Virus record (IMG/VR): IMGVR_UViG_3300035670_000062
Location: 49,099-113,098 of that record
Source: a virus
Length of the DNA stretch: 64,000 bases
Reading direction: 5' to 3' (one strand)
Positions within the stretch are counted from its first letter, which is position 1. The number at the start of each line of letters is the position of its first letter. A program made the position numbers and the translations under genes. Under the pieces are notes generated by a model. It searched no databases, had not been told where the DNA came from, and worked only from the letters and a program-made list of their open reading frames with translations. This document shows positions 1 through 64,000 of the stretch, one piece after another.

Positions 1-1
1 T

Positions 2-634
2 GATAGAAAAACAAGTCTTAATAAAAGATTTAATAAAATAATTACAAAGGAGTTTAATGAAATATATAATGGTGATTTTGAAGCTTATATAGGTGATCAT
101 GATGATGTAACTCAAGATCAAATCAATGATTTTATATCAACATTAAATATATCTGAAAAATGTAAGGAGAAACTATTAAAGATAACTCCTCCTAAAGCAT
201 TTTCATATTTTGGTACTATTATTAAAAGATGGTTAATTAATTATAATAAAGAAAATTATAAAAAATTATTAAATAATACTCCAACAGGTGACTTAAAGGA
301 AGCAGACCAACTAATTGATGAAAATAATGAAGATCCTATTATATCTGAATTTTTAGATTTTTACATTTCATATGTAGAAAAGAATTTTGATAAATTATTC
401 ATAAAGTATGAAGATAAACAAATAGCTGATGCTGTATTGGAAGTAATAAGAAGAAGAAATTCAATTGATATAATTCATAAAAAAGCATTATATTTACAAA
501 TAAGAGAAATATTACATATAAATGGTATCACAGAAGTAAAATCACCAAGAATTACAAAAAATACCAAAAAATTATACACTATTCTTAAAGAAAAATACTA
601 TGAATTCAATGAGAATATGAATGATGGCTATTAA
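2..634 (+). CDS. Partial (5'-truncated) putative late-transcription sigma factor, gp55-like
   Basis: Frame 2 is open from base 2 to the stop at 634 and includes the listed 437..634 ORF. It contains KAFSYFGTIIKRWLINY, which resembles the sigma region-2 motif of T4 gp55-like factors (NPFAYFTQI). Confidence 0.55.
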   Translation, partial: DRKTSLNKRFNKIITKEFNEIYNGDFEAYIGDHDDVTQDQINDFISTLNISEKCKEKLLKITPPKAFSYFGTIIKRWLINYNKENYKKLLNNTPTGDLKEADQLIDENNEDPIISEFLDFYISYVEKNFDKLFIKYEDKQIADAVLEVIRRRNSIDIIHKKALYLQIREILHINGITEVKSPRITKNTKKLYTILKEKYYEFNENMNDGY

Positions 635-660
635 TAATATTTATACCAAATATAATAAAT

Positions 661-1020
661 ATGAGCTTAGATAAAAAAATATTTAAAAATAAAACATATT
701 CAGACTTACTGGGTGAGATTTATACTAATCAAAAAAAGAAAGAAACACAAATAAGTGCATTAATCAATGAATTAAAACCATTAATTAATGAGATAGGTGA
801 TGCTACATTACTAGTTCCATTAATTAAAGAATACATGGAATTAGGTATTAAAAACGATGAAGCATTAATAAAACTAGCAACAATCTTCCAAAGAATATTC
901 TCAAATACTCCATCAGAAGATGGAAATTATGGCTTATCAGAAGCAGAAAAAGAACAGATATTAAAAGAAGCTAAAAACATAGGTAAATCACTCCCTCCAG
1001 GAGAAACTAAAAATGATTAA
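661..1020 (+). CDS. Hypothetical protein
   Basis: 119-aa ORF preceded by a TATTTATA motif (638-645). Confidence 0.7.
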   Translation: MSLDKKIFKNKTYSDLLGEIYTNQKKKETQISALINELKPLINEIGDATLLVPLIKEYMELGIKNDEALIKLATIFQRIFSNTPSEDGNYGLSEAEKEQILKEAKNIGKSLPPGETKND

Positions 1021-2263
1021 TAGAAAAGGAATTAATGCTAATAATCCATCAACAGCTCCATCCTCATTAAATAAAAAAAATTCAAATAACAATAGAATAG
1101 GAAGAGTTAAGGATATAATTCTAAATGAAAATTTTCCAAATATTGAACAATATGGTGGTGTAAATGCTATTGGTAGTGTATTCTATGAAGACGCAGAAGT
1201 AATAGGTAATAGTTTAGGTCTTGCTAAACCATTAAATCCCAACATTCAATCTTACCCATTAATAAATGAATTAGTAATAATCCATAAATTACCTTCACAA
1301 AACATAGGAGAAAATAACACCGATAAAGTATCATATTATTCTCAAATAATTAATATTTGGAATCACCCCCATCATAACGCTTATCCATCTACATTAGATT
1401 TTTTAAATCAAGGTAGTGCTAATCTTAATGAATCTTATAAAGATAATGAAGCTGGAGTAATAAAAACTAGTGAAAATAATTTTGAAGATATATCATTAGA
1501 TAGTCCATCAAACCCAACCCAACCAAAATTTATAGAAAAAAGCAATATTCAACCTCTACTTCCTTTCCCTGGAGATAATATTATACAGGGGAGATTTGGA
1601 AATAGTATTAGATTTGGAAGTACTTCATTTAATGACAGAGATTTACTAAATAATTGGTCTGATGATGGAGAGAATGGAAACCCAATAACTATAATCAGAA
1701 ATGGCCAACCAGATGGAGAAAATGAAGGTTGGAAACATATTACTGAAGATATAAATAATGATAAATCATCAATATATTTAACTTCAAATCAAAAAATTAA
1801 TATTAAATTACCTAGTAATAAATTTAATTCTTTTAGACAACTCCCAACATTACCTTCACAATATAAGGATTCTCAAATATTAATATGTTCAAATCAAATA
1901 ACAATATCTTCAAAAAAAGATAATATATTTATAAATTCAAATAAATCTATAAGTTTATCTTCAAATGAAAATGTAAATATAGATTCAAAACAAACAGTAG
2001 TAAGTTCATCTGATATTAAATTAGGTGGTGAAAATGCTGAGGAAAGACTAGTTAAGGGAGATACTTTATTAAAAAATCTAAATTTTATGTTAGATTCATT
2101 ATCTTTACTTGTATCTGCTATGGAAGTACAGCAGTTATGGCCTGGTGGTCTTCCTACTCCTGATGGAGTTACAATGATGACCGCCAACACATTAAAAAAT
2201 AATATTAAATTAGTAAAAAAAGACTTAACAAACATCTTATCAAAAACCACTAAAGTAATATGA
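1013..2263 (+). CDS. Baseplate spike/hub protein (gp5/gpV-like)
   Basis: N-terminal OB-like region (GRVKDIIL..YPLINELV), GDNIIQGRFGNSIRFGS motif and a beta-helix-like C-terminus; lies upstream of the gp25/gp6-like genes. Confidence 0.55.
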   Translation: MINRKGINANNPSTAPSSLNKKNSNNNRIGRVKDIILNENFPNIEQYGGVNAIGSVFYEDAEVIGNSLGLAKPLNPNIQSYPLINELVIIHKLPSQNIGENNTDKVSYYSQIINIWNHPHHNAYPSTLDFLNQGSANLNESYKDNEAGVIKTSENNFEDISLDSPSNPTQPKFIEKSNIQPLLPFPGDNIIQGRFGNSIRFGSTSFNDRDLLNNWSDDGENGNPITIIRNGQPDGENEGWKHITEDINNDKSSIYLTSNQKINIKLPSNKFNSFRQLPTLPSQYKDSQILICSNQITISSKKDNIFINSNKSISLSSNENVNIDSKQTVVSSSDIKLGGENAEERLVKGDTLLKNLNFMLDSLSLLVSAMEVQQLWPGGLPTPDGVTMMTANTLKNNIKLVKKDLTNILSKTTKVI

Positions 2264-3363
2264 AATTTAAAACATCAGGAACTATAATCAATTCCCAAGA
2301 GGAACCAATAATAGGATGTATTATAACTTCATCTAATGGATATTCTACTGTTACTGATAAAGAAGGAAAGTTCATATTAAAAGGAGAATATGAAAAGGGA
2401 TTTCCATTCACTATTGAAATTTCTAATCCCCTTTATTCTTCAATAAGTAAAATCCCCTTTACTTTAAATGGTGATATAATAGAAAATGTAGGAATTATAA
2501 AATTGATTCAACAGGACAAAACATTAAAAGATTCTACTATTTCAAATTCATTAATATCATCTCAACATCTAGAATTATTAAAATCATCAAAATCTAATTT
2601 TGAGACTTTACAAATGAATACTTTAATTGGAGTTGGAGAAAAAATTAAATATGATATCTTACCAAGACTAATAGAAGAAATTGTAAAATTTGGTATAACT
2701 TTAACACCTAAAATAAATCCTAATAATATTTTAGATCAAAAAATATTTTGTCCATCTGATATTAATATTATTATATCAAATAAAAATAAATTAGTCAAGA
2801 GAATAAATATTATTTATCAAACATTAAATAGAGTTAAAATTGTAGTATCAACAACAGATAAAATAATAACAGCATCACAAATAGCAATTGAAATATTAAA
2901 ACTTACACCTACACCTGCCCCTCCTGGTGTGTCAAGTTCCCTGATTGAAATTGAAAATAAACTAAGAAAATATAAAATCATATCATCCGTTACTCTTATT
3001 ATCTTAACGATAATAATCGATTTACTCAGGCAGTTAATTGATATGTTAAATATGCTAGATAAATTAGTTGCTCATTGTATTCCTGATAATACAAATAATA
3101 TGGAATTATTATCACAAGAATTGCTTGCTTTAACTCAACAACAATCACAAATACAACCAGTCATAACTAATGTAAATGGTTTTGAAATGGGTGTAGAAAG
3201 TGAACCTAATACTATTAATCAAATAAAAAGAAAAAGAGCTATAGCAAAAAATAAAAAAGGAATAATAATGCTAAAAGGAGAATGGTCTTACAGTTCAATT
3301 GAACAAATTTTGATAGATGAATTAGTGTTCTATATTCAACAAAACGATTTAAAAGCAGATTAA
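2260..3363 (+). CDS. Putative virion protein with an N-terminal CarboxypepD_reg-like domain
   Basis: N-terminus SGTIINSQEEPIIGCII...TVTDKEGKFIL resembles the carboxypeptidase-regulatory-like domain; the remainder is helical. Confidence 0.5.
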   Translation: MKFKTSGTIINSQEEPIIGCIITSSNGYSTVTDKEGKFILKGEYEKGFPFTIEISNPLYSSISKIPFTLNGDIIENVGIIKLIQQDKTLKDSTISNSLISSQHLELLKSSKSNFETLQMNTLIGVGEKIKYDILPRLIEEIVKFGITLTPKINPNNILDQKIFCPSDINIIISNKNKLVKRINIIYQTLNRVKIVVSTTDKIITASQIAIEILKLTPTPAPPGVSSSLIEIENKLRKYKIISSVTLIILTIIIDLLRQLIDMLNMLDKLVAHCIPDNTNNMELLSQELLALTQQQSQIQPVITNVNGFEMGVESEPNTINQIKRKRAIAKNKKGIIMLKGEWSYSSIEQILIDELVFYIQQNDLKAD

Positions 3364-3380
3364 CTTAATATTTATAACAA

Positions 3381-3710
3381 ATGAAAACATCAGAACTAAA
3401 AAATTTAATAAAAGAGGCAGTAAGAGAGGCAATTAAAGAAGAATTAAAAGAAATATTATTAGAAGCAATAAAATCTCCTAAATCTCAAATTAATGAACAT
3501 ATGATACCTCAAGTAAATTTATCCTCATCATCACCTCAAACAATGATAGATAAAAGAAGAGCGTATCAAGATGTAATAAATCAAACATCTCTAAATTTTT
3601 CATCTAAAGATATATCACAACCATTTATCCCAACTCAAACAGATCCTATAAATGGTGCATTACCTTCTGGTGAATTAAGTATGGATCAAATAATGAATCT
3701 AATGAAATAA
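3381..3710 (+). CDS. Hypothetical protein with a MKTSEL..LIKE leader
   Basis: Starts MKTSELKNLIKEAVREAIKEELKEILLE; TATTTATA at 3369-3376. Confidence 0.7.
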   Translation: MKTSELKNLIKEAVREAIKEELKEILLEAIKSPKSQINEHMIPQVNLSSSSPQTMIDKRRAYQDVINQTSLNFSSKDISQPFIPTQTDPINGALPSGELSMDQIMNLMK

Positions 3711-4117
3711 TGGCATTTAACCAACAACAAATAAATCCCCTAGATATAGATCCTAATGTTGCTATTGGAATTAATATTCCATTTTCTGCATTAGCTGTAT
3801 TTACATCTAATTATACAACAAAAGATGCAATTAGAAATAATTTATTAAATTACTTTTTAACTAATAATGGGGAAAGATTCATGAATCCATTATTTGGAGG
3901 TGGGTTAAGAGGATTTTTATTTGAACAAATAACAAATAATAATTTAGAATTTCTTGAAGGAACTATTAGTAATGATATAGCTGATTCATTTCCTAATGTT
4001 ATAGTAGATACTTTAAATATATTAAAAAATGAAGATAAAAACACTATAATAATAGAATTTAAATACAGCATAAGAAATACTAATATTCAAGATTCAATAG
4101 AAATATCATTTCAATAA
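3710..4117 (+). CDS. Baseplate wedge subunit / sheath initiator (T4 gp25-like)
   Basis: AIRNNLLNYFLTNNGERFMNPLFGGGLRGFLFE is the GPW_gp25 signature. Confidence 0.9.
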   Translation: MAFNQQQINPLDIDPNVAIGINIPFSALAVFTSNYTTKDAIRNNLLNYFLTNNGERFMNPLFGGGLRGFLFEQITNNNLEFLEGTISNDIADSFPNVIVDTLNILKNEDKNTIIIEFKYSIRNTNIQDSIEISFQ

Positions 4118-5967
4118 TGGAAAATAAATCAATAAAATACATAAATAGAGACTTTTCAAGTTTTAAAACAAAATTAGTAGAATTTGCTAAAACATATTTT
4201 CCTAATTCATATAATGATTTCTCACCCTCTTCGCCAGGGATGATGTTTATGGAAATGTCAGCCTATGTTGGAGATGTTATGTCATTTTACTTAGATAATC
4301 AAATCCAAGAAACATTCATACAATATGCGAGACAAGATAATAATTTATATGAATTAGCATACATGTTTGGATATAAACCAAAAATTTCAACAGCAGCTCA
4401 AACAACAATAGACATATACCAACAAGTCCCAGCAATATTATCAGGTTCTAGTTATATACCTGATTATTCTTATGCTTTAACATTAAATGAAAATACTACA
4501 TTATCATCACCTATATCAGATAAAGTTAGTTTTTTAATAGAAGATAGATGTGATTTCAGTGTTTCAAGTTCATTTGATCCAACTGAAGTTTCTATATACC
4601 AAATAGCAGGTAATATACCTCAATATTTTTTATTAAAAAAATCAAGAAAAGCAGTTTCAGCAAATATAAAAACTCAATCATTTATATTCAATGATTTTAC
4701 ACCATTTCCAACAATATCAATAACTGATAATAAGATATTAGGAATACTTGATATAACTGATAGTGATGGAAATAAATGGTATGAAGTAGATCATTTAGGA
4801 CAAGAAATGGTATTTGATAATATAAAAAATACAAATCCAAATGACCCAAATACATACACAGATATTGATGTTCCATTTTTATTAAAATTAAAGAAAATCC
4901 AAAAAAGATTCTCAACAAGAATTTTAAATAAAACAACACTCCAAATCCAGTTTGGTGCTGGTAATCCTAATTCAATTGATGAAGAAATAACTCCTAACCC
5001 AAATAATGTAGGTTTAGGATTACCATTTAAAAAAACAAAACTTACAACAGCTTTCTCACCTGATAATTTCTTATTTACAAATACTTATGGAATTGCTCCA
5101 ACTAATACAACTCTAACAGTAAGGTATTTGTCTGGTGGTGGGGTTGAAGCTAATGTCCCCTCAAATTCTTTAACAAGAATAAATAAAAATACAATAAAAT
5201 TTAATTCAATAAATTTAAACTCATCAACAGCTGACTATATATTCAATTCATTATCAACAACTAATCCTCAAGCAGCAGATGGAGGAGGATCAGGAGACTC
5301 AATTGAAATTATAAGACAAAACACATTAATGAGTATTTCAGCTCAAAATAGATCAGTAACATCAAATGATTATTTAATTAGAGCTCTTAGTATGCCTAGT
5401 GATTATGGTACAATTTCAAAAGCTCATATACAACAACCTCAATTAGTAGATAATCAAGTATCAACAATTGAAACATTAAATTTATTTGTTTTATCTAAAG
5501 ATAATAATGGGTATTTATCAACATCATCAAATACTTTAAAAAATAATCTAAGAACATACTTGTCTCAATATAGAATGATTGGAGATAACATTGAAATAAG
5601 AGATGCTTTTATAATTAATATAGCAGTTGATTTTGAAATTATAGTACTTCCTAATTTTAATAATAATCAAGTAATTTTATCTTGTATAGAAGTATTAAAA
5701 TCACATTTCAATATAGATAATTGGCAAATCAATCAACCAATTTTCTTACGTGATATATATGTAAAATTAGATAGAGTAGAAGGAGTACAAACAGTAAAAA
5801 ACATAAAAATAAGTAATAAAGCTGGAGTATCCCTTGGATACTCAGAATATGGTTATGATATTGAAGGAGCAACACAAAATCAAATAATTTACCCATCATT
5901 AGATTCAAGTATATTTGAACTAAAATACCCAAACCAAGATATAAAAGGGAAAATATCACCATTATAA
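4117..5967 (+). CDS. Baseplate wedge protein (T4 gp6 / baseplate J-like)
   Basis: YINRDF..K..L...YFP..YNDF..SSPGMMF..AYVGD N-terminus and QNRSVT..DY motif; follows gp25. Confidence 0.85.
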   Translation: MENKSIKYINRDFSSFKTKLVEFAKTYFPNSYNDFSPSSPGMMFMEMSAYVGDVMSFYLDNQIQETFIQYARQDNNLYELAYMFGYKPKISTAAQTTIDIYQQVPAILSGSSYIPDYSYALTLNENTTLSSPISDKVSFLIEDRCDFSVSSSFDPTEVSIYQIAGNIPQYFLLKKSRKAVSANIKTQSFIFNDFTPFPTISITDNKILGILDITDSDGNKWYEVDHLGQEMVFDNIKNTNPNDPNTYTDIDVPFLLKLKKIQKRFSTRILNKTTLQIQFGAGNPNSIDEEITPNPNNVGLGLPFKKTKLTTAFSPDNFLFTNTYGIAPTNTTLTVRYLSGGGVEANVPSNSLTRINKNTIKFNSINLNSSTADYIFNSLSTTNPQAADGGGSGDSIEIIRQNTLMSISAQNRSVTSNDYLIRALSMPSDYGTISKAHIQQPQLVDNQVSTIETLNLFVLSKDNNGYLSTSSNTLKNNLRTYLSQYRMIGDNIEIRDAFIINIAVDFEIIVLPNFNNNQVILSCIEVLKSHFNIDNWQINQPIFLRDIYVKLDRVEGVQTVKNIKISNKAGVSLGYSEYGYDIEGATQNQIIYPSLDSSIFELKYPNQDIKGKISPL

Positions 5968-5986
5968 TATATTTATAATAAAAAAT

Positions 5987-6475
5987 ATGAAAATTTTAAA
6001 CGAAATAGGAAATTTAATACTACTTTTAATAGCTGTAGTTTTAGGTTCAATATTATTACCTATAGGTATTTTATGGAATGTGTATAAATCTATATTGAAA
6101 TCTAAAGGTTATAAATTTTTAACAACTATTAAATTAATATTATTATATTGGTTGAGATTGTTATATCAAGTGTGGGTTGTTATTAAACAAACATTTCTAT
6201 ATGTTGCTTATTTAATAGATTTATTAGGTAATGTGATATTAGGAGAATTATTAGAATCAACAATGTCTAAATCACCTCAACATCTATTTGGGAGAGGGGA
6301 AATAACAATTTCTGCAGCTTTAGGATACTTAAAAAGAAGAAATGAATTAACATTAGTTGGGAAAATTTTATGTAAAATATTAAATAAATTAGACCCACAT
6401 TATGAAGATCATTGCATATCATCTATTGAGTTATATGAATATAAAGAATCTTTAAAAACAAAATCAAAAAAATAA
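5987..6475 (+). CDS. Putative membrane protein
   Basis: N-terminal hydrophobic helices and a D..GN..ITIS..LD...HC pattern; own TATTTATA at 5970. Confidence 0.6.
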   Translation: MKILNEIGNLILLLIAVVLGSILLPIGILWNVYKSILKSKGYKFLTTIKLILLYWLRLLYQVWVVIKQTFLYVAYLIDLLGNVILGELLESTMSKSPQHLFGRGEITISAALGYLKRRNELTLVGKILCKILNKLDPHYEDHCISSIELYEYKESLKTKSKK

Positions 6476-6476
6476 A

Positions 6477-6773
6477 ATGAAAAGAAGTGAATTAAGACAA
6501 CTTATTAGAGAAACATTAAACCAAGTTAATGAAAACGAATATTATGGTGAAATCCAAGAACCATTAAACCTATATGATAAATTAGATGAAGTCCTAACAG
6601 ATTCTATGATGACATTCAGTATGGGAACCTCTGAAGAAGATTTTGACTCAGCTGATAATACTCAAAAAGATAAAATTCAAGATATAATGGATCAAGCTAT
6701 CAATTATTTACATAAATCAAAAATATCATTTGATGAGGTAATACGATTAATAGGAAAAGATTACCAAAAATAA
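6477..6773 (+). CDS. Leader-bearing hypothetical protein (MKRSELRQLIRE...VNE)
   Basis: Shared N-terminal leader followed by an acidic cargo region. Confidence 0.7.
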   Translation: MKRSELRQLIRETLNQVNENEYYGEIQEPLNLYDKLDEVLTDSMMTFSMGTSEEDFDSADNTQKDKIQDIMDQAINYLHKSKISFDEVIRLIGKDYQK

Positions 6774-6800
6774 AAAAATAACAGTTATTAAATAAAAATT

Positions 6801-7538
6801 ATGGAAGAAAAAAAGTATGATTTCCCAACGGAAACAGTAGAATTACCATCAAAAGGATTAATATATCCTAAAGACAATCCACTATCATCTGGTAAGATAG
6901 AAATGAGATACATGACAGCATATCATGAGGATATTCTTACGAATCAAAACTACATTAAACAAGGTATTGTATTAGATAAATTAATCCAAGCATTAATAGT
7001 ATCGAATGTTAACTATGATGATTTAATAGTAGGAGATAGAAACGCAATCCTAATATCAGCAAGAATATTAGCTTATGGTAAAGATTATACATTTTTATAT
7101 AAAGATGAAGAAATTACAGTCGATTTAAGTGAACTTGAATTAAAATACCTAGATGAAAAAGACATAACTCCAGGTATAAATCAATTTCATTTCCAATTAC
7201 CTCATACAAATACATCAATAACATATAAATTATTGACTAATGAAGACGAGAGAAAAATTGATAATGAAATAAAAGGTATTAAAAAAATTCATAAAACAGC
7301 CTCACCTGAATTATCAACAAGATTGAAATATTTAATTACATCTGTTAATGGAGATAGTGATACTAAAACTATTAGAGAATTTGTTGATAAACATATGTTA
7401 GCAAGAGATTCAAGAGCCTTAAGAGAACATATCAAAAACACTCAACCAGATATTTTATTAACATTTAATAATGGTACAGAGGAGGGTACAGTGCCTATTA
7501 CGGCAGGATTTTTTTGGCCTGACTCTGGAATATCGTAA
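6801..7538 (+). CDS. Baseplate hub assembly protein (T4 gp26-like)
   Basis: VELPSKG..Y, MTAYHEDIL, DLIVGDRNAILI.AR and FFWP motifs; lies upstream of the tape measure. Confidence 0.75.
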   Translation: MEEKKYDFPTETVELPSKGLIYPKDNPLSSGKIEMRYMTAYHEDILTNQNYIKQGIVLDKLIQALIVSNVNYDDLIVGDRNAILISARILAYGKDYTFLYKDEEITVDLSELELKYLDEKDITPGINQFHFQLPHTNTSITYKLLTNEDERKIDNEIKGIKKIHKTASPELSTRLKYLITSVNGDSDTKTIREFVDKHMLARDSRALREHIKNTQPDILLTFNNGTEEGTVPITAGFFWPDSGIS

Positions 7539-7797
7539 AAGTTTATTTATTATGATCCATCAAATAGTTACATTTGGTGGAGGTGGGTATGATTTTGAAA
7601 CAGTATATAGAATGCCTATTTGGTTAAGAAAATTTACATACTTACAAATAGTAGAACAAAAACAAGCTGAAAAAGAAGAAATAAACAAAGTAAAAAATAA
7701 ATCAAATTCAAATCAAACAAAATTTAATTTGGGAGATAAAGTCCCTCAACAATTAAAACAAACAAACAACACATACAACACAACAATGAAAAAATAA
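7471..7797 (+). CDS. Baseplate hub/tail assembly chaperone (T4 gp51-like); start uncertain
   Basis: Y..MPIWLRK motif; overlaps the end of the gp26-like gene and precedes the tape measure. Confidence 0.6.
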   Translation: MVQRRVQCLLRQDFFGLTLEYRKSLFIMIHQIVTFGGGGYDFETVYRMPIWLRKFTYLQIVEQKQAEKEEINKVKNKSNSNQTKFNLGDKVPQQLKQTNNTYNTTMKK

Positions 7798-7819
7798 AGC
7801 CCTAAATAGGGCTTTTTTT
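7796..7819 (+). terminator. Rho-independent terminator AAAGCCCT-AAAT-AGGGCTTT+T run
   Basis: Perfect stem plus T-tract; identical copy at 13087. Confidence 0.8.
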
Positions 7820-7843
7820 GTCTATTTATAATAAAATAAAGAT

Positions 7844-10210
7844 ATGGCTGATTCTGAAGAAATAGAAAGAAATAAAGCATTACAAGAATCATTAGATTTA
7901 ATGGATGAATTATTATTTGCAAGTAGGGATTTTACCTCAGAAGTTAGAAAAGTTGCTAAATTACATTTCCAAAATAATGAACAAGTAAATGCTACTGTAA
8001 AAGGATTTAGAGATATTTCAAAATCAGTAGCTTCATATTCTACTATTATTAAAGATGTTTATAAAGGAACAGCATCAATAAGAACTCTTGAAAAAGAACA
8101 AGAAAAATTTTTAAAAACTAGAAAAAACTTTGAAGTCGAATTCAATCAAGCTCTTGGTTCAATAAAACTCACAGAAGAACAAATTAATAAAATAAAAAAA
8201 GGACAATTAGATGTATTTGCTGCTATAGGGGATAAGGGAAGTGAATTTGGAGATCAAACTAATAAGCTTACAGAAGTACAATTTTCACTTTTAGAATTAT
8301 ACCAGGAACAATTAAGTATATTAAGGGAAGAGAATGAAGCAATGGAAGAGGCTTCTCGAAGAGCTAAAAATATTGAAGCATCTATGGGAGGGGTAGGAAC
8401 TGCATTTGAAGGAATAGAAGGAGTCATGGATAAACTTGGACTTGGAAGTTTAAGTAAAAAAATGGGATTTGCTAAAGCACAAGCAGACATGAAAGAACTA
8501 GCAGCAGAGATTACAGATGGTGGAGATAGAAGTGCTACATTAGGAGAAAAATTTAAAATAGCAGGAGCAGGTATAAAATCCATGGCTTCAAGTTTAGCAT
8601 CAGCTTTTGGACCTATGGCTATAGCATTGATTGTTATAACACAAATAGTAAAAGCATTTAAGGCATTAGATGAACAATCAGGAAAACTAGCTAAAAGTAT
8701 GGGTATATCATATAATGAAGCAGTAAATCTAAATGCAGAATTTAGAGACATGGCTTCTAATTATGGAGATTCACTAGTTACTTCTAAAGATATAGCAGAG
8801 TCCCAATCTAAATTAAACGAATTATTTGGAACAGGAGTTAAATTTTCAGGAGAAATGGCTGCTGAATTCTCATCAGTCCAAAAAAGATTAGACTTGTCAG
8901 ATGAAGCTATGAAATTATTTACTAAAAATCAATTAATTTCTGGTAAAAGTATTAAAACTCAATTAAAAGATGTCAATGCTACTACATTAAAAATGAATGA
9001 ACAATATGGTTTAGGTTTAAGTTTTAAACAAGTTCAAGAAGGTATAAGCAAAGCATCTAACGCAGTACAATTAACAAATAAAGGAAATGTAAAAGAACTT
9101 ACAAAAGCTGTTTTTGCTGCTAAAAATTTAGGAGTAGAAATGTCTAAAGTAGAAGCTATATCAAACAGTTTATTAGATTTTGAATCTTCAATAGCATCTG
9201 AACTTGAAGCTGAATTACTGTTAGGTAAAGACATAAATCTTGAAACAGCTAGACAAGCAGCATTACAAGGAGATGTAGCTAAAGTAGCTGATGAAGTTAT
9301 GAAAAATAAAGCTATAATGAATGCTTTCGACACTAAAAATGTTATAGCACAAGAAGCAGCAGCTAAAGCATTAGGTATGAATAGAGATGAATTAGCTGAC
9401 ATGATAATGCAACAAAAACAATTAGAAGGTATAAGAAAAAATGGCTTTGAAAATATGGCCGCTGCTCAGGAAGAATATAATAAATTAAGAGCACAAGGCA
9501 TGTCTGCCGAGGAAGCAGCAGCTAAAATAGGAGATAAATCATTACAAGATCAACTAGAATCAGTGTCAGTAGCACAAAACCTTGAAGCAGTAATGGCTTC
9601 TATACAAGAAATATTTGTAGGTATGGTTGAACCTATATTGATGGCAGTAAATTCAATGATAGAATTAGTTGGTGGAGCTGATAATTTGGCTGCTATATTA
9701 GTAACAATATTAGGTATTTACACAGCTATAAAATTAGCTATACTAGGAGCTAATATGGCGGCAACTATAGGATTAGCTCTTAAGAAAAAAGAAGTAAAAG
9801 AAGAAAAATCAAAAGCATTAGCATCAGCTGGCAGTATTACTTCAGCTTTTATTCTAAATCCAATAGCAGCAGGTATTGGATTAATAGCAGGATTAGCAGC
9901 AACAGCCTTGGTTATTAGTCAAATGAAAGATGGTATGATTGATCCTAAAGGAGGAATGATAGTTTCAGGAGAAAAAGGTACAATCCAATTAGATAAAGAA
10001 GATAGTATAATAGCAGGAACAAATTTATTTGGAGGAGGAAATGGAAAAAATCAAACATCAAATAACAATCAAGATAATTCTCAAATAATAGCCCTACTCC
10101 AACAACAAAACCAACTACTGAGACAAATGTTATCTAAATCTACAACATTAGAAATGAATGGAGATAAAGTAGGTCAAGGTATCCAAAAGGCAGACAGAGC
10201 AATACAATAA
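7844..10210 (+). CDS. Tail tape measure protein
   Basis: 788 aa, Ala/Gly-rich and helical, with hydrophobic segments; follows the chaperone genes. Confidence 0.85.
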   Translation: MADSEEIERNKALQESLDLMDELLFASRDFTSEVRKVAKLHFQNNEQVNATVKGFRDISKSVASYSTIIKDVYKGTASIRTLEKEQEKFLKTRKNFEVEFNQALGSIKLTEEQINKIKKGQLDVFAAIGDKGSEFGDQTNKLTEVQFSLLELYQEQLSILREENEAMEEASRRAKNIEASMGGVGTAFEGIEGVMDKLGLGSLSKKMGFAKAQADMKELAAEITDGGDRSATLGEKFKIAGAGIKSMASSLASAFGPMAIALIVITQIVKAFKALDEQSGKLAKSMGISYNEAVNLNAEFRDMASNYGDSLVTSKDIAESQSKLNELFGTGVKFSGEMAAEFSSVQKRLDLSDEAMKLFTKNQLISGKSIKTQLKDVNATTLKMNEQYGLGLSFKQVQEGISKASNAVQLTNKGNVKELTKAVFAAKNLGVEMSKVEAISNSLLDFESSIASELEAELLLGKDINLETARQAALQGDVAKVADEVMKNKAIMNAFDTKNVIAQEAAAKALGMNRDELADMIMQQKQLEGIRKNGFENMAAAQEEYNKLRAQGMSAEEAAAKIGDKSLQDQLESVSVAQNLEAVMASIQEIFVGMVEPILMAVNSMIELVGGADNLAAILVTILGIYTAIKLAILGANMAATIGLALKKKEVKEEKSKALASAGSITSAFILNPIAAGIGLIAGLAATALVISQMKDGMIDPKGGMIVSGEKGTIQLDKEDSIIAGTNLFGGGNGKNQTSNNNQDNSQIIALLQQQNQLLRQMLSKSTTLEMNGDKVGQGIQKADRAIQ

Positions 10211-10235
10211 TGTATTTATAATAAAACCAATAACT

Positions 10236-10463
10236 ATGTCATTACTAAATAAACTTCAAACACAAGGTTCTCCATTATCAAATAATGGTGTAACACCTTT
10301 AACATCAGTATTTATTACAACTGGATCACCATTACATAATCAATATTCATTAAATGGTAATCCTACATTATCAGGAAAACCATCACCATCATTATTAGAT
10401 ATGAATGGTCAAGTACCACCTTACAATTATGCAGACAATGCACCTGAAGGGGCTAGCTTTTAA
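10236..10463 (+). CDS. Small hypothetical virion-module protein
   Basis: 75-aa ORF with TATTTATA at 10213-10220. Confidence 0.6.
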   Translation: MSLLNKLQTQGSPLSNNGVTPLTSVFITTGSPLHNQYSLNGNPTLSGKPSPSLLDMNGQVPPYNYADNAPEGASF

Positions 10464-12382
10464 TGAGTCTAATAACTAAAAATACAAATTTAAAATCATT
10501 AGGGTTTGGTAAGGATAGACCTGGTGGTGGGAGTAGTAATCAACCATACATCAAGTCAAAACCTGAATCTCAAACTCCAAATGAGGATTTTATCCTTAGA
10601 GGAGGACTTAGAGCACCTGAAAGAGCAGCTGAAGATTTAGAAAGAATGACTAAAATGTTATTCGATTTAAAATCACCTAAAGGATTATTATTCACTGTAA
10701 AACAAAATTTATTATCTAGACTTTCCGTAGCCACTGAAGCCAGTATAGGACCTGCATATGGTAGTCCATCATTCATAAACACATCAACAAATGATTTACT
10801 ATGGACTAAATCAGCCGTAAATCAAGGTATTTACAACCCATTATCTTCCCTACTTCAAGTAAGTACAGGATATCTAGGCAACCACCTAAATACATTTGGT
10901 ATCAACCCATATTCGCCTTTAACTAACGTCATTGAAACTAATTTCTTACCTAATCTAGGATTAATTAGATATGAAGACGCAGTTAAACAAACTACTACTC
11001 TTACTAAAAGAATAAAAGTTCAAGAGTATAAACAAGACCCCAATGGAAGAAAAGATAGTTTTCTAGGAACAATTCCTTACACTATAGTTTCATCTAATAA
11101 AAGAGTACCTATAGGTGAAAATGGTCAGCAAAATAGATTAATTTATCTATATGAAAAACATACAGCAATTAAATCAGAAAACCCAACATTATTAATAGAA
11201 TATAATGGTGGTCCTGGTGCTGTTATGGGAGTAGGTAAAACTCAAATTAAATTTTCAAGGGAACAAAGAACGGGTATAAATAATTTTAATTTAACAACTA
11301 ATCCATTTTTCCTTAAGGGAGGAATTGAATCATCTCCAACTTCAAGAGAAGATGACCTTAAAACAATAAATCTATTAGGATTATCAAAACTATCAAAACA
11401 ATCAGAATTATCTGAACCCCTTGAAGAAAATTTAACCTTAGATAAATACACTGGATATAATGAAGATTTCCAAAAAATTACAATAGAACCAGAAATAAAA
11501 TCTGAACCAATAATTGTTGATTTTAGAGGATTATACCCATATAGTGATTCAAGTAAAGTAATTGAAGGAAATGATGGTTCAAGAATAAATCAAAGATCCC
11601 CAGGGAGAAAAGATGTTGAAGGTAAGACTTTAAATAAATATTCATTATCCAACAAACCAAAAGCAGTTGATAAAATAAATGCATATCCAATATATGAATC
11701 ACCACTAAGAACAAAAACAGAAACAGAAGATATTGGAAATGATTTAGTAAAATTCAGAATAGGAGTTATAAATGGTAATAAAAAAGAATATATCCATTTT
11801 AGAGCATTTATAGATTCATTTAGTGATTCATATTCAGGAAAATGGGACCCATTAAATTACATGGGAAGGGGAGAAAGTTTTTACAAATATGGTGGGTTTG
11901 AGAGAAATATAAGTCTTTCATTTACAGTAGCAGCCCAATCAAGAGCAGAATTAATACCACAATATCAAAAATTAAACTTTCTAGCTTCAACTTTAGCTCC
12001 TAATTATGGAGGTTCTGATTATATGGGAGGTCAATTAATTTCTTTGACTATGGGTGGATGGTTATATGAACAAATAGGATTTATTTCTCAAATAACTTTA
12101 GATGTTCCACAGGAATCCCCATGGGAAATAGGTATTGATGATGATGGGAATTATAGTAGAAATGAAAAAGACGAATATAATAAAACAGTTAAAGAATTAC
12201 CTCACATAGTAAAAGTTACTGGTCTCCAATTCACTCCAATCCACTCATTTAGACCTGAAAAACAAAAAATTGATTTTAACGAAAGTGGAGATATAGAATC
12301 ATATGGTGAACAAAGATTTATTGCTTTGGATGCAGGAAGGGAAGATACTAATGGTTGGAGTTATATCCCCCCAAAACCATAA
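10463..12382 (+). CDS. Baseplate/tail-tube initiator-like protein
   Basis: C-terminal FRAFIDSFSDSYSG.W....YMGRGE.FYKY.GF.R.ISLSF motif of tube-initiator-type proteins; located after the tape measure. Confidence 0.6.
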   Translation: MSLITKNTNLKSLGFGKDRPGGGSSNQPYIKSKPESQTPNEDFILRGGLRAPERAAEDLERMTKMLFDLKSPKGLLFTVKQNLLSRLSVATEASIGPAYGSPSFINTSTNDLLWTKSAVNQGIYNPLSSLLQVSTGYLGNHLNTFGINPYSPLTNVIETNFLPNLGLIRYEDAVKQTTTLTKRIKVQEYKQDPNGRKDSFLGTIPYTIVSSNKRVPIGENGQQNRLIYLYEKHTAIKSENPTLLIEYNGGPGAVMGVGKTQIKFSREQRTGINNFNLTTNPFFLKGGIESSPTSREDDLKTINLLGLSKLSKQSELSEPLEENLTLDKYTGYNEDFQKITIEPEIKSEPIIVDFRGLYPYSDSSKVIEGNDGSRINQRSPGRKDVEGKTLNKYSLSNKPKAVDKINAYPIYESPLRTKTETEDIGNDLVKFRIGVINGNKKEYIHFRAFIDSFSDSYSGKWDPLNYMGRGESFYKYGGFERNISLSFTVAAQSRAELIPQYQKLNFLASTLAPNYGGSDYMGGQLISLTMGGWLYEQIGFISQITLDVPQESPWEIGIDDDGNYSRNEKDEYNKTVKELPHIVKVTGLQFTPIHSFRPEKQKIDFNESGDIESYGEQRFIALDAGREDTNGWSYIPPKP

Positions 12383-12387
12383 AGACA

Positions 12388-12421
12388 TTTGGCTACCTCC
12401 TAATTTCTTCTTATATTTATA
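12388..12421 (+). promoter_or_regulatory. Bacteroidota-type promoter TTTG-N20-TATATTTA overlapping TATTTATA
   Basis: TTTG at 12388, TATATTTA at 12412. Confidence 0.55.
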
Positions 12422-12437
12422 ACAAATAACAAACTAA

Positions 12438-12737
12438 TTGTCTAGATACTCTCAAATACCTCAAATTAAATCCCCTAATAGGAAATTAATGTATAAAAAC
12501 ATTAAATATCCTCAAATACCAAGAAATATTAATGATATTTATGTTTACACTACTATAGGAGACAGATTTGATACTTTAGCATTACAATATTATAATGATT
12601 CTTCATTATGGTGGATTATATCAATTGCAAATGAATCATTACTTCAAGATTCTTTAATTCCCCCAATTGGGTCTCAAATTAGAATACCTACAAATTATTT
12701 AAATATTTTAGATGAATTTAATAGAATAAACATATAA
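12438..12737 (+). CDS. Baseplate wedge protein with LysM-like domain (T4 gp53-like)
   Basis: GDRFDTLALQYYNDSSLWWIISIAN...G.QIRIP; TTG start. Confidence 0.85.
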   Translation: MSRYSQIPQIKSPNRKLMYKNIKYPQIPRNINDIYVYTTIGDRFDTLALQYYNDSSLWWIISIANESLLQDSLIPPIGSQIRIPTNYLNILDEFNRINI

Positions 12738-13089
12738 AAATAAACAAATAAACATGAAAAAATCAGAACTAAGACAAATCATTAAAGAAGAAATTTCTAA
12801 AGTATTAAAAGAAGATACAAATACTGAAGTCCAAATAACTCCATATTATGATTTTTATAAAATAATTTTTCCATCAGGATTCGAAGATGAATTTTTCGAA
12901 TCTAAAGATGAAACTAAATTATTTACAGATACAATAATGGGAAACAACCATTATAATAAATTAATTGATAATTTAAAGAAGAACAATATTCCATATAAAG
13001 AAAGAAAAGCAAGATTAGATAATTCTGTTAGAATAGAAATACCTAGAACTTTATGAAATTAGATGAATTTAACAGAATAAACATATAAA
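12708..13089 (+). repeat. 31-bp direct repeat (12708-12738 / 13059-13089) flanking a leader-gene cassette
   Basis: TTAGATGAATTTAA(T/C)AGAATAAACATATAAA, one mismatch; duplicates the 3' end of the gp53-like gene. Confidence 0.9.
12754..13056 (+). CDS. Leader-bearing hypothetical protein (MKKSELRQIIKEEISKVLKE)
   Basis: Shared leader; flanked by direct repeats. Confidence 0.8.
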   Translation: MKKSELRQIIKEEISKVLKEDTNTEVQITPYYDFYKIIFPSGFEDEFFESKDETKLFTDTIMGNNHYNKLIDNLKKNNIPYKERKARLDNSVRIEIPRTL

Positions 13090-13110
13090 GCCCTAAATAG
13101 GGCTTTTTTT
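13087..13110 (+). terminator. Rho-independent terminator identical to 7796-7819
   Basis: AAAGCCCTAAATAGGGCTTTTTTT followed by TATTTATA at 13114. Confidence 0.8.
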
Positions 13111-13133
13111 ATCTATTTATAATAAAATCAGGT

Positions 13134-14252
13134 ATGGCTAATATAATAGGAGAACCTTTTAAAGATTATGTAAATAGTCAAATTGAAGCTAGACAAGAAG
13201 TTCATGGTAAAATTTCTGATAGGACTATAGATGAAATTCAATATCTTAATTCAAGAAATGCTTGGATTAAAATGGCATCTGGTATAACTATAGATAAAGA
13301 AAGATTAGGCTATTTAAAAAAATCTAACCCACTAATCACAGATTCTATGTTAGGTAAAGAGTTAGCAATGAAATACATTTTATTTAATGGAATATCGACA
13401 GTAAGTCAAACATTAATAAATGATCCTAATGATTCAACCAAACAAATCCAGCAAGGAACATTATCTCAAAAGTCTGGTTTAAGTGATAAAAACTCTTCAT
13501 ACGATTATACCTCTCAATTTAAATATTCTCCAATGCCTGGTATATTGAATGCTGATATAAGATGTATAAATAGAGGTTCAATCAAAAAAGCAACAATTAA
13601 TATTAAAGTTCATAATAAATATCAGTTAGATATAATTGATACTTTATATATGAGATTAGGATATACTGTAATGTTAGAATGGGGTTATGATAAATATTGG
13701 GATGATAAAACTAAATCATTAGAAAAAATGGGTCCATCTTTAATAGACAATGAATATTGGCAAGATATATACAACAATACTGATTATTCAAAATGGTTAC
13801 CTAAAATAGAAGAGAGAAGAAAGATATGTAGAGGAAATTATGATGGAATGATGGGTATGGTTACTAACTTTTCTTGGAATTTTAATAGTGATGGTAGTTA
13901 TGATGTTAAAATAGAAGTAATAAGTTTAGGAGATATCATAGAATCACTTAAAGTAAATTTACCTCCACTATCAACAGAAACAGACAAAAGTTTATACGCA
14001 CAATTTGCAACAAATAGTTTTGGAATATCTGCCGAAGTTCTAGAAGCATACAGAAATAGCCAAGATGAAAATTTCTTCTCTTTACTAGAAAAAAATAAGA
14101 GTAAAAACAGAATATATAATTATTTTTATAATATAAGAAAATACTACAATACTCTCCCACAATCAGATATAGAATATTATACAAATACAGGTGAAGAACG
14201 TTTCGATTATACAACCACCAAACCAATTCCTGGATTAAGTGGAGCAGGCTAA
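13134..14252 (+). CDS. Baseplate hub-like protein (N-terminal part)
   Basis: PMPGI..., LYMRLGYTVMLEWG and GNYDGM.G.V.NFSW...DGSYD motifs; position in the baseplate module. Confidence 0.55.
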   Translation: MANIIGEPFKDYVNSQIEARQEVHGKISDRTIDEIQYLNSRNAWIKMASGITIDKERLGYLKKSNPLITDSMLGKELAMKYILFNGISTVSQTLINDPNDSTKQIQQGTLSQKSGLSDKNSSYDYTSQFKYSPMPGILNADIRCINRGSIKKATINIKVHNKYQLDIIDTLYMRLGYTVMLEWGYDKYWDDKTKSLEKMGPSLIDNEYWQDIYNNTDYSKWLPKIEERRKICRGNYDGMMGMVTNFSWNFNSDGSYDVKIEVISLGDIIESLKVNLPPLSTETDKSLYAQFATNSFGISAEVLEAYRNSQDENFFSLLEKNKSKNRIYNYFYNIRKYYNTLPQSDIEYYTNTGEERFDYTTTKPIPGLSGAG

Positions 14253-14265
14253 ATAAAAAAATATA

Positions 14266-16356
14266 ATGAGTAAGAAAATAGAATTTAATATAAATAATAT
14301 AGGACTTAATGAAATAGGTAAAACATTAAATCCAACTATAGAAGATACTTCCGAGAATGTGAGGAATAATTATATGAATGAATGGAATACTAATGTTACA
14401 TACCCCATATACACTCCCGAAATTGACTCATCAGATATAATAAAACTATTTATTAAAAATGAAGAAGAAAGTTTTTTTATTAGATTAGGTACTTTATTAG
14501 GATTCATTAATGATAAAATAATTCCTAAGATAGAATCAACCTCCCAACCATTAATTACTATAGATACTGATGAAAAAACTAACATATGTTATGTTATAGA
14601 TAATATTATATCTAACGATATAAGAAAAGTAATAATAAAAAATGATAGATTTTATAATGGAACTGAAACTGAAGATTTTTTATTTACTGGGTTAAATGAT
14701 TTTATAGTAGAAGAGTATGATAGTAGTACATTATATGGTCAAATAATGAACATTTATATAAATTTTAATGAAGTGTTAACGTTATTTGATAATGTAGATG
14801 AAAAAAATGAAATTAATTTATTTGAAATTTTATCCTCTATATGTAAAATGATAAATCAATGTTTAGGAAATGTAAATAATTTAGAACCTATAATTGATGA
14901 AGAAAATATTACTGTAAAAATTATTGATCAAACACCTATTCCAAATATAGATCTAATAGTTAAAAAACTAAACCCTCAATACCTACAACCAGAAGATAAT
15001 AAAGAAGTAATATTACAATTATATGGATATAATAATAATAAATCTAACTTTATAAGAAATATAAATCTTGTTACTGAAATCTCAAAAAACTACTCAACGA
15101 TGATATCCATTGGTGCTACATCTAATGGAGCTATTCCAGGAGCTGAATCAACAGCATTTTCAAAATGGAATGTAGGACTAACAGACCGATTTAAAACTCA
15201 AATAATAGATGCCAATGCGAATACGGGCTCATTAGAAGACCAGAACTCAGTAGTAATAAATAATTATATAGATTTTATTGCTCAAACATTCCTCAAAATA
15301 GGATTAAATCAATCCCCACCATTTGAAGTAAACACAGAAGTAGTAGATACTAACACTACAGTAATAGAAAACTTTTACAAATACGCTCAAGCTCAATCTT
15401 CAAAAAATGAAGAAAATTCAATTGAAAGTTCAGTAGGATTCTTACCATTTAATTTAAAAATAGAAATGGATGGAATAGGAGGTATCAAAATATATAATAG
15501 AGTAAAAACAGACACTAGATTTCTCCCATCCAACTACCCAGATACTTTACAATTTATAATAACTGGAGTGAACCATAAGATATCAGATAATGATTGGGTA
15601 ACATCATTAGAAACAATAGCAACTATAGATAATAATCAAGGTAAAAAAAATATATCTGTAAAAGAAATATTAAAAAATTATTCTACTCAAATAGCAATTA
15701 TACAACAACGACAAGCATTAGAAGCTAGAAACCAAAGTACTCGAAGACAAGACTCTTACAACAATTCAGATTGTTCAGAAGATTCTAAAATACCACTATC
15801 AGATAATTATAATTTAGCACAACTTTCATGTAATACCGATTATGCTAAATATTCATTACCTAAAATAAAAAAAACAGGAAATTCCTATTATGATCCTTCA
15901 AGAGAAGAAATAATTCAAAATCTTACACAATTAGCAAAAAATATTTTAGAACCATTAAGAAAAAATTACCTTATAAATAATGAAAATGATATCTCAATAA
16001 CAGCAGGATATAGGAATCAAGGTAAAATAAGCCAACATGAAATAGGTCAAGCGGTAGATATCCAATTTTATTCCATAAGAAAACAATCTATATCTGACCA
16101 AAACAGATTAATGTTAGAAAGAGCTAAAGAAATTGAAAAATTATTATTTCCAAATTACGATGATTTTATATTAGAATATAAAATAATAGGTACACAACAA
16201 CCATGGATTCATATATCTTACAGAACAAACCCATCACCACGTAAGCAAAAACGGACAGCTATTACGTATGGAGACCCCCAAAAGCCTACAGTAGAATATT
16301 TTGCTGGATTTCTTAGTTTTGAGGATGCTAAAAAAAAGATGTCAAAAAATAAATAA
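14266..16356 (+). CDS. Baseplate hub protein with a C-terminal peptidase M15-type cell-wall hydrolase
   Basis: The hub-like segment ends FIITGVNHKI...W.T.LE. The C-terminus has TAGYR..SQHEIGQAVDI..WIHISY, the Zn-binding H-x6-D..H of M15. Confidence 0.75.
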   Translation: MSKKIEFNINNIGLNEIGKTLNPTIEDTSENVRNNYMNEWNTNVTYPIYTPEIDSSDIIKLFIKNEEESFFIRLGTLLGFINDKIIPKIESTSQPLITIDTDEKTNICYVIDNIISNDIRKVIIKNDRFYNGTETEDFLFTGLNDFIVEEYDSSTLYGQIMNIYINFNEVLTLFDNVDEKNEINLFEILSSICKMINQCLGNVNNLEPIIDEENITVKIIDQTPIPNIDLIVKKLNPQYLQPEDNKEVILQLYGYNNNKSNFIRNINLVTEISKNYSTMISIGATSNGAIPGAESTAFSKWNVGLTDRFKTQIIDANANTGSLEDQNSVVINNYIDFIAQTFLKIGLNQSPPFEVNTEVVDTNTTVIENFYKYAQAQSSKNEENSIESSVGFLPFNLKIEMDGIGGIKIYNRVKTDTRFLPSNYPDTLQFIITGVNHKISDNDWVTSLETIATIDNNQGKKNISVKEILKNYSTQIAIIQQRQALEARNQSTRRQDSYNNSDCSEDSKIPLSDNYNLAQLSCNTDYAKYSLPKIKKTGNSYYDPSREEIIQNLTQLAKNILEPLRKNYLINNENDISITAGYRNQGKISQHEIGQAVDIQFYSIRKQSISDQNRLMLERAKEIEKLLFPNYDDFILEYKIIGTQQPWIHISYRTNPSPRKQKRTAITYGDPQKPTVEYFAGFLSFEDAKKKMSKNK

Positions 16357-16970
16357 TGTATTATCCTAAATCCCAAATAAAAACCAGTTTATATACTAAT
16401 GGTGGAGAGTATTTTGTTAAAAGTACTAATGATGATTATGTAGGTTATTATTGGATGAATTCTAAGAATGAAACTTACGCTGGGAAAACTCCCCCACCCC
16501 CTCCAAGAAAAGGAATAAAAATAGTAAAATATACTACACCTAGAACTGTTGATTATGATGACCCTGAACCAAATATAGATCCTCAATATCAAATAATACC
16601 TCAAACTGAATTTGTTTTAGTATCAACTCCTAACTTACAAAATAATTTTAATTATCCTGTTCAAACTCAATCTAGATTTATTCCTAAACCTTATCAATCA
16701 AATCCAACAAGTGAAGATATAAATAAAGGAGAATATTTTAGATATTTTTGTAAAAAAAATAATGAGAATATTTACTTTGAAATAGATAAATCTACCCATT
16801 TTAGTTTAAATTCAAAATCTAAAACTATTGCTTTTGATTTATATTCATCAATAGAAGTAAAATGGTATATAGGTGTTAATTCCGAATCAAAAAATAAAAC
16901 AAACATTCAACTTGCTTCTACTAAATATAATTGGGCTGGTTTTATATTTTATTTTAAAGATAAATTCTAA
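16356..16970 (+). CDS. Hypothetical virion-module protein
   Basis: 204-aa ORF coupled to the upstream gene. Confidence 0.7.
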   Translation: MYYPKSQIKTSLYTNGGEYFVKSTNDDYVGYYWMNSKNETYAGKTPPPPPRKGIKIVKYTTPRTVDYDDPEPNIDPQYQIIPQTEFVLVSTPNLQNNFNYPVQTQSRFIPKPYQSNPTSEDINKGEYFRYFCKKNNENIYFEIDKSTHFSLNSKSKTIAFDLYSSIEVKWYIGVNSESKNKTNIQLASTKYNWAGFIFYFKDKF

Positions 16971-16999
16971 AAATATACGACTCGTATATTTATAATAAA

Positions 17000-18145
17000 A
17001 TGGCTGTTTATAAATTATTCCCAAGTAAGGATACAACTCTATACTCAAAATACCCTGACATGAATTCAGGTATAGACCCTATTATAGAAACTTCCAACAT
17101 TAACATAGCATTAGATGCAGAGCCTCAAATATCAAGATTCTTAATCCAATTTGACCAAGATGAAATTATAAATACTATAAATACATATGCTAATAATAGT
17201 ATTTGGAATACTACTTTGAAAGTATTTATAGCAGAAGCAGAAGGATTAGTAAGTGAATCTAATTTAGAAATTTATCCTATAGCTCAAGAATGGAAAATGG
17301 GGACAGGAACTTATTTAGATGTTCCAATCACAACAAATGGAGCATGTTGGGTATCTCCTACATTTAATGGTAGTGTAGCTTGGTCATCTAGTGGAACTGA
17401 TTCAAATGGTAATCTAATAACTAGTTCATATAATTCAAGTTATACCTCACAAGGAGGGGGAAGTTGGTTTTATGAAGATAATTCAAGTAATAGTTATAAA
17501 CTTACTCAATCTTTTGACATCAAAACATATAAAGACATTAAAATAGATGTTAAAAATATTGTAGAAAATTGGTATAGTGGTTCTCTTGAAAATAATGGAT
17601 TTATAGTAAAATGGGAAGATACAATAGAATTTAACTCATCTTCCGCTATTCAACCCATCCTTCAATTCTTCAGTTCAGATACAAATACTATATATCCCCC
17701 TCAATTAGAAATAAAGTGGGATGATTATTCAAGTGTATTAAACTTAATCCCAACATCTTCTATCCTAACAGATCCCACAAACATATTAATATCAGTAACA
17801 AATAATATAGGTACATTTAAATTAGATAGTGTTAATAAATTTAGATTAAATATAGCTCCTAAATATCCAATTAAGACTTGGAGTACTGAATCTATTTTTG
17901 TATCTACTAATTATCTACCATCATCATCATTTTATGCTGTTAAAGATTTAGATACTAATGAAATGATTATTGATTTTGATGATATTTATACTAAAATAAG
18001 TTCTGATTCAAATGGTAATTTCTTTACATTATATATGAATGGCCTCCAACCAGAAAGATATTACAAAATATTAATTAAAACTATAATGGATGGTACTACA
18101 TTAATAATAGATGACAATTATTACTTTAAAATAATAAATGGATAA
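17000..18145 (+). CDS. Putative virion structural protein (DNRLRE-like beta-sandwich)
   Basis: KDTTLYS..P..N.G, SRFLIQFD, NNGFIVK and FFSSDT..YPPQLEIKWDD pattern. Confidence 0.55.
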   Translation: MAVYKLFPSKDTTLYSKYPDMNSGIDPIIETSNINIALDAEPQISRFLIQFDQDEIINTINTYANNSIWNTTLKVFIAEAEGLVSESNLEIYPIAQEWKMGTGTYLDVPITTNGACWVSPTFNGSVAWSSSGTDSNGNLITSSYNSSYTSQGGGSWFYEDNSSNSYKLTQSFDIKTYKDIKIDVKNIVENWYSGSLENNGFIVKWEDTIEFNSSSAIQPILQFFSSDTNTIYPPQLEIKWDDYSSVLNLIPTSSILTDPTNILISVTNNIGTFKLDSVNKFRLNIAPKYPIKTWSTESIFVSTNYLPSSSFYAVKDLDTNEMIIDFDDIYTKISSDSNGNFFTLYMNGLQPERYYKILIKTIMDGTTLIIDDNYYFKIING

Positions 18146-18488
18146 TATGGATGAAAGTATTAAAATGAATAAAACAGTTTTTAATAAAGTAAATTATTTA
18201 AAAACAATTGATACTTCTATAAGACAATTAGGTGTTAAAACTATTCAAGAACAAATAGAAGAACAACCAACAACAGAGGATTTTTTTAATTTATATCAAA
18301 AATTATTTTATGACATACCAGAAAGAGGAGAATTTAATTCTCATGAATTTTTAATAAAATCTAGTAGTGAATATATTAATTTTGATGAAATAGATCAACA
18401 AATATTATTATTACAAGATGAAATTTCTCAATTAAGATTAGAATTATTACAAACACAAAAAGACTTAGCAGAAGCTAAAACTCAATAA
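18138..18488 (+). CDS. Hypothetical protein with a C-terminal coiled coil
   Basis: 116-aa ORF overlapping both neighbours. Confidence 0.7.
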   Translation: MDNMDESIKMNKTVFNKVNYLKTIDTSIRQLGVKTIQEQIEEQPTTEDFFNLYQKLFYDIPERGEFNSHEFLIKSSSEYINFDEIDQQILLLQDEISQLRLELLQTQKDLAEAKTQ

Positions 18489-21400
18489 TGACTACAATAA
18501 CAAAACTTGATCCTTCTAATTTACTAATTCAAGAATATAGTTCTAATGATACTAATTTAATCAATAATTTTGATTTAGATTTTTCATTATCTCCTTCAAG
18601 TTACATTGAATTATCAATATTCAATTCAAACAATGAAATATTATTAACTAATTATAATTATAATTTATATAAAGTAATAAATGATGGTCAATCATCCCTT
18701 ACTAACAATATATCACAAATCCAAATAAACCCAGAAAATGACTTAGCTTTATATTCATATGAACAGGGTGAATTTATTACATTTTATAATTTCCTAGAAA
18801 AAAAAATAGGAGCTCCATTTGAAACATTATATATAGAAGAGATTTCATCTGACAGAACAGAAGTAAGAATAAATACTACTTCATTAGAATTAGAAACATT
18901 TCTTTCTCAATCTCAAAAATTTATAGATGAAAGAGAAAATAGTACATATTTTACTGATTTTTATTTAAATTTAGGTTCAAATATCTTATTAATATGTAAT
19001 AATATTATAATAGATAACGATTCAATCATAGTTAAACTATACGAACCTCTACCTATATCAGTTAATATAAAACGAGAATTATGGATAGTCACATCAATCA
19101 ATGAACCAGAAGTTTACTTAGTTAATTTTCCTTTTACTCCCATTGAAATACAAGATTTTACTTTTTTAAATGGTCCTAACTTTAATATTCCTATAAAAGA
19201 CCAAATAAATAATTCATCTCCTTTACAATCATATACTGATATTACATTATCTTCAATATCTTCTTCTACTAATCAATTAAATTCATTATTAACATCTCAA
19301 TCAATTGAAATAAACGTTGATTATTCTGATTTTAATGATTTTATTCATTTTAGTTCAATTGAAACTAGATTAAGAAATTTTAAAAGTAAAGTAGAATTAA
19401 TAGAAAATTATTCTTCTTCAATAAATTTAGTTCAATCTACTACTAGTTCTTTAAGTACTATAAATATACTTCAAAATAATATATCTGAAATAATTAATAC
19501 TTTTGATAATTATGAGTATTTTTTATATTATGATAGTGGTTCTACTTCTTCTTGGCCTAAGACTACAACAACTCTCCCATACGAATTAGCAAAATCAAAT
19601 TCTGTTCAATTACAAACTTGGTTTGGTAATATTGATGAGAATTCACCATACTATGGAGGAATTATATTATCAGCTTCATTTTACGATAATGAAAATAAAG
19701 ACCAATTATTAAAATCTATACCTGAATATTTAAGAGAAGATCCAAATAATAAACCATATGAACTATTCATAGATATGATAGCTCAACATTATGATAATAT
19801 ATGGTTATACACTAAAGATATTACTCAAAAATACAATAATGATAATAGATTAGATTTTGGTATATCTAAAGATGTAGTAGCAGAAGCAATTAAAGATTTT
19901 GGTATAAAAATATATCAAAATAATTTTTCAACTAATGATTTATATACTGCATTTTTGGGAATTACTCCTAGTGGTTCATTATTTCCCTTCCCAAACATAA
20001 CTCCAACTCTTCCAGCACTTACAGGAGAAGAATATATAGATTCATTTATATCTGCATCTAATGACATAATCCCTTTAGATGATGTTAATAAATCATTATA
20101 TAAAAGAATATATCATAACATCCCATACCTATTAAATTCAAAAGGAACAATAGCAGGATTACGAGCATTAATAACTACGTATGGCATCCCAGATACAATA
20201 CTTAAAATCAATGAATTTGGTGGGAAAGATAAAGTAAATGAAAACGATTGGGATTTATATTTTAATAAATTTAATTATTCATATTATACTCAAGGTAATA
20301 ATAACATTATAACGAATTGGGGAATAAATCCCCAAGCTACAATATCTTACCCTTACCCTGGCACTGTGGCTTTCAGATTTAAAGCTGGAGACATACCAAC
20401 AACTTCTTCCCAACAAGTATTATGGATGACTTCAGATTCATCTGGAACTACAATATCTAAAACTTTAATATTAGAATATACAGGTTCTGGTATGACAAGT
20501 GGATCCTATTCAGGTTCAATAGTAGATCCATACAATGAATATGGAACATTAAAATACATCATAGATCCAGATACAGTAAATGAAACTTCATGTAGTATAT
20601 ATTTACCATTTTTTAATGATGGTTGGTGGAGTGTTATGGTTAGACAAGATGGATTTGATACTGATATTGAATATCTAATCACTGAAGATGGAGATTTTAT
20701 ATTAACTGAAAATGGAGATTATGTTATAAATAATAATCACATAACTCCCCCAACATTAGGAACAGCAAGTTTATATGTAGGAAATAATATTTACAATGGT
20801 TTAGATGGAACTGGAATAGGATTTATTGCTTCATCATCATTAAATGACCCAACAATATCAGGAAGTTGGTTTACAGGTGATGTTTCATATTTTACTAATG
20901 GGTTTATATATAATTCAAATCTTATTCCTTCATTTGTAGGTGAATTACAAGAAATAAGATATTACAATATTCCCTTAGGTAATTCGAGGTTTTATGATTT
21001 CGTAATGAATCCATTGTCTATAGAAGGAAATTCTATAAACAGCTCTCCCGAACATTTAGTATTTAGAGCATCATTAGGGAGTGAATTAGATTTAATTACT
21101 ACTCAAACAGGTTCATCAATTCATCCTAAAATATCTTACACTACACCAGTAAACTCATTTACAAATAATAGCGAATATTACTTTGGTAAAGTTCCTACAT
21201 TTAATAAAAATTATGAAACATATTTCCTAGACCAATTCCCAACTGGATTAAAAAATAGAATATCAGACAAAATAAGAATAGTAAACAATAATATTCCATC
21301 AGGTAGTACTTTATCATCTATAACTAATATAAATCAAACAAAAAACCAACCATATACAAAAAATAGTAACCATTTAGAAGTAACATTTTCTCCTCAAAAT

Positions 21401-24400
21401 GAAATAAATGATGACATTACTTCACAATTAGGTTATTTTAATATTGGTGATTATATTGGTGATCCATTAAATAGATTTGATAAATTAAATTCATATACAT
21501 CATTTGATAAATTAAGAGATGGATATTTCTTAAAATATACTCAACCATATAACGTAAATGATTTTATAAGATTAATAAAATATTTTGACAATTCATTATT
21601 TAAATTAATTAAAGATTTTGTTCCTGCTAGAACTAGTTTAGCAAGTGGAGTAACTATTAAACAACATTTACTAGAAAGAAATAAATATCCTCAACCTTCA
21701 TTTACTCCTATATCTCAACTACAAGTATCTTCTTCAGTAGAAGATATAGTAATACCTAATGGAGGAACTGGAGGTGTTTTAGAAGATTTTAATTCATTAA
21801 ATACATCTCCATATGGTTTATCTTCTATGGGATTATCAAATAAATATAAATTGACTCAAAGTTGGGAAGAAACTTTACCTACTCTTTATGGAGATACAGT
21901 TAAAGTTTATACTAATCAAGATGAATTTTACGATGGAGTATTTAAAGGTTCTAATATAACAGTTACTACTCAAAGTCTTGCTCAACCATTCCCACAAAAT
22001 ATAACAGCATATGAATATAAAAGAGTTCATTATTTTGGTATAACTAAAAATGATGAAATCGAATTTGAAAATGTTTTTCTTAAAAAACAAACAACACCAA
22101 AACCAGGTGAAATTCTTTTATACCATAAATCAAGAATAGCATTAGGTAGTGACCCTACAACTTGGGGTTCTTTAGTAAGTGTAATTTATGATACTAAATA
22201 TTTAAAAATTTCTAAAACAGATTGTGATTTAAATAATATATCTGTACAATTGGGGCAAGTAAATAAATTAAAAGTCCAACAACAAAATGATAGTTATTTA
22301 GAATATGAGTTAAATCCATTAAGTGAAGAATTAACATACTATTTATTTGAAATAACCTCACCCACACAATTTACATACCTAGCCCCTGGTCAAATATTTG
22401 ATTATTATGTTTCTGCATCTTTTACTACTCCCCAAACAGGCCCAATATTTGGATTTTCATGGGATACAGTAACAGGAAATGATGCTCATTATGGTACTCC
22501 ATATTTCGATACTTCAAGTGGTTTATATACATTGGAAAATACTCCTAATACATTATTACAAGTAACAGCATCAATAGAATCAAGTGGTTCAAATGGTGCA
22601 CTTGTTTACATTGCTAAATATGTATTTGATTTAAACCAAAACCAATTCATAGGATCTCCAATATCAAATACAGTAAATATACCTGCAGGCCCTTCGGGAA
22701 TTGCAAATATGTCTGGGTCTTTAGAATATATTTTAGAAAACGAATATGTAGGTTTAGTTTACTTAAGTGCAGATACAGTTTTAAATGGTAATCTAGAAAT
22801 AAACCAATCAAGAAATAATCCAATTTTAGATGCAGCTACGTTTCCTATAACTTCAAGTTGTAAAAATGTAATATTATCACCTAACATTACATTATATAAT
22901 TATTTTAATAGTAATTTTTATCCATTACAAAATAATGTATCATTAAATTCATTAAATTCTTTTATTAATAAAGTAGATTACTCTTCAGATAGTATAACTC
23001 CAGTTAATTTAACAACTTTACAAGATAATACAGCTACCAAAGCACAAATCCCAGATTCTAATTACACTCAACTTCAAAGTATAAATCCTAGATATATAGG
23101 TACTAAAAATCAAAGTGAAAAAATTAATGAGTGGACAGATAATGAGGGTATTAATATTGGTAATTATGGAAAAACCCCATCAATTGAATCTAAATATAAT
23201 TCTTTAACTTATTGTATAAATGGAGGTGGATTACCACCTGAATATATGGATGCAATTCAACCTAAAATTCAATATTTAATTAAAGATAACGATGAAGTAA
23301 TAACTGCTAATACTAATGAAATATCAATAAGAGATGTTCAAAATATTTTTAGAACAGGTGAATACGTTAAATTAAATTATACATCAAATACAGCTCAAAA
23401 TACAGAAAACTTATATAGAATAATAAGGGGAGGATATAGAGTAGTTCCTATTATGTATAACCAAATAGGCCACTCTCCATCAGCATTTACACAATCTATA
23501 GAATTTAAAAACATTTTAGGAGGAACAGAAATAGTAAATGATTATATGGTAAAGAAAAAACCAATTGTAAACATAACTTATCCATTAGATCAATCGATAA
23601 CAGGTAATGATACTTTTTCTGATTTAAACTTTTTTGAAGTATTATCTAGTGGAAGTGATGTAACTTCTGCTATTACTACAAATTCTTTAAATTATTACGA
23701 AATATCCTCAGATATCATAAATGACCTTAATATAGAAAGTCTAACATTTTCTACATCAGTACAACTATCATATAACACAGGTCCTCAAGCAAATTGGCAA
23801 GTAGCTATAGCTAGAATAAGAGGAGGAGTAATTACAATTCAAGCATTTAGTACTACTCAATCTGTGGGATCTGGAGTAAAAACATTCACAACAACAATAA
23901 CAATACCTAAATCAGATCTTCAATTAAATGACCGTTTTCAAGTGGGTAGATATAGAGCTAATGGAAGTAATTCAAGTTCAGTAAAATTACTTACTAATAC
24001 ATCAACCTTTACTATTTCTCAAACACCACTACCTACACCACCAATATCAACAAATCCTCTTTTCTTTACACAACTATCAACACCAAACACTTTAATTATA
24101 TTAAATCAAGATTTTATATCAATATATGGAAATTCTAATATTAAACAAAGAGACATACCAAATTCTGGCTTTTTTCCAATACAAGATAATTTAGAATTTA
24201 AAGCTGGAGATGAAATTAGATTTGAAGGAGACGAAACTAAAACATACATGATACAATCTGTTATATCTTCAACTTTCACATTAATAACAACATTCCCAGC
24301 TTTATATATCACATTAAACAAACCAATTCATAATGTGGGGATAGATGTAAATGAATTTTTAATTAGAAGATTTGTTGAAGATGGAAGTTCTGTTATATTA

Positions 24401-24523
24401 GCATTAGATGGTAAATCTACACAAGGTGGTCCTTTCTATATGATACCTCAATTCATAACAGATGAATTGGATAATAAATTAGATAAACTTACTATTAATT
24501 TAGTAAGTAAAGGTTTGATATAA
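18488..24523 (+). CDS. Large virion structural protein (baseplate wedge/fibre-associated)
   Basis: 2011 aa; KGT..GLRALI..YG wedge-like motif; Ser/Thr-rich beta regions. Confidence 0.65.
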   Translation: MTTITKLDPSNLLIQEYSSNDTNLINNFDLDFSLSPSSYIELSIFNSNNEILLTNYNYNLYKVINDGQSSLTNNISQIQINPENDLALYSYEQGEFITFYNFLEKKIGAPFETLYIEEISSDRTEVRINTTSLELETFLSQSQKFIDERENSTYFTDFYLNLGSNILLICNNIIIDNDSIIVKLYEPLPISVNIKRELWIVTSINEPEVYLVNFPFTPIEIQDFTFLNGPNFNIPIKDQINNSSPLQSYTDITLSSISSSTNQLNSLLTSQSIEINVDYSDFNDFIHFSSIETRLRNFKSKVELIENYSSSINLVQSTTSSLSTINILQNNISEIINTFDNYEYFLYYDSGSTSSWPKTTTTLPYELAKSNSVQLQTWFGNIDENSPYYGGIILSASFYDNENKDQLLKSIPEYLREDPNNKPYELFIDMIAQHYDNIWLYTKDITQKYNNDNRLDFGISKDVVAEAIKDFGIKIYQNNFSTNDLYTAFLGITPSGSLFPFPNITPTLPALTGEEYIDSFISASNDIIPLDDVNKSLYKRIYHNIPYLLNSKGTIAGLRALITTYGIPDTILKINEFGGKDKVNENDWDLYFNKFNYSYYTQGNNNIITNWGINPQATISYPYPGTVAFRFKAGDIPTTSSQQVLWMTSDSSGTTISKTLILEYTGSGMTSGSYSGSIVDPYNEYGTLKYIIDPDTVNETSCSIYLPFFNDGWWSVMVRQDGFDTDIEYLITEDGDFILTENGDYVINNNHITPPTLGTASLYVGNNIYNGLDGTGIGFIASSSLNDPTISGSWFTGDVSYFTNGFIYNSNLIPSFVGELQEIRYYNIPLGNSRFYDFVMNPLSIEGNSINSSPEHLVFRASLGSELDLITTQTGSSIHPKISYTTPVNSFTNNSEYYFGKVPTFNKNYETYFLDQFPTGLKNRISDKIRIVNNNIPSGSTLSSITNINQTKNQPYTKNSNHLEVTFSPQNEINDDITSQLGYFNIGDYIGDPLNRFDKLNSYTSFDKLRDGYFLKYTQPYNVNDFIRLIKYFDNSLFKLIKDFVPARTSLASGVTIKQHLLERNKYPQPSFTPISQLQVSSSVEDIVIPNGGTGGVLEDFNSLNTSPYGLSSMGLSNKYKLTQSWEETLPTLYGDTVKVYTNQDEFYDGVFKGSNITVTTQSLAQPFPQNITAYEYKRVHYFGITKNDEIEFENVFLKKQTTPKPGEILLYHKSRIALGSDPTTWGSLVSVIYDTKYLKISKTDCDLNNISVQLGQVNKLKVQQQNDSYLEYELNPLSEELTYYLFEITSPTQFTYLAPGQIFDYYVSASFTTPQTGPIFGFSWDTVTGNDAHYGTPYFDTSSGLYTLENTPNTLLQVTASIESSGSNGALVYIAKYVFDLNQNQFIGSPISNTVNIPAGPSGIANMSGSLEYILENEYVGLVYLSADTVLNGNLEINQSRNNPILDAATFPITSSCKNVILSPNITLYNYFNSNFYPLQNNVSLNSLNSFINKVDYSSDSITPVNLTTLQDNTATKAQIPDSNYTQLQSINPRYIGTKNQSEKINEWTDNEGINIGNYGKTPSIESKYNSLTYCINGGGLPPEYMDAIQPKIQYLIKDNDEVITANTNEISIRDVQNIFRTGEYVKLNYTSNTAQNTENLYRIIRGGYRVVPIMYNQIGHSPSAFTQSIEFKNILGGTEIVNDYMVKKKPIVNITYPLDQSITGNDTFSDLNFFEVLSSGSDVTSAITTNSLNYYEISSDIINDLNIESLTFSTSVQLSYNTGPQANWQVAIARIRGGVITIQAFSTTQSVGSGVKTFTTTITIPKSDLQLNDRFQVGRYRANGSNSSSVKLLTNTSTFTISQTPLPTPPISTNPLFFTQLSTPNTLIILNQDFISIYGNSNIKQRDIPNSGFFPIQDNLEFKAGDEIRFEGDETKTYMIQSVISSTFTLITTFPALYITLNKPIHNVGIDVNEFLIRRFVEDGSSVILALDGKSTQGGPFYMIPQFITDELDNKLDKLTINLVSKGLI

Positions 24524-24569
24524 TGAAAAGCTTTCATATATTATATATTTATAATAAAATTACATAAAA

Positions 24570-25235
24570 ATGGGATACTTAAACAATACAGTCCTTAGTA
24601 TAGATGCAATTCTTACTAAAAAAGGAAGAGAATTATTGGCAAAAAATGATGGTTCATTTAGAATCACTCAATTTTCATTAGCAGATGATGAAATTGATTA
24701 TACACTTTATAATCCTACACACCCATCAGGGTCTTCATTTTATGGAGAAGCATTAGAGAACATGCCTCTATTAGAAGCATTTCCTGATGAATCTCAAATA
24801 ATGAAATACAAATTAGCAACTCTACCTAGAGGAACAGCAAAACTTCCTGTTTTAGACTTAGGCTACTCAGCTATATCATTAAAACAAGGAGCTTCATTAG
24901 CTATTACACCACAAACATTAAATTATTTAGGTAATAACAACATATTTGAAACATCAGGTTATTCAGCTACTATAGCAGATGTAAGATTATTAAATACATT
25001 TAATGGGATAGGTATTAATACAACAACAGCAACAACTCAAAATACTACATCTACAACTACATTAGGAACTAACGTATCATCAACGGTTATAGGTTCTCAA
25101 ATAAATTTAAGAGCAACTACTGTAAATACATTATTTGGTTCAAATACACAATTAAATACAACTATAACATTCATTGGATTAGATAGTGGAGCAAGAATTA
25201 CTATTCCTTTAACAATAATAAAAACAACTAATTAA
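24570..25235 (+). CDS. Virion structural protein
   Basis: DAILTKKGRELLA...FRITQFSLADDEIDY motif typical of baseplate/fibre-attachment proteins; TATTTATA at 24546. Confidence 0.6.
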   Translation: MGYLNNTVLSIDAILTKKGRELLAKNDGSFRITQFSLADDEIDYTLYNPTHPSGSSFYGEALENMPLLEAFPDESQIMKYKLATLPRGTAKLPVLDLGYSAISLKQGASLAITPQTLNYLGNNNIFETSGYSATIADVRLLNTFNGIGINTTTATTQNTTSTTTLGTNVSSTVIGSQINLRATTVNTLFGSNTQLNTTITFIGLDSGARITIPLTIIKTTN

Positions 25236-25244
25236 AAATAAACA

Positions 25245-26255
25245 ATGGGATTCAAAAGATTAGAACCAGAAGACATAGTAGTAAGTGCTGACGCAGTACA
25301 ATCAACATTGTGGTCAACAGGACAACCTACATTAACATCATTCTTCACTTCATCAATACAAGCCTTAAGCCCATCAGGTGAATATTATTTAAGCGTATAT
25401 CAAACAGCATCAACTGAAGATAATGCAGCAGTACAATTTCAATTATTGTATGCTGATGTTTTAGGGAGTGGAAGTGAATACTATAACTCATCAATCCCAG
25501 CTAATACTCCTTCAAGTACTATATATGGTCAATATAGATCTTTAATATTAGAAGACGAAAATGCTGAATTTTATTTTGGTGATTCTAATAATATAGTAAC
25601 AGGAAGTCATTTTTGGGTAATATCAGTAGATAGAGCAAGATACAAAGAAAAATTATTTCCCTTTACTTTTAATATGACTTTATCTGGGTCTGGAGGTGAA
25701 TTACATTTAACCAATAACTCAGCTGAAACAACAACTCAGACATTTATTGGTTCAAATAGAGTGTACCAAATAGTTTCAGGTTCAAATGGTATATCTAATT
25801 CAGGAAGTGGATACTCAGTTTCAAATGGTTCTTATGGTTTATTTTTCCCAGATATTGCTACATTATTATTAAATCCTCAAGCTGTATCTGAATCAATAGG
25901 AGTAGTAGCAAACAGAACAGCTAATTTAACAAATGGTACTAATCAAGCTACAATATTCGATAGTATAAAATTAGGAGCATCATTCCAATTAAATTCAGAA
26001 GAAACTATTACAGCAGATTATATATTTGTGAGAGCAAGAAATTCAGAATTTAATTATTCAATGAATCCTTCGTATATAGCTGGTTCAACTGGAGAATTGA
26101 TTTATTCTAATTTTATTAATAATCCTCAAACATATATTACTACAGTTGGGTTATATAATGATGCTAATGAATTATTGGCAGTTGCTAAATTATCTAGACC
26201 TATAATAAAAGACTTCACAAAAGAAATTCTTTTAACTACAAAACTTAGTTTCTAA
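25245..26255 (+). CDS. Virion structural protein (tail-collar/fibre-attachment-like C-terminus)
   Basis: C-terminal YITTVGLYN...ELLAVAKLS.P. Confidence 0.6.
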   Translation: MGFKRLEPEDIVVSADAVQSTLWSTGQPTLTSFFTSSIQALSPSGEYYLSVYQTASTEDNAAVQFQLLYADVLGSGSEYYNSSIPANTPSSTIYGQYRSLILEDENAEFYFGDSNNIVTGSHFWVISVDRARYKEKLFPFTFNMTLSGSGGELHLTNNSAETTTQTFIGSNRVYQIVSGSNGISNSGSGYSVSNGSYGLFFPDIATLLLNPQAVSESIGVVANRTANLTNGTNQATIFDSIKLGASFQLNSEETITADYIFVRARNSEFNYSMNPSYIAGSTGELIYSNFINNPQTYITTVGLYNDANELLAVAKLSRPIIKDFTKEILLTTKLSF

Positions 26256-26273
26256 CTCAATAATTAAACAAAA

Positions 26274-27170
26274 ATGAGTGTATTTAAACCTTTTCTATCA
26301 TCTGATATAATTCTAGTCCCCTTTGAAGTAAATAAAGAACATACTTATAGTGGATCTTCAGAATTAATCCAAGATGAAATAGAAAGATATTTAGGTGTAA
26401 ATATAAACTCAACCATTTATATATCAGGTTCAAACCAAACAGGAGTAAATACTCCATTTAGTCAAGAATTAATATATAATTCCATAAAACAATTATATTA
26501 TACTAATTTCATTAATTCTCCATCATCATCAGAAGCTTTTACTTCATCTATCCAATTAGATGGAACTATAACAGGTTCAGGTGGTACTCAACAACCAATG
26601 TATGATAATTATTTATCAAGTACTTTACTCCCATACAGAAATTTTCCTAAATCAGTAAATGATAATATTTCTATTATTTCAATTCCATCTAATATATTTG
26701 GAGAAAAAATAGAACCTAGTACAGTTACAATTAATTTTACTTCTTCTTCAATAGAATATAATATAACTGATGATGGAGAAGGAAATATGATTTATAGTGG
26801 AAGTAATGTAGGTAATATAATATATGAACATGGTTTAATAATTTTAAATATAGATAATCAAACCAATCAAGAAATAATATCATCAAATAATTTATATTTG
26901 AACTTTAAAGGTGCTATTACTATATATGAAAACCAATTTAAATGCACTATAAGAGAAAATGAATTTAATTTCTCAAATAACCCAACCTTATTATCTGGGT
27001 CTGGAGGTGATATGTATGAATTTGCTACTAAAGAATATTTCTCACCTTATATTACTACAGTTGGATTATATAATAATAACAAAGAATTAATAGCAGTAGC
27101 TAAATTGGCTCAACCTTTACCATCCCCAAACTCAACAGATATTAATATATTAATTAATTTAGATATGTAA
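26274..27170 (+). CDS. Virion structural protein, paralogue of 25245..26255
   Basis: Shares EFN.S.NP and YITTVGLYN..EL.AVAKL..P. Confidence 0.6.
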   Translation: MSVFKPFLSSDIILVPFEVNKEHTYSGSSELIQDEIERYLGVNINSTIYISGSNQTGVNTPFSQELIYNSIKQLYYTNFINSPSSSEAFTSSIQLDGTITGSGGTQQPMYDNYLSSTLLPYRNFPKSVNDNISIISIPSNIFGEKIEPSTVTINFTSSSIEYNITDDGEGNMIYSGSNVGNIIYEHGLIILNIDNQTNQEIISSNNLYLNFKGAITIYENQFKCTIRENEFNFSNNPTLLSGSGGDMYEFATKEYFSPYITTVGLYNNNKELIAVAKLAQPLPSPNSTDINILINLDM

Positions 27171-27230
27171 TATGGTTGAAATAATAGGTAATAATGAATA
27201 TAATTTCCATTTGCAATAAATCTAAATTTA

Positions 27231-27392
27231 ATGTTTTTTGCTACTAAGGATTCTAATAGATTATTGTCAGCAACTGACATTGACTCAACCGATGGTCAAA
27301 TAATCTGGTCATTTAACGGAACAGACGCACCAGAAAGAGGCTGGAGAGTACATAATACTCAAATAAAGGGGGGAATGGGATTTATTGGTTAA
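27231..27392 (+). CDS. Small ORF (53 aa), possibly a frameshifted remnant with 27172..27219
   Basis: MFFATKDSNRLL...GGMGFIG fills an otherwise empty gap; below the ORF-track cutoff. Confidence 0.35.
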   Translation: MFFATKDSNRLLSATDIDSTDGQIIWSFNGTDAPERGWRVHNTQIKGGMGFIG

Positions 27393-27420
27393 GTAAATAA
27401 CTCAACATATTTATAATAAA

Positions 27421-27879
27421 ATGATAGATCAAAATAAATGGATATATAGAAAAAGTAATATAATTAGTTTAGATGATTTTGGTAATAATACTCCATTTGG
27501 TTTTATATATATTACAACACATAACCCAACAGGTAAAAAATATTTAGGTAAAAAGTCATTATTTCATACTTTAAATAAAAAATTAGGTAAAAAAGAATTA
27601 GCTGAACAACCTATTACTAGAGGTAGAAATAAATTAACTAAAAAAATAATTAAAGAATCTGATTGGTTAAATTATTATGGTTCTGAAGAATTCATTAAAC
27701 AAAAAATTAAAGAAAAATGTCAACATGAATTCCATAGAGAAATTGTAGATATAGCGTTAAATAAAAAACATTTGACTTATCTTGAAACTAAACATTTATT
27801 TATAAATAATGTATTAGAAAGCGATAAATGGTTAAATTCAAATATTCTTGGAAAATTTTATAAAAATGATTTTAATTAA
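27421..27879 (+). CDS. GIY-YIG family endonuclease
   Basis: GFIYITT...KKYLGKK, ESDW..YYGS, E and N catalytic motifs. Confidence 0.8.
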   Translation: MIDQNKWIYRKSNIISLDDFGNNTPFGFIYITTHNPTGKKYLGKKSLFHTLNKKLGKKELAEQPITRGRNKLTKKIIKESDWLNYYGSEEFIKQKIKEKCQHEFHREIVDIALNKKHLTYLETKHLFINNVLESDKWLNSNILGKFYKNDFN

Positions 27880-27912
27880 GCTTGGTTATTCAAGCTTTTT
27901 TTATTACATTTA
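27878..27912 (+). promoter_or_regulatory. Terminator hairpin AAGCTTG-N6-CAAGCTT+T run overlapping a CTTG-N20-TACATTTA promoter
   Basis: Seen directly upstream of the primase gene. Confidence 0.55.
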
Positions 27913-27916
27913 AGTT

Positions 27917-28861
27917 ATGGTTATAAATGAAATGCTAGTTAATTTAGTTAATTCTATTTTAGGTGATGGAAAGAGAACATCTAAAGGTAACATTGCCTAT
28001 AAATGTCCTAAATGTCATCATCATAATAATAAATTAGAAATTAATTTTGATGAATCTTCAAAAAATTATCAATCCTACCAATGTTGGGTTTGTGGTTTTA
28101 AAGGTAAAAAAATATCTCCATTATTTAGATTAATTAATCCCCCAAAAGATAAATTTGATGAACTATATAGATTAACAAAAACAAAACCATCATCATTATA
28201 CTTAAATACTACAGAACCAGAAAAAAAACCTATATCTTTACCTAAAGAATTTATTACATTATCAAAACCTTCATCAAGTATAGAATATAAAAAAGCTTAC
28301 AAATATATTAAATCAAGAAATATAACAGATGAAGATATCATAAAATATAATTTAGGATATTGTGAGTCTGGTATATATAAAAATATGATTATAATTCCTT
28401 CATATAATGAAGATGGAAATCTTAATTTTTTCACATCAAGATCATATGAAAAAGAGGCATTTAGAAAATATATCAACCCTGATTATTCAAGAAATATAGT
28501 CCCATTTGATAATCTAATCAATTGGAATTCACCTGTAATATTATGTGAAGGTGTGTTTGATGCTATTGCTATAAAAAGAAATGCTATACCACTTTTAGGT
28601 AAAAATATACAAAATGAATTATTAAAAAAAATAATTTCATCAAATATAAAACATATTTACATTGCATTAGATGATGATGCGAAAGAAAAATCAATAAAAT
28701 ATTGTGAATATTTTTTAAATCAAGGAATAAAACCATATTTAATAGAATTAGATGGGAAAGACCCAAGTGAAATAGGATTCAAAAATTTCACCAATTTAAT
28801 ACAAACATCAAAACCTCTTAATACATATAGTATAATAGAGAAAAAAATCTCACTTTTATGA
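27917..28861 (+). CDS. DNA primase (Zn finger + TOPRIM)
   Basis: CPKC..H, CWVC, EGVFDA and LDDD motifs. Confidence 0.9.
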   Translation: MVINEMLVNLVNSILGDGKRTSKGNIAYKCPKCHHHNNKLEINFDESSKNYQSYQCWVCGFKGKKISPLFRLINPPKDKFDELYRLTKTKPSSLYLNTTEPEKKPISLPKEFITLSKPSSSIEYKKAYKYIKSRNITDEDIIKYNLGYCESGIYKNMIIIPSYNEDGNLNFFTSRSYEKEAFRKYINPDYSRNIVPFDNLINWNSPVILCEGVFDAIAIKRNAIPLLGKNIQNELLKKIISSNIKHIYIALDDDAKEKSIKYCEYFLNQGIKPYLIELDGKDPSEIGFKNFTNLIQTSKPLNTYSIIEKKISLL

Positions 28862-29628
28862 GTAAATTTAAAAACAAAAAATACAAAAGAATCTTAGAAA
28901 TATCCGAGGATGCTAAAAGGATAACACTCCCAGATTCTAGGTATTACCGAAGAAATGGAGAATATTATCCATCTATAACTTATGTTTTATCATCATATCC
29001 AAAGGGTACACATTTTGAAGATTGGTTAAAGAAAGTAGGATATGCTTCTGAACATATAATGAGAAAATCTGGTGATGAAGGTACTCAAGTTCATAATATG
29101 ATTGAAGAATATTTAGAAGGTAAAGAATTAAATTTTTTAACTGCATTTGGTGACCCTCAATACTCACCAGATGTATGGCAAATGTTCTTAAAATTCACAG
29201 AATGGTGGGAACAATATAAACCTACATTAATCGAAACAGAAGTACATTTATTTTCAGATGAACTAAAGGTAGCTGGAACTTGTGATATTATATGTGAAGT
29301 AGATGGTGAACTTTGGGTTGTAGATTTTAAAACATCAAATAACTTACATACCTCATATGAATTACAAGCAGCATTTTATGGTAAATGTTATGAAGAATGT
29401 TTTGGTAAAAAAATAGATAGATTTGGTTTATTATGGTTAAAATCTAATAAACGAAAACCATCTAAAGGAAAAATACAAGGAAGAGGATGGGAAATGTATG
29501 AATCAGAAAGAACATTTGAGGAAAATATAGATATATTGAAAACTGTAAAAAAATTATTCGACTTAGAAAATCCCTCACATAACCCTATATTTACTGAATT
29601 CAAAACATCAGTTAAAAGAACTCACTAA
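28858..29628 (+). CDS. PD-(D/E)XK (Cas4/RecB-like) exonuclease
   Basis: YPSIT.VL, GT.VH, AGTCD, DFKTS and ELQAAFY motifs. Confidence 0.85.
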   Translation: MSKFKNKKYKRILEISEDAKRITLPDSRYYRRNGEYYPSITYVLSSYPKGTHFEDWLKKVGYASEHIMRKSGDEGTQVHNMIEEYLEGKELNFLTAFGDPQYSPDVWQMFLKFTEWWEQYKPTLIETEVHLFSDELKVAGTCDIICEVDGELWVVDFKTSNNLHTSYELQAAFYGKCYEECFGKKIDRFGLLWLKSNKRKPSKGKIQGRGWEMYESERTFEENIDILKTVKKLFDLENPSHNPIFTEFKTSVKRTH

Positions 29629-29643
29629 TAAGTATTTATTATC

Positions 29644-30396
29644 ATGATATCATTAATAAAACCATATAAAGAATTAAATAAAAAACCTAAAGCCATATTC
29701 ATGGCAGGACCTCCTGGTTCAGGTAAATCATTTATATTAAATAAATTTTCAATACCATCTAAATTCCAAGTAATTAATGTAGATGATATTTATGAAGAAT
29801 TACTTAAAACTCAAATAGGTAAAATGGATTTGAAAAAAATGAATCTTGATGAATTATCTAAAACAGGGGAATTAATGAATCAAGCTAGAAAACAGACAAA
29901 AGAAAAAGAAGAAGATTTATTAATACAAAAACAAAATGTTGTAATTGATGGAGTTGGTGCATCATCAAAAAACTTATTAGAAAAGAAAAAATATATTGAA
30001 TCATTAGGTTATGAAACTTTTATGATTTTAGTTTATGTATCTCCTATAGTATCCTTAGAAAGAAACCTAAAAAGAGATAGACAACTACCAACCAGAGCAG
30101 TATTGGATAGTTGGGTTAAAGTAATAAATAATATTGATACATATAAAAACGAATTTAAGAATAATATAATAATAATTAACAACAACCCTTCAGAAATAAC
30201 TCCATTAGATATTGATACTATATTTAACCAATACCCAGACCCAGAAGGTAAAGAGAAAACACCTGAAGAAATAGAAAAAAGAAATAAACTAAAACAATCT
30301 ATAATAGATAATATAAAAGTTTTAATAAAAAAAGAACAATCTTTTACACCTGATTCTCAAATCCAACCTAAAATCAATGAGTTCATTAGTCAATAA
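29644..30396 (+). CDS. P-loop kinase (zeta-toxin/AAA_33-like)
   Basis: MAGPPGSGKS, INVDD, VIDG and SLERN..R.R motifs. Confidence 0.75.
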   Translation: MISLIKPYKELNKKPKAIFMAGPPGSGKSFILNKFSIPSKFQVINVDDIYEELLKTQIGKMDLKKMNLDELSKTGELMNQARKQTKEKEEDLLIQKQNVVIDGVGASSKNLLEKKKYIESLGYETFMILVYVSPIVSLERNLKRDRQLPTRAVLDSWVKVINNIDTYKNEFKNNIIIINNNPSEITPLDIDTIFNQYPDPEGKEKTPEEIEKRNKLKQSIIDNIKVLIKKEQSFTPDSQIQPKINEFISQ

Positions 30397-32347
30397 TTTA
30401 ATTAATCCTATATTAGAATCTAATCAAGAATATACTGTATATTTTGATGTAGACGATACTCTAACTAATTACACTGAAAACTTACTAACAACTAATATTA
30501 AAGATAAAAAAATATTAGAAATAAGACAAATAAAACCATCAGACACAGCATCCAATAAAGAATTTTGGGTAAATGCAAAATGGTATCCTGGTTCAAAAGA
30601 AATGTTTAATTACATAAAATCAAAATTCCCAAACGTAAAAATATTATCTGCAGTACCTGAATTATCAAAACTTAAACAACAAGAAACTGGTAATAAATTC
30701 TATAATGAACCTATAGAAGGTAAATCTGAATGGTTAAATAAAAATGTAGGTAATATTGAAAAGATATGGGTCAAAAATGGAAAAGAAAAAGCAGAATATG
30801 CTTCACCTACATCTATATTAATTGATGATAAATTAGAGAATATAAAACATTTTGAAGATGCTGGTGGAATAGGTATATTGATGGATAATCCTAAAAATGT
30901 AATCAATAAAATAAATACATTATCCAACACATTAAACGAATTAACAAATCGATCTTTACCATATCAGCAAATTATACGAGATAAGTATAGTAGCGTTTTA
31001 GATAAACTGTTTTTAATTCCATATAATGATAATTATGTTGAACTAAATATTATAAAAATAAAACCTGAATTTAGAGATAAAGGATATGCTACTAAAATAT
31101 TAAATGATATTACTAAATGGGCTGATGAAAATAATAAAATATTAACATTAGACCCAAATGAAACTTTTGGATCAAATAAAGATAGGTTAATTGATTTTTA
31201 TAAAAGATTTGGATTTAAATTAAATAATGGTAATGATAAAAAAGCAGATAATGAAATGGTAAGAACACCTCAATTATCATTAAATGAAAATGCTACTTAT
31301 TCTAATAATATAAATTATAAAAATGAAATTAAAGAAATTACTAAATTTTTATTAGATAAAGGAGAAAACATTCAACCATTACCTAAAGTTACATTTAAAA
31401 ACGGAGATAAAACGAATGCTAAGGATTTTATGGGAAAAACAGCATATTATGACCCTAATTCCTCTGAAATTGTGTTATACACCGAGGGTCGCCATCCTAG
31501 AGACATAATAGCTTCATATTTACATGAATTAATCCACCATATACAAAACATAGAAGGTAGATTACATAATATACAAACACAAAATGTCCATGAAGATGAA
31601 TCATTAGAATTACTTGAAAGAGAAGCATATGAAAAAGGAGGTATGTTTTTGAGATCTTATAAAGATAATAAAAGGATAATAGATATACCTAAATTTAATT
31701 ATGAAAAAACAATATATCATGAGTTATATGATACTTTAAATGAAATAACTTTATCTAAAGAAAATGCTGTTGGTATAAATGGAGATTTAGAAGGAGGAGA
31801 TTTTAAAGTAGGAGATATAACTTATGTATATTCTATAAATAACATAATAAATCCTTATAAAGATGAAGGTAAATTTTATAATATTTCTTTTTATCCTGAT
31901 GGAAATATAAATGCTGAACCACTAGAAGGAAAGGAAAATTATATTAAAATTTTATCTACAATATATAAAATTGTAGTTGATTTTGCTGAAAAAGTAAAAC
32001 CTGAATATATAGGAATTGCATCTATGGATAATAACGAAAATAAAAACTACCACAGAATATATGCAAATTTAACAGATAATAAATACAATAGGATACCTGG
32101 GTATTTTAGAAAAGATGTTAGTAAAGAATTTATAACTCCTCAAGGTAAAGGTAGATTTGTAGTATTAAAAAGAAACAAAAATATTGAAGAGGATCTTAAA
32201 AAAAATGAAATTAAATATTGGGCTATTTATTATTCAATATATGAAAAATTAAAAGAAAATATTAATTATTATTCATTTTTAAAAGACAGATTAAAGGGAG
32301 AACAATTAAGCGCATTAGATTATTTTTACAATATTTTAACTAAATAG
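30377..32347 (+). CDS. Multidomain protein: HAD 5'-nucleotidase + GNAT + HExxH metallopeptidase-like + unknown domain
   Basis: FDVDDTL..LIDD (HAD); IKPEFRDKGYAT..LIDFYKRFGF (GNAT); YLHELIHHIQ..EREA (zincin-like). Domains are separated by LNE. Confidence 0.75.
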   Translation: MSSLVNNLINPILESNQEYTVYFDVDDTLTNYTENLLTTNIKDKKILEIRQIKPSDTASNKEFWVNAKWYPGSKEMFNYIKSKFPNVKILSAVPELSKLKQQETGNKFYNEPIEGKSEWLNKNVGNIEKIWVKNGKEKAEYASPTSILIDDKLENIKHFEDAGGIGILMDNPKNVINKINTLSNTLNELTNRSLPYQQIIRDKYSSVLDKLFLIPYNDNYVELNIIKIKPEFRDKGYATKILNDITKWADENNKILTLDPNETFGSNKDRLIDFYKRFGFKLNNGNDKKADNEMVRTPQLSLNENATYSNNINYKNEIKEITKFLLDKGENIQPLPKVTFKNGDKTNAKDFMGKTAYYDPNSSEIVLYTEGRHPRDIIASYLHELIHHIQNIEGRLHNIQTQNVHEDESLELLEREAYEKGGMFLRSYKDNKRIIDIPKFNYEKTIYHELYDTLNEITLSKENAVGINGDLEGGDFKVGDITYVYSINNIINPYKDEGKFYNISFYPDGNINAEPLEGKENYIKILSTIYKIVVDFAEKVKPEYIGIASMDNNENKNYHRIYANLTDNKYNRIPGYFRKDVSKEFITPQGKGRFVVLKRNKNIEEDLKKNEIKYWAIYYSIYEKLKENINYYSFLKDRLKGEQLSALDYFYNILTK

Positions 32348-32349
32348 TT

Positions 32350-32838
32350 ATGTTTAAGAAAAAAAACTTATATAAAATATTCTGTGATTTAGATGGGACT
32401 TTATCTAATTTTGATAAAAGATATAAAGAATTAACGGGCTATTCCCCTACTACATATAGACAAAAATTTGGTAAAACTTCATTTTGGGATGTTATAGACA
32501 AAAAACATAAAGAGCAATTTTGGTCTGAGATGGAATGGCTGGAAGATGGACCTATATTATGGGATTATATTAAAAAATATAACCCAACAATAATAACAGC
32601 TCCATCCCCAGACATATCATCAAAATTTGGTAAAAGAAAATGGTTAGAAAATCATCTACCTAACTCTCCATTTATAATTTGTCCTAGACAAGAAAAACAA
32701 TTATATTCAAAACATAATCACATCCTAATAGACGACCACTCAGAAAATATAAAAGAATGGTCTGCTCAAGGAGGTATAGGTATTTTACATTCTGATGCTA
32801 AATCTACAATAGAACATCTTAAAAAATTAGGTATATGA
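32350..32838 (+). CDS. HAD-family 5'(3')-deoxyribonucleotidase-like protein
   Basis: FCDLDGTL..., K..W, LIDD..N..W...GG.GILH. Confidence 0.85.
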   Translation: MFKKKNLYKIFCDLDGTLSNFDKRYKELTGYSPTTYRQKFGKTSFWDVIDKKHKEQFWSEMEWLEDGPILWDYIKKYNPTIITAPSPDISSKFGKRKWLENHLPNSPFIICPRQEKQLYSKHNHILIDDHSENIKEWSAQGGIGILHSDAKSTIEHLKKLGI

Positions 32839-32867
32839 AATTGTTAAAAATATTATTAGAATTATGA
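32835..32867 (+). CDS. Possible 10-aa minigene MKLLKILLEL
   Basis: ATGA overlaps with both neighbours; spans the intergenic gap exactly. Confidence 0.4.
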   Translation: MKLLKILLEL

Positions 32868-33436
32868 GTAAAGAAAACGTATTAAAAAAAGAATTTCAAC
32901 CTAAAGATGTAGAACGTTTAAGGAATATATTAAAGGGAAAAGCAGGTGAAAAAACAACACAAAGTATAGGATATGAAATATCAAAAGAAGAACATAAAGA
33001 TGGAGATATATGGATTGAAAATGGGAAGAAATGGACAATAAAAGATGGTATTAAACAAAATATAACTAAATTAGATTTAGCTAAAAAATATGGAGTTCCA
33101 TTATTTTGCCCAAGTTGTAATAATATAATGAATAAACAATTAGATTCTCATTATTTTAGTTCATTTGGATGTTGTATGGAATGTAATATGAAAAAAGAAA
33201 CTGAATTAAAATTGAATGGAGATTGGGAATCTCATAATAAAGAAATCCATAATAAAGAGATTGACATAATGATAGAAAATTATAAAGCATATATGGAGGA
33301 TGCTTTAAATGAATCTAATAATAGTTTTATAGCTGAAAATGGAGATGTTGAAAGATGGGTGGGAGGTATTAATAAAGAAAGAGCACTAAATTCCTTAGAA
33401 GAAGGTATTTTATATCTTAAATCATTAAAAAGATAA
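32864..33436 (+). CDS. Hypothetical protein with a CxxC...CxxC zinc finger
   Basis: CPSC and CMEC. Confidence 0.7.
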   Translation: MSKENVLKKEFQPKDVERLRNILKGKAGEKTTQSIGYEISKEEHKDGDIWIENGKKWTIKDGIKQNITKLDLAKKYGVPLFCPSCNNIMNKQLDSHYFSSFGCCMECNMKKETELKLNGDWESHNKEIHNKEIDIMIENYKAYMEDALNESNNSFIAENGDVERWVGGINKERALNSLEEGILYLKSLKR

Positions 33437-33468
33437 TTTGATGTATTTATAATAAAAATCAATATATC

Positions 33469-33768
33469 ATGGGTGACCCTACAATAATAATTACCGCAAT
33501 TACTGCTATTCTTACTTCTTTAGGTATAAAAGAAATTTGGAATATAATCAAAACAAGAAATGATTATAAAAATCAAAAAGAAAAACATGATGAATATACT
33601 AAAGACTCTCTCACAGCTAAAATAATAACAGAACTAAGAGATAAAATAATAGAACTTGAAGAAAAAATTGATTCATTAATTCAAGAAAATATTTCATTAA
33701 AAGAAAAATTAGCTAGAATGGAAGAACGATTCTTATTTTCACCTAAAAAGAAATCCAATAAACCATAA
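33469..33768 (+). CDS. Membrane-anchored coiled-coil protein (possible lysis accessory)
   Basis: N-terminal hydrophobic helix plus coiled coil; TATTTATA at 33444. Confidence 0.55.
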   Translation: MGDPTIIITAITAILTSLGIKEIWNIIKTRNDYKNQKEKHDEYTKDSLTAKIITELRDKIIELEEKIDSLIQENISLKEKLARMEERFLFSPKKKSNKP

Positions 33769-33800
33769 ATACAATATATTTATACTAAAATTAAAATAAA

Positions 33801-34190
33801 ATGAGTGATAACTTTAACCTACAGAAATTCTTAAAAAAGAATACTCTACTAACAGAAAATAAAAACATCCCTTCATCATCTCAATTGAAAGAAGATATAC
33901 TAAGAAAACATCTTAGAGAAGAAATTCAATCTATTATGAGAGAAGAAAGTGATTTATATGAAGCTGAAGAAGATACAGAAGAATTAGATAATGAATTAGA
34001 TAATATACTTGATGATGAAGAATCAATAGATGGTGAAGTAAACCCAGATGTATCTGAATTACAAGATTTATTAACACAAGCTCAAGCAAAAGCTGAAGCT
34101 ATTGGAGATAAAAAATTAATAGACCAAATAGGAAATACAATTACTTTCTTTACTAGAGCTCATGTAGTAAAATCTGATGGAACAAGATAA
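33801..34190 (+). CDS. Acidic hypothetical protein with a MSDNFNLQKFL..N.LLTE leader
   Basis: Leader is shared with the next ORF. Confidence 0.7.
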   Translation: MSDNFNLQKFLKKNTLLTENKNIPSSSQLKEDILRKHLREEIQSIMREESDLYEAEEDTEELDNELDNILDDEESIDGEVNPDVSELQDLLTQAQAKAEAIGDKKLIDQIGNTITFFTRAHVVKSDGTR

Positions 34191-34798
34191 TGGAAAATTT
34201 TGATTTAATTAAATACTTAAATAATAACTTATTATTAGAGTCTGAAGATTCAATAGTAGATAAAGTTGTTGATGAAATAGATGATGAAATGGATTTAATT
34301 TTAAAATCTATTGAATCTGAATTAAAAAAGAAATCAACAGAAGATAACTTGAATGAAGGTTTTATGACTATTGTTGGTGTAGGTTTAGCTTTACCTGCTA
34401 TATTAGGTATAGTAGCTAAAATAGGTAAAAAAGCAGGGCAAGTTATTAGTAAGATGGTAGGTAAAAAACCAACAGATAAAGATGAAGTTGATAAATGGTT
34501 TAATAGATTATCAAAAATAGCAGATGAATTACATCATTTATATATGGTTCCTTTAGAATCATTAATGAGTAAATTCATTAAAGATAAGAAAAAAGCAAAA
34601 AAAGCAGCTCATCTATTGTTTCATGTAATAATAGCAATATTCCTTATATCAGCAGGTACTACTGCAGTAAAAGCATTTCAAGCAAAAAACATAAGTTTAA
34701 CAACATTAGAAGGAGTATTAACTGCTATTAAAAGTGGTGAATTAACTACATTTATAGGAAATGCATTAGAAATAGCATCTGAATCTCCTATAGATTAA
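34190..34798 (+). CDS. Hypothetical protein with a MENFDLIKYL..N.LLLE leader and hydrophobic helices
   Basis: Leader, then an internal LNE followed by a Gly/Ala-rich hydrophobic helix. Confidence 0.7.
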   Translation: MENFDLIKYLNNNLLLESEDSIVDKVVDEIDDEMDLILKSIESELKKKSTEDNLNEGFMTIVGVGLALPAILGIVAKIGKKAGQVISKMVGKKPTDKDEVDKWFNRLSKIADELHHLYMVPLESLMSKFIKDKKKAKKAAHLLFHVIIAIFLISAGTTAVKAFQAKNISLTTLEGVLTAIKSGELTTFIGNALEIASESPID

Positions 34799-34828
34799 AT
34801 AAACAAATAAATAAAAATAAATATAAAC

Positions 34829-34996
34829 ATGAACACAACAGAAGTTTTAGAAAAAATCAAATCATTAGTTGCTGAAATTGAAGTAGAACATTCAAAAACA
34901 ACTAAAAAATCAAAAGCAGTAACAAGAAAATTAATGCAAGAATTAAAACAAACTGCCTCTGAATTTAGAAAATTATCAATCGCTGAATCTAAATAG
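34829..34996 (+). CDS. Histone H1-like (Hc1-type) small basic protein, 55 aa
   Basis: Translated by hand as MNTTEVLEKIKSLVAEIEVEHSKTTKKSKAVTRKLMQELKQTASEFRKLSIAESK; resembles the Bacteroidota 'histone H1' pattern ..RK...EL.....EFRK.S. Confidence 0.65.
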   Translation: MNTTEVLEKIKSLVAEIEVEHSKTTKKSKAVTRKLMQELKQTASEFRKLSIAESK

Positions 34997-35535
34997 TGAA
35001 AAAACAAATTGAAGAAATATTATCCCCAAAAGTAGTAAAGAAAGCCGAGGAATTCAAAGCTCAAATTATTAACAATAATGGGGATAAAATTTTTCAAAAA
35101 TATGGAAATGAAGCTGAAAACATAATTCAAGGTAGAGCCATAAATTTAGCAAAAAAACATTTTGAAGAAATGAAAAACACAAAATTAACAGAGTTAATAA
35201 AACAATCCTTATTAAAGTCATCTATAACTGAACAAGATGTAGAAGTTGGAGCTGATAGATATGAAGAAGAAAATGAATTGAAAGAAGTTTCTAATTTATT
35301 GGACCAATTAGAAGAATTATTGAAAGTTCATGATTGGAATTATGAATATTATGATGATTATAAAAAATGGAAAGTTGGTGCTAATAGTTGGGCCCAAATA
35401 ACAAGAATAGCAAATAGAATTGAATCTAAAGGAGACAAATATAAAAAAGATGTAAATGATTTGATTAAACAATATGAACCTAAGTTAAATGAAAATTTAA
35501 CAGAAAATATATTTAAAATATTAAGAAAAAAATGA
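34996..35535 (+). CDS. Hypothetical protein
   Basis: GTG start; internal leader-like MKNTKLTELIKQSLL..ITE. Confidence 0.65.
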   Translation: MKKQIEEILSPKVVKKAEEFKAQIINNNGDKIFQKYGNEAENIIQGRAINLAKKHFEEMKNTKLTELIKQSLLKSSITEQDVEVGADRYEEENELKEVSNLLDQLEELLKVHDWNYEYYDDYKKWKVGANSWAQITRIANRIESKGDKYKKDVNDLIKQYEPKLNENLTENIFKILRKK

Positions 35536-35987
35536 ACAAAGAACAACTAAGAGATAAAATTAGAAAATTAGCCCTTAGTCTAAATTCAAAACCATCTCCA
35601 TCACTCCCATCAGTTCAAGAATATGATGAATTAACTAAATTTGATGAACTTAAACAAGTAATCATTAATTTACTTTCAACTGAATATAAACCTTTCGTAG
35701 CATCTATAGACTGGGTCTCTCCCAAACCATCAACATTCAGAATAAACTTAAAAAACGACCAAAATTTCTACTTAACTTACACTGAAAGAAGTTGGATAGC
35801 TCAAATAGAAGGAAAAAAATACTATTTATTAAATTTAACTGAAGAACAAAATGCTTCAAATGCCTTAGCAAGAATACTAAGATACAATGCAGATATTTCT
35901 AAAGAAAATGATACAATAGAAAATGAAGAAACAGATATAATAGATAATATTACATCTTCAGAACCAGAACCAGAAGAAACAGAATAA
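35532..35987 (+). CDS. Hypothetical protein
   Basis: 151-aa coupled ORF. Confidence 0.7.
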   Translation: MNKEQLRDKIRKLALSLNSKPSPSLPSVQEYDELTKFDELKQVIINLLSTEYKPFVASIDWVSPKPSTFRINLKNDQNFYLTYTERSWIAQIEGKKYYLLNLTEEQNASNALARILRYNADISKENDTIENEETDIIDNITSSEPEPEETE

Positions 35988-37123
35988 TGGATATAATAGA
36001 ACAATTTTTAAATAAAATTTCATATAAATTTGAAAAAGGATATCCTGACATGAATAATGAACAGGATATTTTACTTTTAGAAAATGAATTAATGAAAGTG
36101 GGAATCAATATAAAAGAATCAAAAAAACCCTTTGAATCTTTATCTCCTAAAGCACAAGAGATAGGTAAAGAAATAATGGATTTACTGTCTATACCTATTG
36201 AGCAAATCAAAAGCCAAACATCTAATCGAATTATAGTTTTAACCGATGAAAATCGCCTTAAAATAATGACTAAATTGGTAGATAATGGATTTACTAGAAA
36301 TGTTAATATACCAGGTTCGTCCCAAGGTGGAGTTGAAAAAAACGGAGTAGAAGTTATAATTAAACCTTTATCTAAACAAGGATCTCAATCAGCGGGTAAA
36401 CAAAATGAAACAGATTTTAATAATATAATTAACTCTCATATAAATGAATATGGAAGTCCTATAAATGTATTATTAAAAAGTGATAAAAAAACATTATTAT
36501 ATAAAAATGTAGCTAAAGCAGTAGATGCTTCTACAAAAGGAGCTACGGATTTTGATAAATCTGATACTGATTTGATTGATGAAAATGGAAAAATAATTGT
36601 TGGTATTTCATTAAAAAAAAGAAATGCCATAAGATGGGAAAGTTCAAAAACTAGACCTTTAGATGGTGTAAATGTATTTAAATCTTTTATAGAAAAAGCA
36701 TTACAAGGTAAGTTTGAAAATATATCTTTACTTCCTCTAGAACAAAAGAATAAATATAAATTATATAATCCCATTAAAAATAAAATTTTATCTAAAGTTA
36801 TAATCAAGAATACCCCATCAGACATTCTTGATAAAATAGTATTTGGTAATACTAGTACTGAAACTATAGTAGTGAAGGAGACATTTGAAGGAGGATTTAA
36901 CGATTATAATTTCAATAATGGAGTTTTAACAATAAATTGCTATTTAATTTACACTGAAATAGAAGATATAATAGGAACAGATGATGAACCTGTATTTGCT
37001 TTTTCAAACCACATAGGACAAGCATATGGTATTGAATTTAGAAGTTTCAGTAAAGGATTATTATATAGTGGAGATGAAACAAAGGGTTCAAGTGAAGAAA
37101 TAGATTTTAATGATTTAAAATAA
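35987..37123 (+). CDS. Putative PD-(D/E)XK restriction-like endonuclease with a distinct N-terminal segment
   Basis: AGKQNE...KSDTDL...GISLKK catalytic-like pattern; the first ~44 aa end in IKE. Confidence 0.5.
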   Translation: MDIIEQFLNKISYKFEKGYPDMNNEQDILLLENELMKVGINIKESKKPFESLSPKAQEIGKEIMDLLSIPIEQIKSQTSNRIIVLTDENRLKIMTKLVDNGFTRNVNIPGSSQGGVEKNGVEVIIKPLSKQGSQSAGKQNETDFNNIINSHINEYGSPINVLLKSDKKTLLYKNVAKAVDASTKGATDFDKSDTDLIDENGKIIVGISLKKRNAIRWESSKTRPLDGVNVFKSFIEKALQGKFENISLLPLEQKNKYKLYNPIKNKILSKVIIKNTPSDILDKIVFGNTSTETIVVKETFEGGFNDYNFNNGVLTINCYLIYTEIEDIIGTDDEPVFAFSNHIGQAYGIEFRSFSKGLLYSGDETKGSSEEIDFNDLK

Positions 37124-37133
37124 TATATTAATT

Positions 37134-37976
37134 ATGAATCTTAAAAATTTACAACAACTCATAAAAGAAGTTCTTTTTGAAGAAAAAACAAAACGGGATA
37201 GATGTCTTCGTATAGCAGACAAAAAATTTGATAAACCATCAGCTTATAAATCAGGAGCAGTAGTTAGATGTAGAAAAGGTGATATTTGGAAAGGATTAAA
37301 AGAAGCCAAAGAATTAAACGTCCAAGATATAGCATACCAACAAACACCAGGCTTATTAGAAAAAGGGATTAAATATGAATTAGCTCATTTTAGGGGATTT
37401 ATGAAATCCTTTTATAAATGGAGTGGTCCAAAAGATAGAAATGATTTTTTTGATTTTATAGAAAATGTAAAAGGAGAAATAAAACGAGTTCCTTTATCAT
37501 CTATAAAACCTTCCCAACTTGATAAAGACTACAAAAACCCATCTTCAGAATACGAAGCAGAAGAATTTCAAAAAATATTATCAGATGAAAAGGATGCTAA
37601 AGACCATAGAATGGCAGATTTTTATCCTATATTAGTTAATAAAAGAGATAATAAAATAATAGATGGTAATCATAGACATTATGCATTATCTGCTATAAAT
37701 TCACCATATGCTGTAGTATTGCATGTAGATGTACCTAAACAATATTTAAATGAAGATGAATCACTTCATAAATGGTTTAAACGCTCAGGCACACCAGGTA
37801 AAGAGGGTGGTTGGGTTGATTGTAATGCTCCAATTCGTAAAGATGGTGAAATAACAGGATATAAATCATGTGGTAGAAAAGAAGACGAGAAACGTGCAAA
37901 ATATCCTTCATGTCGTCCTACACCATCTCAATGTAAAACACCTGGTAAAGGTACTAAATGGGGTAAAACAAAATAA
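37134..37976 (+). CDS. Multidomain protein with a central ParB/Srx-like domain
   Basis: PILV..KIIDGNHR..AL. Flanking small Cys/basic modules are delimited by LFE, LKE and LNE. Confidence 0.65.
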   Translation: MNLKNLQQLIKEVLFEEKTKRDRCLRIADKKFDKPSAYKSGAVVRCRKGDIWKGLKEAKELNVQDIAYQQTPGLLEKGIKYELAHFRGFMKSFYKWSGPKDRNDFFDFIENVKGEIKRVPLSSIKPSQLDKDYKNPSSEYEAEEFQKILSDEKDAKDHRMADFYPILVNKRDNKIIDGNHRHYALSAINSPYAVVLHVDVPKQYLNEDESLHKWFKRSGTPGKEGGWVDCNAPIRKDGEITGYKSCGRKEDEKRAKYPSCRPTPSQCKTPGKGTKWGKTK

Positions 37977-38597
37977 TATATTTACAATAAAAATATGAAA
38001 AAATCTGAATTAAGACAAATTATTAAGGAGGAAATTATAAGAGAGTTATTTGATACAAAAGAAAAAATCAGATGGCGTGAGGGTGAAGATTCAGATTTCA
38101 CTGCTACCTTTACTGGTCCTAACGATCAGAAATACGTAATAGACATTACTTCCTTAGAATGGTTAACATTACCTAATAGTGCTACTATTACTGCAAGTAA
38201 ACTTTTACCTGACGCAGCTATTGAAATGTGGGAAGACGGTCAAGGATATCATGTTGAATTTAGAGATGTTAAGAAAGGTAAAGGTATTACTGGGTTAGGT
38301 GGTACTGATACAGCAAAAATCTTCGGTATTGTTATTAATGCGTTAGTTGATAAAATGAAACGTGAAAAGGCTGAGCTTGTATTCTTTTCAGCCAAAGAGC
38401 CTTCTAGAAAAGAGTTGTATAAAAAAATAGCACCACTTATAGCAACTAAGTTAGGAATGAAGCAAGTTAATAATGGTACCTATTATTTTTTATATCTTTA
38501 AATTATGAGAAAATACATAAAAATAAGAGTGGATGTAGAGGACCTCTATGTAAAACACCTGGTAAAGGTAAAAAAATGAGGTAAAATAAAATAATAT
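37931..38597 (+). repeat. ~50-bp imperfect direct repeat (37931-37979 / 38548-38597) flanking a leader-gene cassette
   Basis: ATGTAAAACACCTGGTAAAGGTA is identical for 23 bp, then ..AAATG.GGTAAAA.AAAATAATAT. Confidence 0.9.
37995..38501 (+). CDS. Leader-bearing hypothetical protein (MKKSELRQIIKEEIIRE)
   Basis: Shared leader; flanked by direct repeats. Confidence 0.8.
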   Translation: MKKSELRQIIKEEIIRELFDTKEKIRWREGEDSDFTATFTGPNDQKYVIDITSLEWLTLPNSATITASKLLPDAAIEMWEDGQGYHVEFRDVKKGKGITGLGGTDTAKIFGIVINALVDKMKREKAELVFFSAKEPSRKELYKKIAPLIATKLGMKQVNNGTYYFLYL

Positions 38598-39216
38598 GTT
38601 AAACGAAAATATTCCAAGTTTCAAAGCCTTAGTTCGTAAATCATACTTTACCAAAAACCACAAAGATTCAGATGAGTTCTATAATGTATATGTTTTTGGC
38701 ATTCAATCATATACTGGAACTATATTAACATTTCATGTTATGACAGATCATGGAATGGTCCGTTCTAGAGTACCCATTTCAGAAATTTACACAAAAATTC
38801 CTACAAACAATATACCATTTAATTTTAAACAATTGTGGGATTGTTTTAGTGAAAATGTAGCTATTATAAAATATGATTTTTTAGTATATCATAGAGCACA
38901 AATTGTGTTAAGAGACGGAAGTAAAGTTTGGGGGACATATATGTTTACTGTAGATTGGTATAATAACCCATACAGTGACGAACCTACTGATTATAAATGT
39001 GGTCATATATTTGAATCAGATGAAGGTTACTTATTATGTATGCCTAACAATAGAATATTTTGGAAAGACAGCAATTGGGTTACTAAAAAATTACCAATAG
39101 ATTTAAAACAATTTAAAGTAGACACTGAATTATCTTCTGTAGAAAATCAATCTGACAAATGGATAACTGAAGATGGAAATTCATTTTATTATGACATGAA
39201 TGAAACCATACATTAA
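38596..39216 (+). CDS. Conserved phage hypothetical protein
   Basis: 206 aa with QLWDCFS, YMFTVDW and PNNRI motifs. Confidence 0.7.
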   Translation: MLNENIPSFKALVRKSYFTKNHKDSDEFYNVYVFGIQSYTGTILTFHVMTDHGMVRSRVPISEIYTKIPTNNIPFNFKQLWDCFSENVAIIKYDFLVYHRAQIVLRDGSKVWGTYMFTVDWYNNPYSDEPTDYKCGHIFESDEGYLLCMPNNRIFWKDSNWVTKKLPIDLKQFKVDTELSSVENQSDKWITEDGNSFYYDMNETIH

Positions 39217-39463
39217 TATTTCAACCACCTCAACTCATACAATACGTGAGTTTAATGAAAATATAGACTCTACCGAACTTCTTTGGCATCGGGATTTAAA
39301 AGACCGTAAAGTAACAATATTAGAGGGTAATGGTTGGTATTTTCAAAGAGACAATGAACTTCCTTTGGAATTAAAAGAAGGAGTTAGTATATTTATACCA
39401 AAATTAGAATGGCATAGAGTGATTAAAGGAAACACTACATTAAAAATAAAAATAGAAGAATGA
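39200..39463 (+). CDS. Cupin-fold small protein
   Basis: WHRD...V.ILEG.GW...IFIPK.EWHRVIKG. Confidence 0.65.
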   Translation: MKPYINISTTSTHTIREFNENIDSTELLWHRDLKDRKVTILEGNGWYFQRDNELPLELKEGVSIFIPKLEWHRVIKGNTTLKIKIEE

Positions 39464-39993
39464 AAAAATCAGAACTTAGACAACTTATTAGAGAAGAAAT
39501 CTTAGCAGAAGCTAAGAAAAAAGACAAATCAGGTTTACCATTTGCGTTAGCAGCTAACCTTGAAAAATATGGAAAACCACAAACTCCAAAAGATGCTAAA
39601 CTTGTTGATTTCACTCAAAAACAAGAAAAAAATGTAAAGAAAACAGCAGAAAAACTAAAAAAATCAATTAAAGAAGATTTAGGTAACTACATGTTTTTCC
39701 AAAACCTTAAAACCATTAAACAAATGGTTGATGATTTGCTTAAATTAGATGAAAAAATGGTTGATGATATTTTAGCAAATGAACATGATTGGGCAAATGA
39801 CCATATTACAACATCAAAAGATGATGTTGAAGAAGTACATAATTTTTTAATGAATAAAAAAGTTGCTATGTCTGTTGAAATGAATGAAAAGAAACAATTG
39901 TCTCCTAAACAAAAGAAAATAGCCTCAGCAGCATCACCAGAAGATGAAATAACTAGTGATGATTTTAAAGTATTAAGAAAAAATAAAAAATGA
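39460..39993 (+). CDS. Leader-bearing modular hypothetical protein
   Basis: MKKSELRQLIREEILAE; internal IKE and MNE junctions. Confidence 0.75.
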   Translation: MKKSELRQLIREEILAEAKKKDKSGLPFALAANLEKYGKPQTPKDAKLVDFTQKQEKNVKKTAEKLKKSIKEDLGNYMFFQNLKTIKQMVDDLLKLDEKMVDDILANEHDWANDHITTSKDDVEEVHNFLMNKKVAMSVEMNEKKQLSPKQKKIASAASPEDEITSDDFKVLRKNKK

Positions 39994-40829
39994 AAAAAAG
40001 CGAATTAAGACAACTTATTAAAGAGTCACTTAATAATAAATATAAATTAGATTCATGTAATTGTGGTTGTAATGTATGTGAGAATACTGGGAATAAAGGC
40101 GTTATTCTAAATGAAAACATAGCTCCCATACAAATATCTGAAAACATAAAATACCACATTAATAATCGCTTACCCTTAACAGAAAATACATTTAGATATG
40201 GCTCAGATGCATTTTTAGATTTATGGAAAGAAGCACGTCATTTATATTCAAGAAATGCTATTCATGTTAATGAATCTGACAAGGAAATTTTAATGGAAAC
40301 TAATTTAGGTGAATACGGAATATATGAAGGACAAAAAGTACCTTTAGACATGCCTATGGTTGACGAAAATACAGATGAAGACAAAGAAGATAACAAAACT
40401 TGGAGTTCATATGAACAAAAAATGGTAAATCAAATATTGCGTGCTAAAAAAGATGGCACTCCCATATTCGAATTACCTATGAAAACACAAGATTTTTATC
40501 GTAAAAATAAAGATAAATTTACTAAGTCATTAAACGAAGCAGAATTCAAAGGTAAAGATGTAGAGTTAAACAAACCAAAACGTGGTGGTTCTAAAAAGTT
40601 TTATGTATATGTTAGAGACCCTAAAACCAAAAAAGTTAAAAAAGTATCATTTGGGGATTCTGGAGGATTATCAACTAAAGTAAATGACCCAAAAGCAAGA
40701 AAAGCTTTTGCAGCAAGACATGATTGCAAAAATAAAAAGGATCGTACTTCTGCTGGGTGGTGGAGTTGTAATCTTCCTAAATATGCTAAATTATTAGGTA
40801 TAAAAAGTACTTTTACTGGATATTGGTAA
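39990..40829 (+). CDS. Leader-bearing modular hypothetical protein
   Basis: MKKSELRQLIKE; LNE and VDE junctions; basic C-terminal module (KKVSFG..ARKAFAARH.C..AGWWSC). Confidence 0.75.
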   Translation: MKKSELRQLIKESLNNKYKLDSCNCGCNVCENTGNKGVILNENIAPIQISENIKYHINNRLPLTENTFRYGSDAFLDLWKEARHLYSRNAIHVNESDKEILMETNLGEYGIYEGQKVPLDMPMVDENTDEDKEDNKTWSSYEQKMVNQILRAKKDGTPIFELPMKTQDFYRKNKDKFTKSLNEAEFKGKDVELNKPKRGGSKKFYVYVRDPKTKKVKKVSFGDSGGLSTKVNDPKARKAFAARHDCKNKKDRTSAGWWSCNLPKYAKLLGIKSTFTGYW

Positions 40830-40886
40830 GTTTTTTAATTACCCGTAATAAGATGTAGTTATGTCATATTTATTATAAATATTAAC

Positions 40887-41717
40887 ATGACAAAGATATA
40901 TCTTGTAACAAACTGTTATGGAGATCCTAATAAAGTTTATATAGGAAAAACTAAAGTTTGTAGAAAACAACCCCATAAAAAAACATATGGTAAACAGATT
41001 GAATATACTTACATAGATGAAGTGGATAGTCTAGATAGACAACATTGGAAGCCCTTGGAAAGTTATTGGATAGAACAATTTAGACAATGGGGATTTGATA
41101 TACAAAATAAAAATAAAGGAGGTGGTGGATTAGAATTCCACACAGAAGAAACCAAACAATACTTTTCCTCAACCAGAAAAGGTAAACCTAAACCATCAAC
41201 CTCAAAAGCTCACAAAGGAAGAACAAGCCCAAATAAAGGTAAGGGTAAAAAAATTCTTCAATACGATCTAACAGGAAAATTCATATCTGAATGGAATAAC
41301 ATAAATGAGGCTATTATTACTCTAGGTCTTACAGTAAATAATGAAAGTATCCGCCAATGCTTAAAAGGAAAAGCAAAAAAATCATCTGATTATATATGGA
41401 GATATTATATTAATGATTATCCTATACAATTAGATTATGATGAAGTAGAATATATTTTAAAAAATACTCAAGGCCCCAAAGGTCAAAAACTCAATACTGG
41501 GAGTAAAATTAGTAAAGCACTAACAGGAAGACATTTATCATCACAACATATAAAAAAGATAAGTAAACCTGTAGCTCAATATGATAAACAAGGTAACTAT
41601 ATTACTCAATATAATAGTATAACAGAAGCATCATCATCCACAAATGCATGGAATATAACTTCATGCTGTAAAGGATATAAAAAAACATCAGGAGGGTACA
41701 TTTGGAGATATATATAA
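40887..41717 (+). mobile_element. Free-standing homing endonuclease (GIY-YIG-like + NUMOD DNA-binding repeats)
   Basis: KIYLVT..KVYIGKT N-terminus; HTEETK (NUMOD3-like); two QYD..G..I....SI.EA....I..C.KG..K....YIWRY NUMOD1-like domains. Confidence 0.85.
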
Positions 41718-41736
41718 TAAACCATTTACTGGTAAT

Positions 41737-42282
41737 ATGAAAAAATCAGAACTTAGACAACTTATTAAGGAGGAGATTAAACAAATTATTTCCGAAAAAT
41801 TTATTAATCTCATAGGAGAAGATAATATTAAACCATACATTCAAGATATATGGAATATAATGCAAAGAACATATAAATCTATAGGTGGTTTTAAGACAGC
41901 TAATTCTCCTGAAGAATTATTAAATAAAGTATCATTTGCTAAACTTGTTAAGAAAGATAATAAAATAATAGCAGCAATTTTATATAAAGATAAATTAGGA
42001 AGAAAAACCATAGCAGGGGGAAGTGATGGGAGTACAGAAGGAGTTAAATGGATTAAAAAAGTATTCCAAGAAGAAATACAACAACAACGTTCATGGGGAG
42101 AATTTAGTGGTAAAATGGAATCATTGATGTTAAAATATGGAGGTATTCCTATCCCCAACTCAGAAGCAGAAAGTATATTAGGTAAAGATATAATTGAAAA
42201 AAATAAAGATGGTTACCATTATACAAGACTAATTAATGGAGAACCTCATGAGAAAATAATAATAGGACATTTAGGAACTTAA
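41737..42282 (+). CDS. Leader-bearing hypothetical protein (MKKSELRQLIKEEIKQIISE)
   Basis: Shared leader followed by a globular cargo domain. Confidence 0.8.
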   Translation: MKKSELRQLIKEEIKQIISEKFINLIGEDNIKPYIQDIWNIMQRTYKSIGGFKTANSPEELLNKVSFAKLVKKDNKIIAAILYKDKLGRKTIAGGSDGSTEGVKWIKKVFQEEIQQQRSWGEFSGKMESLMLKYGGIPIPNSEAESILGKDIIEKNKDGYHYTRLINGEPHEKIIIGHLGT

Positions 42283-42293
42283 TTGTAGTTTTG

Positions 42294-42325
42294 TTTGGCT
42301 ATTTGAATAATAGTTTGTATCTTTA
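42294..42325 (+). promoter_or_regulatory. Bacteroidota-type (early) promoter TTTG-N20-TATCTTTA
   Basis: Matches the -33 TTTG / -7 TAnnTTTG consensus except for the last base. Confidence 0.6.
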
Positions 42326-42350
42326 CATATAAGAAATTAAAATAAAAGTT

Positions 42351-42932
42351 ATGAACATACTAATAATACATGGTTTTAATAGTGGTCCTGGTGATAAGTT
42401 AATTACATTAGAGAAAGAATTCCCCAATGATACAGTTTATTGCCCTCAACTAAACAATGATCCAATAAATGATTATACTTTATTACAAGAATTTATAAAT
42501 AACAATACTAATATTCATATTATAGGAACATCATTGGGTGGGTTTTATACTATGTTATTAGCTATGAATAATAATGAAAGAGATGATTTATCTTTTTATA
42601 TGGTAAACCCATTATTAAAAGCATATGAATTTTTTACATCTAATTTAAATAAATCATTTAAAAATCATAAAAATAATTTCTCATTTACTATATCTGAAGA
42701 ATTTATACTTTCATTGAAAAATATTCAAGATAATCTTTTAAATAATTTTTACCCACATCCTAATATGTATTTTTATTTTGGTTCATTAGATACATCAATT
42801 GAACATCATCATTTAATAGATAAATTGTATTCATTTAATAAACCCATAAATATAAAAATAGATAAACAAGATCATAGATTCAACGATTTATCATTGATAA
42901 TAAAACAAATTAAAGAAAATGAAACAATTTAA
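42351..42932 (+). CDS. YqiA/YcfP-like alpha/beta hydrolase (esterase)
   Basis: IHGFNS, GTSLGG nucleophile elbow, NP, D and DHRF. Confidence 0.85.
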   Translation: MNILIIHGFNSGPGDKLITLEKEFPNDTVYCPQLNNDPINDYTLLQEFINNNTNIHIIGTSLGGFYTMLLAMNNNERDDLSFYMVNPLLKAYEFFTSNLNKSFKNHKNNFSFTISEEFILSLKNIQDNLLNNFYPHPNMYFYFGSLDTSIEHHHLIDKLYSFNKPINIKIDKQDHRFNDLSLIIKQIKENETI

Positions 42933-42956
42933 ATTATAACAAAAAAATTTACTAAA

Positions 42957-43002
42957 GAAGTATAATTCAATTTGGATTATACTTTTTTTATTCTTATATT
43001 AT
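42957..43002 (+). promoter_or_regulatory. Hairpin terminator overlapping a TTTG-N20-TATATTAT promoter
   Basis: AAGTATAAT-N9-ATTATACTT plus T-tract; TTTG at 42971. Confidence 0.5.
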
Positions 43003-43020
43003 TTTAAAATATTTAAAATT

Positions 43021-43563
43021 ATGTATAAAACATGCCGTATTGGATTCACAGGCACAGTCTCAGTTGGTAAAACTACTTTAGTAAATGCTTTAAAAGAATT
43101 ACCTCAATTTAAAGATTATAATTTTGCAACTGAACGTAGTAAATATTTAAGAGATTTAGGTATTCCTTTAAATACTGACTCTACATTAAAAGGTCAAGCA
43201 ATATTTTTAGCAGAAAGATGCTCTGAATTACTGCAGGATTCATTAATAACAGACAGAACTCTTATTGATGTGATATCCTTTACAAACTTAGCTAAATCAA
43301 TAACAGTAAAAGAAGCAGATGATTTTGAAAGACTAGCATCAAACCTCCTTAAAGAATATGACTATATATTCTATATATCCCCAGAAGGAATCCCTGTAGA
43401 GGACAATGGAATTAGAACAACAGACTTAGAATATAGAAATAAAATAGATAAAAATATTAAAAAAATAATTAGAAAATATAAATCTTCAATCAAAAATTAC
43501 CATGAAATAAGTGGTACAACCGAAGAAAGAATTAAACAAATATTGGACGTTATATATTTATAA
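43021..43563 (+). CDS. NadR/AAA_28-type P-loop nucleotide kinase
   Basis: GTVSVGKTT, ITDRT.ID, YDYIFY, EDNGIR and GTTEER motifs. Confidence 0.8.
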   Translation: MYKTCRIGFTGTVSVGKTTLVNALKELPQFKDYNFATERSKYLRDLGIPLNTDSTLKGQAIFLAERCSELLQDSLITDRTLIDVISFTNLAKSITVKEADDFERLASNLLKEYDYIFYISPEGIPVEDNGIRTTDLEYRNKIDKNIKKIIRKYKSSIKNYHEISGTTEERIKQILDVIYL

Positions 43564-43578
43564 TAAAAATTACATATA

Positions 43579-43785
43579 ATGAAAAAATCAGAACTTAGAC
43601 AACTTATTAAAGAAGAATTAACTTCACTAAAACCTCAATATAATTTCGCAGCTAAAGCATTAAATACAGATATTAAAATTAATAATTCAACAGATGAAAC
43701 ATTTAATACAGATGTTTATTATAAACTAATTGAATTTATTAAAACTAATAACCTCAATCCAAAAACAATAGTATTAACATTCTAA
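43579..43785 (+). CDS. Short leader-bearing protein (MKKSELRQLIKEEL)
   Basis: Shared leader; TATTTATA at 43555. Confidence 0.7.
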   Translation: MKKSELRQLIKEELTSLKPQYNFAAKALNTDIKINNSTDETFNTDVYYKLIEFIKTNNLNPKTIVLTF

Positions 43786-43800
43786 CATATATAACATATA

Positions 43801-44487
43801 ATGAAAAAATCAGAATTCAAAAAACAAATAAAAGAGGAAATAATTTCCATATTAAAAGAACAAACAGTGGTCGATAAAACTACAAAACCAGAATCTCTAA
43901 AAGGTAAAGATCCTCAAACAGTAAAAACTGCAATTGAAACTGCTAAAAAAACAAATAAACCTGTTACTATAGCTGAAGAAGATGGTAATGAATTAGAAGT
44001 GGGAGATATAGTAACAATTCCTATGAGTTTAACTATTGATCCATACAATAAAAGAGGTGAAGAAGGTAAAATACTTATAAGGAGTTCAGATGGAATGGTA
44101 GTTGTAATTGAATTTAATGATGGTTCTTTAGGATTATATGATCCCGATATATTTATGGATTCTTTAGATGAAGGTAGAGGAAGACCTAAAAAATCTGAAT
44201 CTAAAAAAGAAGATGATGAAGATGAAGAAGATGTAAAGGATGATTGGGAAAAACCTGAAGCTGATGAAGATGGTGATAAAGATAAAGAACCATCAAAAGC
44301 TGAATTAGCTAAAATGAAAAAAGATTCTGTAGCTACTATATCAAATAAATTACAAAAAATTGTAAAACAAATGAAAGATAAAGTAGAAGAATATAAAACA
44401 GCAGAAGGAGATAAAAAAGAAGCTATTAAAGATGAATTAAAAGAGTTAACTAAAGAAAAGAAAAAACTTGAAAATCAATTATCATAG
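43801..44487 (+). CDS. Leader-bearing modular protein with an SH3/KOW-like insert and an AT-hook-like motif
   Basis: MKKSEFKKQIKEEIISILKE; LEVGDIV..G.I; LDE-GRGRPKK; coiled-coil end. Confidence 0.7.
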   Translation: MKKSEFKKQIKEEIISILKEQTVVDKTTKPESLKGKDPQTVKTAIETAKKTNKPVTIAEEDGNELEVGDIVTIPMSLTIDPYNKRGEEGKILIRSSDGMVVVIEFNDGSLGLYDPDIFMDSLDEGRGRPKKSESKKEDDEDEEDVKDDWEKPEADEDGDKDKEPSKAELAKMKKDSVATISNKLQKIVKQMKDKVEEYKTAEGDKKEAIKDELKELTKEKKKLENQLS

Positions 44488-45049
44488 TATCTATATAATA
44501 ATAATATTAATTTTAATTATCGTAATAATGTTAATGAGGGGATGTAATTCAAATACATCCCCAACTTACATTGAGGGTAAATCAACAACAGTAACTACTT
44601 ACGATACAATTCATGATAGTATACCTGTATATACTCCTAAATATTATTCTAAAACAGAATATATTTATGATACCATCTTAAAGACAAAATTAGACACAAT
44701 ATATATAATTCATGACTATTTTACTAAATATTACTACTCAGATACAATAAATAGAGATTCAATTACTGTAATAATCAATGATACTATTTTTAGAAATAAA
44801 ATTTCATCAAGAAATATAAATTATAAATTTATAATTCCTACACATACAATAACTAAAGAAATAATAGTTACTAAAACTGAATTATATATAGGTGGAGGTT
44901 TATATCTTGAAAAAGATAATTTACGTTCAATAGGCCCTGAATTTTTATTAAAAACTAAAAATAATACTATTTATGGAGTAGGAGCAGGAGTAAATCAAAC
45001 ATTAAATCCTATAATAGGAATAAAGTTATATAAAAAAATAGGTAAATAA
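44468..45049 (+). CDS. Exported/membrane protein (possible lipoprotein or spanin-like)
   Basis: Hydrophobic N-terminus ending MRGC; repeated DT(I) motifs; amphipathic beta-strands at the C-terminus. Confidence 0.55.
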   Translation: MKINYHSIYIIIILILIIVIMLMRGCNSNTSPTYIEGKSTTVTTYDTIHDSIPVYTPKYYSKTEYIYDTILKTKLDTIYIIHDYFTKYYYSDTINRDSITVIINDTIFRNKISSRNINYKFIIPTHTITKEIIVTKTELYIGGGLYLEKDNLRSIGPEFLLKTKNNTIYGVGAGVNQTLNPIIGIKLYKKIGK

Positions 45050-45064
45050 TTACCAAAATAAATT

Positions 45065-46660
45065 ATGGGTAATAGTAGTGAAATCCAAGACATAATAAGA
45101 CAAGAATATATTCTCTGTGTTAAAGATCCAGGTCATTTTATGAAGAAATACTGTAATATTCAACACCCACAAAGAGGAAGAATACCTTTTCATTTATATC
45201 CATTTCAAGATAAAGTATTACAATTATGGAAAGATAATCCATATTCAGTTATTTTAAAATCAAGACAATTAGGTATATCAACCTTAGCAGCGGGTTATGC
45301 CTTATGGTTAATGTTATTTCATAAAGATAAAAACATACTATGTCTCGCTACGACTCAAGAGACTGCCAAAAACATGGTAACTAAAGTAATGTTTATGTAT
45401 GATAACTTACCTTCATGGTTAAGAGAAAAAGATAAACCACTTGAACAAAATAAATTAACCTTAAAACTTAATAATGGTTCTCAAATAAAAGCTAAATCAT
45501 CAAACGCTGATGCTGCTCGTTCAGAAGCCGTATCTTTACTAATAATAGATGAAGCTGCGTTTATTGAAAATATTGCAGAAACTTGGGCTTCTGCACAACA
45601 AACCTTAGCAACAGGAGGTGGAGCTATTGTTTTATCAACTCCATATGGTACTGGAAATTGGTTTCATCAAACATGGGTTAGAGCTGAAGAAAAATTAAAT
45701 GATTTTCTTCCAATTAAACTTCCATGGTTTGTCCATCCTGAAAGAGATGAAACTTGGAGAAAAAAACAAGATGAATTATTAGGTGATCCTAGGTTAGCGG
45801 CACAAGAATGTGATGCAGTTTTCTCTACATCAGGTGATACAGTATTTTACAATGAATTTATTGAATTTTTTGAAAATAATCATATATTGGAACCAATGGA
45901 AAAAAGGGGAATTGACCATAACTTATGGATATGGGAACCATGTGATTATTCAAAAAGTTATATGGTTGTAGCGGATGTAGCTAGGGGAGATTCAAAAGAT
46001 TATTCTGCATTTCATATAATAGATATTGAAAATAACTCACAAGTGGGTGAGTATAAAGGACAAATAAGTACTAGAGATTTTGGTTATTTATTAGTAGGAA
46101 TAGCAACAGAATATAATAATGCTTTATTAGTTGTTGAAAATGCAAATATAGGATGGGCCACAATTCAAACTATACAAGAAAGAGCATATTCTAACTTATA
46201 TTATTCACCTAAAAGTGGAGACAACACTTATGATTCGTATTTTGACCAATATTCAGATACATCAAGAATGACACCTGGTTTTACTATGAATTCAAGAAAT
46301 AGACCTATGGTGATAGGTAAATTTTTAGAAGCAGTAGGAGATCGAAGTGTAATAATAAGATCAAAAAGACTTATTGAAGAAATGAAAGTATTTGTTTGGA
46401 AAAATGGTAGAGCTGAAGCTCAACCTGGATATAATGATGACTTAGTAATAAGTTTTGGTATTGGATTATTTGTAAGAGACTCAGCACTTCGATTTGGGCA
46501 ACAAAACGTTGATATATCAAGAAACTTACTAAATAGTATAACAGTAACAAAAACACCATATAATGGAGCTTATAACCACAATCAAAACAATGACCCATGG
46601 AAAATAAAAAACCCATACTCAAATGATGATAGTGATAATAATTTAAGATGGCTTCTATAA
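45065..46660 (+). CDS. terL: Terminase large subunit (T4 gp17-like)
   Basis: LYPFQ, KSRQLGIST (Walker A), LIIDEAAF (Walker B), STPYG, DVARG..DYSA and NDDLV motifs. Confidence 0.95.
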   Translation: MGNSSEIQDIIRQEYILCVKDPGHFMKKYCNIQHPQRGRIPFHLYPFQDKVLQLWKDNPYSVILKSRQLGISTLAAGYALWLMLFHKDKNILCLATTQETAKNMVTKVMFMYDNLPSWLREKDKPLEQNKLTLKLNNGSQIKAKSSNADAARSEAVSLLIIDEAAFIENIAETWASAQQTLATGGGAIVLSTPYGTGNWFHQTWVRAEEKLNDFLPIKLPWFVHPERDETWRKKQDELLGDPRLAAQECDAVFSTSGDTVFYNEFIEFFENNHILEPMEKRGIDHNLWIWEPCDYSKSYMVVADVARGDSKDYSAFHIIDIENNSQVGEYKGQISTRDFGYLLVGIATEYNNALLVVENANIGWATIQTIQERAYSNLYYSPKSGDNTYDSYFDQYSDTSRMTPGFTMNSRNRPMVIGKFLEAVGDRSVIIRSKRLIEEMKVFVWKNGRAEAQPGYNDDLVISFGIGLFVRDSALRFGQQNVDISRNLLNSITVTKTPYNGAYNHNQNNDPWKIKNPYSNDDSDNNLRWLL

Positions 46661-46681
46661 AATAATAAAAAAATACATAAA

Positions 46682-48553
46682 ATGGCAGACACACAATTAT
46701 TCCCAAGATTGAAAAGATTATTTTCAACAGATGTAATAATAAGAAACATAGGAGGAAACCAACTCCAAATAATGGATATAAATCAGATACAACAAGCTGG
46801 TAATTTACAAACAAATTCCTTAGTAGATAGGTTTAGTAGAATTTATACTACATCACCTACATCACCTAACTCATATTCTTCAAGATTAAATTATTCAACA
46901 TTGAGACCTAGTCTTTATAATGAGTATGATAATATGGATACTGATGCTATTGTATCTTCGGTATTAGATATAATAGCAGATGAATGTACTCTAAAGAATG
47001 ATATGAATGAAGTTATTCAAATTAAAAGTAGTGATGAAAATATTCAACAAATATTATATAATTTATTTTATGATGTTATGAATATTGAATTTTCATTAGG
47101 GTTATGGATAAGAAATATGTGTAAATATGGTGATTTTTTCTTAAAATTAGAAATTGCCGAAAAATTTGGAGTATATAATGTAATACCATATAGCGCATAT
47201 CAAATAGAAAGATTAGAAGGTCAAGATAAACAAAATCCCCATGCTATTAGTTTTAAAGTAATTGAAGAATATTCAACTTATGGAACTCATGGAATATTTA
47301 ATAATTCAAAAGAAACTATCACATTCGATAATTATGAAATGGCTCATTTTAGATTATTGACAGATACTAATTTTTTACCATATGGAAGAAGTTATATTGA
47401 AAACGCTAGAAAATTATATAAACAATATACTCTAATGGAAGATGCAGCTCTTATACATAGAATAGTAAGAGCACCAGAAAAAAGAATATTTTACATAAAT
47501 GTAGGTAACATCCCACCAGCTGAAGTAGAAAATTTCATGCAGAAAACAATTTCTAAAATGAAAAGAACACCTCACGTTGACCCACAAACAGGTGATTATA
47601 ATTTAAAATATAACATGCAAAATATGTTAGAAGATTTTTATGTTCCTGTTAGAGGTAATGATTCATCTACAAAAATTGAAGCATCACCTGCTCTTAATTA
47701 TGATGGGATGGCTGATATTGAATATTTAAGAAATAAATTATTTGCTGCTTTAAAAGTCCCCAAAGCTTTTATGGGATATGGAGAAGACACAAGTGGAAAG
47801 GCAACTTTGGCTGCCCAAGATATTAGATTTGCACGTACTATAGAAAGAATACAAAGAATAGTATTATCTGAATTAAATAAAATAGCATTAATACATTTAT
47901 ATACTCAAGGATATAGAGATGGAAATTTAACAAACTTTGAATTATCATTAACAACTCCATCTATTATTTATGACCAAGAAAGAGTAGCTTTGTTAAAAGA
48001 AAAAGTAGATTTAGCTGGACAAATGATGGAATTAAATTTGTTCCCATCTGATTTCATATATGATAATTTATTTAAACTTAGTGAAGATAAATACGATGAA
48101 TATAGAGACTTAATTAGAGAAGATGCAAAACGTAAATTTAGACTGACCCAAATAGAACAGGAAGGAAATGACCCATTAGAATCAGGTCAATCATATGGTA
48201 CCCCTCATGACTTAGCTTCATTATATGGGACTGGAAGAATAACTAAACCAGGAGAAATTCCAAATGGATATGATGAAAATAAAGAATTAGGAAGACCTAA
48301 AACTAATATGACTGATAGAAATACTCAAAAAGATAATTTTGGTAAAGATAGATTAGGAGCTAAAGCACAAAAAGAAAAAGAACCTCAATCCCAAAAACAA
48401 AAATTCAAAGGTAATTCCCCCCTAGCATTAGAAATGAAAAACATAATTAAAAAATTACCTCAAGCACCAAAATCAGAAAAAAACATTATATTAGAATCAC
48501 TTTCTAATAAAATCAATTTCCTAGATGAATCAAATTTAGAACTAGAAGACTAA
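46682..48553 (+). CDS. Portal protein (T4 gp20-like)
   Basis: MEDAALIHRIVRAPEKRIFYINVGN, EDFYVPVRG, DIEY...KLF.ALKVP and DIRFAR.I.R.Q motifs. Confidence 0.95.
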   Translation: MADTQLFPRLKRLFSTDVIIRNIGGNQLQIMDINQIQQAGNLQTNSLVDRFSRIYTTSPTSPNSYSSRLNYSTLRPSLYNEYDNMDTDAIVSSVLDIIADECTLKNDMNEVIQIKSSDENIQQILYNLFYDVMNIEFSLGLWIRNMCKYGDFFLKLEIAEKFGVYNVIPYSAYQIERLEGQDKQNPHAISFKVIEEYSTYGTHGIFNNSKETITFDNYEMAHFRLLTDTNFLPYGRSYIENARKLYKQYTLMEDAALIHRIVRAPEKRIFYINVGNIPPAEVENFMQKTISKMKRTPHVDPQTGDYNLKYNMQNMLEDFYVPVRGNDSSTKIEASPALNYDGMADIEYLRNKLFAALKVPKAFMGYGEDTSGKATLAAQDIRFARTIERIQRIVLSELNKIALIHLYTQGYRDGNLTNFELSLTTPSIIYDQERVALLKEKVDLAGQMMELNLFPSDFIYDNLFKLSEDKYDEYRDLIREDAKRKFRLTQIEQEGNDPLESGQSYGTPHDLASLYGTGRITKPGEIPNGYDENKELGRPKTNMTDRNTQKDNFGKDRLGAKAQKEKEPQSQKQKFKGNSPLALEMKNIIKKLPQAPKSEKNIILESLSNKINFLDESNLELED

Positions 48554-48585
48554 TCCACATATTTATAACAAAACAATTCCCTTAA

Positions 48586-49440
48586 ATGAATAAAATTAAA
48601 CATTCCAAGCTCAAAAACTCAGGAATTCTGTTTGAATTATTAGTTAGGACTATTACATCTGATACCTTAAATGGTAAAGAATCACCAGCTAAAGATATAC
48701 TTAAAGAATATTTTGTAAAAACAGAATTAGGTAAGGAATATAAATTATATGATTATTTAATTAAAAAAAATAACCTAACAGAATCTAAAGCTAATATGGT
48801 TATCAATACTGTATTAGAAAGTTATAATAAATTAAATAAAAAATCGATAAGTAGACAAAAATATAATTTAATAAAAGAAATTAAAAAACATTATGATTTA
48901 GATGAATTTTTTAAACATAAATTAAATGATTATAAAGTTCAAGCAGCCATATATACATTACTGGAATTAAAATCAAACTCAGTAGATAATATTGAACAAG
49001 AAATTACAAATAAATACACAATATTAGAACATTTATCATCAAGTAAATTAACTGATAAAAAAAATAATATTTTAATTAATGAATTTTCTCAATATGATAA
49101 AGATTTAAGAATATTGACATATAAAATATTACTTGAAAAATTCAATGAGAAATATGATGGTTTATCTTCACCACAGAAAAATATACTTAAAGAATTGATT
49201 ATGTCATTAGATAATACACCTAAATTAAAGGAGTTTTATAATAATGAAATAAAATCAATCAAAACTACACTCTTATCATTAAATGAAAATATGAAAGATA
49301 AAGTAGTCAAAATAAAAATTGATGAAATATTAAATATATTACAACCAAAAGATAAATTATGTAAGGTAAAAGATGATGACCTTATAAATTTATTACAATA
49401 TCATGATTTAATTAATGAATTATCTCAAGTAAATGTATAA
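48586..49440 (+). CDS. Hypothetical head-module protein
   Basis: KHSK.KN.GILFELL N-terminus; lies between portal and protease. Confidence 0.7.
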   Translation: MNKIKHSKLKNSGILFELLVRTITSDTLNGKESPAKDILKEYFVKTELGKEYKLYDYLIKKNNLTESKANMVINTVLESYNKLNKKSISRQKYNLIKEIKKHYDLDEFFKHKLNDYKVQAAIYTLLELKSNSVDNIEQEITNKYTILEHLSSSKLTDKKNNILINEFSQYDKDLRILTYKILLEKFNEKYDGLSSPQKNILKELIMSLDNTPKLKEFYNNEIKSIKTTLLSLNENMKDKVVKIKIDEILNILQPKDKLCKVKDDDLINLLQYHDLINELSQVNV

Positions 49441-50032
49441 ATATAAATTAAAAGAAGTTGAATTAGGTGATACAAAAATCATCAAAGGTAAAAAACATAC
49501 TGTGTCTGACATAGACCCAGAAACTAATTCTATATCGTGGGATATTTCAACCACTCCAAATTTCGAAAGTTCTTTTAAAATGTTTTCTCAATTAAAAAAA
49601 GCACTAAAAACCTTAAGTTCAAAGAAAGATTCAAAACTTGATCTAATTTCAACTGAAGTAGATTCATTATTTAATGAATTTAGAACTCATCTAAGAAAGA
49701 AATACCCAGATGAATATAAATTATTCAAATCAATAAATGAAGATTCTATTGCTTACAGTTCCCCCAAAGTATTCAAACCTAACCCTAACTTCAAATATAA
49801 ACTAAAAGAAGGAACAGACGCATATACAGACTTCCAGAAAAAACAAATTAATATATTTGATGAATTAGAAGAAAAATTAAATTCATTATATCCCCTAATA
49901 TCAAACGCTCAAAATTTTACAACAAAATATTATAATGAAAATCCAGGATCATTTAAAATATTATATAGTACAGAAATAATAAATAAATTTTTAGATGATA
50001 TTAAAAAAATACTAGAATCAACACCCAACTAA
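49433..50032 (+). CDS. Hypothetical protein with repeated KYKLKE
   Basis: KYKLKE occurs at the N-terminus and again internally. Confidence 0.7.
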   Translation: MYKYKLKEVELGDTKIIKGKKHTVSDIDPETNSISWDISTTPNFESSFKMFSQLKKALKTLSSKKDSKLDLISTEVDSLFNEFRTHLRKKYPDEYKLFKSINEDSIAYSSPKVFKPNPNFKYKLKEGTDAYTDFQKKQINIFDELEEKLNSLYPLISNAQNFTTKYYNENPGSFKILYSTEIINKFLDDIKKILESTPN

Positions 50033-50059
50033 ATTAAAAAACAATCTCATAAAACATAT

Positions 50060-52558
50060 ATGAAAAATACACTTACAGAACAATACAGACTTATTAAAAT
50101 AGGTAAAGGAAATAAAGAAACTTTTTTAAAGGAAGCTAAATCATTATTCCCTAACTTACTTACAAATAGTTCAACATATAATGAAACTGAAAAGATTTTA
50201 AAACAAAAGGGAGTAATATCTGAAAATATTCATAGTTTGAATCCTATTGCATTTCCTACTACTAAAAAAGAATCATATGAAATAGCATTTAGTAAATTCT
50301 TAAAAGAAGCTAAAAAGGAAGAACCTAAAACTGAAACTTACGACAATAAGAATACTAAAAATTCTAATAACTTAATATTCGACCAAATAATGAGAGGATG
50401 TTATGTTGAAGCTAAAGTTGAGAAAAATAAAGACAAGACAATAGATGAAATTAAAGACATTGTTGTTAAAAATTTACAAAAAGATCCTATTTATTATACT
50501 AAAAATGGTGCTTTTGGTGAAGAAGGATTAGGATATGAAACTGAAGTTCCTGGTTTAGGTACTCCAAAAGAGGCTAAAGGTAAGTATAAATCAAGTGGAT
50601 ATGGTGATTTAAAAGAAAATACTACAAGATTATTTTATAGGATTCCTAATGAAATAAAAAATTTAGAAAAATATGGAGTAAAAATTACTATAGACCCTAA
50701 AAATACAGTTTCACCAATTCAAAGAATAGGAGTACCTGTAAATTTAGATGATGAAATATATGATAAAATAGAAGATATTCTATATAGATATAATTTAAAA
50801 CCCAAAAAATATTTTATCACACAAAAAGGCGTAAACGAAAACAAAGACACTGAAATTAAAATAGGAGACATTCTTATTAAAAATGGAAAAAAAGGAAAAG
50901 TTATAAAAGTGATGGATGATATGGTTAATGTTGATTTTGGTAACGGGGATGTTTACGGTATTACTTTAAGTAGAATTAAAGGAAATGAAATAGTAAACGA
51001 AAACAAAGATGCTGAAGTTTATGCTAAGAAAAAAGGTTTTACCACAAAAAAAGGATTAAATGAAAATAATAATTTAAAAGAAGGTAATGATTTTGGTGGA
51101 GCTGGTTTAATAGTTGTGGGTCGTACTCCAATAGATAATGATTTAATAGACCAAGCTGTAGAAGAAAGTGGTTTTTACGGAATATTTAATGCTAGAGAAA
51201 ATTATTGGTTTTTTCCTGAAGGTGAAGAAACAATAGATAGGCTAGAAAATGAATTAGAAACTATTTTTATTAAAAAAGGAATTAATGCTAGATTTGAAGG
51301 TCAATTTAATGAAAATAAAACAAACAATCAACCTAAATTCAAAAAAGGTGACAAAGTAACTTACCTAGGCCATCCAGGTGAAATTACTGCTGTTAATAAA
51401 GAAATGACTGGTGCTATTACATATAATGTTGCTTATAATAAAGGAACAGGTAGAACTAAAGCAACAAACATCTATAACAAAGATGGTGAAATTAAACCTT
51501 TAAATGAATCAAATTCAGAATATTTAGATAAATTATATGATATAATTTTAAAATATGTTAAAGATCCTGACGAAGCAGAACAAGAATTAGATGGATATAT
51601 AAGTCAAGGATGGAGTGGATTTTCAAATATGTTAATGTCTAATCTAAATAAAGATATGGATTTTATATCATTAACCCAACAAGGACATGATAAAGACATT
51701 CAAAGAAGAGAATCTGGATTAAATGAATCATATGGTTCAAATGGTGACTTTGATGGTACTGGTTTAATAGTAGTAGGTCGCACCCAAATAGATAATAATG
51801 AAATTGGAGATGTAATTGAAGATTTAGGTTATTATGGAGTATGGAATTCAAGAGAAGGATATTGGTTTATACAAGAAGATAAACCAACTCTTAGTTATTT
51901 AGAAGCTGATTTAGATGAAGAATTTGCTAAACGAGATATTAATGCTAGATTTGAAGCTCAATTTGGAGAGGATGAAATAGATTACGATGATGAAAATTTC
52001 TCAGACCCCCTAATAGATGGTGAAGAAGATTTATTTGAAAGTAAATGGAGAAAAACACAAAAAGAAAAAATAGTTAAAGAAAATATAAATAAAGAAATTA
52101 CCCAAATTAACAAAGATGCGGAATCAGAAGTTTTAGAAAGTAAATTATCTAAAATAAATGATGCTATTGAAAAAAGGGAATCTAAATTATCTAAAATAAA
52201 TGAAGATGAAGATTTAAAAGGATTAACTGACAATAAAAAAATTAAATCTCTACAAAAGGAAATAAAAACTTTAGAAAAACATAAATCTAAAATCGAGAAA
52301 CAATTAAATAAAGGCTCAAAACAAAACAAACCTAAGGAAATCAATGATGAAATCATAGATGAAACTGAGGGATTGAATTTCGAATATAAAGATTATTTTA
52401 ATTTAAACGAATCGATAGAGGAACAATTATCTTCAACACAAGAATCATTATTTACTTTAATCGAGGATTTATATGATGAATTAGGTAGCATGGATGAAGT
52501 AAAAAAATTAGTTAATTCTGCTTTAAACAACGTCGCTTTAAAATTTGGTGATTATTAA
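50060..52558 (+). CDS. Modular polyprotein-like head-associated protein
   Basis: Many short modules joined at (L/V/F)NE or LKE; duplicated GLIVVGRT..INARFE domain; immediately upstream of the prohead protease. Confidence 0.7.
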   Translation: MKNTLTEQYRLIKIGKGNKETFLKEAKSLFPNLLTNSSTYNETEKILKQKGVISENIHSLNPIAFPTTKKESYEIAFSKFLKEAKKEEPKTETYDNKNTKNSNNLIFDQIMRGCYVEAKVEKNKDKTIDEIKDIVVKNLQKDPIYYTKNGAFGEEGLGYETEVPGLGTPKEAKGKYKSSGYGDLKENTTRLFYRIPNEIKNLEKYGVKITIDPKNTVSPIQRIGVPVNLDDEIYDKIEDILYRYNLKPKKYFITQKGVNENKDTEIKIGDILIKNGKKGKVIKVMDDMVNVDFGNGDVYGITLSRIKGNEIVNENKDAEVYAKKKGFTTKKGLNENNNLKEGNDFGGAGLIVVGRTPIDNDLIDQAVEESGFYGIFNARENYWFFPEGEETIDRLENELETIFIKKGINARFEGQFNENKTNNQPKFKKGDKVTYLGHPGEITAVNKEMTGAITYNVAYNKGTGRTKATNIYNKDGEIKPLNESNSEYLDKLYDIILKYVKDPDEAEQELDGYISQGWSGFSNMLMSNLNKDMDFISLTQQGHDKDIQRRESGLNESYGSNGDFDGTGLIVVGRTQIDNNEIGDVIEDLGYYGVWNSREGYWFIQEDKPTLSYLEADLDEEFAKRDINARFEAQFGEDEIDYDDENFSDPLIDGEEDLFESKWRKTQKEKIVKENINKEITQINKDAESEVLESKLSKINDAIEKRESKLSKINEDEDLKGLTDNKKIKSLQKEIKTLEKHKSKIEKQLNKGSKQNKPKEINDEIIDETEGLNFEYKDYFNLNESIEEQLSSTQESLFTLIEDLYDELGSMDEVKKLVNSALNNVALKFGDY

Positions 52559-52578
52559 ATTAAAATAAATAAAATAAA

Positions 52579-53211
52579 ATGAATAGAACATTATTAATAG
52601 AAACTAATATATTAGTACCTTCATTATTAAAAGAAGAAAATTCTAATAATAATGGAAATATATTCATTGAAGGTATATTAGCTACCTGTGAAGTTGAAAA
52701 TGGAAATGGTAGATATTACCCTAGAGAATTATGGGAGAGAGAAATTAAAATCTTCGAAAATAAAATAAAAGCAGGTTCAACTGAATGCGCAGGGGAATTA
52801 GATCACCCTCAATCAGAAATAATCAATCTAAATAATGTATCTCATGCTATTAGAAAAGTATGGTGGAATGGAGATAAAATTATGGGATTAATAGAAATAT
52901 TCTCAGATCAGGGTCCTAAAGGAACTACAGCAGGAAGAATAGCAGGAGCATTAATTAGAAATAATCTATCAGTAGGTGTAAGTAGTAGAGGGATGGGTTC
53001 ATTAACTGAAGTAAATGGAGTAATGGAAGTTCAAGATGATTTTTCATTATTATGTTGGGATTTAGTATCAAACCCATCAAACCCAAACTCATGGATGAAG
53101 GAATCAAAAGGTTCATTAAATGAATCTAGATTATCTTCAATAGATAAGTATTCTAAAGTAAATTCTATTATAACAGAAATATTATGTTCTAATGGAATGT
53201 GTAAAATTTAA
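52579..53211 (+). CDS. Prohead core protease (T4 gp21-like)
   Basis: NGNGRYYP, GELDHP, VSH, GVSSRGMGS and WDLVSNPS motifs. Confidence 0.95.
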   Translation: MNRTLLIETNILVPSLLKEENSNNNGNIFIEGILATCEVENGNGRYYPRELWEREIKIFENKIKAGSTECAGELDHPQSEIINLNNVSHAIRKVWWNGDKIMGLIEIFSDQGPKGTTAGRIAGALIRNNLSVGVSSRGMGSLTEVNGVMEVQDDFSLLCWDLVSNPSNPNSWMKESKGSLNESRLSSIDKYSKVNSIITEILCSNGMCKI

Positions 53212-53370
53212 AAATATTTTTTTATAAAAAATCGACTTTGATTTTTTTATATATATTTATACTCGTAAAATATACCATCACCCTCATTTATATGGTATTA
53301 TAGACAAAAATCAATAATTACGTTTTTCAAAATAAACGTACTTTCCCAACAATTAATTTAGGAATAAAAA

Positions 53371-54336
53371 ATGGCAAAAAGAGATCTATTCAAAGAAGCT
53401 ATTGCAGAAGCTAAAGCAGTAAAAGAAGTCGCGATTGCAAATGCAAAAATAGCATTAGAAGAAGCTTTCACTCCACATTTAAAATCAATTTTATCACAAC
53501 GTATCCAAGAAATGGAATATGAAGAAGATGAAGAAGAAACAATGAATATGGAAGAAAGTGAAGAAACATTAGACTTATCAGAAATTTTAAAAGAAATTGA
53601 GGATGATGAAGATATTATTGAATCTGAAGAAGAGGAAGATAAAGACATCGCTGAAATTTTAAAAGAAATTGAGGATGAAGTTGATAATGAAATGGAAGAA
53701 GAAGATGAAGAAGATGAAGAAGAAGAAGAATCATTAAATATCGAAGACATGACAGATGAAGATTTAAAAGACTTTATCGAATCAGTAATTAAAGACATGG
53801 TAGCAGCTGGTGAATTAGAACCAAATACTGAAATGGAAGATGATGAAATGGAAGATATGGATGATGAAATTGACTTAGAAATTGAAGATGATGAAACTGA
53901 AGATGAAGAAATTGAAGAAAACAACATCGATTCAGGAGCAGCTCCAAAATCATTTATTAAACAAAACCCTGACTATGTTATGGAGTTAAGAAATGAATTA
54001 AGAGAAGCAAACAAATCATTAATAATATTACGTAGTAAGTTAAATGAAGTTAATTTATTAAATTCAAAATTACTTTATACTAATAAAATTTTCCAATCTA
54101 ATACATTATCAACAAAAGAAAAAACAAGTATATTAGAATCATTTGATAAAGCAACAACAGTAAAAGAAGCAAAATTGGTATTTGAAACTTTGAACGAGGG
54201 TTTAAAAAGTAAAAAACAACCAATTAAAGAATCTTTAAGTATGGCTTCAAAATCAATGGGTTCACAACAAAAACCAAACCAAATAATTAACATAGATCCT
54301 CAAGTCCAAAGATGGAAAAAACTTGCGGGACTATAA
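53371..54336 (+). CDS. Prohead core scaffolding protein
   Basis: Extremely acidic centre with a coiled-coil C-terminus; between protease and major capsid. Confidence 0.8.
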   Translation: MAKRDLFKEAIAEAKAVKEVAIANAKIALEEAFTPHLKSILSQRIQEMEYEEDEEETMNMEESEETLDLSEILKEIEDDEDIIESEEEEDKDIAEILKEIEDEVDNEMEEEDEEDEEEEESLNIEDMTDEDLKDFIESVIKDMVAAGELEPNTEMEDDEMEDMDDEIDLEIEDDETEDEEIEENNIDSGAAPKSFIKQNPDYVMELRNELREANKSLIILRSKLNEVNLLNSKLLYTNKIFQSNTLSTKEKTSILESFDKATTVKEAKLVFETLNEGLKSKKQPIKESLSMASKSMGSQQKPNQIINIDPQVQRWKKLAGL

Positions 54337-54363
54337 ATTAAAAACAAAAACTAAAAACAAACA

Positions 54364-56016
54364 ATGTCACAATTAAATTCATTATTAGAAAGTGCATCTC
54401 AAAGTTTCAAAAATTTGAACAACGATGCAGCTAGACTAGCTAAAAAATGGTCAGCAACAGGTCTATTAGAAGGCCTAAGTAACGAGAACGAAAGAAACAG
54501 TATGTCTATGTTACTTGAAAACCAAGCTAAACAATTAGTATTGGAATCAAACAGTACAAACCAAGGTGGAGCTACCTTTTCAGGAGGTGGTCAAGGTGAA
54601 CAATGGAATGGAATTGCATTACCATTAGTGAGAAAAGTATTTGGACAAATATCTTCCAAAGAATTTGTTTCATTACAAACAATGAACATGCCTTCAGGTC
54701 TTGTATTTTACTTGGATTTCCAGTATGGACAATCAAAAAGACCAAATTTTGGACCTTCAGGAGACGTATTTGCTGAAACTTCATCATTATATGGTAACAC
54801 AAACCCAGGTGCTGCTGCAAACCCAGCAGGAGGTATGTATGGTGCTGGAAGATTTGGTTATTCAATTAATCAATTTAAAGCTACTGTAACTTCAAGTAAC
54901 GTAACTACAAGTTCTGCAGATTGGGTAGATGTTGATTATGATGCTGCTTTATCAGCTTCAATTGCTGCTGGTGATTTGACAAAAATTACTATCCCAATTT
55001 CTGGTTCATTAACTAGACCTGATTTGAAAGGTGTAAGAGCATTTAGTGTGTCTGCTTCTACTGCAAATCCTGCATTCTTATTACCTGCTTACACTTCAAC
55101 TGATGGAACTAACATTACGTTTGTATTTGCTTCAGGTTCAGGTGTAGCTCAAGGTGGTGTAGACGTATACTACAACCAACAACCAGTTGATAACAACAGA
55201 GGTGATTTTGAAGATGTAACAAACGGTGGTTTCCCTAATGCTCAATCTCAAACAGAACTTTCAATCCCATCAATTGATGTGAAAATGAAATCTGAAGCTA
55301 TTGTTGCTAAAACAAGAAAATTAAAAGCACAATGGACACCTGAGTTTGCTCAAGATTTGAATGCATACCAAGCATTAGACGCAGAAGCAGAATTAACTTC
55401 AATCATGAGTGAGTATATTTCAATGGAAATTGACTTAGAAATCTTAGACATGTTGATTCAAGATGCTTCAGGTTTCGATGAATATTGGAATGCTTCAAAC
55501 AACCAACAATTGAATGCTGCTAAAACAGGATACGATAACTTAGGTTTCTATAACACTCAAGGTCAATGGTTCCAAACATTAGGTACTAAATTACAAAAAG
55601 TAAGCAACAAAATCCATACTAAGACTATGAGAGGAGGAGCTAATTTCATGGTAATTAGCCCAACTGTAGCTACAATCATTGAATCAATTCCTGGATTTGC
55701 TTCAAACGCTGATGGTGATGCTGCTAAAAACAAATTTGCATTCGGTATCCAGAAAATGGGTCAAATGAATAGCAGATATGATGTATACAAAAACCCTTAC
55801 ATGTCTGAAAACGTGATTTTAATGGGTTATAGAGGTAGCCAATTCTTGGAAGCTGGTGCGGTATTTGCTCCATATGTTCCATTAATCCAAACACCTTTAG
55901 TATACGATCCAGATACCTTCACTCCAAGAAAAGGTATGTTAACAAGATATGCTAAGAAAATGATAAGACCAGAATATTATGGACGTGTATTCGTTTCTAA
56001 TACTGAGTTAGTTTAA
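54364..56016 (+). CDS. Major capsid protein (T4 gp23-like)
   Basis: KW...LLEG, LLENQ, LPLVRKVF, Q.M..PSGLVF, AKTRKLKAQWT.E.AQDL and APYVPL..F.P.KG..TRY motifs. Confidence 0.97.
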   Translation: MSQLNSLLESASQSFKNLNNDAARLAKKWSATGLLEGLSNENERNSMSMLLENQAKQLVLESNSTNQGGATFSGGGQGEQWNGIALPLVRKVFGQISSKEFVSLQTMNMPSGLVFYLDFQYGQSKRPNFGPSGDVFAETSSLYGNTNPGAAANPAGGMYGAGRFGYSINQFKATVTSSNVTTSSADWVDVDYDAALSASIAAGDLTKITIPISGSLTRPDLKGVRAFSVSASTANPAFLLPAYTSTDGTNITFVFASGSGVAQGGVDVYYNQQPVDNNRGDFEDVTNGGFPNAQSQTELSIPSIDVKMKSEAIVAKTRKLKAQWTPEFAQDLNAYQALDAEAELTSIMSEYISMEIDLEILDMLIQDASGFDEYWNASNNQQLNAAKTGYDNLGFYNTQGQWFQTLGTKLQKVSNKIHTKTMRGGANFMVISPTVATIIESIPGFASNADGDAAKNKFAFGIQKMGQMNSRYDVYKNPYMSENVILMGYRGSQFLEAGAVFAPYVPLIQTPLVYDPDTFTPRKGMLTRYAKKMIRPEYYGRVFVSNTELV

Positions 56017-56042
56017 TCATTTAAAACATAACTGAAAAGAAG

Positions 56043-56071
56043 GAGCCAAGTAAATACTTGGCTCTTTTTTT
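56043..56071 (+). terminator. Rho-independent terminator after the major capsid gene
   Basis: GAGCCAAGT-AAAT-ACTTGGCTC plus T-tract. Confidence 0.85.
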
Positions 56072-56131
56072 ATATGTAAACATTTGGTTACTTTAAAGAA
56101 AATTCATATATTTATAATAAAAAATAACAAA

Positions 56132-56764
56132 ATGAAAAAAAGCGAATTAAGACAACTAATCAAAGAAGAAATCTCTAAAATAAAAGAAATTGATAGCTAT
56201 GGTAAAATAGGAAAACAATACCCAGCCCCAGAGTATGAAGATGAACTTAAAGGGAAACTAACTAATCAAAAAAGATTGTTAAGAAAAAAGATGAGCCAAG
56301 ATAAATTTGCTAAAATAACAAAAGATTTATTTGATGATGCTTCTAAAGGATTAATTTTCATCTCAGACTACCCTAAGGATAATAAATATTCTGCACTTTT
56401 TGTAGATGAAAATAGTAAATATAAAAATCTTTTAACAGGAAAAGAAAATTATGGTTTAAATGATATACCCTATACATATAATAAAGCTTTACCAAAATCC
56501 GAAGCTATTACTCCTCCACATAAATTAGATATAAGGACTTTCCGCAAAATAATTTATGGTGTGCTTACATCTGGCCCTGGCGAGACATTTTACATTACTA
56601 ATTTCCTCCCAGACTCAGTTACTGGTATTGGAGATATGATTCAAGTGGGAAGAGGTGGATATGTAGTAGAAAAATCAAAATTTAAGAGAGAAAGTAGTGA
56701 TTATGGTTTTCCACAAGAATTAGGTAATGGTTTAGCATATGTCCCATTTTTCTTTAGAAATTAA
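56132..56764 (+). CDS. Leader-bearing hypothetical protein (start corrected from 56084)
   Basis: ATG of MKKSELRQLIKEEISKIKE lies downstream of the TATTTATA at 56109. Confidence 0.8.
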   Translation: MKKSELRQLIKEEISKIKEIDSYGKIGKQYPAPEYEDELKGKLTNQKRLLRKKMSQDKFAKITKDLFDDASKGLIFISDYPKDNKYSALFVDENSKYKNLLTGKENYGLNDIPYTYNKALPKSEAITPPHKLDIRTFRKIIYGVLTSGPGETFYITNFLPDSVTGIGDMIQVGRGGYVVEKSKFKRESSDYGFPQELGNGLAYVPFFFRN

Positions 56765-56794
56765 ATAATCATTTAAAACATAACTGAAAAGAAG

Positions 56795-56821
56795 GAGCCA
56801 AGTAAATACTTGGCTCTTTTT
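56795..56821 (+). terminator. Rho-independent terminator (repeat copy 2)
   Basis: Same hairpin as at 56043. Confidence 0.85.
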
Positions 56822-56887
56822 GTCTGTAAATATTTGGTTACTTTAAAGAAAATTCATATATTTATAATAAATAAACAAATAAATACA

Positions 56888-57436
56888 ATGAAAAAAAGCG
56901 AATTAAGACAAATCATCAAAGAAGAGATTTCTAAAGTATTAAATGAGGAAATTGACATATCTACTGAGTTAGTTAAATTTTTCCAAACTAATCCCTTCAC
57001 AAAAGAAAACCAGTGGTCACATGACTATGAAGCTAAAGATTACATTCAAAATGTAATGAATAGACCTTTAACTCCAAAAGAAAAAAGCCAAATTACTAGA
57101 ATGATAAATAAATATCGCGATGATTTTTGGGGAAAAAGTTACAGAGAAGAAAGAGATAAAGAAGATAAAACATCAAAGGAACGTTATTTAAATAATCTTC
57201 TTCCTTTAACTGTAGACAATGGAAGAGGAAGACCAGACAGTACATACTATACTGTAGCTAACACATACTATTATACAGACAACGATGGAAATACATCAAC
57301 TTCCCACATTGACTCTAAAAGTGGATACACTGATTATAAATTAAGAGATAAATGGATAAACACTCCAGTAGACAAAGCAACATTAGACAAATATTGGCAT
57401 CCAGGAACATTAAGAATGATAGGAATAAAAAATTAA
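56888..57436 (+). CDS. Leader-bearing hypothetical protein (start corrected from 56810)
   Basis: ATG of MKKSELRQIIKEEISKVLNE lies downstream of the TATTTATA at 56859. Confidence 0.8.
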   Translation: MKKSELRQIIKEEISKVLNEEIDISTELVKFFQTNPFTKENQWSHDYEAKDYIQNVMNRPLTPKEKSQITRMINKYRDDFWGKSYREERDKEDKTSKERYLNNLLPLTVDNGRGRPDSTYYTVANTYYYTDNDGNTSTSHIDSKSGYTDYKLRDKWINTPVDKATLDKYWHPGTLRMIGIKN

Positions 57437-57466
57437 AATTAAAAATCCTAAGTATAAAATTAAATC

Positions 57467-57494
57467 GAGCCAAGTAAATACTTGGCTTTTTTTT
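57467..57494 (+). terminator. Rho-independent terminator (repeat copy 3)
   Basis: GAGCCAAGTAAATACTTGGCTTTTTTTT. Confidence 0.85.
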
Positions 57495-57553
57495 GTCTGT
57501 AAACATTTAGTTACCCCAAACATTATTCATATATTTATAATAAATAAACATTT

Positions 57554-58249
57554 ATGAGTGATTTCAACAGAACAGAAGAAGCCCAAGAGATTTTCAAAAA
57601 TAAAAGAAAACCAAAGGGACCAATTAAATTCAAGTTAAATTTAAATGAAGAACAAAAACTAGCGAAAGAAGCTATTCTTAACTGTCCTGTAACTTTACTT
57701 AGAGGGATGGCCGGGTCAGGGAAAACTTTAGTCGCATGTCAAATAGCCTTAGATATGCTTTTCAATAAAGAAATCGAAAAAATCATCATCACAAGACCAA
57801 CCGTAGCTAAGGAAGACATTGGTTTTTTACCTGGGGATTTGAAGGATAAGATGGATCCCTGGTTAGCGCCTATATATGCTAATTTAAACATATTATATGA
57901 CAAGGATAAAATCGAAAAATTAGTATCTGAAGAAATGATTGAAATAGTACCATTCGCATTTATGAGGGGTCGTACCTTTTTAAATTCATTTGTTATAGTA
58001 GATGAATGTCAAAATATAACTCATTCTCAAACAGAAATGGTAATTGGAAGATTAGGAAAAGGAGGTAAAATGGTGTTTTGTGGAGATTTATCTCAAGTAG
58101 ATTTAAAAAGCAAGAAAGACTCAGGGATTAGTTTTTTCAATAGATTAGAAGAAAAAAGTAAATATGTAAAAGTAATTACTTTAAAGAAAAACCACAGACA
58201 TGAATGTGTAGAAGATATATTGAAAATATATGAGGAATTTAGAGACTAA
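57554..58249 (+). CDS. phoH: PhoH family ATPase
   Basis: GMAGSGKT, ITRP, IGFLPGDL..K, FMRGRTF, DECQN, RLG and GD..QVDL motifs. Confidence 0.95.
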   Translation: MSDFNRTEEAQEIFKNKRKPKGPIKFKLNLNEEQKLAKEAILNCPVTLLRGMAGSGKTLVACQIALDMLFNKEIEKIIITRPTVAKEDIGFLPGDLKDKMDPWLAPIYANLNILYDKDKIEKLVSEEMIEIVPFAFMRGRTFLNSFVIVDECQNITHSQTEMVIGRLGKGGKMVFCGDLSQVDLKSKKDSGISFFNRLEEKSKYVKVITLKKNHRHECVEDILKIYEEFRD

Positions 58250-58263
58250 ATATTTATAATAAA

Positions 58264-58644
58264 ATGGCTGCAGGAAGATATAGTTTCATAATAGAACAAG
58301 GCTCAACATTAAATCTTGAATTACAATATAAAGACGAAAACGGCGTAGCTATAAATTTGTCAGATTATGGTGGTAAAATGCAATTACGTTCATCAGTTGA
58401 CAGTAATGATATAATATTAGAACTTAGTAGTTCCTTGCAACTTGATGGAACAGGTTTGAATTTTAGTGGCTCTAATGGTCAAACCTCTCCCTCGTCAGGT
58501 TCAATAGGTATTTACATATCTGCTGCTTCATCTTCATTATTAAATTTTGATTCAGCATTGTATGATCTTGAAATTTTTTCAGGTAGTTTTGTAAGTAGAA
58601 TACTAGAAGGTCAAATTAAATTATCTAAAGAAATAACAAGATAA
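58264..58644 (+). CDS. Virion structural/adaptor protein (tail-fibre associated)
   Basis: IEQGST..., NLSDY..KMQLR and YDLEI..RILEG...LSKEITR pattern. Confidence 0.65.
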   Translation: MAAGRYSFIIEQGSTLNLELQYKDENGVAINLSDYGGKMQLRSSVDSNDIILELSSSLQLDGTGLNFSGSNGQTSPSSGSIGIYISAASSSLLNFDSALYDLEIFSGSFVSRILEGQIKLSKEITR

Positions 58645-61600
58645 TGTCTAAATGCATTACTCCCATTCATATAATTCCAAATAATAATCAAGTAGTATTA
58701 CTTGATAATAATAAAAGTATAACAATAATAGACAATAATTGTTGTACTGAAGTAATAGTCACTCAACCTGTAACTGAAGTAATTCAAGTCCTGACTGGAC
58801 CCATGGGTAAATTCCCAACTGAAGGTCCTTATGGATTTACAGGTTCATTTGACATATCTGGTTCATTTACGACAACAGGAAGTATATATGGAGATATAAT
58901 ATATTCTCCGTATTTTACAGGTTCATTTTTTGGTAATGGAGTAGGATTATTTTCTGGTTCATTTAGTGGTTCTGTGTCTTCAAATTTACAAGAAATAACA
59001 GACAATGGATCAACTACTACTAACGCTATAACGTCGTCAGGTTTATTAACTAATGACATTAATGTAAATGGAAATGTAGTAGTATCAGGTTCACTTTTAG
59101 TTAGTGGTTCGAATACTTTTAAAAATATAGGTCCTGCTCAATTTACAGGTTCTACAGACATAACAGGAAGTTTAAGTGTAAATGGAGTAGACTATGAGTT
59201 TACTTCTGCTTCATTAGATCAAAGAATTATAAATAATTCGTCTTCAATTACTTTTTTAAGTAGCAGTTACTTAAATTCAAGTGCTTCATTTAATACTCGT
59301 ATATTAAACAACAGTTCTAGTATAAGTTTACTGTCAGGAAGCTTTTTAAATTTTAGTGGTAGTTACGTTACACATAGCTCGAGTTTTAACACAAGAATAT
59401 TAAACAATAGCTCAAGTATTTCATTATTATCTGGTAGTTATTTAACAGACTCTGCATCATTTAATACTAGAATATTAAACAACAGTTCTAGTATATCTAC
59501 TTTATCTAGTAGTTTTTTGTCATTTTCTTCAAGTTATCTTGTAGACAGTTCTAGTTTTAACATTCGTATAGTAAACAACAGTTCTAGTATTAATATATTG
59601 TCAGGTAGTTATCTTACTGATTCTGCATCATTTAATACACGTATATTAAATAATAGTTCTAGCATTTCTTCCTTGTCAGGAAGTTTTGTAGGATTTAGTG
59701 GTAGTTATGTAGCTGACTCAGCTTCATTTAATACACGCATATTAAATAACAGTTCAAGTATCAATATACTGTCGGGAAGTTATTTAACTGATTCTGCATC
59801 ATTTAATACACGCACATTAAATAATAGTTCTAGTATTTCTACTTTATCTAGTAGTTTTATTGGATTTAGTGGTAGTTATGTAAATGACAGTAGTTCTTTT
59901 AATGTTCGAATAATAAACTTAGAAAATTTTAGTTCTTCATTAGATGCTACTTTTGCAACTGACACTGAATTAAATGCTGCAACTGCCTCATTAAGTAGTT
60001 CTATTTCATATTTAAGTAGTAGTTATTTAAATTCAAGTGCTTCATTTGACATAAGAATATTAAACAACAGTTCAAGCATAAACTTACTGTCAGGTAGTTT
60101 TATTGGATTTAGTGGTAGTTATGTGAATGACAGTTCAAGCTTCAACACAAGAATATTAAACAATAGCTCAAGTATAACAGCGGTTTCCTCAAGCCTATCT
60201 ATATTCAGTGGAAGTTATGTTTTAGACTCGGCTTCGTTTGATACACGTATATTAAACAACAGTTCAAGTATTGACATATTGTCAAGTAGTTTTGAAACAT
60301 TTACTCAAATATACAATACAGGTTCATTTACAGGTTCATTTACAGGTTCATTGTTAGGTACTGCTTCATGGGCTATAAATGCTCAAACAGCATCTTACGT
60401 TTTACCTCTAAATCAAGACGTAATAATAAATGGTTCTCTTAATGTAACAGCATCTTTTACAGCAAGTGGATTAATATATCCCTCAGCAGATAATGGTGAA
60501 GAATCATTTATACAAACTGATGGAAATGGCAACTTATCTCTACAGTATGTAAAAACAATTTACGAAGAGATTATAAATGGTGAATCAACTCAACTCGTAA
60601 AAGGAACACCAGTATACGTTTCAGGTTCACAAGGGGCAGCTTCTATTGTGTTTCGTGCAGATCCAACTAATCCATCTAAAATACCTGCTGTTTATATATC
60701 TGCAGACACATTAGCTGCAGGTGAATCTGGTCGTGGAATTGCTTTAGGACTGATTAAAGGAGTTGACACAACAGGCTTCCCAGCAGGTACTGAAATATAC
60801 CTAGCATCTGGAGGTGGATGGACATCTACTCGCCCAACAGGTTCAACAGCTGTTCAAGTATTAGGATACGTAACAAAAGAAGGAAATGGAGGTCAAGGTG
60901 TTGTATTTAATAGGGGCTTAGCTAATTTACCAAATCTAAACTCAGGATCAGTTTGGGTAGGAAATCAAGACAGTACACCAGTTGCTGTTCCTACATCAAG
61001 TTTAAGTGTTGCTAGTTCGTCGTTTTCTGTAAACGCTCAAACAGCATCATTTGCACCAAATTACACTTTAACATCATCATTTAATGTTTTTACTAGTTCA
61101 TATAATACTGGATCATTTACAGGTAGCTTCATTGGAACGGCTGATTTACCAGATTTAACACAAGGTGTAGGTATTGATGTATTTACTTACGACGGTAGTA
61201 CAACTGCCACAGTAGCCGTATCTGGAGCAAATGCTTTAAATGCCGATACCATAACTAAATGGACTGGTGATGCATTTGCAAATACCAACATTAAAGACAA
61301 TGGTAGTCAAGTTGAAATTAGTTCTTCATTCTATGTGACTGGATCTAATATAGCAATTGAAACAGATCTTTTTACTGTAGGAGGTATTCCTGGAATTACT
61401 GCATTAAATATTGATTTAGGCGAGCTTTCTATATATGATTCATCAGGAAATCTTTCAATTCAAGCTCCAAATAGAATTTTATACGACGCAACAGAAGTAG
61501 ATTCTTTAGACTGGAACAACCGTCAATTACTTAAATCAGACGGAACAACAGTATCGTTTGATTGGGAAAATGGTCAATTTGTTAGTGATTTAAGTGTAAC

Positions 61601-62714
61601 TGGATCAGTATTTGTGACGGGCTCACAAATTTCAATTAATGCAGACACACTTGACTTCACTCTTATTGGTTATGCAACTCCTTTAATAACGCTTGATGAG
61701 TCTAACGGAGCACAGCTATATAATACTAGCGGTCAATATAAAATAAGCGCAGATGCTTCACACTTAGTAGATGATAGTGGATTGCTATCAGTAGAGTGGA
61801 CTAATCGTCAACTGTATGATTCTTCTGGAGCAACAGTTGTGGTAGATTGGAATCAGAATCTTTTATCTGACAATTCTACTGGCGCAGCTTCAGTAGATTG
61901 GGAACAACGTCAACTACTCAAATCAGACGGTTCAACAGTATCAGTAGATTGGGAAAATGGGATATTCTCAGGATCATTCTCTGGTTCATTCCAAGGAGAT
62001 GGCTCTCAACTAACTGGAATAGTATCTTCGAAATGGTCAGGTTCTAACCCTATAACTAGAGAAAGTGACGTTGAAATTACTGGATCATTAACAGTAACAC
62101 AAGGTATAACAGGCAGTTTACAAGGAACTGCATCATTTGCTATATCATCCTCAACTACTGTTTCTGCATCTTTTACACAAACTGCATCATATGCATTCAC
62201 AGCAGTTACTGCTTCATATGCATTGAATGGAGGTATAGATACAGGATCATTACTAGTAACAGCGTCCGTTGCCTTAAACACAATAACATTTACTAAAGGA
62301 GATGGCTCAACTTTCCCAATCACAGTAGATACGGGAAGTGGTGGTGGAGGTGGGAGTGGATTAACAGCTCCTATTACAATTGCATGGGATGGACAGGGTG
62401 GTTTTTTATCAACAGGATTCACAAGATATTTTGTTTCTCCATATAATTGTACAATTACGGGTTGGTCAATTATATCAGAAGGAACTAACCCTACGTGTAC
62501 GATTGATATTTGGAAAACTTCATATGGGACATCCTTACCTACATCTGCAAATTCAATTACTGGATCTTCTTCACCATCATTAAGTACTGGAAATGTCATA
62601 CGATCTTCAACATTAACTGGATGGACAACATCAATATCAGCAGGAGATATTCTTGGATTCAATATTAATGCTGTATCGAATGCTTTGACAATCAAAATAA
62701 ATTTAGAACTTTAA
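58644..62714 (+). CDS. Tail fibre-like protein with Ser-rich repeats
   Basis: 1356 aa; TGSF motifs, 25/32-aa tandem repeats and DW..RQL repeats. Confidence 0.75.
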   Translation: MSKCITPIHIIPNNNQVVLLDNNKSITIIDNNCCTEVIVTQPVTEVIQVLTGPMGKFPTEGPYGFTGSFDISGSFTTTGSIYGDIIYSPYFTGSFFGNGVGLFSGSFSGSVSSNLQEITDNGSTTTNAITSSGLLTNDINVNGNVVVSGSLLVSGSNTFKNIGPAQFTGSTDITGSLSVNGVDYEFTSASLDQRIINNSSSITFLSSSYLNSSASFNTRILNNSSSISLLSGSFLNFSGSYVTHSSSFNTRILNNSSSISLLSGSYLTDSASFNTRILNNSSSISTLSSSFLSFSSSYLVDSSSFNIRIVNNSSSINILSGSYLTDSASFNTRILNNSSSISSLSGSFVGFSGSYVADSASFNTRILNNSSSINILSGSYLTDSASFNTRTLNNSSSISTLSSSFIGFSGSYVNDSSSFNVRIINLENFSSSLDATFATDTELNAATASLSSSISYLSSSYLNSSASFDIRILNNSSSINLLSGSFIGFSGSYVNDSSSFNTRILNNSSSITAVSSSLSIFSGSYVLDSASFDTRILNNSSSIDILSSSFETFTQIYNTGSFTGSFTGSLLGTASWAINAQTASYVLPLNQDVIINGSLNVTASFTASGLIYPSADNGEESFIQTDGNGNLSLQYVKTIYEEIINGESTQLVKGTPVYVSGSQGAASIVFRADPTNPSKIPAVYISADTLAAGESGRGIALGLIKGVDTTGFPAGTEIYLASGGGWTSTRPTGSTAVQVLGYVTKEGNGGQGVVFNRGLANLPNLNSGSVWVGNQDSTPVAVPTSSLSVASSSFSVNAQTASFAPNYTLTSSFNVFTSSYNTGSFTGSFIGTADLPDLTQGVGIDVFTYDGSTTATVAVSGANALNADTITKWTGDAFANTNIKDNGSQVEISSSFYVTGSNIAIETDLFTVGGIPGITALNIDLGELSIYDSSGNLSIQAPNRILYDATEVDSLDWNNRQLLKSDGTTVSFDWENGQFVSDLSVTGSVFVTGSQISINADTLDFTLIGYATPLITLDESNGAQLYNTSGQYKISADASHLVDDSGLLSVEWTNRQLYDSSGATVVVDWNQNLLSDNSTGAASVDWEQRQLLKSDGSTVSVDWENGIFSGSFSGSFQGDGSQLTGIVSSKWSGSNPITRESDVEITGSLTVTQGITGSLQGTASFAISSSTTVSASFTQTASYAFTAVTASYALNGGIDTGSLLVTASVALNTITFTKGDGSTFPITVDTGSGGGGGSGLTAPITIAWDGQGGFLSTGFTRYFVSPYNCTITGWSIISEGTNPTCTIDIWKTSYGTSLPTSANSITGSSSPSLSTGNVIRSSTLTGWTTSISAGDILGFNINAVSNALTIKINLEL
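59205..60290 (+). repeat. Intragenic tandem repeats (75/96-bp units; SASFNTRILNNSSSI...)
   Basis: About 12 R(I/T)xN cores counted in the translation. Confidence 0.9.
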
Positions 62715-62726
62715 TAAAATAAAATT

Positions 62727-62969
62727 ATGTTTACATATCAAATATTAAACAAAGAAACAATAATAACTCACGTAGATGAGGTTATTGAGGATGGCGTTGA
62801 AGTATCACCTGCTGTAGACTATGTTACATTAAAAATCTTAACAGAGTATACTTTTAATAATAATGTAGTAAAGACAATTGAAGTTTCAATATTTAATCCT
62901 AAGAATCAAGAGTATATTGATAAGTCTTTATATAATAGAGGAGTAACAGAAGAAAGTAAACTTGATTAA
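62727..62969 (+). CDS. Small hypothetical protein (fibre-associated)
   Basis: 80-aa ORF between fibre genes. Confidence 0.65.
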   Translation: MFTYQILNKETIITHVDEVIEDGVEVSPAVDYVTLKILTEYTFNNNVVKTIEVSIFNPKNQEYIDKSLYNRGVTEESKLD

Positions 62970-62971
62970 AT

Positions 62972-64000
62972 ATGGCATTAAGATATTGGGTAACTGGAGG
63001 AACTGGAAATTATAACTCAACCACAAACTGGTCAACATCTTCAGGTGGTGCTTCAGGAGCATCTGTACCTACTACCGCAGATGATGCAGTATGGGATGCT
63101 AATAGTGGTGCAGGTACCGTTATTATAAATGTTGCATCTGTTGCAAAAACTATAAATTTTACAAATTTTACAGGTACTGTAGACTTTCGAAATACTTTAG
63201 CTGTAGCAGGAAACATGACGTTAGGAGCAAGTATGTCTTTTGCTAACACAACGGGTACTGCTATTTTAAGAGTTACAGCTGCGGCCACTCTCACAAGTAA
63301 TGGAGTTGCATTCCCTTATGATTTTTCAGTCTTAACAGCTACAGTCACAATTACATTAGCTGATAATTGGGAATGTAACAATTTTACATATAATGTAAGC
63401 ACAGGTAATGCTACATTCAACGGAAATACTTTTTTTATTAATGGTGATTTAACTAATTTAAACACAAATAGAAGCATATTAGGTACTACTGTTTTCGAAA
63501 TGAAAGGCACAGGAACGCTGTCTTCAAATTTTACTTCAACTGGAAATATTGTACCAAATCTTGTATTTAATACTACTGGAACAATTACAATTACAGGAAC
63601 GGTTGGACATACATCAGTTATAACTTGGACGTATACATCAGGAACTATAATAACAACTGGATCAACATTTAGTTTAAATGCTGGTACTCTTAATTTAGAT
63701 GGTATGGTTTGGGATAATGTTTATTATAGTGGTATTAATGCTATTACACATCTAAGTGATTTTATATATAGTGGTACTATTACTACTTTATCATCTAATT
63801 CTTCAAAAACTTTAAATGGATTTTCAATTAGACATACTGGTGTAACAGGTGGGATTATTAATTTAATTGGTGCCGCGGGTGGCTCCACTAAATTACAAGG
63901 AACCACTATTTTAAGTTTTGAAGGATCGGGGACTATTGACACTGGTGGATCTCAAGGAGTTATTGGTGCTCCTATAACAATAAATACAGCAGGAACATAT
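62972..64000 (+). CDS. Partial (3'-truncated) Gly/Thr/Ser-rich beta-helical fibre/adhesin-like protein
   Basis: Starts MALRYWVTGGTGNYNSTTNWSTSSGGASGASVPTTADD and runs off the window, so it is absent from the ORF track. Confidence 0.7.
   Translation, partial: MALRYWVTGGTGNYNSTTNWSTSSGGASGASVPTTADDAVWDANSGAGTVIINVASVAKTINFTNFTGTVDFRNTLAVAGNMTLGASMSFANTTGTAILRVTAAATLTSNGVAFPYDFSVLTATVTITLADNWECNNFTYNVSTGNATFNGNTFFINGDLTNLNTNRSILGTTVFEMKGTGTLSSNFTSTGNIVPNLVFNTTGTITITGTVGHTSVITWTYTSGTIITTGSTFSLNAGTLNLDGMVWDNVYYSGINAITHLSDFIYSGTITTLSSNSSKTLNGFSIRHTGVTGGIINLIGAAGGSTKLQGTTILSFEGSGTIDTGGSQGVIGAPITINTAGTY

Follow-up and report, generated by a model that had tools for sequence, protein, structure and literature searches.

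A conserved N-terminal leader on unrelated proteins of T4-related aquatic phages as a candidate capsid-targeting propeptide

The DNA analyzed here (the window) is a stretch of 64,000 nucleotides, from position 49,099 to 113,098 of the 113-kb IMG/VR contig IMGVR_UViG_3300035670_000062. As shown in Table 1, eleven plus-strand ORFs begin with a leader peptide of the form MK(K/R/T)SE(L/F)xx(L/I/Q)I(K/R)E, and a check of the ORF list found them all at the starts given in the initial annotation. In a search of the window, the core motif of the leader was found exclusively at the N-termini of plus-strand ORFs, never inside an ORF and never on the minus strand, and the remaining 49 kb of the contig has none. 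The copies are scattered across 54 kb and lie in different contexts in related phages. Behind the leader, the eleven proteins (68 to 279 aa) diverge completely, as had been claimed: no significant pairwise similarity was detected among the bodies, almost none of which has a Pfam or PHROG match. Likewise, no family model in the Pfam and PHROG searches matched the leader. For the ORFs at 56132 and 56888, the mechanical ORF list places a TTG start upstream of the ATG. Since a promoter-like motif lies between the TTG and the ATG in both cases, the ATG is the better start.

Table 1. Features of the window (positions are those of the window)
Feature	Position	Strand	Evidence or context
Probable look-alike or degenerate tag (MKTSELKNLIKEA...), conserved 109-aa protein	3381..3710	+	upstream of gp25-like gene
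Tagged ORF, 98 aa (MKRSELRQLIRE...)	6477..6773	+	leader HMM 26.9 bits; between baseplate genes
Direct repeat copy 1, 3′ end of upstream gene	12708..12738	+	30/31 identical to copy 2
Tagged ORF, 100 aa (MKKSELRQIIKEEISKVLKE...), inserted cassette	12754..13056	+	31-bp direct repeat on both sides
Direct repeat copy 2	13059..13089	+	followed by terminator hairpin and late-type promoter of 13134
Tagged ORF, 168 aa	37995..38501	+	leader match
Tagged ORF, 177 aa, lysine-rich basic body	39460..39993	+	leader match
Tagged ORF, 279 aa, Cys-cluster body	39990..40829	+	leader match
Tagged ORF, 181 aa, 13-residue tag and GNAT-fold body	41737..42282	+	leader and predicted fold
Tagged ORF, 68 aa	43579..43785	+	late-type promoter motif directly 5′
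Tagged ORF, 228 aa, divergent tag (MKKSEFKKQIKEEIISILKE)	43801..44487	+	leader HMM 20.4 bits
gp20-type portal protein	46682..48553	+	synteny with immuto gp20 annotation; N-terminus alike
gp21-type prohead serine protease, presumed tag remover	52579..53211	+	PDB 5jbl, E 2.5e-17
Acidic helical scaffold, gp22-like position, presumed tag docking partner	53371..54336	+	sequence, immuto synteny
gp23-type major capsid protein	54364..56016	+	homology
Capsid residues 56-61 (K-Q-L-V-L-E), predicted maturation cleavage site	54529..54546	+	conservation
Terminator hairpin and late-type promoter unit, copy 1	56014..56131	+	repeat
Tagged ORF, 210 aa, first cassette after capsid gene	56132..56764	+	leader, promoter motif
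Terminator and promoter unit, copy 2	56765..56887	+	repeat
Tagged ORF, 182 aa, second cassette after capsid gene	56888..57436	+	leader, promoter motif
Terminator and promoter unit, copy 3, before phoH	57440..57553	+	repeat

All eleven ORFs exist, but one of them is probably not a true tag member. The ORF at 3381 belongs to a conserved family adjoining baseplate genes, whose N-termini in relatives (MNIKVFKKLIKEA, MDVTKFKKIIKEA) depart from the tag. Thus, the window probably has ten canonical copies and one look-alike. The homologue of the ORF at 39990 in a complete related genome has a degenerate tag (MNNRLTRLIKEV).

A gp21-type protease with its catalytic residues, a scaffold, and a gp23-type shell protein are all encoded in this genome, and likewise in its relatives. 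The order from the portal gene to the protease, scaffold, and capsid genes is the same as in Flavobacterium phage immuto. The protease had been noted in the initial annotation, and its match to T4 gp21 was confirmed; it retains the catalytic His (DHP) and Ser (VSSRG) at positions that are Ala in the deposited 5jbl chain. Its own N-terminus has L-I-E at residues 6-8, and the scaffold has many (I/L)-x-E sites. In T4, gp21 cleaves behind L/I-x-E, and the capsid-targeting sequence (CTS) is a 10-residue N-terminal propeptide (PMC9026906).

Leader statistics were taken from 58 distinct tagged proteins of the window and of 29 related loci (L001-L029), all of which have the tag at the ORF start. The leader is predicted to be helical and is strictly N-terminal, with an MK start and I-x-E at residues 10-12. 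I-(K/R)-E is found there in all copies, which is partly imposed by the search pattern. Beyond the pattern, residue 13 is Glu in 51/58 leaders and residue 14 is Ile, Leu, or Val in 55/58, while L18 and E20 are found in 28/58 and conservation is at the background level from residue 21. An L-x-E ending at residue 20, not imposed by the pattern, is present in 27/58 leaders; the hydrophobic-x-E end described earlier as usual thus holds for about half of them, and in the protein at 41737 these residues belong to the body rather than to the leader. The leader is conserved and selected at the peptide level, while the codons vary. The invariant Ser4 is encoded by TCA, TCT, AGC, and AGT, that is, by both the TCN and AGY families, and Leu6, Ile10, Lys11, and Glu12 each have several codons.

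The capsid protein has a segment resembling the leader. Its residues 56-61 are presumably the maturation site, judging from conservation and from the T4 gp23 site. K56, Q57, V59, and E61 are invariant across five aligned relatives, and between E61 and the mature core lies a variable Gly/Ser/Thr linker. The Mel-JY01 capsid protein has the same arrangement of site and linker. The invariant K-Q-(L/I)-V-x-E of this predicted site recurs in the tag core as R-Q-(L/I)-I-K-E. In 34,284 aa, the pattern [KR]Q[LI][IV]xE occurs only 12 times: in nine leaders, at a second site in the protein at 41737, in one other ORF, and at capsid residues 56-61. On the other hand, the residue after the proposed cut at E12 is Glu in 51/58 leaders, unlike the Ser, Ala, or Gln after the predicted cut in the capsid sites here, and this counts against a CTS. 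The first gp21 site characterized was a Glu-Ala bond of T4 gp22 (PMC9026906).

Is the tag common in other genomes? No match was found in 185,579 prokaryote genomes, while 20 IMG/VR contigs have the tag; the tag is phage-only. All tag-bearing contigs that could be assigned belong to one T4-like clade near immuto, a cultured phage that also carries the tag. These phages are T4-related and aquatic, with Bacteroidota-type hosts, and have about 8-11 tagged genes per genome. Even contigs with protein identities of only 45-70% have kept the leader. The search for co-occurrence with gp21 and gp23 proposed in the initial annotation found the protease in four of the five long contigs with the tag (both contigs of 90% completeness or more are among these four) and the capsid protein in all five records searched (four tag-bearing IMG/VR contigs and immuto). 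However, since all of these belong to a single clade, the co-occurrence is confounded and is not independent evidence.

The leader is modular. In the 41737 family, close homologues have the tag, while distant ones begin directly at the body, with a stop codon or non-coding DNA upstream of the body start. Thus, the tag is a 13-residue add-on relative to the distant homologues, and a protein cut after E12 would begin no more than one residue away from where the leaderless forms start. Since this body, a predicted GNAT fold, has many leaderless homologues in other phages, the tag was gained by, or lost from, an independent family. Among the packaged proteins of T4 are IPI, an anti-restriction factor, and Alt, a host-modifying enzyme, and a GNAT-fold cargo recalls the latter. 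Of the proteins with the shared tag, 154 have lengths of 100-319 aa and only one reaches 320 aa or more. The median pI of tagged bodies is 8.2, compared with 6.0 for the proteome. Hints toward ejected cargo are confined to this small size and basic bias. Relatives differ in their cargo, which turns over quickly: in the complete relative mentioned above, homologues were found for 2/11 tagged bodies, compared with 45/55 untagged ORFs. Some tagged genes form tandem arrays, with up to seven in 2 kb at one locus (L007).

Tagged genes are arranged in cassettes built from a terminator and a late-type promoter. The promoter motif TATTTATAAYAAA occurs 19 times in the forward and once in the reverse orientation, with 16 copies in the structural 64 kb and three in the replication half. 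Since it precedes baseplate, tail, and head genes in common, it is of the late rather than the early type. It had been described as preceding many leader copies but lies directly before only four of the eleven (3381, 43579, 56132, and 56888), which also counts against a CTS. Two tagged cassettes come straight after the terminator of the capsid gene. A contig from another sample (run X3) joins position 56039 to 56793, indicating that the 56132 cassette is absent there. No Shine-Dalgarno sequence was visible upstream of the tagged starts, where the DNA is A-rich. T4-type phages reportedly shuffle genes through repeated regulatory cassettes, namely promoter stem-loops (PeSL) of the early-promoter type. 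As in those phages, repeated units here flank small accessory ORFs that vary between related genomes, and they offer homologous stretches at which genes can be inserted, lost, or shuffled. In contrast to PeSL, the units consist of an intrinsic terminator and a late-type promoter, and they are coupled to a shared coding leader.

I consider it likely, at a probability of roughly 60%, that the leader is a propeptide like the T4 CTS, bringing cargo into the prohead before being cleaved off. This portable tag working with a gp21-type protease was the core idea of the initial annotation, and it fits every test run, although the evidence is circumstantial throughout: the head genes, the I-K-E end, the copy of the capsid site, the modularity, the late promoters and cassettes next to the capsid gene, and the cargo turnover. 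Expression of the tagged genes would be late, either from late-type promoters of their own or as members of late operons. During prohead assembly, the amphipathic N-terminal helix would dock the protein on the acidic helical scaffold core. The protease would then act behind I-K-E12, and roughly half of the proteins would receive a second cut behind L-x-E20. Once matured, these small and often basic proteins would remain in the head and exit with the DNA at infection, and they may have an anti-defense, takeover, or other role in the host. Because the genes would move as cassettes of terminator, late promoter, leader, and cargo, each phage of the clade would carry a distinct cargo of about ten proteins.

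There are alternatives to a cleaved head-loading propeptide. The helix might instead be a docking or oligomerization module for another partner (a baseplate or tail hub, a chaperone, or a host target), remaining uncleaved and outside the head. Three leader copies indeed have baseplate genes, not head genes, around them, a point against the CTS reading; the neighbors of the ORF at 6477, by PHROG, are the baseplate wedge and hub. The conservation of the tag-like 3381 family beside a gp25-like gene points the same way. An amphipathic helix could bind many things, and a GroEL-like protein encoded by the phage is a possible chaperone partner. However, there is no conserved partner gene near the copies, whose contexts differ as described above. 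Docking also leaves unexplained why the most conserved segment is the predicted protease site of the capsid, why conservation ends sharply at a Glu, and why removal of the tag would recreate the N-terminus of leaderless homologues. I regard this alternative as unlikely.

It is still less probable that the leader is kept chiefly because it belongs to a mobile expression cassette, in which the promoter, the A-rich start, and the first codons would ensure efficient SD-less translation in Bacteroidota and supply homology for shuffling, with a peptide of no sorting role. An mRNA-level signal needs no 13-20 fixed residues ending in Glu, and the amino acids are held while codons change, even between TCN and AGY at the invariant Ser. 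The repeated units around tagged genes, the 31-bp repeat around 12754, the presence or absence of the 56132 cassette between samples, and the A-rich upstream DNA lacking a visible Shine-Dalgarno sequence would all suit such a cassette, but the shared upstream unit is missing from 7/11 copies and the same peptide persists in the contigs with 45-70% identical proteins. As for the tagged genes being paralogues of one fast-evolving family with the N-terminus as its sole conserved part, the tandem arrays and the small size of genes without family assignment would agree with it. It is nevertheless very improbable, given bodies of such different lengths without detectable similarity and the many leaderless homologues that the GNAT-fold body has in other phages.

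The CTS principle itself is established for T4 and the T-even phages (PMC3012670, PMC9026906); what is new here is the leader sequence, its match to the capsid site, the add-on in the GNAT family, and the terminator and promoter cassettes. Like the T4 CTS of IPI, IPII, and IPIII and the propeptide of Alt, all removed by gp21, the leader is a short N-terminal peptide with an (L/I)-x-E end on unrelated, rapidly diversifying small proteins, in a genome with gp21 and gp23 homologues and a gp22-like scaffold. There is no sequence homology between the leader and the CTS of T4 IPIII and IPII, the resemblance being limited to the MK start and the hydrophobic-I-x-E end; the T4 CTS is MKTYQEFIAE. The leader is also longer (13-14 residues, often extended to 20, instead of 10) and is found on about ten genes per genome instead of three or four. 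Further differences from T4 are that the tag core duplicates the predicted capsid cleavage site, that the genes are embedded in terminator and late-promoter cassettes, and that these phages are uncultured and aquatic, with Bacteroidota-type hosts. Phage P1 reportedly loads its Dar antirestriction proteins into the head via N-terminal targeting information, but the phage, its head machinery, and its signal are unrelated, with no common short leader. In the giant phages phiKZ, 201phi2-1, and SPN3US, many head-internal or ejected proteins are cut after Glu by a gp21-type protease (PMC9026906). Those proteins of the head and inner body similarly have propeptides and gp21-related proteases, but the sites are S/A-x-E and no single common leader is described, while one nearly invariant leader is reused here.

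A broader reading, held only tentatively, is that the system is an open gene-capture platform for virion cargo, in which a cassette and a 13-residue leader may be placed before any small gene. The leader would work because it copies a capsid-propeptide segment (K/R-Q-L/I-I/V-x-E) recognized by the scaffold and the prohead protease. If so, the packaged and injected set, well over 150 distinct proteins in metagenomes, would be readable from sequence. If the leader is a cleaved targeting propeptide, sequence would be enough to list the packaged and probably injected proteins across a large group of aquatic phages that have not been cultured. Bench tests are within reach, since immuto is cultured and bears the tag, and foreign proteins could also be packaged in Bacteroidota phages by means of this tag. 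The match of the tag to the predicted cleavage site of the capsid hints at how such tags arise, and the loading principle known from T4 would prove older than the T-even phages imply, and more flexible.

All eleven ORFs named in the initial annotation begin with MK(K/R/T)SE(L/F)xx(L/I/Q)I(K/R)E, as had been stated, and in a six-frame scan the leader core was found only at those 11 N-termini, with no copy on the minus strand, inside ORFs or in the replication half of the contig. The leader-coding DNA is no simple repeat. The invariant Ser4 is encoded by TCA, TCT, AGC or AGT; Leu6, Ile10, Lys11 and Glu12 use two to four codons each; and codons 2-14 of ten copies show 149 synonymous versus 117 non-synonymous pairwise codon differences. 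Since the codons vary synonymously while the residues hold, selection acts on the peptide and not on the nucleotide sequence. Past residue 14 there is no significant similarity between the 11 proteins, in agreement with the claim that they diverge completely. For the bodies behind the leader, Pfam and PHROG scans of 57 proteins yielded no more than four matches, each isolated and either weak or to a DUF, and a search of the ESM Atlas for look-alikes of 39990 and 56132 (ORFs are named by start position) returned only unnamed viral clusters or sub-threshold matches.

The core of the tag is 14 residues long, MKKSELRQ(I/L)IKEE(I). Among 58 collected leaders, conservation beyond the search pattern was seen at E13 (51/58), I/L/V14 (55/58), L18 (28/58) and E20 (28/58), and the information content drops sharply to background at residue 21. 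The leader had been described as usually ending in hydrophobic-x-E; an extension ending in (V/I)-L-(K/N)-E does exist, in about half of the proteins, but in the 41737 family I-I-S-E, residues 17-20, is part of the body. Both I-K-E12 and L-x-E20 satisfy the L/I-x-E cleavage rule of T4 gp21 (PMC9026906). In the AlphaFold model of 41737, the leader falls in a predicted N-terminal helix (residues 3-17). Ten of the eleven copies are canonical, but 3381 was counted as a look-alike, as the N-termini of its relatives depart from the tag: its orthologues, directly upstream of a gp25-like gene in three relatives, begin with MKTDILKQLIKEA, MNIKVFKKLIKEA and MDVTKFKKIIKEA. The status of 3381 is thus doubtful; its family is conserved, lies next to the baseplate genes and has an N-terminus that either resembles the tag or is a degenerate version of it.

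The window spans the right-hand end (64 kb) of a viral contig of 113 kb, has a G+C content of about 25-30%, carries nearly all genes on the plus strand and holds the structural genes (see the table). The remaining 49 kb has replication and nucleotide-metabolism functions, encoding a GroEL-like protein, UvsX, DnaB, the RNR small subunit, NAMPT and an RNA ligase; the chaperonin, nicotinamide phosphoribosyltransferase and RNA ligase were located in this first half of the source contig (L049:3524-5158, L049:17795-19267 and L050:6377-7714). A ferredoxin-family protein and a thymidylate-kinase-like protein lie within the tag cluster (window 38596-39216 and 43021-43563). Amid the densest cluster of tagged genes, the ORF at 40887-41717 has an HNH-endonuclease-like C-terminus (phrog_20162, E 2e-11), a candidate homing element that could add plasticity to the cluster. 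A dedicated partner enzyme next to the tagged genes was considered and rejected, no neighbour being common to the copies. Metagenomes of at least three studies, from subsurface, freshwater and marine sites, contain the phage. Its closest cultured relative is the 160-kb Flavobacterium phage vB_FspM_immuto, a phage of Flavobacterium sp. LMO8, with a capsid-protein identity of about 56-60%.

Genes of the structural region of the window, with the basis of assignment
Feature	Position in window	Basis
Baseplate wedge and hub genes	in the window	PHROG
Large terminase	45065	close relatives and synteny with immuto
gp20-type portal	46682-48553	
gp21-type prohead protease	52579	PDB 5jbl, E 2.5e-17
Acidic scaffold	53371-54336	
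gp23-type major capsid protein	54364	
phoH	structural region	

Is the tag found in other phages? A back-translated pattern of the leader matches 20 IMG/VR contigs and has no match among the 185,579 genomes of bacteria and archaea searched. The window and loci L001-L029 gave 58 distinct tagged proteins, with tandem runs of up to seven in 2 kb. With a leader HMM, this contig gave 11 copies, a complete relative of 148.6 kb (G001) at least 10, and two further sequences (G009 and G013) 8 and 10, all at ORF starts. The G001 copies include a second sub-variant, MK(A/V/T/I)TEFRKLIREEVRKVL(K/N)E, which is present on five ORFs (387, 146358, 146767, 147521 and 148426; L022, L029), which cluster at both genome ends, adjoining the terminal repeats. 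A word-based search of a 5.8-billion-protein collection added 154 small proteins of 100-319 aa with the leader and only one tagged protein of at least 320 aa (368 aa), which is weak evidence against large enzymes. In cultured immuto, immuto26A_191 (L001:7293) begins with MKKSQLRQIIKE, a small ORF that lies between the portal and protease genes (L001:17460) is a further candidate, and the capsid site reads K-Q-I-V-S-E. All tag-bearing contigs of at least 18 kb that were examined are relatives of the source phage, as judged from a shared protease, capsid protein or terminase, or from syntenic gene blocks; so the tag characterises a single clade of T4-like phages. The co-occurrence of leader and protease proposed as a check was seen in four of five long contigs, including both near-complete ones, but, the tag being confined to a single clade, it is not independent evidence. 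A tblastn search of a cultured-phage collection with the 25-aa leader was too insensitive, giving one weak match and missing the known immuto copy. The same tag was not found in 17 kb around the capsid gene of Microcystis phage Mel-JY01 or of the 484-kb uncultured phage LR756508; the latter has a leader-like match elsewhere. Downstream of the LR756508.1 capsid gene (L052, 13775-17000), a run of paralogous ORFs starts with M(R/K)LK..(I/V)L(L/K)E, which may be another lineage-specific leader.

The 41737 family, which occurs on many large viral contigs, indicates that the tag is a portable add-on, as judged by sequence comparison. The body of 41737 is modelled with high confidence as a GNAT-like fold (pLDDT 93), and Foldseek matched it to acetyltransferases (E 1e-5 to 1e-4, TM about 0.5). 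Close homologues bear the tag or near variants (MKLIQLRQIIKEE, MKIIQLRQIIREE), and distant ones begin right at the body, MRYHQLLVEK.... Since the DNA immediately upstream of these leaderless homologues has a stop codon or unrelated sequence, the absence of the tag is no gene-calling artefact. The predicted cut after E12 would give a protein whose start lies within one residue of that of the leaderless forms.

In the alignment of capsid proteins of the phage and its relatives, an invariant K-Q-(L/I)-V-x-E at residues 56-61 is followed by a variable Gly/Ser/Thr-rich linker and then by the conserved mature core; the Mel-JY01 capsid protein has K-Q-L-I-S-E at the equivalent place. A profile alignment to T4 gp23 sets the mature core a few residues downstream of this motif, and the T4 gp23 cleavage site, L-T-E65↓A, probably lies in a position equivalent to that of the motif. 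Residues 56-61 are thus the predicted maturation cleavage site. The tag core has the same pattern, a match that was noticed after the fact, though it is specific: [KR]Q[LI][IV]xE occurs 12 times in 34,284 residues of plus-strand ORFs, in nine leaders, a second site of 41737, one unrelated ORF and the capsid site. Such a match would be expected if one protease, and perhaps one scaffold contact, handles both. The gp21-like protease that had been proposed was borne out, with His and Ser present at positions where the deposited 5jbl chain has Ala. It has L-I-E at residues 6-8, and the N-terminus of T4 gp21 likewise bears LIE-9 (PMC9026906).

Other possible protease sites were seen. Immediately upstream of the protease gene, an ORF of 832 aa (50060-52558), with no PHROG match, has repeated (G/I/P/Q)(V/L/F)-N-E↓(N/S) sites, such as GVNE↓N, IVNE↓N, GLNE↓N, PLNE↓S and GLNE↓S, which resemble the V-L-N-E end of the leader; the ORF possibly encodes a polyprotein of the prohead core that this protease cuts. 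The portal has a relaxed form of the pattern, K-N-I-I-L-E↓S (residues 597-605), 18 residues before its C-terminus, a possible C-terminal processing site. The scaffold N-terminus has MAKRDLFKEAIAE↓A and its immuto counterpart LLKQAIAE↓A, while the T4 capsid targeting sequence (CTS) ends in QEFIAE↓A; this resemblance suggests that the scaffold is trimmed at the equivalent site.

The motif TATTTATAAYAAA has 19 copies on the plus strand and one on the minus strand. The structural 64 kb accounts for 16 of the 19, which usually stand 5-25 nt ahead of the ATG of genes for baseplate, tail and head. The motif thus behaves like the late promoter of the phage. Many tagged copies had been said to sit behind it; it precedes four (3381, 43579, 56132 and 56888). 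Three copies of a unit of about 118 nt, composed of a hairpin (GAGCCAAGTAAATACTTGGCTC) with a T-run and then the promoter motif, follow the capsid gene, before 56132, 56888 and phoH. The 12754 gene is flanked by two direct copies (30/31 identical) of a 31-bp sequence from the 3′ end of the upstream gene, with a terminator after the second copy. This second copy also makes an 11-codon mini-ORF, MKLDEFNRINI (window 13053-13088), overlapping the 12754 stop codon, most likely a by-product of insertion. A contig from a freshwater run of another study passes straight from 56039 to 56793, in register within the repeated unit of about 118 nt, and in that run the 56132 body is without cover while the capsid gene and 56888 are covered; the 56132 cassette is therefore present in some populations and absent in others. 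Several joints of low likeness in run X1 (56167 to 56888, 57432 back to 56108, for example) suggest that an abundant relative may have its cassettes in a different order, although their likeness of 85% precludes interpretation. The RNA run X15 has capsid-gene-like pieces and none on the cassettes, which has no bearing on expression. A homologue in G001 was found for 2 of the 11 tagged bodies versus 45 of the 55 untagged window ORFs, in line with the hypervariability known for the internal proteins of T-even phages (PMC3012670). In the collected set the median body is 102 aa, and tagged bodies are more often basic (median pI 8.2 versus 6.0 for the proteome); this weakly fits DNA-associated internal proteins.

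It is likely, with a probability of roughly 0.6, that the leader is a functional analogue of the T4 CTS. The tagged proteins would be made late, the N-terminal helix would dock the cargo onto the scaffold core, the gp21-type protease would then remove the leader, and the small proteins would remain in the head. Against this, no sequence homology links the tag to the T4 CTS, the residue after the main predicted cut is Glu instead of a small one, several of the copies are located among baseplate genes, and phylogeny confounds the co-occurrence with the protease. A docking helix for a partner other than the capsid is an unlikely alternative, weakened, not eliminated, by the mimicry of the capsid site. 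The leader might instead serve mainly as an mRNA- or recombination-level element of the cassettes; this is improbable, and the synonymous codon variation weakens it without eliminating it. That the tagged genes are one hyper-divergent paralogue family is very improbable and was rejected on account of the leaderless GNAT homologues, which weaken it though they do not eliminate it. Injection of the cargo into the host and a part for it in anti-defence, both put forward in the initial annotation, would follow only by analogy with T4 IPI and Alt.

The diverse internal proteins of T-even phages have only the CTS in common, and it has been suggested as a general loading device of T4-like phages (PMC3012670; PMC9026906). 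The leader string was not found in the papers searched. New are the leader and the clade that bears it, the number of tagged genes that each genome holds, the identity between the tag core and the predicted cleavage site of the capsid protein, and the coupling of the leader to terminator and late-promoter cassettes. The main interest is that a cultured host-phage pair exists in which the role of the tag can be tested.

Follow-up and report, generated by a model that had tools for sequence, protein, structure and literature searches.

On the plus strand of a 64-kb window, by which we mean the whole stretch of DNA analyzed, a LysM-type baseplate wedge gene and the next gene of the baseplate operon are separated by a small gene starting at position 12754 and by a terminator-promoter module. 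The last codons of the wedge gene occur a second time behind the small gene (Table 1). The window represents the final part of a 113-kb phage record of IMG/VR with an estimated completeness of approximately 69%. By a family search of the genome, head genes of the T4 type (Peptidase_S77, Gp23 and Portal_T4) were detected, each of which scored above its own Pfam cut-off; the S77 head protease gave 87 bits with PF03420. The source is an uncultured, T4-like phage. Allowing for at most one mismatch, the late-type promoter motif TATTTATAATAAA was found 26 times against 4.9 expected matches, and 22 of the 26 lie on the plus strand. Matches whose flanks were inspected are located 8 to 25 nt ahead of a start codon.

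Table 1. Features of the wedge gene locus and of two further flanked cassettes in the window
Feature	Position	Strand	Remarks
Late-type promoter motif TATTTATAACAAA	12414-12426	+	Ahead of the wedge gene; sole such motif upstream of the cassette
LysM-type baseplate wedge gene	12438-12737	+	99 aa from TTG 12438, or 82 aa from ATG 12489
Repeat copy 1	12708-12738	+	Native 3′ end of the wedge gene: last 9 codons and stop, with 2 bases from the codon before and 1 base beyond the stop
Left junction and 5′ untranslated remnant	12733-12753	+	TATAA-AAATAAACAAATAAA; TATAA(A) common to target and donor
Inserted leader gene, 100 aa	12754-13056	+	Leader MKKSELRQIIKEEISKVLKE, linker, beta-rich domain
Mini-ORF MKLDEFNRINI, 11 codons	13053-13088	+	ATG overlaps the TGA of the leader gene
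Repeat copy 2	13059-13089	+	Duplicated target, 30/31 identical to copy 1
Terminator-promoter module, 47 nt	13087-13133	+	Hairpin 13087-13106, U-run, then TATTTATAATAAA at 13114-13126
Next baseplate gene, 372 aa	13134-14252	+	Starts -8 to +42 nt past the wedge stop in relatives
Second cassette	37927-38590	+	3′ end of the 37134 gene (37927-37973) repeated at 38544-38590, 79% identity
Third flanked cassette	56014-56874	+	Repeat of approximately 110 nt on either side of leader gene 56132-56764

The wedge gene product matched the baseplate wedge subunit PHROG 7145 (E = 3e-9), and given this match the label 'gp53-like', which an earlier sequence-only reading had assigned to the gene, was reasonable. 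Wedge proteins of relatives begin with MARYSNQ... or MNRYIDQ..., in agreement with the form starting at TTG. Positions 12708-12738 (TTAGATGAATTTAATAGAATAAACATATAAA) and 13059-13089 constitute a direct repeat of 31 nt, in which 30 nucleotides are identical and a T is replaced by C at position 16. The starts of the copies are 351 nt apart, and the 12754 gene lies between them. In 30 order-2 Markov shuffles of the window, not a single pair of 31-mers with at most one mismatch appeared at a spacing of 31 to 2500 nt. The real window contains eight such pairs, the others being leader starts, terminator-promoter modules and fiber-domain repeats. Thus, the 31-bp duplication with one mismatch, which had been noticed from the sequence letters, was corroborated. 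An exact-pattern scan of IMG/VR for the repeat yielded no other occurrence. Translation of copy 2 gives MKLDEFNRINI*, which affirmed that the mini-ORF at 13053 was created by the second copy; most likely it is a by-product. The terminator was also correctly placed after the second copy, its stem starting within the last bases of the latter.

We compared the locus with 164 loci of IMG/VR and metagenome contigs that encode relatives of the wedge protein (46-70% identity) or of the next baseplate protein. In all of the approximately 135 loci in which both genes could be placed, the wedge stop and the following ATG are separated by -8 to +42 nt, while the distance in the phage studied here is 396 nt. 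Since the flanking genes abut in these relatives, the region 12739-13133 is a lineage-specific insertion. Copy 1 encodes NILDEFNRINI, which can be aligned with the conserved C-terminus I(I/L)AE(F/Y)xxIN(E/K) of the relatives' wedge proteins, indicating that copy 1 is native and copy 2 is the duplicate. By these data the proposal that a cassette was inserted with duplication of its target was confirmed, and recombination between the copies would, as had been noted, lead back in formal terms to the undisturbed gene order. No empty site in a close relative was found, the scans of IMG/VR and metagenome contigs guided by the wedge protein peaking at 68-70% identity, and a DNA search of GenBank phages with positions 11000-15000 gave no match. 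For the next baseplate gene, one relative has a counterpart of 91% identity (P0007, on a contig of 1,206 nt). One short contig of a relative (L188) contains a different small gene (MIKLISLLKEL..., 821-1197) directly after the wedge gene, so that the wedge junction has been struck independently. Apart from the insertion, the locus differs in its downstream baseplate protein, which is a single ORF of 793-1136 aa in relatives and split here into 13134-14252 (372 aa) and 14266-16356 (696 aa) with 13 nt between them. In an alignment, the 696-aa part corresponds to residues 403-906 of the fused L011 protein.

The 12754 gene is one of nine genes in the genome that open with MKKSELRQ(I/L)IKE and then diverge completely. 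Leaders of the MKKSELRQ type also head unrelated genes at 53 other IMG/VR loci. For the leader serine, some copies use TCA and others AGC, which suggests that the leader peptide, rather than the DNA, is under selection. The 12754 protein, modeled with AlphaFold on the basis of three homologues, exhibited a detached, low-confidence helix at the N-terminus, followed by a linker and by a compact beta-rich domain comprising residues 26-100 with a pLDDT of approximately 95. For this domain, no convincing structural relative was obtained (best E-values of 0.25 with Foldseek in the PDB and 0.04 in BFVD; best Z of 4.9 in VIA-align wide). Structural matches to a LAGLIDADG half-domain and to the MotA C-terminal domain were at noise level and were set aside. 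The protein gave no Pfam or PHROG match. Its homologues P0002 (76%) and P0003 (64%) have the C-terminus ...SVRIEIPRTL in common, indicating that the 12754 gene is complete and its stop codon native. Scans of IMG/VR, GenBank phages and prokaryote genomes did not recover the contigs encoding P0002 (7,410 nt) and P0003 (143 kb). We conclude that an accessory gene of the moron or ORFan-cassette type was acquired recently at 12754, and that it belongs to the leader-tagged family of this phage. Near the end of its leader, the protein contains the tripeptides IKE and LKE. The presence of a T4-type head protease together with a leader ending in this manner makes a capsid-targeting tag plausible, and by analogy the N-terminal leader probably acts like the capsid-targeting sequence of T4.

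The left junction was located by comparison with the paralogous cassette 56888, which matches the 12754 cassette at 85% over 83 nt starting from 12733, within the last 6 nt of copy 1. The sequence TATAA-AAATAAACAAATAAA agrees at 20 of 21 positions with the TATAAT box and the 5′ untranslated region of the 56888 leader gene. Because the similarity to the 56888 promoter starts in copy 1, we place the left join within an overlap of 5-6 nt, formed by 'ATA TAA' of the wedge gene and TATAAT of the donor. A join inside the TATAAT box means that the cassette lost its own promoter. Between 12427 and 13113 no promoter motif was detected; the late motif TATTTATAATAAA resides at 12414 and 13114. The right join, 2 nt past the stop codon of the leader gene, is devoid of terminal microhomology. 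Similarity upstream of this join was at chance level, as 13% of random windows scored equally. A possible homeology of the cargo 3′ end with the part of the wedge gene that precedes the repeat (AATACCTA.AA.TT) was not significant and was dismissed.

At its 3′ end the cassette shows a plain G+C hairpin with a U-run. The stem AAAGCCCU/AGGGCUUU (13087-13106) is followed by seven U, the terminator spanning 13087-13113, and for the 71-nt stretch 13050-13120 that includes it a structure of -13.4 kcal/mol (z = -3.0) was predicted. An Rfam search produced only terminator-like matches below threshold. Three other IMG/VR contigs also contain the hairpin sequence, each time in an unrelated context. The whole module 13087-13133 is a near-copy of the module 7796-7843 ahead of gene 7844, a probable tape-measure gene as judged by position and size only; in the tail region, the unit of approximately 47 nt, reaching from a stop codon to ATGGCT, occurs at these two places. 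At the junction of the wedge and the next gene it was absent from all relatives examined, so that the module itself seems to move. The module at 13087 is an acquisition separate from the cassette. Outside the window (G000:C1:33282-33686 and neighbors), another repeated hairpin-plus-motif module, composed of GGCTCC...GGAGCC and then TCGTATCTTTA, flanks small genes. These modules upstream of the window are probably the early-gene counterparts of the late modules.

The 12754 cassette is not the only one with a scar. In the second cassette, the repeat has a length of approximately 47-53 nt and is decayed, and copy 2 runs into the ATG of the next gene. Its interior is composed of the leader gene 37995-38501, which retained its promoter, and 45 nt of donor DNA starting with AAATTATGAGAAAAT, exactly as MRKSELRQ leader genes of other phages do. 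The gene upstream of this cassette (37134-37976, 280 aa) itself opens with the leader-like sequence MNLKNLQQLIKEVLFEE. Its homologues in relatives are far shorter (138-157 aa), only both ends being common. In the relative G003, a junction of the 37134/38596 type holds two cassette genes with the leader MIKLLDIL..., which are joined by ATGA/TAATG overlaps without any duplication. A second leader class, MIKL(L/I)..L(N/K)E, can be defined from the gene after the wedge gene (L188:821-1197) and from L259 (G003:C1:52400-55400, reverse strand) between the 37134/38596 homologues; neither the L188 nor the G003 insertions of this class show a target duplication.

The repeat of the third flanked cassette consists of the capsid gene stop codon and the terminator-promoter module, the first 56 nt being identical. 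The region 56014-57547, after the capsid gene and ahead of phoH, is a PeSL-like array, in which three modules of hairpin and late promoter bracket two leader genes. For the solitary leader genes 3381 and 6477 in the structural region, no flanking repeat was found. Among 105 leader genes of the genome and the 53 other loci, eight possess flanking repeats with a score of at least 28, compared to approximately 1% of control ORFs. Five of these eight cases are repeated regulatory modules. The three flanked cassettes have no common core sequence. In another phage (L057:4001-4901), a leader gene is followed by approximately 33 nt equal to the 3′ coding end of the next leader gene and by the common terminator-promoter module, a pattern suggesting that the body of a gene is exchanged while its conserved leader and a conserved 3′ module stay in place.

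Attempts were also made to identify enzymes that might have mobilized the cassette. It is true that the window contains no integrase, as the sequence-only reading had stated, but a Xer-type tyrosine recombinase of 265 aa is encoded elsewhere in the genome (G000:C1:167-964), about 48 kb before the window start and 61 kb upstream of the cassette. This protein scored 116 bits with PF00589 and 187.7 with a XerA-type model (cut-off 220), the latter being higher than its score with the integron-integrase model TIGR02249 (154.6 bits, below the cut-off of 265 bits; best stretch residues 4-181). Adjacent to it are a gene for a DksA/TraR zinc-finger protein and ORFs of GroES and GroEL size (101 and 545 aa, judged by size and sequence only). 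In five relatives with leader genes, each at least 92% complete, the recombinase is absent. When the 31-nt repeat was inspected for a dif-like arm-spacer-arm structure, the best arm match was 7/11, a score reached at 2% of all genome positions. There is nothing that links the Xer-like recombinase to the repeat. Neither a resolvase nor a GIY-YIG protein or reverse transcriptase was found in the genome, the ends of the insert do not exhibit a transposase-like inverted repeat of the sort that bounds IS elements or ultra-small, MPME-like phage transposons, and the inserted unit encodes the 100-aa protein only and no recombinase of its own.

We give about an even chance to an illegitimate template-switch insertion from a leader-gene array that was accompanied by a short target duplication. 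According to this model, a donor segment reaching from inside the TATAAT box to 2 nt past the stop codon would have been copied or recombined from the array. It would have entered just after the stop codon of the wedge gene by template switching or by two non-homologous joins, the left one via the overlap TATAA(A) of 5-6 nt. The phage template would have been rejoined 31 nt upstream of the place where it was left, which would have led to a second copy of the final 31 nt of the wedge gene. As only outcomes that leave both essential neighbor genes whole survive, a duplication and not a deletion would be expected, with a repeat length varying between cassettes. The target duplications of this genome have no fixed length (31 nt at 12754, approximately 50 nt at 37995 and none at 3381 and 6477), and a repeat that is variable and optional points to illegitimate recombination filtered by selection rather than to a dedicated enzyme. 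The promoterless cassette would be read from the late promoter of the wedge gene, while the module after copy 2 would end the wedge/cassette transcript and restart transcription for the downstream baseplate genes. On the other hand, an overlap of 5-6 nt is weak evidence in DNA with an A+T content of 70%. The donor boundaries are derived from the paralogue 56888, which stands in for the actual donor. Both the recombination mechanism and the order of events relative to the terminator-promoter module are what we infer, and the need for a separate event to bring in this module counts against the template-switch model. A retro-copy derived from mRNA was considered as well, since the insert starts near the expected transcript start, but it was rejected because cassette 37995 keeps its promoter and the genome lacks a reverse transcriptase.

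The sequence-only reading had instead suggested single-crossover integration of a small circle. A circle of approximately 351 bp, consisting of the leader gene and the last 31 nt of the wedge gene, would have recombined with the target by general recombination, as proposed for PeSL mini-circles, or by the Xer-like tyrosine recombinase of the phage. The copies would then be equivalent to attL and attR, and the unit would leave again when the reaction runs backwards. A direct repeat equal to the 3′ end of the target gene is indeed what integrative elements leave, and the length of the repeat is near that of dif sites, which are approximately 28 bp long. The genome also encodes the Xer/integron-integrase-like recombinase described above, and repeats of promoter plus stem-loop of the PeSL sort surround the 56132 cassette. 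Moreover, T4-type phages form PeSL mini-circles of 400-1400 bp by recombination between flanking repeats and package them (Arbiol et al. 2010, PMC2839356). However, the circle must already hold the wedge sequence, so that a prior insertion at the same locus by another route is still required and circle integration cannot explain the first insertion. Unbroken identity extends over just 15 + 15 nt, which is short for homologous recombination, and no clear arm-spacer-arm symmetry beyond chance was seen in the repeat. The absence of a core sequence common to the three flanked cassettes, the location of the recombinase some 61 kb away and its lack in the five nearly complete relatives argue against a circle too. 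Furthermore, the 37995 insert extends beyond a single array unit, and the 45 additional nucleotides from the donor are better explained by a linear donor segment than by a unit circle. Given also the other repeat length at 37995 and the missing repeats at 3381, 6477 and in G003, the circle was not borne out as the mechanism, and we regard it as unlikely, even though the sequence alone cannot separate it from the template-switch model. Still less probable, in our opinion very improbable, is that the 351-bp unit is a recombinase-less selfish cassette cycling between an integrated and a circular state and spreading among co-infecting phages at the wedge site via Xer-like or general recombination. 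The claim of an excisable mini-element is unsupported.

A quite unlikely origin of the arrangement is a tandem duplication of the wedge unit, e.g., by unequal crossover between the similar promoter regions 12404-12426 and 13104-13126, after which the second wedge unit would have been replaced almost entirely by the leader gene, with only the last 31 nt of that unit left. These promoter regions, at a distance of 700 nt from each other, agree at 78% over 23 nt, and the leader gene of L057, with the 3′ end of its neighbor and the terminator-promoter module, displays the pattern expected from duplication of a unit followed by replacement of its body. But such a pathway takes more steps than direct insertion (a duplication and a two-ended replacement), there is no further trace of a second wedge-gene copy, the left junction lies exactly at the stop codon, and the same coincidence would have to be repeated at the 37134 gene. 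It is scarcely credible that an assembly artefact or population mixture, in which variants with and without the gene were joined at a common k-mer, produced an arrangement existing in no single genome. Such an error may be suspected in a metagenome contig with a 31-nt repeat close to common assembler k-mer sizes. The repeat copies differ, however, at one base, and any join of this kind would need both junctions in real molecules. The identical cargo protein is present on two contigs and the wedge protein on three, the gene order is coherent, and a working terminator-promoter module follows the cassette. An independent contig of 3,017 nt (P0004) encodes the same cargo protein plus 'WN', as a change of TGA to TGG followed by AAT TAG would give. 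This read-through matches the downstream bases of the window, implying the same right junction and thus speaking against an artefact.

The entry of small genes into packed, conserved structural operons is usually invisible because the junctions decay. Two insertions in this one genome have kept their scars: the target is duplicated, the junction cuts a promoter, and flanks of the donor are still present. Taken as a whole, the scars point to copy-and-paste from a leader-gene array through illegitimate recombination rather than to the work of a dedicated mobility enzyme, the appearance of a scar being shaped by selection for intact neighbor genes. They do not show the 12754 gene to be an active mobile element. 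If the leader is a capsid-targeting tag, the locus would also show that candidate genes for injected proteins can become established away from the clusters in which they normally reside and be transcribed with the late baseplate genes.

The insertion bears resemblance to several known systems. The morons of tailed phages described by Hendrix, Juhala and colleagues are extra genes that lie between structural genes adjacent in relatives and are followed by a terminator. In the same way, the 12754 gene is situated between two genes adjacent in approximately 135 relatives, with a terminator after it. Unlike a moron, the cassette is without a promoter of its own, which was lost at the insertion junction, and it has a visible 31-nt target duplication, a trait that reportedly does not belong to the moron definition.

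The internal-protein genes of T4 carry a capsid targeting sequence, and their loci are polymorphic among T-even phages. Here as there, unrelated small proteins have a common short leader that ends with hydrophobic-x-Glu, and a S77 head protease is encoded. The leader, however, comprises approximately 20 residues of another sequence, and the 12754 gene is a single tagged gene in the baseplate operon instead of a member of a leader-gene cluster.

Islands that integrate into tRNA genes and Xer-exploiting IMEX elements insert at the 3′ end of a gene and bring along their own copy of that end. Likewise, the repeat at the wedge gene equals the 3′ end of the target, which is intact after the insertion (30/31, copy 1 native). 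In contrast to these elements, the 12754 unit has no recombinase and its repeat no recognizable recombinase site, and the other cassettes of the same genome possess unrelated repeats or none. A selfish cassette would turn the unit into a phage-borne analogue of the Xer-exploiting elements, an equation that we hold to be highly doubtful.

The PeSL cassettes (Arbiol et al. 2010, PMC2839356; Comeau et al. 2014, PMC4122927) likewise stem from T4-type phages, in which small ORFans are shuffled as units. Composite modules of terminator and promoter are repeated around cassettes in our phage as well (56014-57547; 7796/13087), and the repeats could release a small circle. The feature of two bracketing promoter-plus-stem-loop modules is present at the 56132 cassette but not at 12754, where the module is on the right only and the left side is formed by the coding repeat of the upstream gene. 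The modules also differ in that they carry a late-type motif instead of an early sigma-70 promoter. The 12754 insertion is a real, recent scar of a leader-tagged ORFan in a T4-like baseplate operon and a variant of the known traffic of cassettes and morons.

What the first reader, a model, noticed from the sequence alone, without database searches (positions are those of the whole stretch)
50060..52558. Polyprotein of small modules joined at (L/V/F)-N-E sites, directly upstream of the prohead protease
Seen: the protein divides at DLKE|N, GVNE|N, IVNE|N, GLNE|N, NLKE|G, QFNE|N, PLNE|S, GLNE|S and DLFE|S into pieces of up to ~110 aa. These include two SH3/KOW-like modules (IKIGD..KGKV; FKKGDKV..G.I) and two copies of a ~75-aa domain (from ~51083 and ~51743). 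Known: gp21-type proteases cut after hydrophobic-x-E, and the MCP here has LLE and VLE near its N-terminus. Inference: one packaged precursor is processed into many mini-proteins inside the capsid.
Basis: partly seen in the sequence, partly recalled or inferred. Interest (0 to 1): 0.82.

Follow-up and report, generated by a model that had tools for sequence, protein, structure and literature searches.

The report
Protease-jointed phage head cargo polyprotein
An uncultured T4-like water phage strings about ten small, swappable protein modules into one 832-residue head gene, and every joint carries the cutting motif of the head-maturation protease encoded next door, so the chain is probably loaded into the capsid and cut apart there, although no cut has been measured.

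Summary
ORF 50060-52558 (832 aa) carries all nine listed sites. Hydrophobic-N-E-(N/S/G) occurs 7 times against 0.45 expected (0 of 5000 shuffles). The ~75-aa domain is duplicated (55% identity, E 6e-28).

The gene belongs to a large uncharacterised family (1244 cluster representatives). In 64 of 67 complete IMG/VR copies it lies directly upstream of an S77 (T4 gp21-type) prohead protease. Members share an N-terminal ~186-aa domain ending KSSGYG-D-L-(K/N)-E|(S/G/N) and usually a C-terminal coiled coil. Between these lie more than 200 module types.

Similarity breakpoints between relatives pile up at hydrophobic-x-E sites (24% against 5% by chance). The same motif is dense in protease and scaffold and nearly absent from terminase and portal. 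One module also occurs elsewhere as a free-standing gene behind a short cleavable leader.

Best reading: a prohead-core protein whose cargo modules are released by the head protease, like concatenated T4 internal proteins.

The scan noted this kind of polyprotein before on other DNA and once elsewhere in this genome. I rate it a new variant of a known kind.

The parts
50060..52558 (+). 832-aa precursor (95 kDa, pI 5.0): conserved N-domain, about eight variable pieces, conserved coiled coil, C-terminal tail
50060..50617 (+). Family-defining N-terminal domain, residues 1-186, ending KSSGYGDLKE|N. It starts with the leader MKNTLTEQYRLIKI|GKG, where the family consensus is ...LIKE|GKG. Internal conserved FLKE|A (25), VISE|N (55) and FLKE|A (83).
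50618..50839 (+). Module M1, residues 187-260 (74 aa, pI 9.2), ends GVNE|N
50840..51001 (+). Module M2, residues 261-314 (54 aa), 'IKIGD...KGKV' small-barrel-like pattern. Flanked by the 17-nt direct repeat GTAAACGAAAACAAAGA at 50831-50847 and 50993-51009.
51002..51082 (+). Residues 315-341: a 21-aa piece whose last 19 residues match the C-terminal end of a larger module of relatives (P0004-P0006), then the 6-aa piece NNNLKE. Sites GLNE|N (335) and NLKE|G (341).
51083..51313 (+). Module A copy 1, residues 342-418 (77 aa, pI 4.2), ends QFNE|N
51314..51508 (+). Module M6, residues 419-483 (65 aa, pI 9.6), 'FKKGDKVTYLG' small-barrel-like pattern, ends PLNE|S
51509..51727 (+). Module M7, residues 484-556 (73 aa, pI 4.4), ends GLNE|S
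51728..52039 (+). Module A copy 2 plus acidic tail EDEIDYDDENFSDPLIDGEEDLFE|S, residues 557-660 (104 aa, net charge -24)
52040..52411 (+). Conserved coiled-coil region, residues 661-784, covered in 186 of 257 homologues. Possible sites IVKE|N (674), EVLE|S (693) and NLNE|S (784).
52412..52555 (+). C-terminal tail, residues 785-832 (48 aa, acidic)
52579..53211 (+). S77 prohead protease (T4 gp21 homologue). His76 and Ser135 align with T4 His85 and Ser140. Predicted self-processing sites LIE|T (8) and SLNE|S (182).
53371..54336 (+). Acidic scaffold protein with 13 hydrophobic-x-E-(S/G/N/A/T) sites
54364..56016 (+). gp23-type major capsid protein with LLE|S (9), LLE|G (36), LLE|N (52) and VLE|S (61) in its N-terminal propeptide region
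46682..48553 (+). gp20-type portal. Start of the conserved block portal - orf284 - orf199 - polyprotein - protease.

Best explanation
ORF 50060-52558 is a prohead-core protein of a T4-like phage that doubles as a carrier for small cargo proteins. The steps below are inferred unless marked as shown.

1. It is made late with the head genes. It enters the assembling prohead core through its conserved ends: the 186-aa N-domain with a T4-CTS-like start, and the C-terminal coiled coil.
2. When the S77 protease encoded 21 nt downstream is activated, it cuts after Glu in hydrophobic-x-Glu|(Ser/Gly/Asn). It does so in the capsid protein propeptide, the scaffold, its own C-terminus and at 10-12 joints of this protein.
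3. This frees folded modules of 54-104 aa, namely M1, M2, A, M6, M7 and A+tail, together with short peptides.
4. The peptides leave. The folded modules stay with the DNA and are probably delivered to the host at infection, as T4 IPI-III and Alt are.

Shown here: the motif, its enrichment, the module mosaic with breakpoints at the motif, the fixed position next to the protease, the sharing of the motif with protease and scaffold, and the existence of one module as a separate leader-tagged gene.
For: - Motif enrichment: 7 against 0.45, and 10 against 0.65, each 0 of 5000 shuffles.
- Family size: 1244 cluster representatives at E<=1e-3.
- Synteny: TerL-portal-orf284-orf199-X-protease-scaffold-MCP in the 80 IMG/VR loci. 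In 64 of 67 complete X ORFs (277-763 aa) the protease starts within -60..+100 nt of the stop. Of the 3 exceptions, 2 end at a contig end and 1 has a 703-nt gap.
- N-domain joint: 245 of 296 KSSGYG motifs are followed by x-(L/I)-x-E, with P2 K 177 and N 56, and P1' S 96, G 69 and N 62. The joint before the coiled coil carries the motif in 144 of 145.
- Breakpoints: BLAST similarity ends at 0 to +2 residues from a hydrophobic-x-E-[NSGAT] site for 24.1% of 2866 boundaries (HSPs >=70% identical), against 5.1% for random positions. Away from the N-domain joint it is 326 of 1848 (17.6%) against 4.6%.
- P0006 equals P0004 minus a stretch bounded by LNE|NK and LNE|SK.
- Module A in 27 distinct contexts: the motif lies within 16 aa upstream in 24 of 27 (null 43%) and at its C-end in 24 of 26 (null 31%).
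- Motif hydrophobic-[KNR]-E-[SGN] per 1000 aa in the 80 loci: family 5.9, protease 5.9, scaffold 6.1, orf199 1.4, orf284 0.9, TerL 0.08, portal 0, MCP 0.
- Each non-redundant protease listed shows one or two such sites about 25-30 aa from the C-terminus. In the window's own protease, the site SLNE|S aligns with T4 gp21 ITE|S.
- Stand-alone module A genes of 84-112 aa carry the leaders MDNFDLKKYLAE|G or MKIKRFSNFINE|S. The first leader heads 142 ORFs with unrelated bodies in 76 of 78 loci. 6 of 119 such bodies share other modules with the family.
- T4 gp21 cuts after L/I-x-E and the T4 CTS mechanism is established (PMC9026906, sections and passages read).
Against: - No proteomic, biochemical or structural datum exists for any member. 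Cleavage is inferred from a three-residue motif in a K/E/N-rich protein.
- Plain hydrophobic-x-E is not enriched (29 against 23, p 0.085), so the signal depends on including P2 and P1'.
- The MCP propeptide sites have a hydrophobic P2 (LLE, VLE) and score 0 on the [KNR] version. The protease would therefore have to accept both.
- Most relatives in IMG/VR have only 2-4 clear joints, and some long middle parts lack sites.
- The window's own leader lacks the Glu that 163 of 177 relatives have.
- Breakpoint counts are not independent, because the sequences are related. Cutting at the motif before clustering is partly circular.
- The ESM Atlas model of the whole protein is poor (pTM 0.18, pLDDT 0.52), so domain limits are not confirmed by structure.
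- T4 core proteins in this gene slot (gp67, gp68) are cut into fragments that mostly leave the head (PMC9026906).
Confidence: 0.65

Rival explanations
1. It is a disposable prohead-core or scaffold accessory, the functional analogue of T4 gp67/gp68. It is cut at the same sites, but the pieces are debris that leaves the head before DNA packaging. The variable middle only fills or sizes the core and delivers nothing.
For: The gene sits in the slot between portal and protease where T4 has genes 67 and 68. Motif density equals that of the scaffold. It has conserved ends with a coiled coil. T4 gp22, gp67 and gp68 are cut into fragments that mostly exit (PMC9026906; PMC7411985).
Against: The modules look like conserved autonomous domains: module A has 20 invariant columns among 11 sequences at 53-87% identity. 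There are more than 200 module types in 308 proteins. The same modules occur as separate leader-tagged genes, which is the layout of T4 internal proteins, not of scaffolds. There is no sequence relation to T4 gp68 or to the phage's own scaffold (hhalign probability 0.2% each).
Confidence: 0.2
2. The repeated joints are mainly recombination junctions at the DNA level, that is, microhomology for module shuffling. The protein works uncut as a multidomain internal or decoration protein with flexible linkers.
For: Module M2 is flanked by an identical 17-nt repeat that uses the rare Asn codon AAC twice (AAC is 15 of 75 Asn codons in the gene). An earlier scan note on another phage reported joints fixed at silent positions (e1-5339016, not checked here).
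Against: Across the family P3 (L 243 of 245) and P1 (E) are fixed, while P2 (K/N/S/R) and P1' (S/G/N) vary. That points to selection on the peptide. The other joints in this gene differ in DNA. The same peptide motif marks the protease C-terminus and the scaffold, which do not shuffle. The two ideas are compatible: a cleavable linker can also serve as microhomology.
Confidence: 0.1
3. The motif clustering is a by-product of composition and linker bias in a low-GC genome, with no function.
For: The genome is 28% G+C and the protein is rich in K, N and E. NE dipeptides are only mildly enriched (13 against 8.3, p 0.059).
Against: Shuffles that keep composition never reach the observed counts (0 of 5000). 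The other 51 ORFs of the same window hold 14 sites in all. Position-specific conservation holds in hundreds of relatives of higher G+C usage.
Confidence: 0.03

Closest known systems
Phage T4 internal proteins IPI, IPII, IPIII and Alt (capsid targeting sequence plus gp21 processing)
   Same: Both have a T4-type head module with a gp21-family (S77) protease. Cargo is released by a cut after hydrophobic-x-Glu. Cargo is hypervariable between relatives. The family N-terminus MK(K)TLQ(D/E)QYxLIKE|GKG resembles T4 IPII/IPIII MKTYQEFIAE|A. One module also exists as a separate gene with a short cleavable leader.
   Different: In T4 there is one cargo per gene behind a 10-aa tag. Here about eight pieces are chained in one gene between a 186-aa conserved N-domain and a conserved coiled coil, inside the head-gene block. 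No sequence homology to the T4 IPs was found. Packaging and ejection are unmeasured.
T4 prohead core proteins gp67 and gp68
   Same: Same gene slot, portal ... protease. T4 gp68 also carries several hydrophobic-x-E sites, e.g. VLE|N, SINE|N and PLNE|F. Both are substrates, or presumed substrates, of the head protease.
   Different: There is no detectable sequence relation (hhalign probability 0.2%). gp67 and gp68 are 80 and 141 aa and not modular. Their fragments mostly leave the head (PMC9026906).
Ejection (E) proteins of giant phages SPN3US, phiKZ and 201phi2-1 with long N-terminal propeptides removed by gp21-like proteases
   Same: They have long N-terminal targeting regions (111-254 aa) with several internal cleavage motifs, are cut after Glu, and the protease has a C-terminal propeptide (PMC10052503, PMC7411985 and PMC9026906, passages read).
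   Different: There, each precursor gives one mature protein and the motif is A/S-x-E. Here many mature pieces per precursor are predicted, and the motif is L/I/V/F-x-E.
Polyvalent proteins of phages and conjugative elements (Iyer et al. 2017, PMC5512222)
   Same: Many unrelated modules sit in one late phage protein, predicted to be delivered with the DNA and released by proteolysis. The mosaicism is extensive (passages read).
   Different: Polyvalent proteins are defined by known enzymatic conflict domains and an embedded peptidase (MPTase). Here no module matches any Pfam family, no peptidase is embedded, and release is predicted in trans by the prohead protease at a defined linker motif.

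Membership tests
T4-type internal proteins (CTS-tagged, gp21-processed head cargo) | Short N-terminal capsid targeting sequence that loads the protein into the prohead core | tested here: inconclusive
   Family start MK(K)TLQ(D/E)QYxLIKE|GKG (163 of the 177 with the xxxx|GK pattern, of 258 examined) against T4 MKTYQEFIAE|A. This is a resemblance only. The window copy reads LIKI. Targeting is not testable in silico.
T4-type internal proteins (CTS-tagged, gp21-processed head cargo) | Cleavage by a gp21-family protease after L/I-x-E | not testable with these tools
   Motif present and enriched. S77 protease adjacent. No cleavage data.
T4-type internal proteins (CTS-tagged, gp21-processed head cargo) | Presence in the mature head and ejection into the host | not testable with these tools
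   No proteomics for any member. The papers that mention phage immuto (listing only) were not opened, and their titles and abstracts concern other topics.
T4 gp67/gp68 prohead core proteins | Gene between portal (gp20) and protease (gp21) | tested here: met
   Window order, T4 order, 80 loci.
T4 gp67/gp68 prohead core proteins | Sequence homology to gp68 | tested here: not met
   hhalign of family alignment A1 against T4 gp68: probability 0.2%. gp67 was not compared.
Polyvalent proteins (Iyer et al. 2017) | Recognised conflict or enzymatic domains and an embedded processing peptidase (MPTase) | tested here: not met
   No Pfam family above threshold in the whole protein or in nine separate pieces. 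No PDB sequence match.
Polyvalent proteins (Iyer et al. 2017) | Mosaic multi-module architecture in a phage late or structural context | tested here: met
Peptidase S77 (neighbouring gene 52579-53211) | Profile match and catalytic His/Ser | tested here: met
   PF03420 E 1.4e-24, 87 bits against a cut-off of 27. phrog_207 E 9e-50. Window His76 and Ser135 align with T4 His85 and Ser140. That these are T4's catalytic residues is recalled, not from a call.
SH3/KOW-like small barrels (modules 261-314 and 419-483) | Profile or fold match | tested here: inconclusive
   No SH3/KOW Pfam match at E<=1. Only the 'x-G-D-x-V...G' pattern supports the label.

The most novel reading that the evidence does not exclude
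The slot between portal and protease in this large clade of aquatic T4-like phages is a general 'cargo magazine'. Any small domain flanked by L-x-E linkers and inserted between the conserved N-domain and coiled coil is loaded into every capsid, cut free by the head protease and injected with the DNA. Modules pass freely between this magazine and separate leader-tagged genes. On this reading, the more than 200 orphan module types seen in 308 proteins are an unexplored arsenal of injected host-takeover or anti-defence mini-proteins.
Probability: 0.35. Interest if true: 0.8.

Novelty: new variant of a known kind. Interest (0 to 1): 0.62.

Why it matters
T4 taught that a 10-residue tag plus a protease site suffices to load and release a protein inside a capsid. 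If this family works as proposed, a very common group of aquatic phages (1244 clusters at 50% identity) uses the same logic in concatenated form. One conserved head gene would carry a fast-changing set of small proteins released by the maturation protease.

That would explain a large, unannotated, hypervariable gene in the otherwise conserved head block. It would give a rule (L-x-E|S/G/N joints) for finding virion-delivered proteins in metagenomes, and it would supply hundreds of orphan domains as candidates for early host-takeover or anti-defence functions.

It is directly testable. A distant member, gp071, sits in the same slot of the cultured Flavobacterium phage vB_FspM_immuto.

Tried and rejected
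- Pfam, PHROGs and PDB sequence searches of the whole protein, nine pieces, the family profile and a module A profile gave nothing above threshold. There were only coiled-coil noise hits for residues 661-784.
- tblastn of the whole protein against 50,697 phage records found nothing at E<=1e-3. Even so, immuto gp071 is a distant member by direct comparison (E 2e-10).
- Homology of the family to T4 gp68 or to the window's scaffold was rejected (hhalign probability 0.2%).
- ESM Atlas: the held model of the whole protein is poor (pTM 0.18). Structural look-alikes of residues 342-483 are small alpha/beta domains aligned to about 345-420, with TM by query <=0.46. The N-domain gave only a weak DUF5661 lead. 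I treat both as leads, not results.
- A search of the phage's own 113-kb record for further copies of module A found only the two in this gene. BLAST of all its ORFs against the family found only one weak outside match (35170-35535, E 1.6e-5).
- The unfiltered breakpoint test is noisy: 13.7% against 7.6% at +-2 residues, over 27,817 boundaries. The signal sharpens only with HSP identity.
- Literature: searches, with passages read in PMC3012670, PMC5512222, PMC7411985, PMC5694885, PMC10052503 and PMC9026906, found no description of a prohead-protease-processed multi-cargo polyprotein. Papers outside the held library, and supplements (closed, not requested), could hold one.
Full report
WHAT IS THERE

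The window is part of a 113,098-base IMG/VR virus record, 28% G+C, with CheckV completeness 69%. Positions 45065-56016 hold a T4-type head block on the + strand:
- large terminase
- gp20-type portal (PF07230, E 3e-67)
- two unknown ORFs of 284 and 199 aa
- the 832-aa ORF in question (50060-52558)
- an S77 prohead protease (52579-53211; PF03420, E 1.4e-24; 33% identical to T4 gp21, E 3e-24)
- an acidic scaffold protein
- a gp23-type capsid protein (PF07068, E 1.4e-71)

The nearest cultured phages by capsid protein are Flavobacterium phage vB_FspM_immuto (56%), Microcystis phage Mel-JY01 (49%) and Rhodothermus phage RM378 (34%).

THE OBSERVATION

[LIVFM]NE[NSG] occurs 7 times against 0.45 expected from 5000 shuffles of the same protein, and none of the shuffles reaches 7. 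[LVF][NK]E[NSG] occurs 10 times against 0.65. Plain hydrophobic-x-E is not enriched (29 against 23.0, p 0.085). The other 51 ORFs of at least 150 aa in the window hold 14 [LIVFM]NE[NSG] sites together.

The two copies of the ~75-aa domain ('module A') are 55% identical, E 6e-28. They are the only two in the record.

Cutting at the sites gives pieces of 186, 74, 54, 21, 6, 77, 65, 73, 104, 33, 91 and 48 aa.

The SH3/KOW label for residues 261-314 and 419-483 rests on the sequence pattern only.

THE FAMILY

A full scan of 1.84 billion cluster representatives found 1244 at E<=1e-3 and 230 at E<=1e-30. The best matched stretch nearly always covers query residues 1 to about 185-192. The word-indexed search found 304 homologues of 457-1456 aa, none with a Pfam domain or an informative name.

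Among 257 homologues, BLAST covers the parts of the window protein as follows:
- N-domain: 238
- C-terminal coiled coil: 186
- M1: 25
- M2: 14
- module A: 34-37
- M6: 26
- M7: 6

So both ends are conserved and the middle is a mosaic.

In 80 IMG/VR loci found with the N-domain, the gene order is the same as in the window: TerL, portal, orf284, orf199, family ORF, protease, scaffold, MCP. Of the 67 complete family ORFs (277-763 aa), 64 are followed by the protease within -60..+100 nt. Two of the other three end at a contig end, and one has a 703-nt gap.

Immuto gp071 (360 aa) lies directly upstream of its protease. It is a distant member: 29% identity over the N-domain, E 2e-10. It also shares the acidic peptide DYDDENFSDPLID.

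DO JOINTS COINCIDE WITH THE MOTIF?

1. Direct reading. P0006 is P0004 minus a stretch bounded by LNE|NK and LNE|SK. P0002, P0003, P0005 and P0075 carry different modules after the same KSSGYGD(L/I)..E joint.

2. Breakpoints, all-against-all BLAST of 258 proteins. Internal ends of HSPs of at least 70% identity fall 0 to +2 residues after the Glu of a hydrophobic-x-E-[NSGAT] site in 24.1% of 2866 cases, against 5.1% for random positions. At 60% identity or more the figures are 16.8% against 4.9% (n 6811), and at 50% or more 12.5% against 4.9% (n 13,951). Leaving out the N-domain joint, the counts are 326 of 1848 (17.6%) against 4.6%. Unfiltered, the effect is weaker: 13.7% against 7.6%. These boundaries come from related sequences and are not independent.

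3. The two conserved joints. The N-domain joint is x-(L/I)-x-E in 245 of 296 KSSGYG motifs (L 243; P2 K 177, N 56; P1' S 96, G 69, N 62). The joint before the coiled coil carries the motif in 144 of 145. E186 is at least 90% conserved in a 117-sequence alignment.

4. Module A in 27 distinct contexts. The motif lies within 16 aa upstream in 24 of 27 (null 43%) and at its C-terminal end in 24 of 26 (null 31%) (listing).

5. Cutting and clustering. Cutting 308 distinct proteins at the motif gives 1252 pieces of at least 30 aa in 235 clusters: three conserved clusters, 31 others with three or more members, and 181 singletons. Several clusters have very tight lengths (88-89, 111-112, 54, 64-66 aa). 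This last test is partly circular, and close relatives inflate it.

IS THE MOTIF THE PROTEASE'S?

T4 gp21 cuts after L/I-x-E. It cuts gp22, gp67 and gp68 into fragments that mostly leave the head. [quoted passage not shown]

In the 80 loci, hydrophobic-[KNR]-E-[SGN] occurs at these rates per 1000 aa:
- family protein: 5.9
- protease: 5.9
- scaffold: 6.1
- orf199: 1.4
- orf284: 0.9
- terminase: 0.08
- portal: 0
- capsid protein: 0

Each non-redundant protease listed shows one or two such sites about 25-30 aa from its C-terminus, for example ALNE|SR, LKE|GK and MNE|GL. In the window it is SLNE|S at residue 182, aligned with ITE|S of T4 gp21. LIE|T at residue 8 parallels the LIE-9 of gp21 mentioned in PMC9026906.

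The capsid protein has LLE|S, LLE|G, LLE|N and VLE|S within its first 61 residues. Residue 88 aligns with T4 gp23 residue 98, so VLE-61 lies near the position of the T4 propeptide cut. The T4 position itself is recalled, not from a call.

ARE THE MODULES INDEPENDENT UNITS?

Five free-standing proteins of 84-112 aa consist of module A behind a short leader: M(D/K)NFDLKKYLAE|G..., or MKIKRFSNFINE|S. The first leader heads 142 ORFs with unrelated bodies in 76 of 78 IMG/VR loci, often in arrays of up to six. One of these loci lies on the same 166-kb contig as a family member (compare L025 and L122). Six of 119 distinct leader-ORF bodies share other modules with the family.

The window's own genome has nine ORFs that start MKKSELRQ(L/I)I(K/R)E and then diverge. 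T4 IPII and IPIII start MKTYQEFIAE|A, and IPI starts MKTFKEF. The family itself starts MK(K)TLQ(D/E)QYxLIKE|GKG in 163 of the 177 members that show the pattern, of 258 examined. The window copy is the single LIKI variant.

So the same modules travel either as separate leader-tagged genes, which is the T4 layout, or chained in this gene.

DNA LEVEL

Module M2 is bracketed by an identical 17-nt repeat (50831-50847 and 50993-51009). The repeat encodes VNENK(D) with the rare AAC codon twice, and AAC is 15 of 75 Asn codons in the gene. The other joints differ in DNA. The linker may therefore also serve as microhomology for module exchange. The peptide-level conservation, with P3 and P1 fixed and P2 and P1' variable, argues that the peptide is what is selected.

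WHAT COULD NOT BE DONE

- No contexts for the closest relatives (P0002-P0007).
- No domain-boundary models.
- No fold searches.

The ESM Atlas holds a poor model of the whole protein (pTM 0.18, pLDDT 0.52). Its structural neighbours for residues 342-483 align mostly to about 345-420. They are small alpha/beta domains (SPOR, EF-G C-terminal, DUF3343), with TM by query <=0.46. This is only a lead that module A is a unit with roughly the motif-defined limits.

COMPARISON WITH THE KNOWN, AND NOVELTY

The mechanism proposed is that of the T4 internal proteins and Alt. The gene slot is that of T4 gp67/gp68, to which there is no sequence relation. The long N-terminal conserved region, with several internal sites, recalls the 111-254-aa propeptides of SPN3US and phiKZ ejection proteins (PMC10052503). 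The mosaic recalls the polyvalent proteins of Iyer et al. (PMC5512222), which use embedded peptidases and known enzyme domains.

In the held library I found no description of many cargo modules chained in one head gene and released in trans by the prohead protease.

Within this scan the same kind of object was noted repeatedly on other genomes and once elsewhere in this genome. Those are unchecked AI notes and were not used as evidence.

VERDICT

It is a new variant of a known kind. Interest is 0.62.

Noticed in passing
window 6477, 12754, 37995, 39460, 39990, 41737, 43579, 56132, 56888 (ORF starts, + strand): Nine ORFs of 68-279 aa begin MK(K/R)SELRQ(L/I)I(K/R)E and then diverge completely. 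This is a shared leader ending in hydrophobic-x-E, like the T4 capsid targeting sequence. Earlier scan notes list 11 such ORFs.
   Followed up: partly
window 50831-50847 and 50993-51009: An identical 17-nt direct repeat GTAAACGAAAACAAAGA brackets module M2. It uses the rare Asn codon AAC twice (AAC is 15 of 75 Asn codons in the gene). This suggests insertion or exchange of the module by recombination in the linker.
   Followed up: partly
window 51002-51064: Residues 315-335 include DAEVYAKKKGFTTKKGLNE, the last 19 residues of a ~75-aa module that is complete in relatives P0004-P0006. It is a deletion remnant left between two joints.
   Followed up: no
window 51965-52039; L001 7680-8762: The acidic peptide (E)DEIDYDDENFSDPLID... 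is shared by only 5 of the 321 family proteins, with a sixth regex hit (P0152) carrying a divergent version. It is also shared with the distant immuto gp071, so it looks like a mobile short motif of unknown role.
   Followed up: partly
L087-L164 (IMG/VR contigs): The leader M(D/N/E)NFDL(K/R)KYLAEG(R/K)L heads 142 ORFs with unrelated bodies in 76 of 78 loci. In 40 loci it occurs as arrays of 2-6 genes. It is the counterpart, in a sister clade, of the window's MKKSELRQ leader.
   Followed up: partly
window 50099-50101 (codon 14): The window's copy reads LIKI|GKG where 163 of 177 relatives read LIKE|GKG. If that Glu is a processing site, this copy has lost it.
   Followed up: no
window 48494-48529 (portal residues 605-616 of 623): Two hydrophobic-x-E-S sites (IILE|S, FLDE|S) lie in the last 20 residues of the portal protein. 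This is a possible C-terminal trimming site. It was not examined in relatives.
   Followed up: no
window 35170-35535: This is the only other ORF of the record with similarity to the family: 28% identity over 76 aa to the C-terminal part of P0170, E 1.6e-5.
   Followed up: no
window 30377-32347: An earlier scan note describes a second candidate polyprotein (656 aa) in this genome, joined at L-N-E sites. My count found 1 [LIVFM]NE[NSG] and 3 [LIVFM]NE sites there.
   Followed up: no

What the first reader, a model, noticed from the sequence alone, without database searches (positions are those of the whole stretch)
50831..51009. In-frame domain insertion flanked by a 17-bp direct repeat encoding the putative cleavage site
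Seen: GTAAACGAAAACAAAGA (V-N-E-N-K-D) occurs at 50831 and 50993, exactly 162 bp apart, bracketing an SH3/KOW-like module. Inference: the duplication-type insertion seen for whole genes also works at domain scale, using the cleavage-site codons as target, so each new module arrives with a cut site on both sides.
Basis: partly seen in the sequence, partly recalled or inferred. Interest (0 to 1): 0.72.

Follow-up and report, generated by a model that had tools for sequence, protein, structure and literature searches.

The report
Repeat-flanked module in phage polyprotein
In an uncultured marine T4-like phage, a 54-residue SH3-like module sits inside a head polyprotein between two identical 17-base copies of a likely protease-site sequence; the same module with the same flanks occurs in other phages, so it behaves as a swappable in-frame cassette, although a true target-site duplication is not shown.

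Summary
GTAAACGAAAACAAAGA occurs exactly twice, at 50831 and 50993, in frame and 162 bp apart. It brackets a confidently modelled small beta-barrel module.

The host gene (50060-52558, 832 aa) lies between a T4-type portal and an S77 prohead protease. It is a chain of small modules joined at [LIVF]-x-Glu sites. Each module has its closest relative in a different protein (65-100% identity), so the gene is a mosaic.

- For it: a 60-residue block, VNENKD-module-VNENKD, is 100% identical in three proteins with unrelated flanks. VNENKD occurs nowhere else in 267 proteins. Four nearly identical gene pairs differ by whole modules, three of them cut exactly at x-x-Glu sites and the fourth flanked by a repeated Glu-rich linker.
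- Against it: no allele with a single VNENKD was found. The repeat travels with the cassette rather than copying a local target. Both joints here lie outside the repeats, and the right one truncates a neighbouring module. In 22 other loci with this module the flanks share only 5-10 nt.

Most likely the cassette moved by short-homology recombination, not by duplicative insertion. Cleavage itself is inferred. This scan has noted the same theme on at least six other genomes. I found no publication of it.

The parts
50060..52558 (+). 832-aa modular polyprotein gene with a conserved N-terminal core and a variable chain of small modules
   Evidence: ORF. 941 homologues share only the N-terminal ~200 aa and have variable module chains. 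No Pfam family passes its threshold.
50060..50617 (+). Conserved N-terminal core (aa 1-186), ending GYGDLKE|N
   Evidence: 122 homologues cover it; the best is 65% identical. Contigs of other runs diverge from the window at 50611-50620.
50618..50839 (+). 'N-ext' module (aa 187-260). Its last 8 residues, ITQKGVNE (50816-50839), are the tail of a 'link' module
   Evidence: 87% identical to P0005. It natively ends KKYYINE| in P0005 and KKYFLNE| in P0269/P0270. P0123 reads KKKGFTTQKGVNE|NKDPEI at a link-to-SH3 junction.
50831..50847 (+). Direct repeat, copy 1 (VNE|NKD)
50840..51001 (+). SH3-like small beta-barrel module 'SH3a' (aa 261-314)
   Evidence: AF2 pLDDT 87.8. Foldseek best hits are PWWP, Tudor, KOW and SH3. 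Identity is 100% in P0199, 98% in P0200 and 96% in P0123. It is found in 78 cluster representatives.
50993..51009 (+). Direct repeat, copy 2 (VNE|NKD)
51002..51064 (+). Truncated 'link' module (aa 315-335): NKD plus the last 18 aa of a module that is 57-73 aa elsewhere
   Evidence: 95% identical to the tail of the P0006 module. Full-length forms occur in P0004, P0005, P0006, P0047, P0123 and L001.
51065..51082 (+). Six-residue spacer NNNLKE between two candidate cut sites
   Evidence: Contigs of runs X4 and X8 are 100% identical to the window from 51075 onwards and unrelated before it.
51083..51313 (+). Module Xa (aa 342-418)
   Evidence: 87% identical to P0093 and 54% to the gene's own Xb.
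51314..51508 (+). Second SH3-like module, SH3b (aa 419-483)
   Evidence: 81% identical to modules in 65 other proteins. A module of this type is present in L075 and absent in L074, exactly between VSE| and LSE|.
51509..51727 (+). Module 'mid' (aa 484-556), ending GLNE|S
   Evidence: No relative among the proteins collected. A contig of run X4 is identical up to 51730 and then continues into another module, EDEETYEFNV.
51728..51979 (+). Module Xb (aa 557-640), a paralogue of Xa
   Evidence: 92% identical to P0002.
52579..53211 (+). Prohead protease (Peptidase_S77, T4 gp21 type), the presumed processing enzyme
   Evidence: PF03420 E=1.4e-24; phrog_207 E=8.8e-50.
46682..48553 (+). T4-type portal protein (gp20 family)
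   Evidence: PF07230 E=3.3e-67.
54364..56016 (+). Major capsid protein (gp23 family) with L-x-E motifs in its N-terminal propeptide
   Evidence: PF07068 E=1.4e-71, matching from aa 79. SLLE, GLLE, MLLE and LVLE occur within the first 62 aa.

Best explanation
The gene encodes a head polyprotein: a conserved N-terminal core followed by small independent modules, each ending in a [LIVF]-x-Glu site of the kind that T4-type (S77) prohead proteases cut.

The 17-bp repeat marks the two ends of one mobile module cassette, VNE|NKD - SH3-like barrel - VNE|NKD. The repeat belongs to the cassette and travels with it.

The cassette came to this gene by short-homology (illegitimate or copy-choice) recombination between related polyprotein genes of co-infecting phages. 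The left joint lies in the tail of the preceding module (KKYF / ITQKGVNE). The right joint lies inside a 'link' module at a K-D / E-D codon pair, and it truncates that module.

Selection then keeps only in-frame products whose modules remain separable by the protease. This is why surviving indels between close relatives end at the cut sites.

Shown: the repeat, the mosaic structure, the shared 60-aa block, the precise module indels and the truncated neighbour. Inferred: cleavage at these sites, packaging in the head and the recombination pathway.
For: The repeat is real and improbable by chance, and codon identity given the peptide has p=0.017.

The genomic setting is portal, then this gene, then S77 protease, then a gp23-type capsid protein with LxE sites in its propeptide.

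The gene is a mosaic: the best relative of each module is a different protein, at 65-100% identity.

A block of exactly 60 identical residues, from V258 to D317, is shared with P0199 and P0268 (one substitution in P0200), with unrelated sequence on both sides. VNENKD occurs in 267 collected proteins only beside this module subtype.

The modules upstream of it natively end in IKE (P0047, P0003) or LNE/INE (P0270, P0005), so the VNE came with the cassette. P0123 shows the link-tail to SH3 junction TTQKGVNE|NKDPEI at 94% identity over window residues 249-316. The link module is full length in five other proteins and one viral locus and cut to 18 aa here.

Precise module indels occur between near-identical genes:
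- P0004/P0006: 99.6% identical, 187 aa, LNE|..LNE|.
- L073/L075: 189 nt, MNE|..LNE|.
- L074/L075: an SH3b-type module, VSE|..LSE|.
- L002/L003: 171 nt, flanked by a repeated Glu-rich linker.

Contigs of other runs are 100% identical to the window up to module borders (51075 and 51730) and then diverge.

There are no inverted repeats, promoters or terminators at the module ends.
Against: No DNA of P0199, P0200, P0268 or P0123 could be fetched, so it is unknown whether their flanks share the window's codons. No cleavage, packaging or recombination intermediate has been observed. The history of the two joints rests on few comparators: three for the N-ext end and six for the link module. The 17-nt identity could still be a 2% coincidence on top of a shared peptide. 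In more distant subfamilies some module replacements do not end at x-x-Glu motifs.
Confidence: 0.55

Rival explanations
1. The recipient gene had a single VNENKD cleavage-site sequence. The module inserted there by a duplicative mechanism that copied the 17-bp target to both sides, either a target-site duplication or integration of a circular cassette by one crossover at that site.
For: An exact 17-bp in-frame direct repeat brackets one folded module. The same module has VNENKD on both sides in a second context. Mini-circle shuffling between short repeats is documented for whole genes in T4-type phages (PMC2839356). Another note on this genome reports repeat-flanked gene cassettes.
Against: No empty-site allele was found. 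The implied empty site...KKYFITQKGVNENKDAEVYAKKKGFTTKKGLNE, would hold two link-module tails in tandem with no module between them, which is an odd ancestor. The flank sequence is the cassette's own: it is the same in different recipients whose upstream modules natively end in IKE, LNE or INE. In 22 other loci with the module the flanks share only 5-10 nt. There are no terminal inverted repeats, and I saw no recombinase-like hit in the eleven neighbouring ORFs that were scanned.
Confidence: 0.13
2. Coincidence of two independently formed junctions. The left copy is the link tail (GVNE) plus the module's own start (NKD). The right copy is the module's own end (IVNE) plus the start of a link module (N-K-D), later shortened by an internal deletion. 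Identical peptides reflect protease-site preference, and identical codons are chance.
For: IVNE is intrinsic to the module's C-terminus in most relatives. NKD is the native start of this module subtype (P0123, P0199). P0047 shows SH3a followed by a link module that starts NDKD, and a deletion between two K-D/E-D codon pairs would give IVNE|NKD|AEV. Asn-Lys after the cut is common in the family.
Against: Codon identity given the peptide has p=0.017, with the minor codon AAC used twice in both copies. VNENKD is confined to this cassette in 267 proteins and recurs on both sides in an unrelated context. No other locus reaches more than 10 shared nt, even where both flanks encode VNE.
Confidence: 0.17
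3. Remnant of a tandem array or of gene conversion. The module was once tandemly repeated, so each copy was preceded by the same junction, or the two junctions were homogenised by conversion. The array later collapsed to one copy that kept both junctions.
For: Similarity extends beyond the 17-mer (24/27), as if the right flank began another module copy: NKD-TEI against NKD-AEV. P0003 has IKGNEIVNE|NK twice, 52 aa apart. Tandem in-frame repeats are common elsewhere in the window.
Against: No tandem SH3a array was seen in any of about 300 proteins or 30 loci. DAEV is native to the link module (P0006, P0123), so the extended similarity may simply be the microhomology used for the joint.
Confidence: 0.1

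Closest known systems
T4 internal proteins IPI-III, Alt, gp67 and gp68: capsid-targeted proteins processed by the gp21 (S77) prohead protease, with polymorphic IP loci (PMC3012670, PMC9026906, PMC5694885; Repoila et al. 1994 as cited there, not read)
   Same: The gene lies in the portal-to-protease block where T4 has genes 67 and 68. An S77 protease is next door. Candidate cut sites are hydrophobic-x-Glu, as for gp21, which cuts after Glu. The cargo is variable and exchanged between related phages.
   Different: Here many unrelated modules are strung into one 832-aa chain with internal sites, rather than one leader per gene. The unit of exchange is a 50-190-aa domain inside a reading frame. 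Cleavage and packaging are untested.
PeSL cassettes and mini-circles of T4-type phages (Arbiol et al. 2010, PMC2839356; PMC4122927)
   Same: Short repeated sequences bracket swappable units, and recombination between them explains insertion, deletion and replacement between close relatives.
   Different: PeSLs are intergenic promoter-terminator elements that move whole genes. Here the joints are coding and in frame, with no promoter, terminator or stem-loop. No circles are known.
gp38 adhesins of T-even phages: hypervariable segments separated by conserved glycine-rich motifs (Trojet et al. 2011, PMC3157838)
   Same: Within one T4-type phage gene, short conserved motifs delimit interchangeable segments, giving in-frame modular exchange.
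   Different: The glycine-rich motifs form the structural core of one domain. Here the joints separate autonomous modules and look like protease sites.
Polyvalent proteins of phages and conjugative elements (Iyer et al. 2017, PMC5512222)
   Same: Multi-domain chains of 2-15 unrelated domains, with highly variable architectures, are deployed by phages at the start of infection.
   Different: Those are mostly large enzymatic domains with recognisable families and often their own protease domains. Here the modules are 50-85 aa, match no Pfam family, and would be processed by the separate head-maturation protease.

Membership tests
Substrates of T4-type (S77) prohead protease (IP/Alt/gp67/gp68-like head proteins) | The phage encodes an S77 gp21-type protease together with a T4-type portal and gp23-type capsid protein | tested here: met
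   PF03420 E=1.4e-24, PF07230 E=3.3e-67, PF07068 E=1.4e-71
Substrates of T4-type (S77) prohead protease (IP/Alt/gp67/gp68-like head proteins) | Hydrophobic-x-Glu motifs at the borders of the released pieces | tested here: met
   Eight [LIVF]NE motifs plus DLKE and NLKE; six of the eight, together with DLKE and NLKE, fall on borders that homologues define independently through module gain, loss and identity breaks. The motif is not rare in this AT-rich proteome, so the border coincidence carries the weight.
Substrates of T4-type (S77) prohead protease (IP/Alt/gp67/gp68-like head proteins) | The protein is actually cleaved and present in proheads or virions | not testable with these tools
   Needs virion proteomics, and no cultured relative exists: tblastn against 50,697 phage records gave no match.
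Insertion with target-site duplication (transposon-like or duplicative insertion) | An empty-site allele with a single copy of the repeat | tested here: not met
   None found among 941+83+36 homologues, 78 module-bearing representatives, or contigs of four other runs. Absence from these sets is not proof.
Insertion with target-site duplication (transposon-like or duplicative insertion) | The flanking repeat derives from the recipient and so differs between insertion sites | tested here: not met
   The same VNENKD flanks the module in an unrelated context, and the native ends of the upstream modules differ.
Insertion with target-site duplication (transposon-like or duplicative insertion) | Terminal inverted repeats or an associated recombinase | tested here: not met
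   No inverted repeat in 50780-51060. I saw no recombinase-like hit in the eleven neighbouring ORFs that were scanned against Pfam or PHROGs.
PeSL-type regulatory cassette shuffling | Units are flanked by a promoter plus a stem-loop terminator | tested here: not met
   Promoter-like sites are not enriched (13 against 17 expected), and there is one weak terminator-like site on the opposite strand, away from the repeat.
PeSL-type regulatory cassette shuffling | Circular intermediates are formed by recombination between flanking repeats | not testable with these tools
   Needs inverse PCR or raw reads. Only assembled contigs were available, and they showed no joints.
SH3-like small beta-barrel fold (SH3/Tudor/PWWP/KOW) | A small barrel of about five strands and 50-60 residues with structural matches to members | tested here: inconclusive
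   The model has pLDDT 87.8 and four strands of three or more residues plus short bridges. The best Foldseek hits are PWWP, RfaH-KOW, Tudor and SH3 with probability 0.9-0.99, but E-values of 0.1 or more and TM 0.5-0.6.

The most novel reading that the evidence does not exclude
In these phages the codons of the prohead-protease sites serve a second purpose as dedicated in-frame recombination joints. Modules flanked by the same joint would be excised and re-inserted, perhaps through circular or copy-choice intermediates, so that any new cargo domain arrives already separable by the protease. This would be a domain-scale counterpart of PeSL or integron cassettes for loading variable proteins into the capsid.
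Probability: 0.2. Interest if true: 0.78.

Novelty: new variant of a known kind. Interest (0 to 1): 0.58.

Why it matters
T4-type phages are known to inject variable internal proteins that counter host defences, and to shuffle whole genes at short regulatory repeats. This locus shows the same plasticity one level down. Autonomous 50-190-residue modules are swapped in frame inside a single head polyprotein, with borders at likely protease sites.

If cleavage is confirmed, it gives a simple rule for how a phage can add or drop capsid cargo without evolving a new leader or promoter. It would also suggest a natural design for loading foreign proteins into T4-type heads.

The family is large (941 hits in metagenomes), gave no match in GenBank phage records, and matches no Pfam family.

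Tried and rejected
- A viral-contig scan with P0003 found nothing.
- The exact 17-mer in IMG/VR gave 54 single hits and no contig with two copies. I did not check them for frame or homology, so I treat them as uninformative.
- tblastn against GenBank phages gave no match.
- Read laying on four other runs showed no joint skipping the 162 bp. Only assembled contigs were available, so rare deletion variants could not be seen, and parts without cover are not evidence.
- The module is not found elsewhere in the window.
- Pfam, PHROGs and the ESM Atlas gave no function for the N-terminal core or the modules.
- I rejected a tandem-duplication origin for Xa and Xb: each is closer to a module in another protein (87% and 92%) than to the other (54%).
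- I rejected using [LIVF]NE density alone as evidence of cleavage sites, because the motif is common in this AT-rich proteome.
Full report
**1. Observation**

GTAAACGAAAACAAAGA occurs exactly at 50831-50847 and 50993-51009 on the + strand. It occurs nowhere else in the window or in the whole 113-kb virus record, even with two mismatches allowed. Shuffles expect 0.03 matches to this pattern. A Markov null expects 0.07 close exact repeats of 17 nt or more in the whole window, against 19 seen, all in frame.

Both copies read VNENKD in the frame of the 832-aa ORF 50060-52558. From the window's codon usage, the chance that a second VNENK(D) uses the same codons is 0.017. Both copies use the minor Asn codon AAC twice, while five of the six other [LIVF]NE sites of the gene use AAT. 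Similarity runs on for ten more bases, giving 24 of 27 matches with three transitions.

The 54 residues between the cut positions (50840-51001) fold with pLDDT 87.8 into a small beta-barrel. The nearest solved folds are PWWP, Tudor, RfaH-KOW and SH3, though only at E-values of 0.1 or more.

**2. Setting**

The window is 27.7% G+C and belongs to an uncultured T4-like phage. The local gene order is:
- large terminase, 45065-46660;
- gp20-type portal, 46682-48553;
- two small ORFs;
- this gene, 50060-52558;
- S77 prohead protease, 52579-53211;
- an acidic scaffold-like ORF;
- gp23-type capsid protein, 54364-56016.

The capsid protein has SLLE, GLLE, MLLE and LVLE in the 62 residues before the Pfam match starts. 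This fits the rule that T4 gp21 and its relatives cut after Glu in a short hydrophobic-x-Glu motif (PMC5694885 and PMC9026906).

The polyprotein splits at DLKE|N, GVNE|N, IVNE|N, GLNE|N, NLKE|G, QFNE|N, PLNE|S and GLNE|S. The pieces are:
- a conserved core (aa 1-186);
- N-ext (187-260);
- SH3a (261-314);
- a 21-aa piece (315-335);
- NNNLKE (336-341);
- Xa (342-418);
- SH3b (419-483);
- 'mid' (484-556);
- Xb (557-640);
- a coiled-coil-like tail.

The motif alone is common in this proteome. What counts is that homologues place their module borders at the same points.

**3. The gene is a mosaic**

A metagenome protein search gave 941 homologues of 470-1000 aa that share only the N-terminal core. 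The best relative of each piece is a different protein:

| Piece | Best identity | Protein |
|---|---|---|
| Core | 65% | P0002, P0003 |
| N-ext | 87% | P0005 |
| SH3a | 100% | P0199 |
| 21-aa piece | 95% | P0006 |
| Xa | 87% | P0093 |
| SH3b | 81% | many |
| Xb | 92% | P0002 |
| Tail | 45-54% | several |

Contigs of other sequencing runs are 100% identical to the window over whole modules and then diverge at the borders. In runs X4 and X8, identity starts at 51075, 8 nt before LKE|G, and X4 has a different SH3-like module upstream. In X4, identity ends at 51730, 3 nt after LNE|, and the contig continues into the EDEETYEFNV module known from P0002 and P0003. Several contigs leave the window at 50611-50620, at DLKE|N.

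**4. Module gain and loss between close relatives**

- P0004 and P0006 are 99.6% identical except for 187 aa lying exactly between FLNE|NK and DLNE|SK.
- L073 and L075 (about 94% nt identity) differ by 189 nt between DMNE| and NLNE|, sharing only AATGAAG at the two ends.
- L074 and L075 differ by one SH3b-type module between VSE| and LSE|.
- L002 and L003 differ by a 171-nt SH3-like module flanked by an imperfect 24-nt repeat encoding EE(N/D)(I/M)GL(A/E)E.

**5. The SH3a cassette itself**

An exhaustive search of 1.84 billion representatives found the module in 78 clusters, in proteins of 55-1728 aa and at all positions. These include proteins with other N-terminal leaders.

In P0199, P0200 and P0268 the module is 98-100% identical to the window's. 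It is again flanked by VNE|NKD on both sides: LIPSLVNE|NKDTEI ... IVNE|NKDTDLKIY. With P0199 and P0268 the identical block runs exactly from V258 to D317 (60 aa; P0200 differs at one residue), and the sequence outside it is unrelated.

The module upstream in P0199 natively ends PSLIKE| (P0047) or PSIKE| (P0003). The module downstream natively starts TKDTDL (P0093, P0123). Among 267 collected proteins, VNENKD occurs only beside this module subtype. The repeat is therefore part of the cassette and is not a copy of a local target.

**6. The two joints in this gene**

N-ext natively ends KKYYINE| (P0005) or KKYFLNE| (P0269, P0270). The window instead reads KKYF-ITQKGVNE|. This is the tail of the 'link' module as seen in P0123 (KKKGFTTQKGVNE|NKDPEI), which is 94% identical over window residues 249-316.

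On the right, NKD is followed by AEVYAKKKGFTTKKGLNE. These are the last 18 residues of a link module that is 57-73 aa long in P0004, P0005, P0006, P0047, P0123 and L001.

Both joints thus lie outside the repeats, at short similarities: AAAAAA..TTTTA.C on the left and AAAGAY-RCTGAA-RTT on the right. The right joint destroyed a neighbouring module. A simple 'empty site' ancestor would have carried two link tails in tandem, which is implausible.

**7. Long flank repeats are not general**

In 22 other distinct loci with this module, the longest word shared by the left and right junction regions is 5-10 nt, even where both encode VNE. There are no inverted repeats at the ends and no promoter or terminator signals.

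**8. Reading**

The best explanation is a cassette that carries its own cut-site repeat and is moved by short-homology recombination between polyprotein genes. Selection then keeps products whose modules stay separable.

How the cassette acquired identical ends is open. The possibilities are an earlier circle-type event, collapse of a tandem array, or gene conversion.

The duplicative-insertion model for this site is not excluded but lacks its key evidence. Coincidence remains possible at roughly one in six.

**9. Comparison with known systems**

The closest known systems are:
- T4 internal proteins and core proteins processed by gp21;
- PeSL-mediated gene shuffling (PMC2839356);
- gp38 glycine-rich-motif-delimited segment exchange (PMC3157838);
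- polyvalent proteins (PMC5512222).

In five literature searches, two of them aimed at this question, I found no published account of domain shuffling at prohead-protease sites. That library is incomplete.

This scan has already noted the same theme in another gene of this genome and on at least six other genomes. Those notes are leads, not independent support.

**10. Limits**

Only assembled contigs could be laid on the window. Cleavage, packaging and function of the modules are all inferred.

Noticed in passing
window 51002-51082: Two probable debris peptides lie between candidate cut sites: a 21-aa remnant of a 57-73-aa 'link' module, and the hexapeptide NNNLKE. Both look like scars of recombination rather than functional modules.
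   Followed up: partly
window 51083-51313 and 51728-51979: The two copies of the ~77-aa GxGLIVVGRT...INARFE domain are only 54% identical to each other. One is 87% identical and the other 92% identical to copies in other phages' proteins, so they look like separate acquisitions rather than a local duplication. No family or fold was assigned.
   Followed up: partly
window 51075 and 51730 (contigs of run X4): A relative in a freshwater-labelled metagenome has the N-core at about 96% nt identity. Xa, SH3b and 'mid' are at 100%, but a different SH3-like module (..WVKAVDIRGIKE|) precedes Xa and an extra EDEETYEFNV module follows GLNE|S. This is population-level module polymorphism at the cut sites.
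   Followed up: partly
L002:2969-4561 vs L003:1077-2540; L073, L074, L075: Other leader proteins that carry the same SH3-like module show precise one-module indels between 93-97% identical genes. L002 and L003 also swap their C-terminal modules.
   Followed up: yes
window 52141-52203: A 21-nt exact tandem repeat with a 42-nt period encodes ESKLSKIN(D/E) in the coiled-coil-like tail of the polyprotein.
   Followed up: no
window 59300-60250 (ORF 58644-62714, 1356 aa): A dense set of in-frame exact repeats of 17-27 nt, mostly spaced at 171 nt or its multiples (342 nt), indicates a tandem ~57-aa repeat domain in a very large ORF downstream of the capsid genes.
   Followed up: no
window 53519-53705: In-frame exact repeats of 17-26 nt encode EILKEIEDE and acidic runs in the scaffold-like ORF 53371-54336.
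   Followed up: no
P0002 (596 aa homologue): It carries an internal second copy of the C-terminal half of the conserved N-core (..LYYVKDGQFGVKGIGYTTEHPGLGTPKEAKGKYKSSGYGDIDKKFLNE), so even the 'conserved' core behaves as a module ending in LNE|.
   Followed up: no
P0123 (334 aa, 1052-nt contig): After link, SH3a and further modules, the protein ends in an Ala/Glu/Lys-rich tail ..EEKKSEEQAAAGLGALFG. JGI named it 'ribosomal protein L12'. It may be a chimeric contig or a stalk-protein-like tail module.
   Followed up: no
P0003 residues 191-298: A second case of a repeat-bracketed module: IKGNEIVNE|NK occurs at the end of SH3a and again 52 aa later, at the end of an unrelated helical module.
   Followed up: partly
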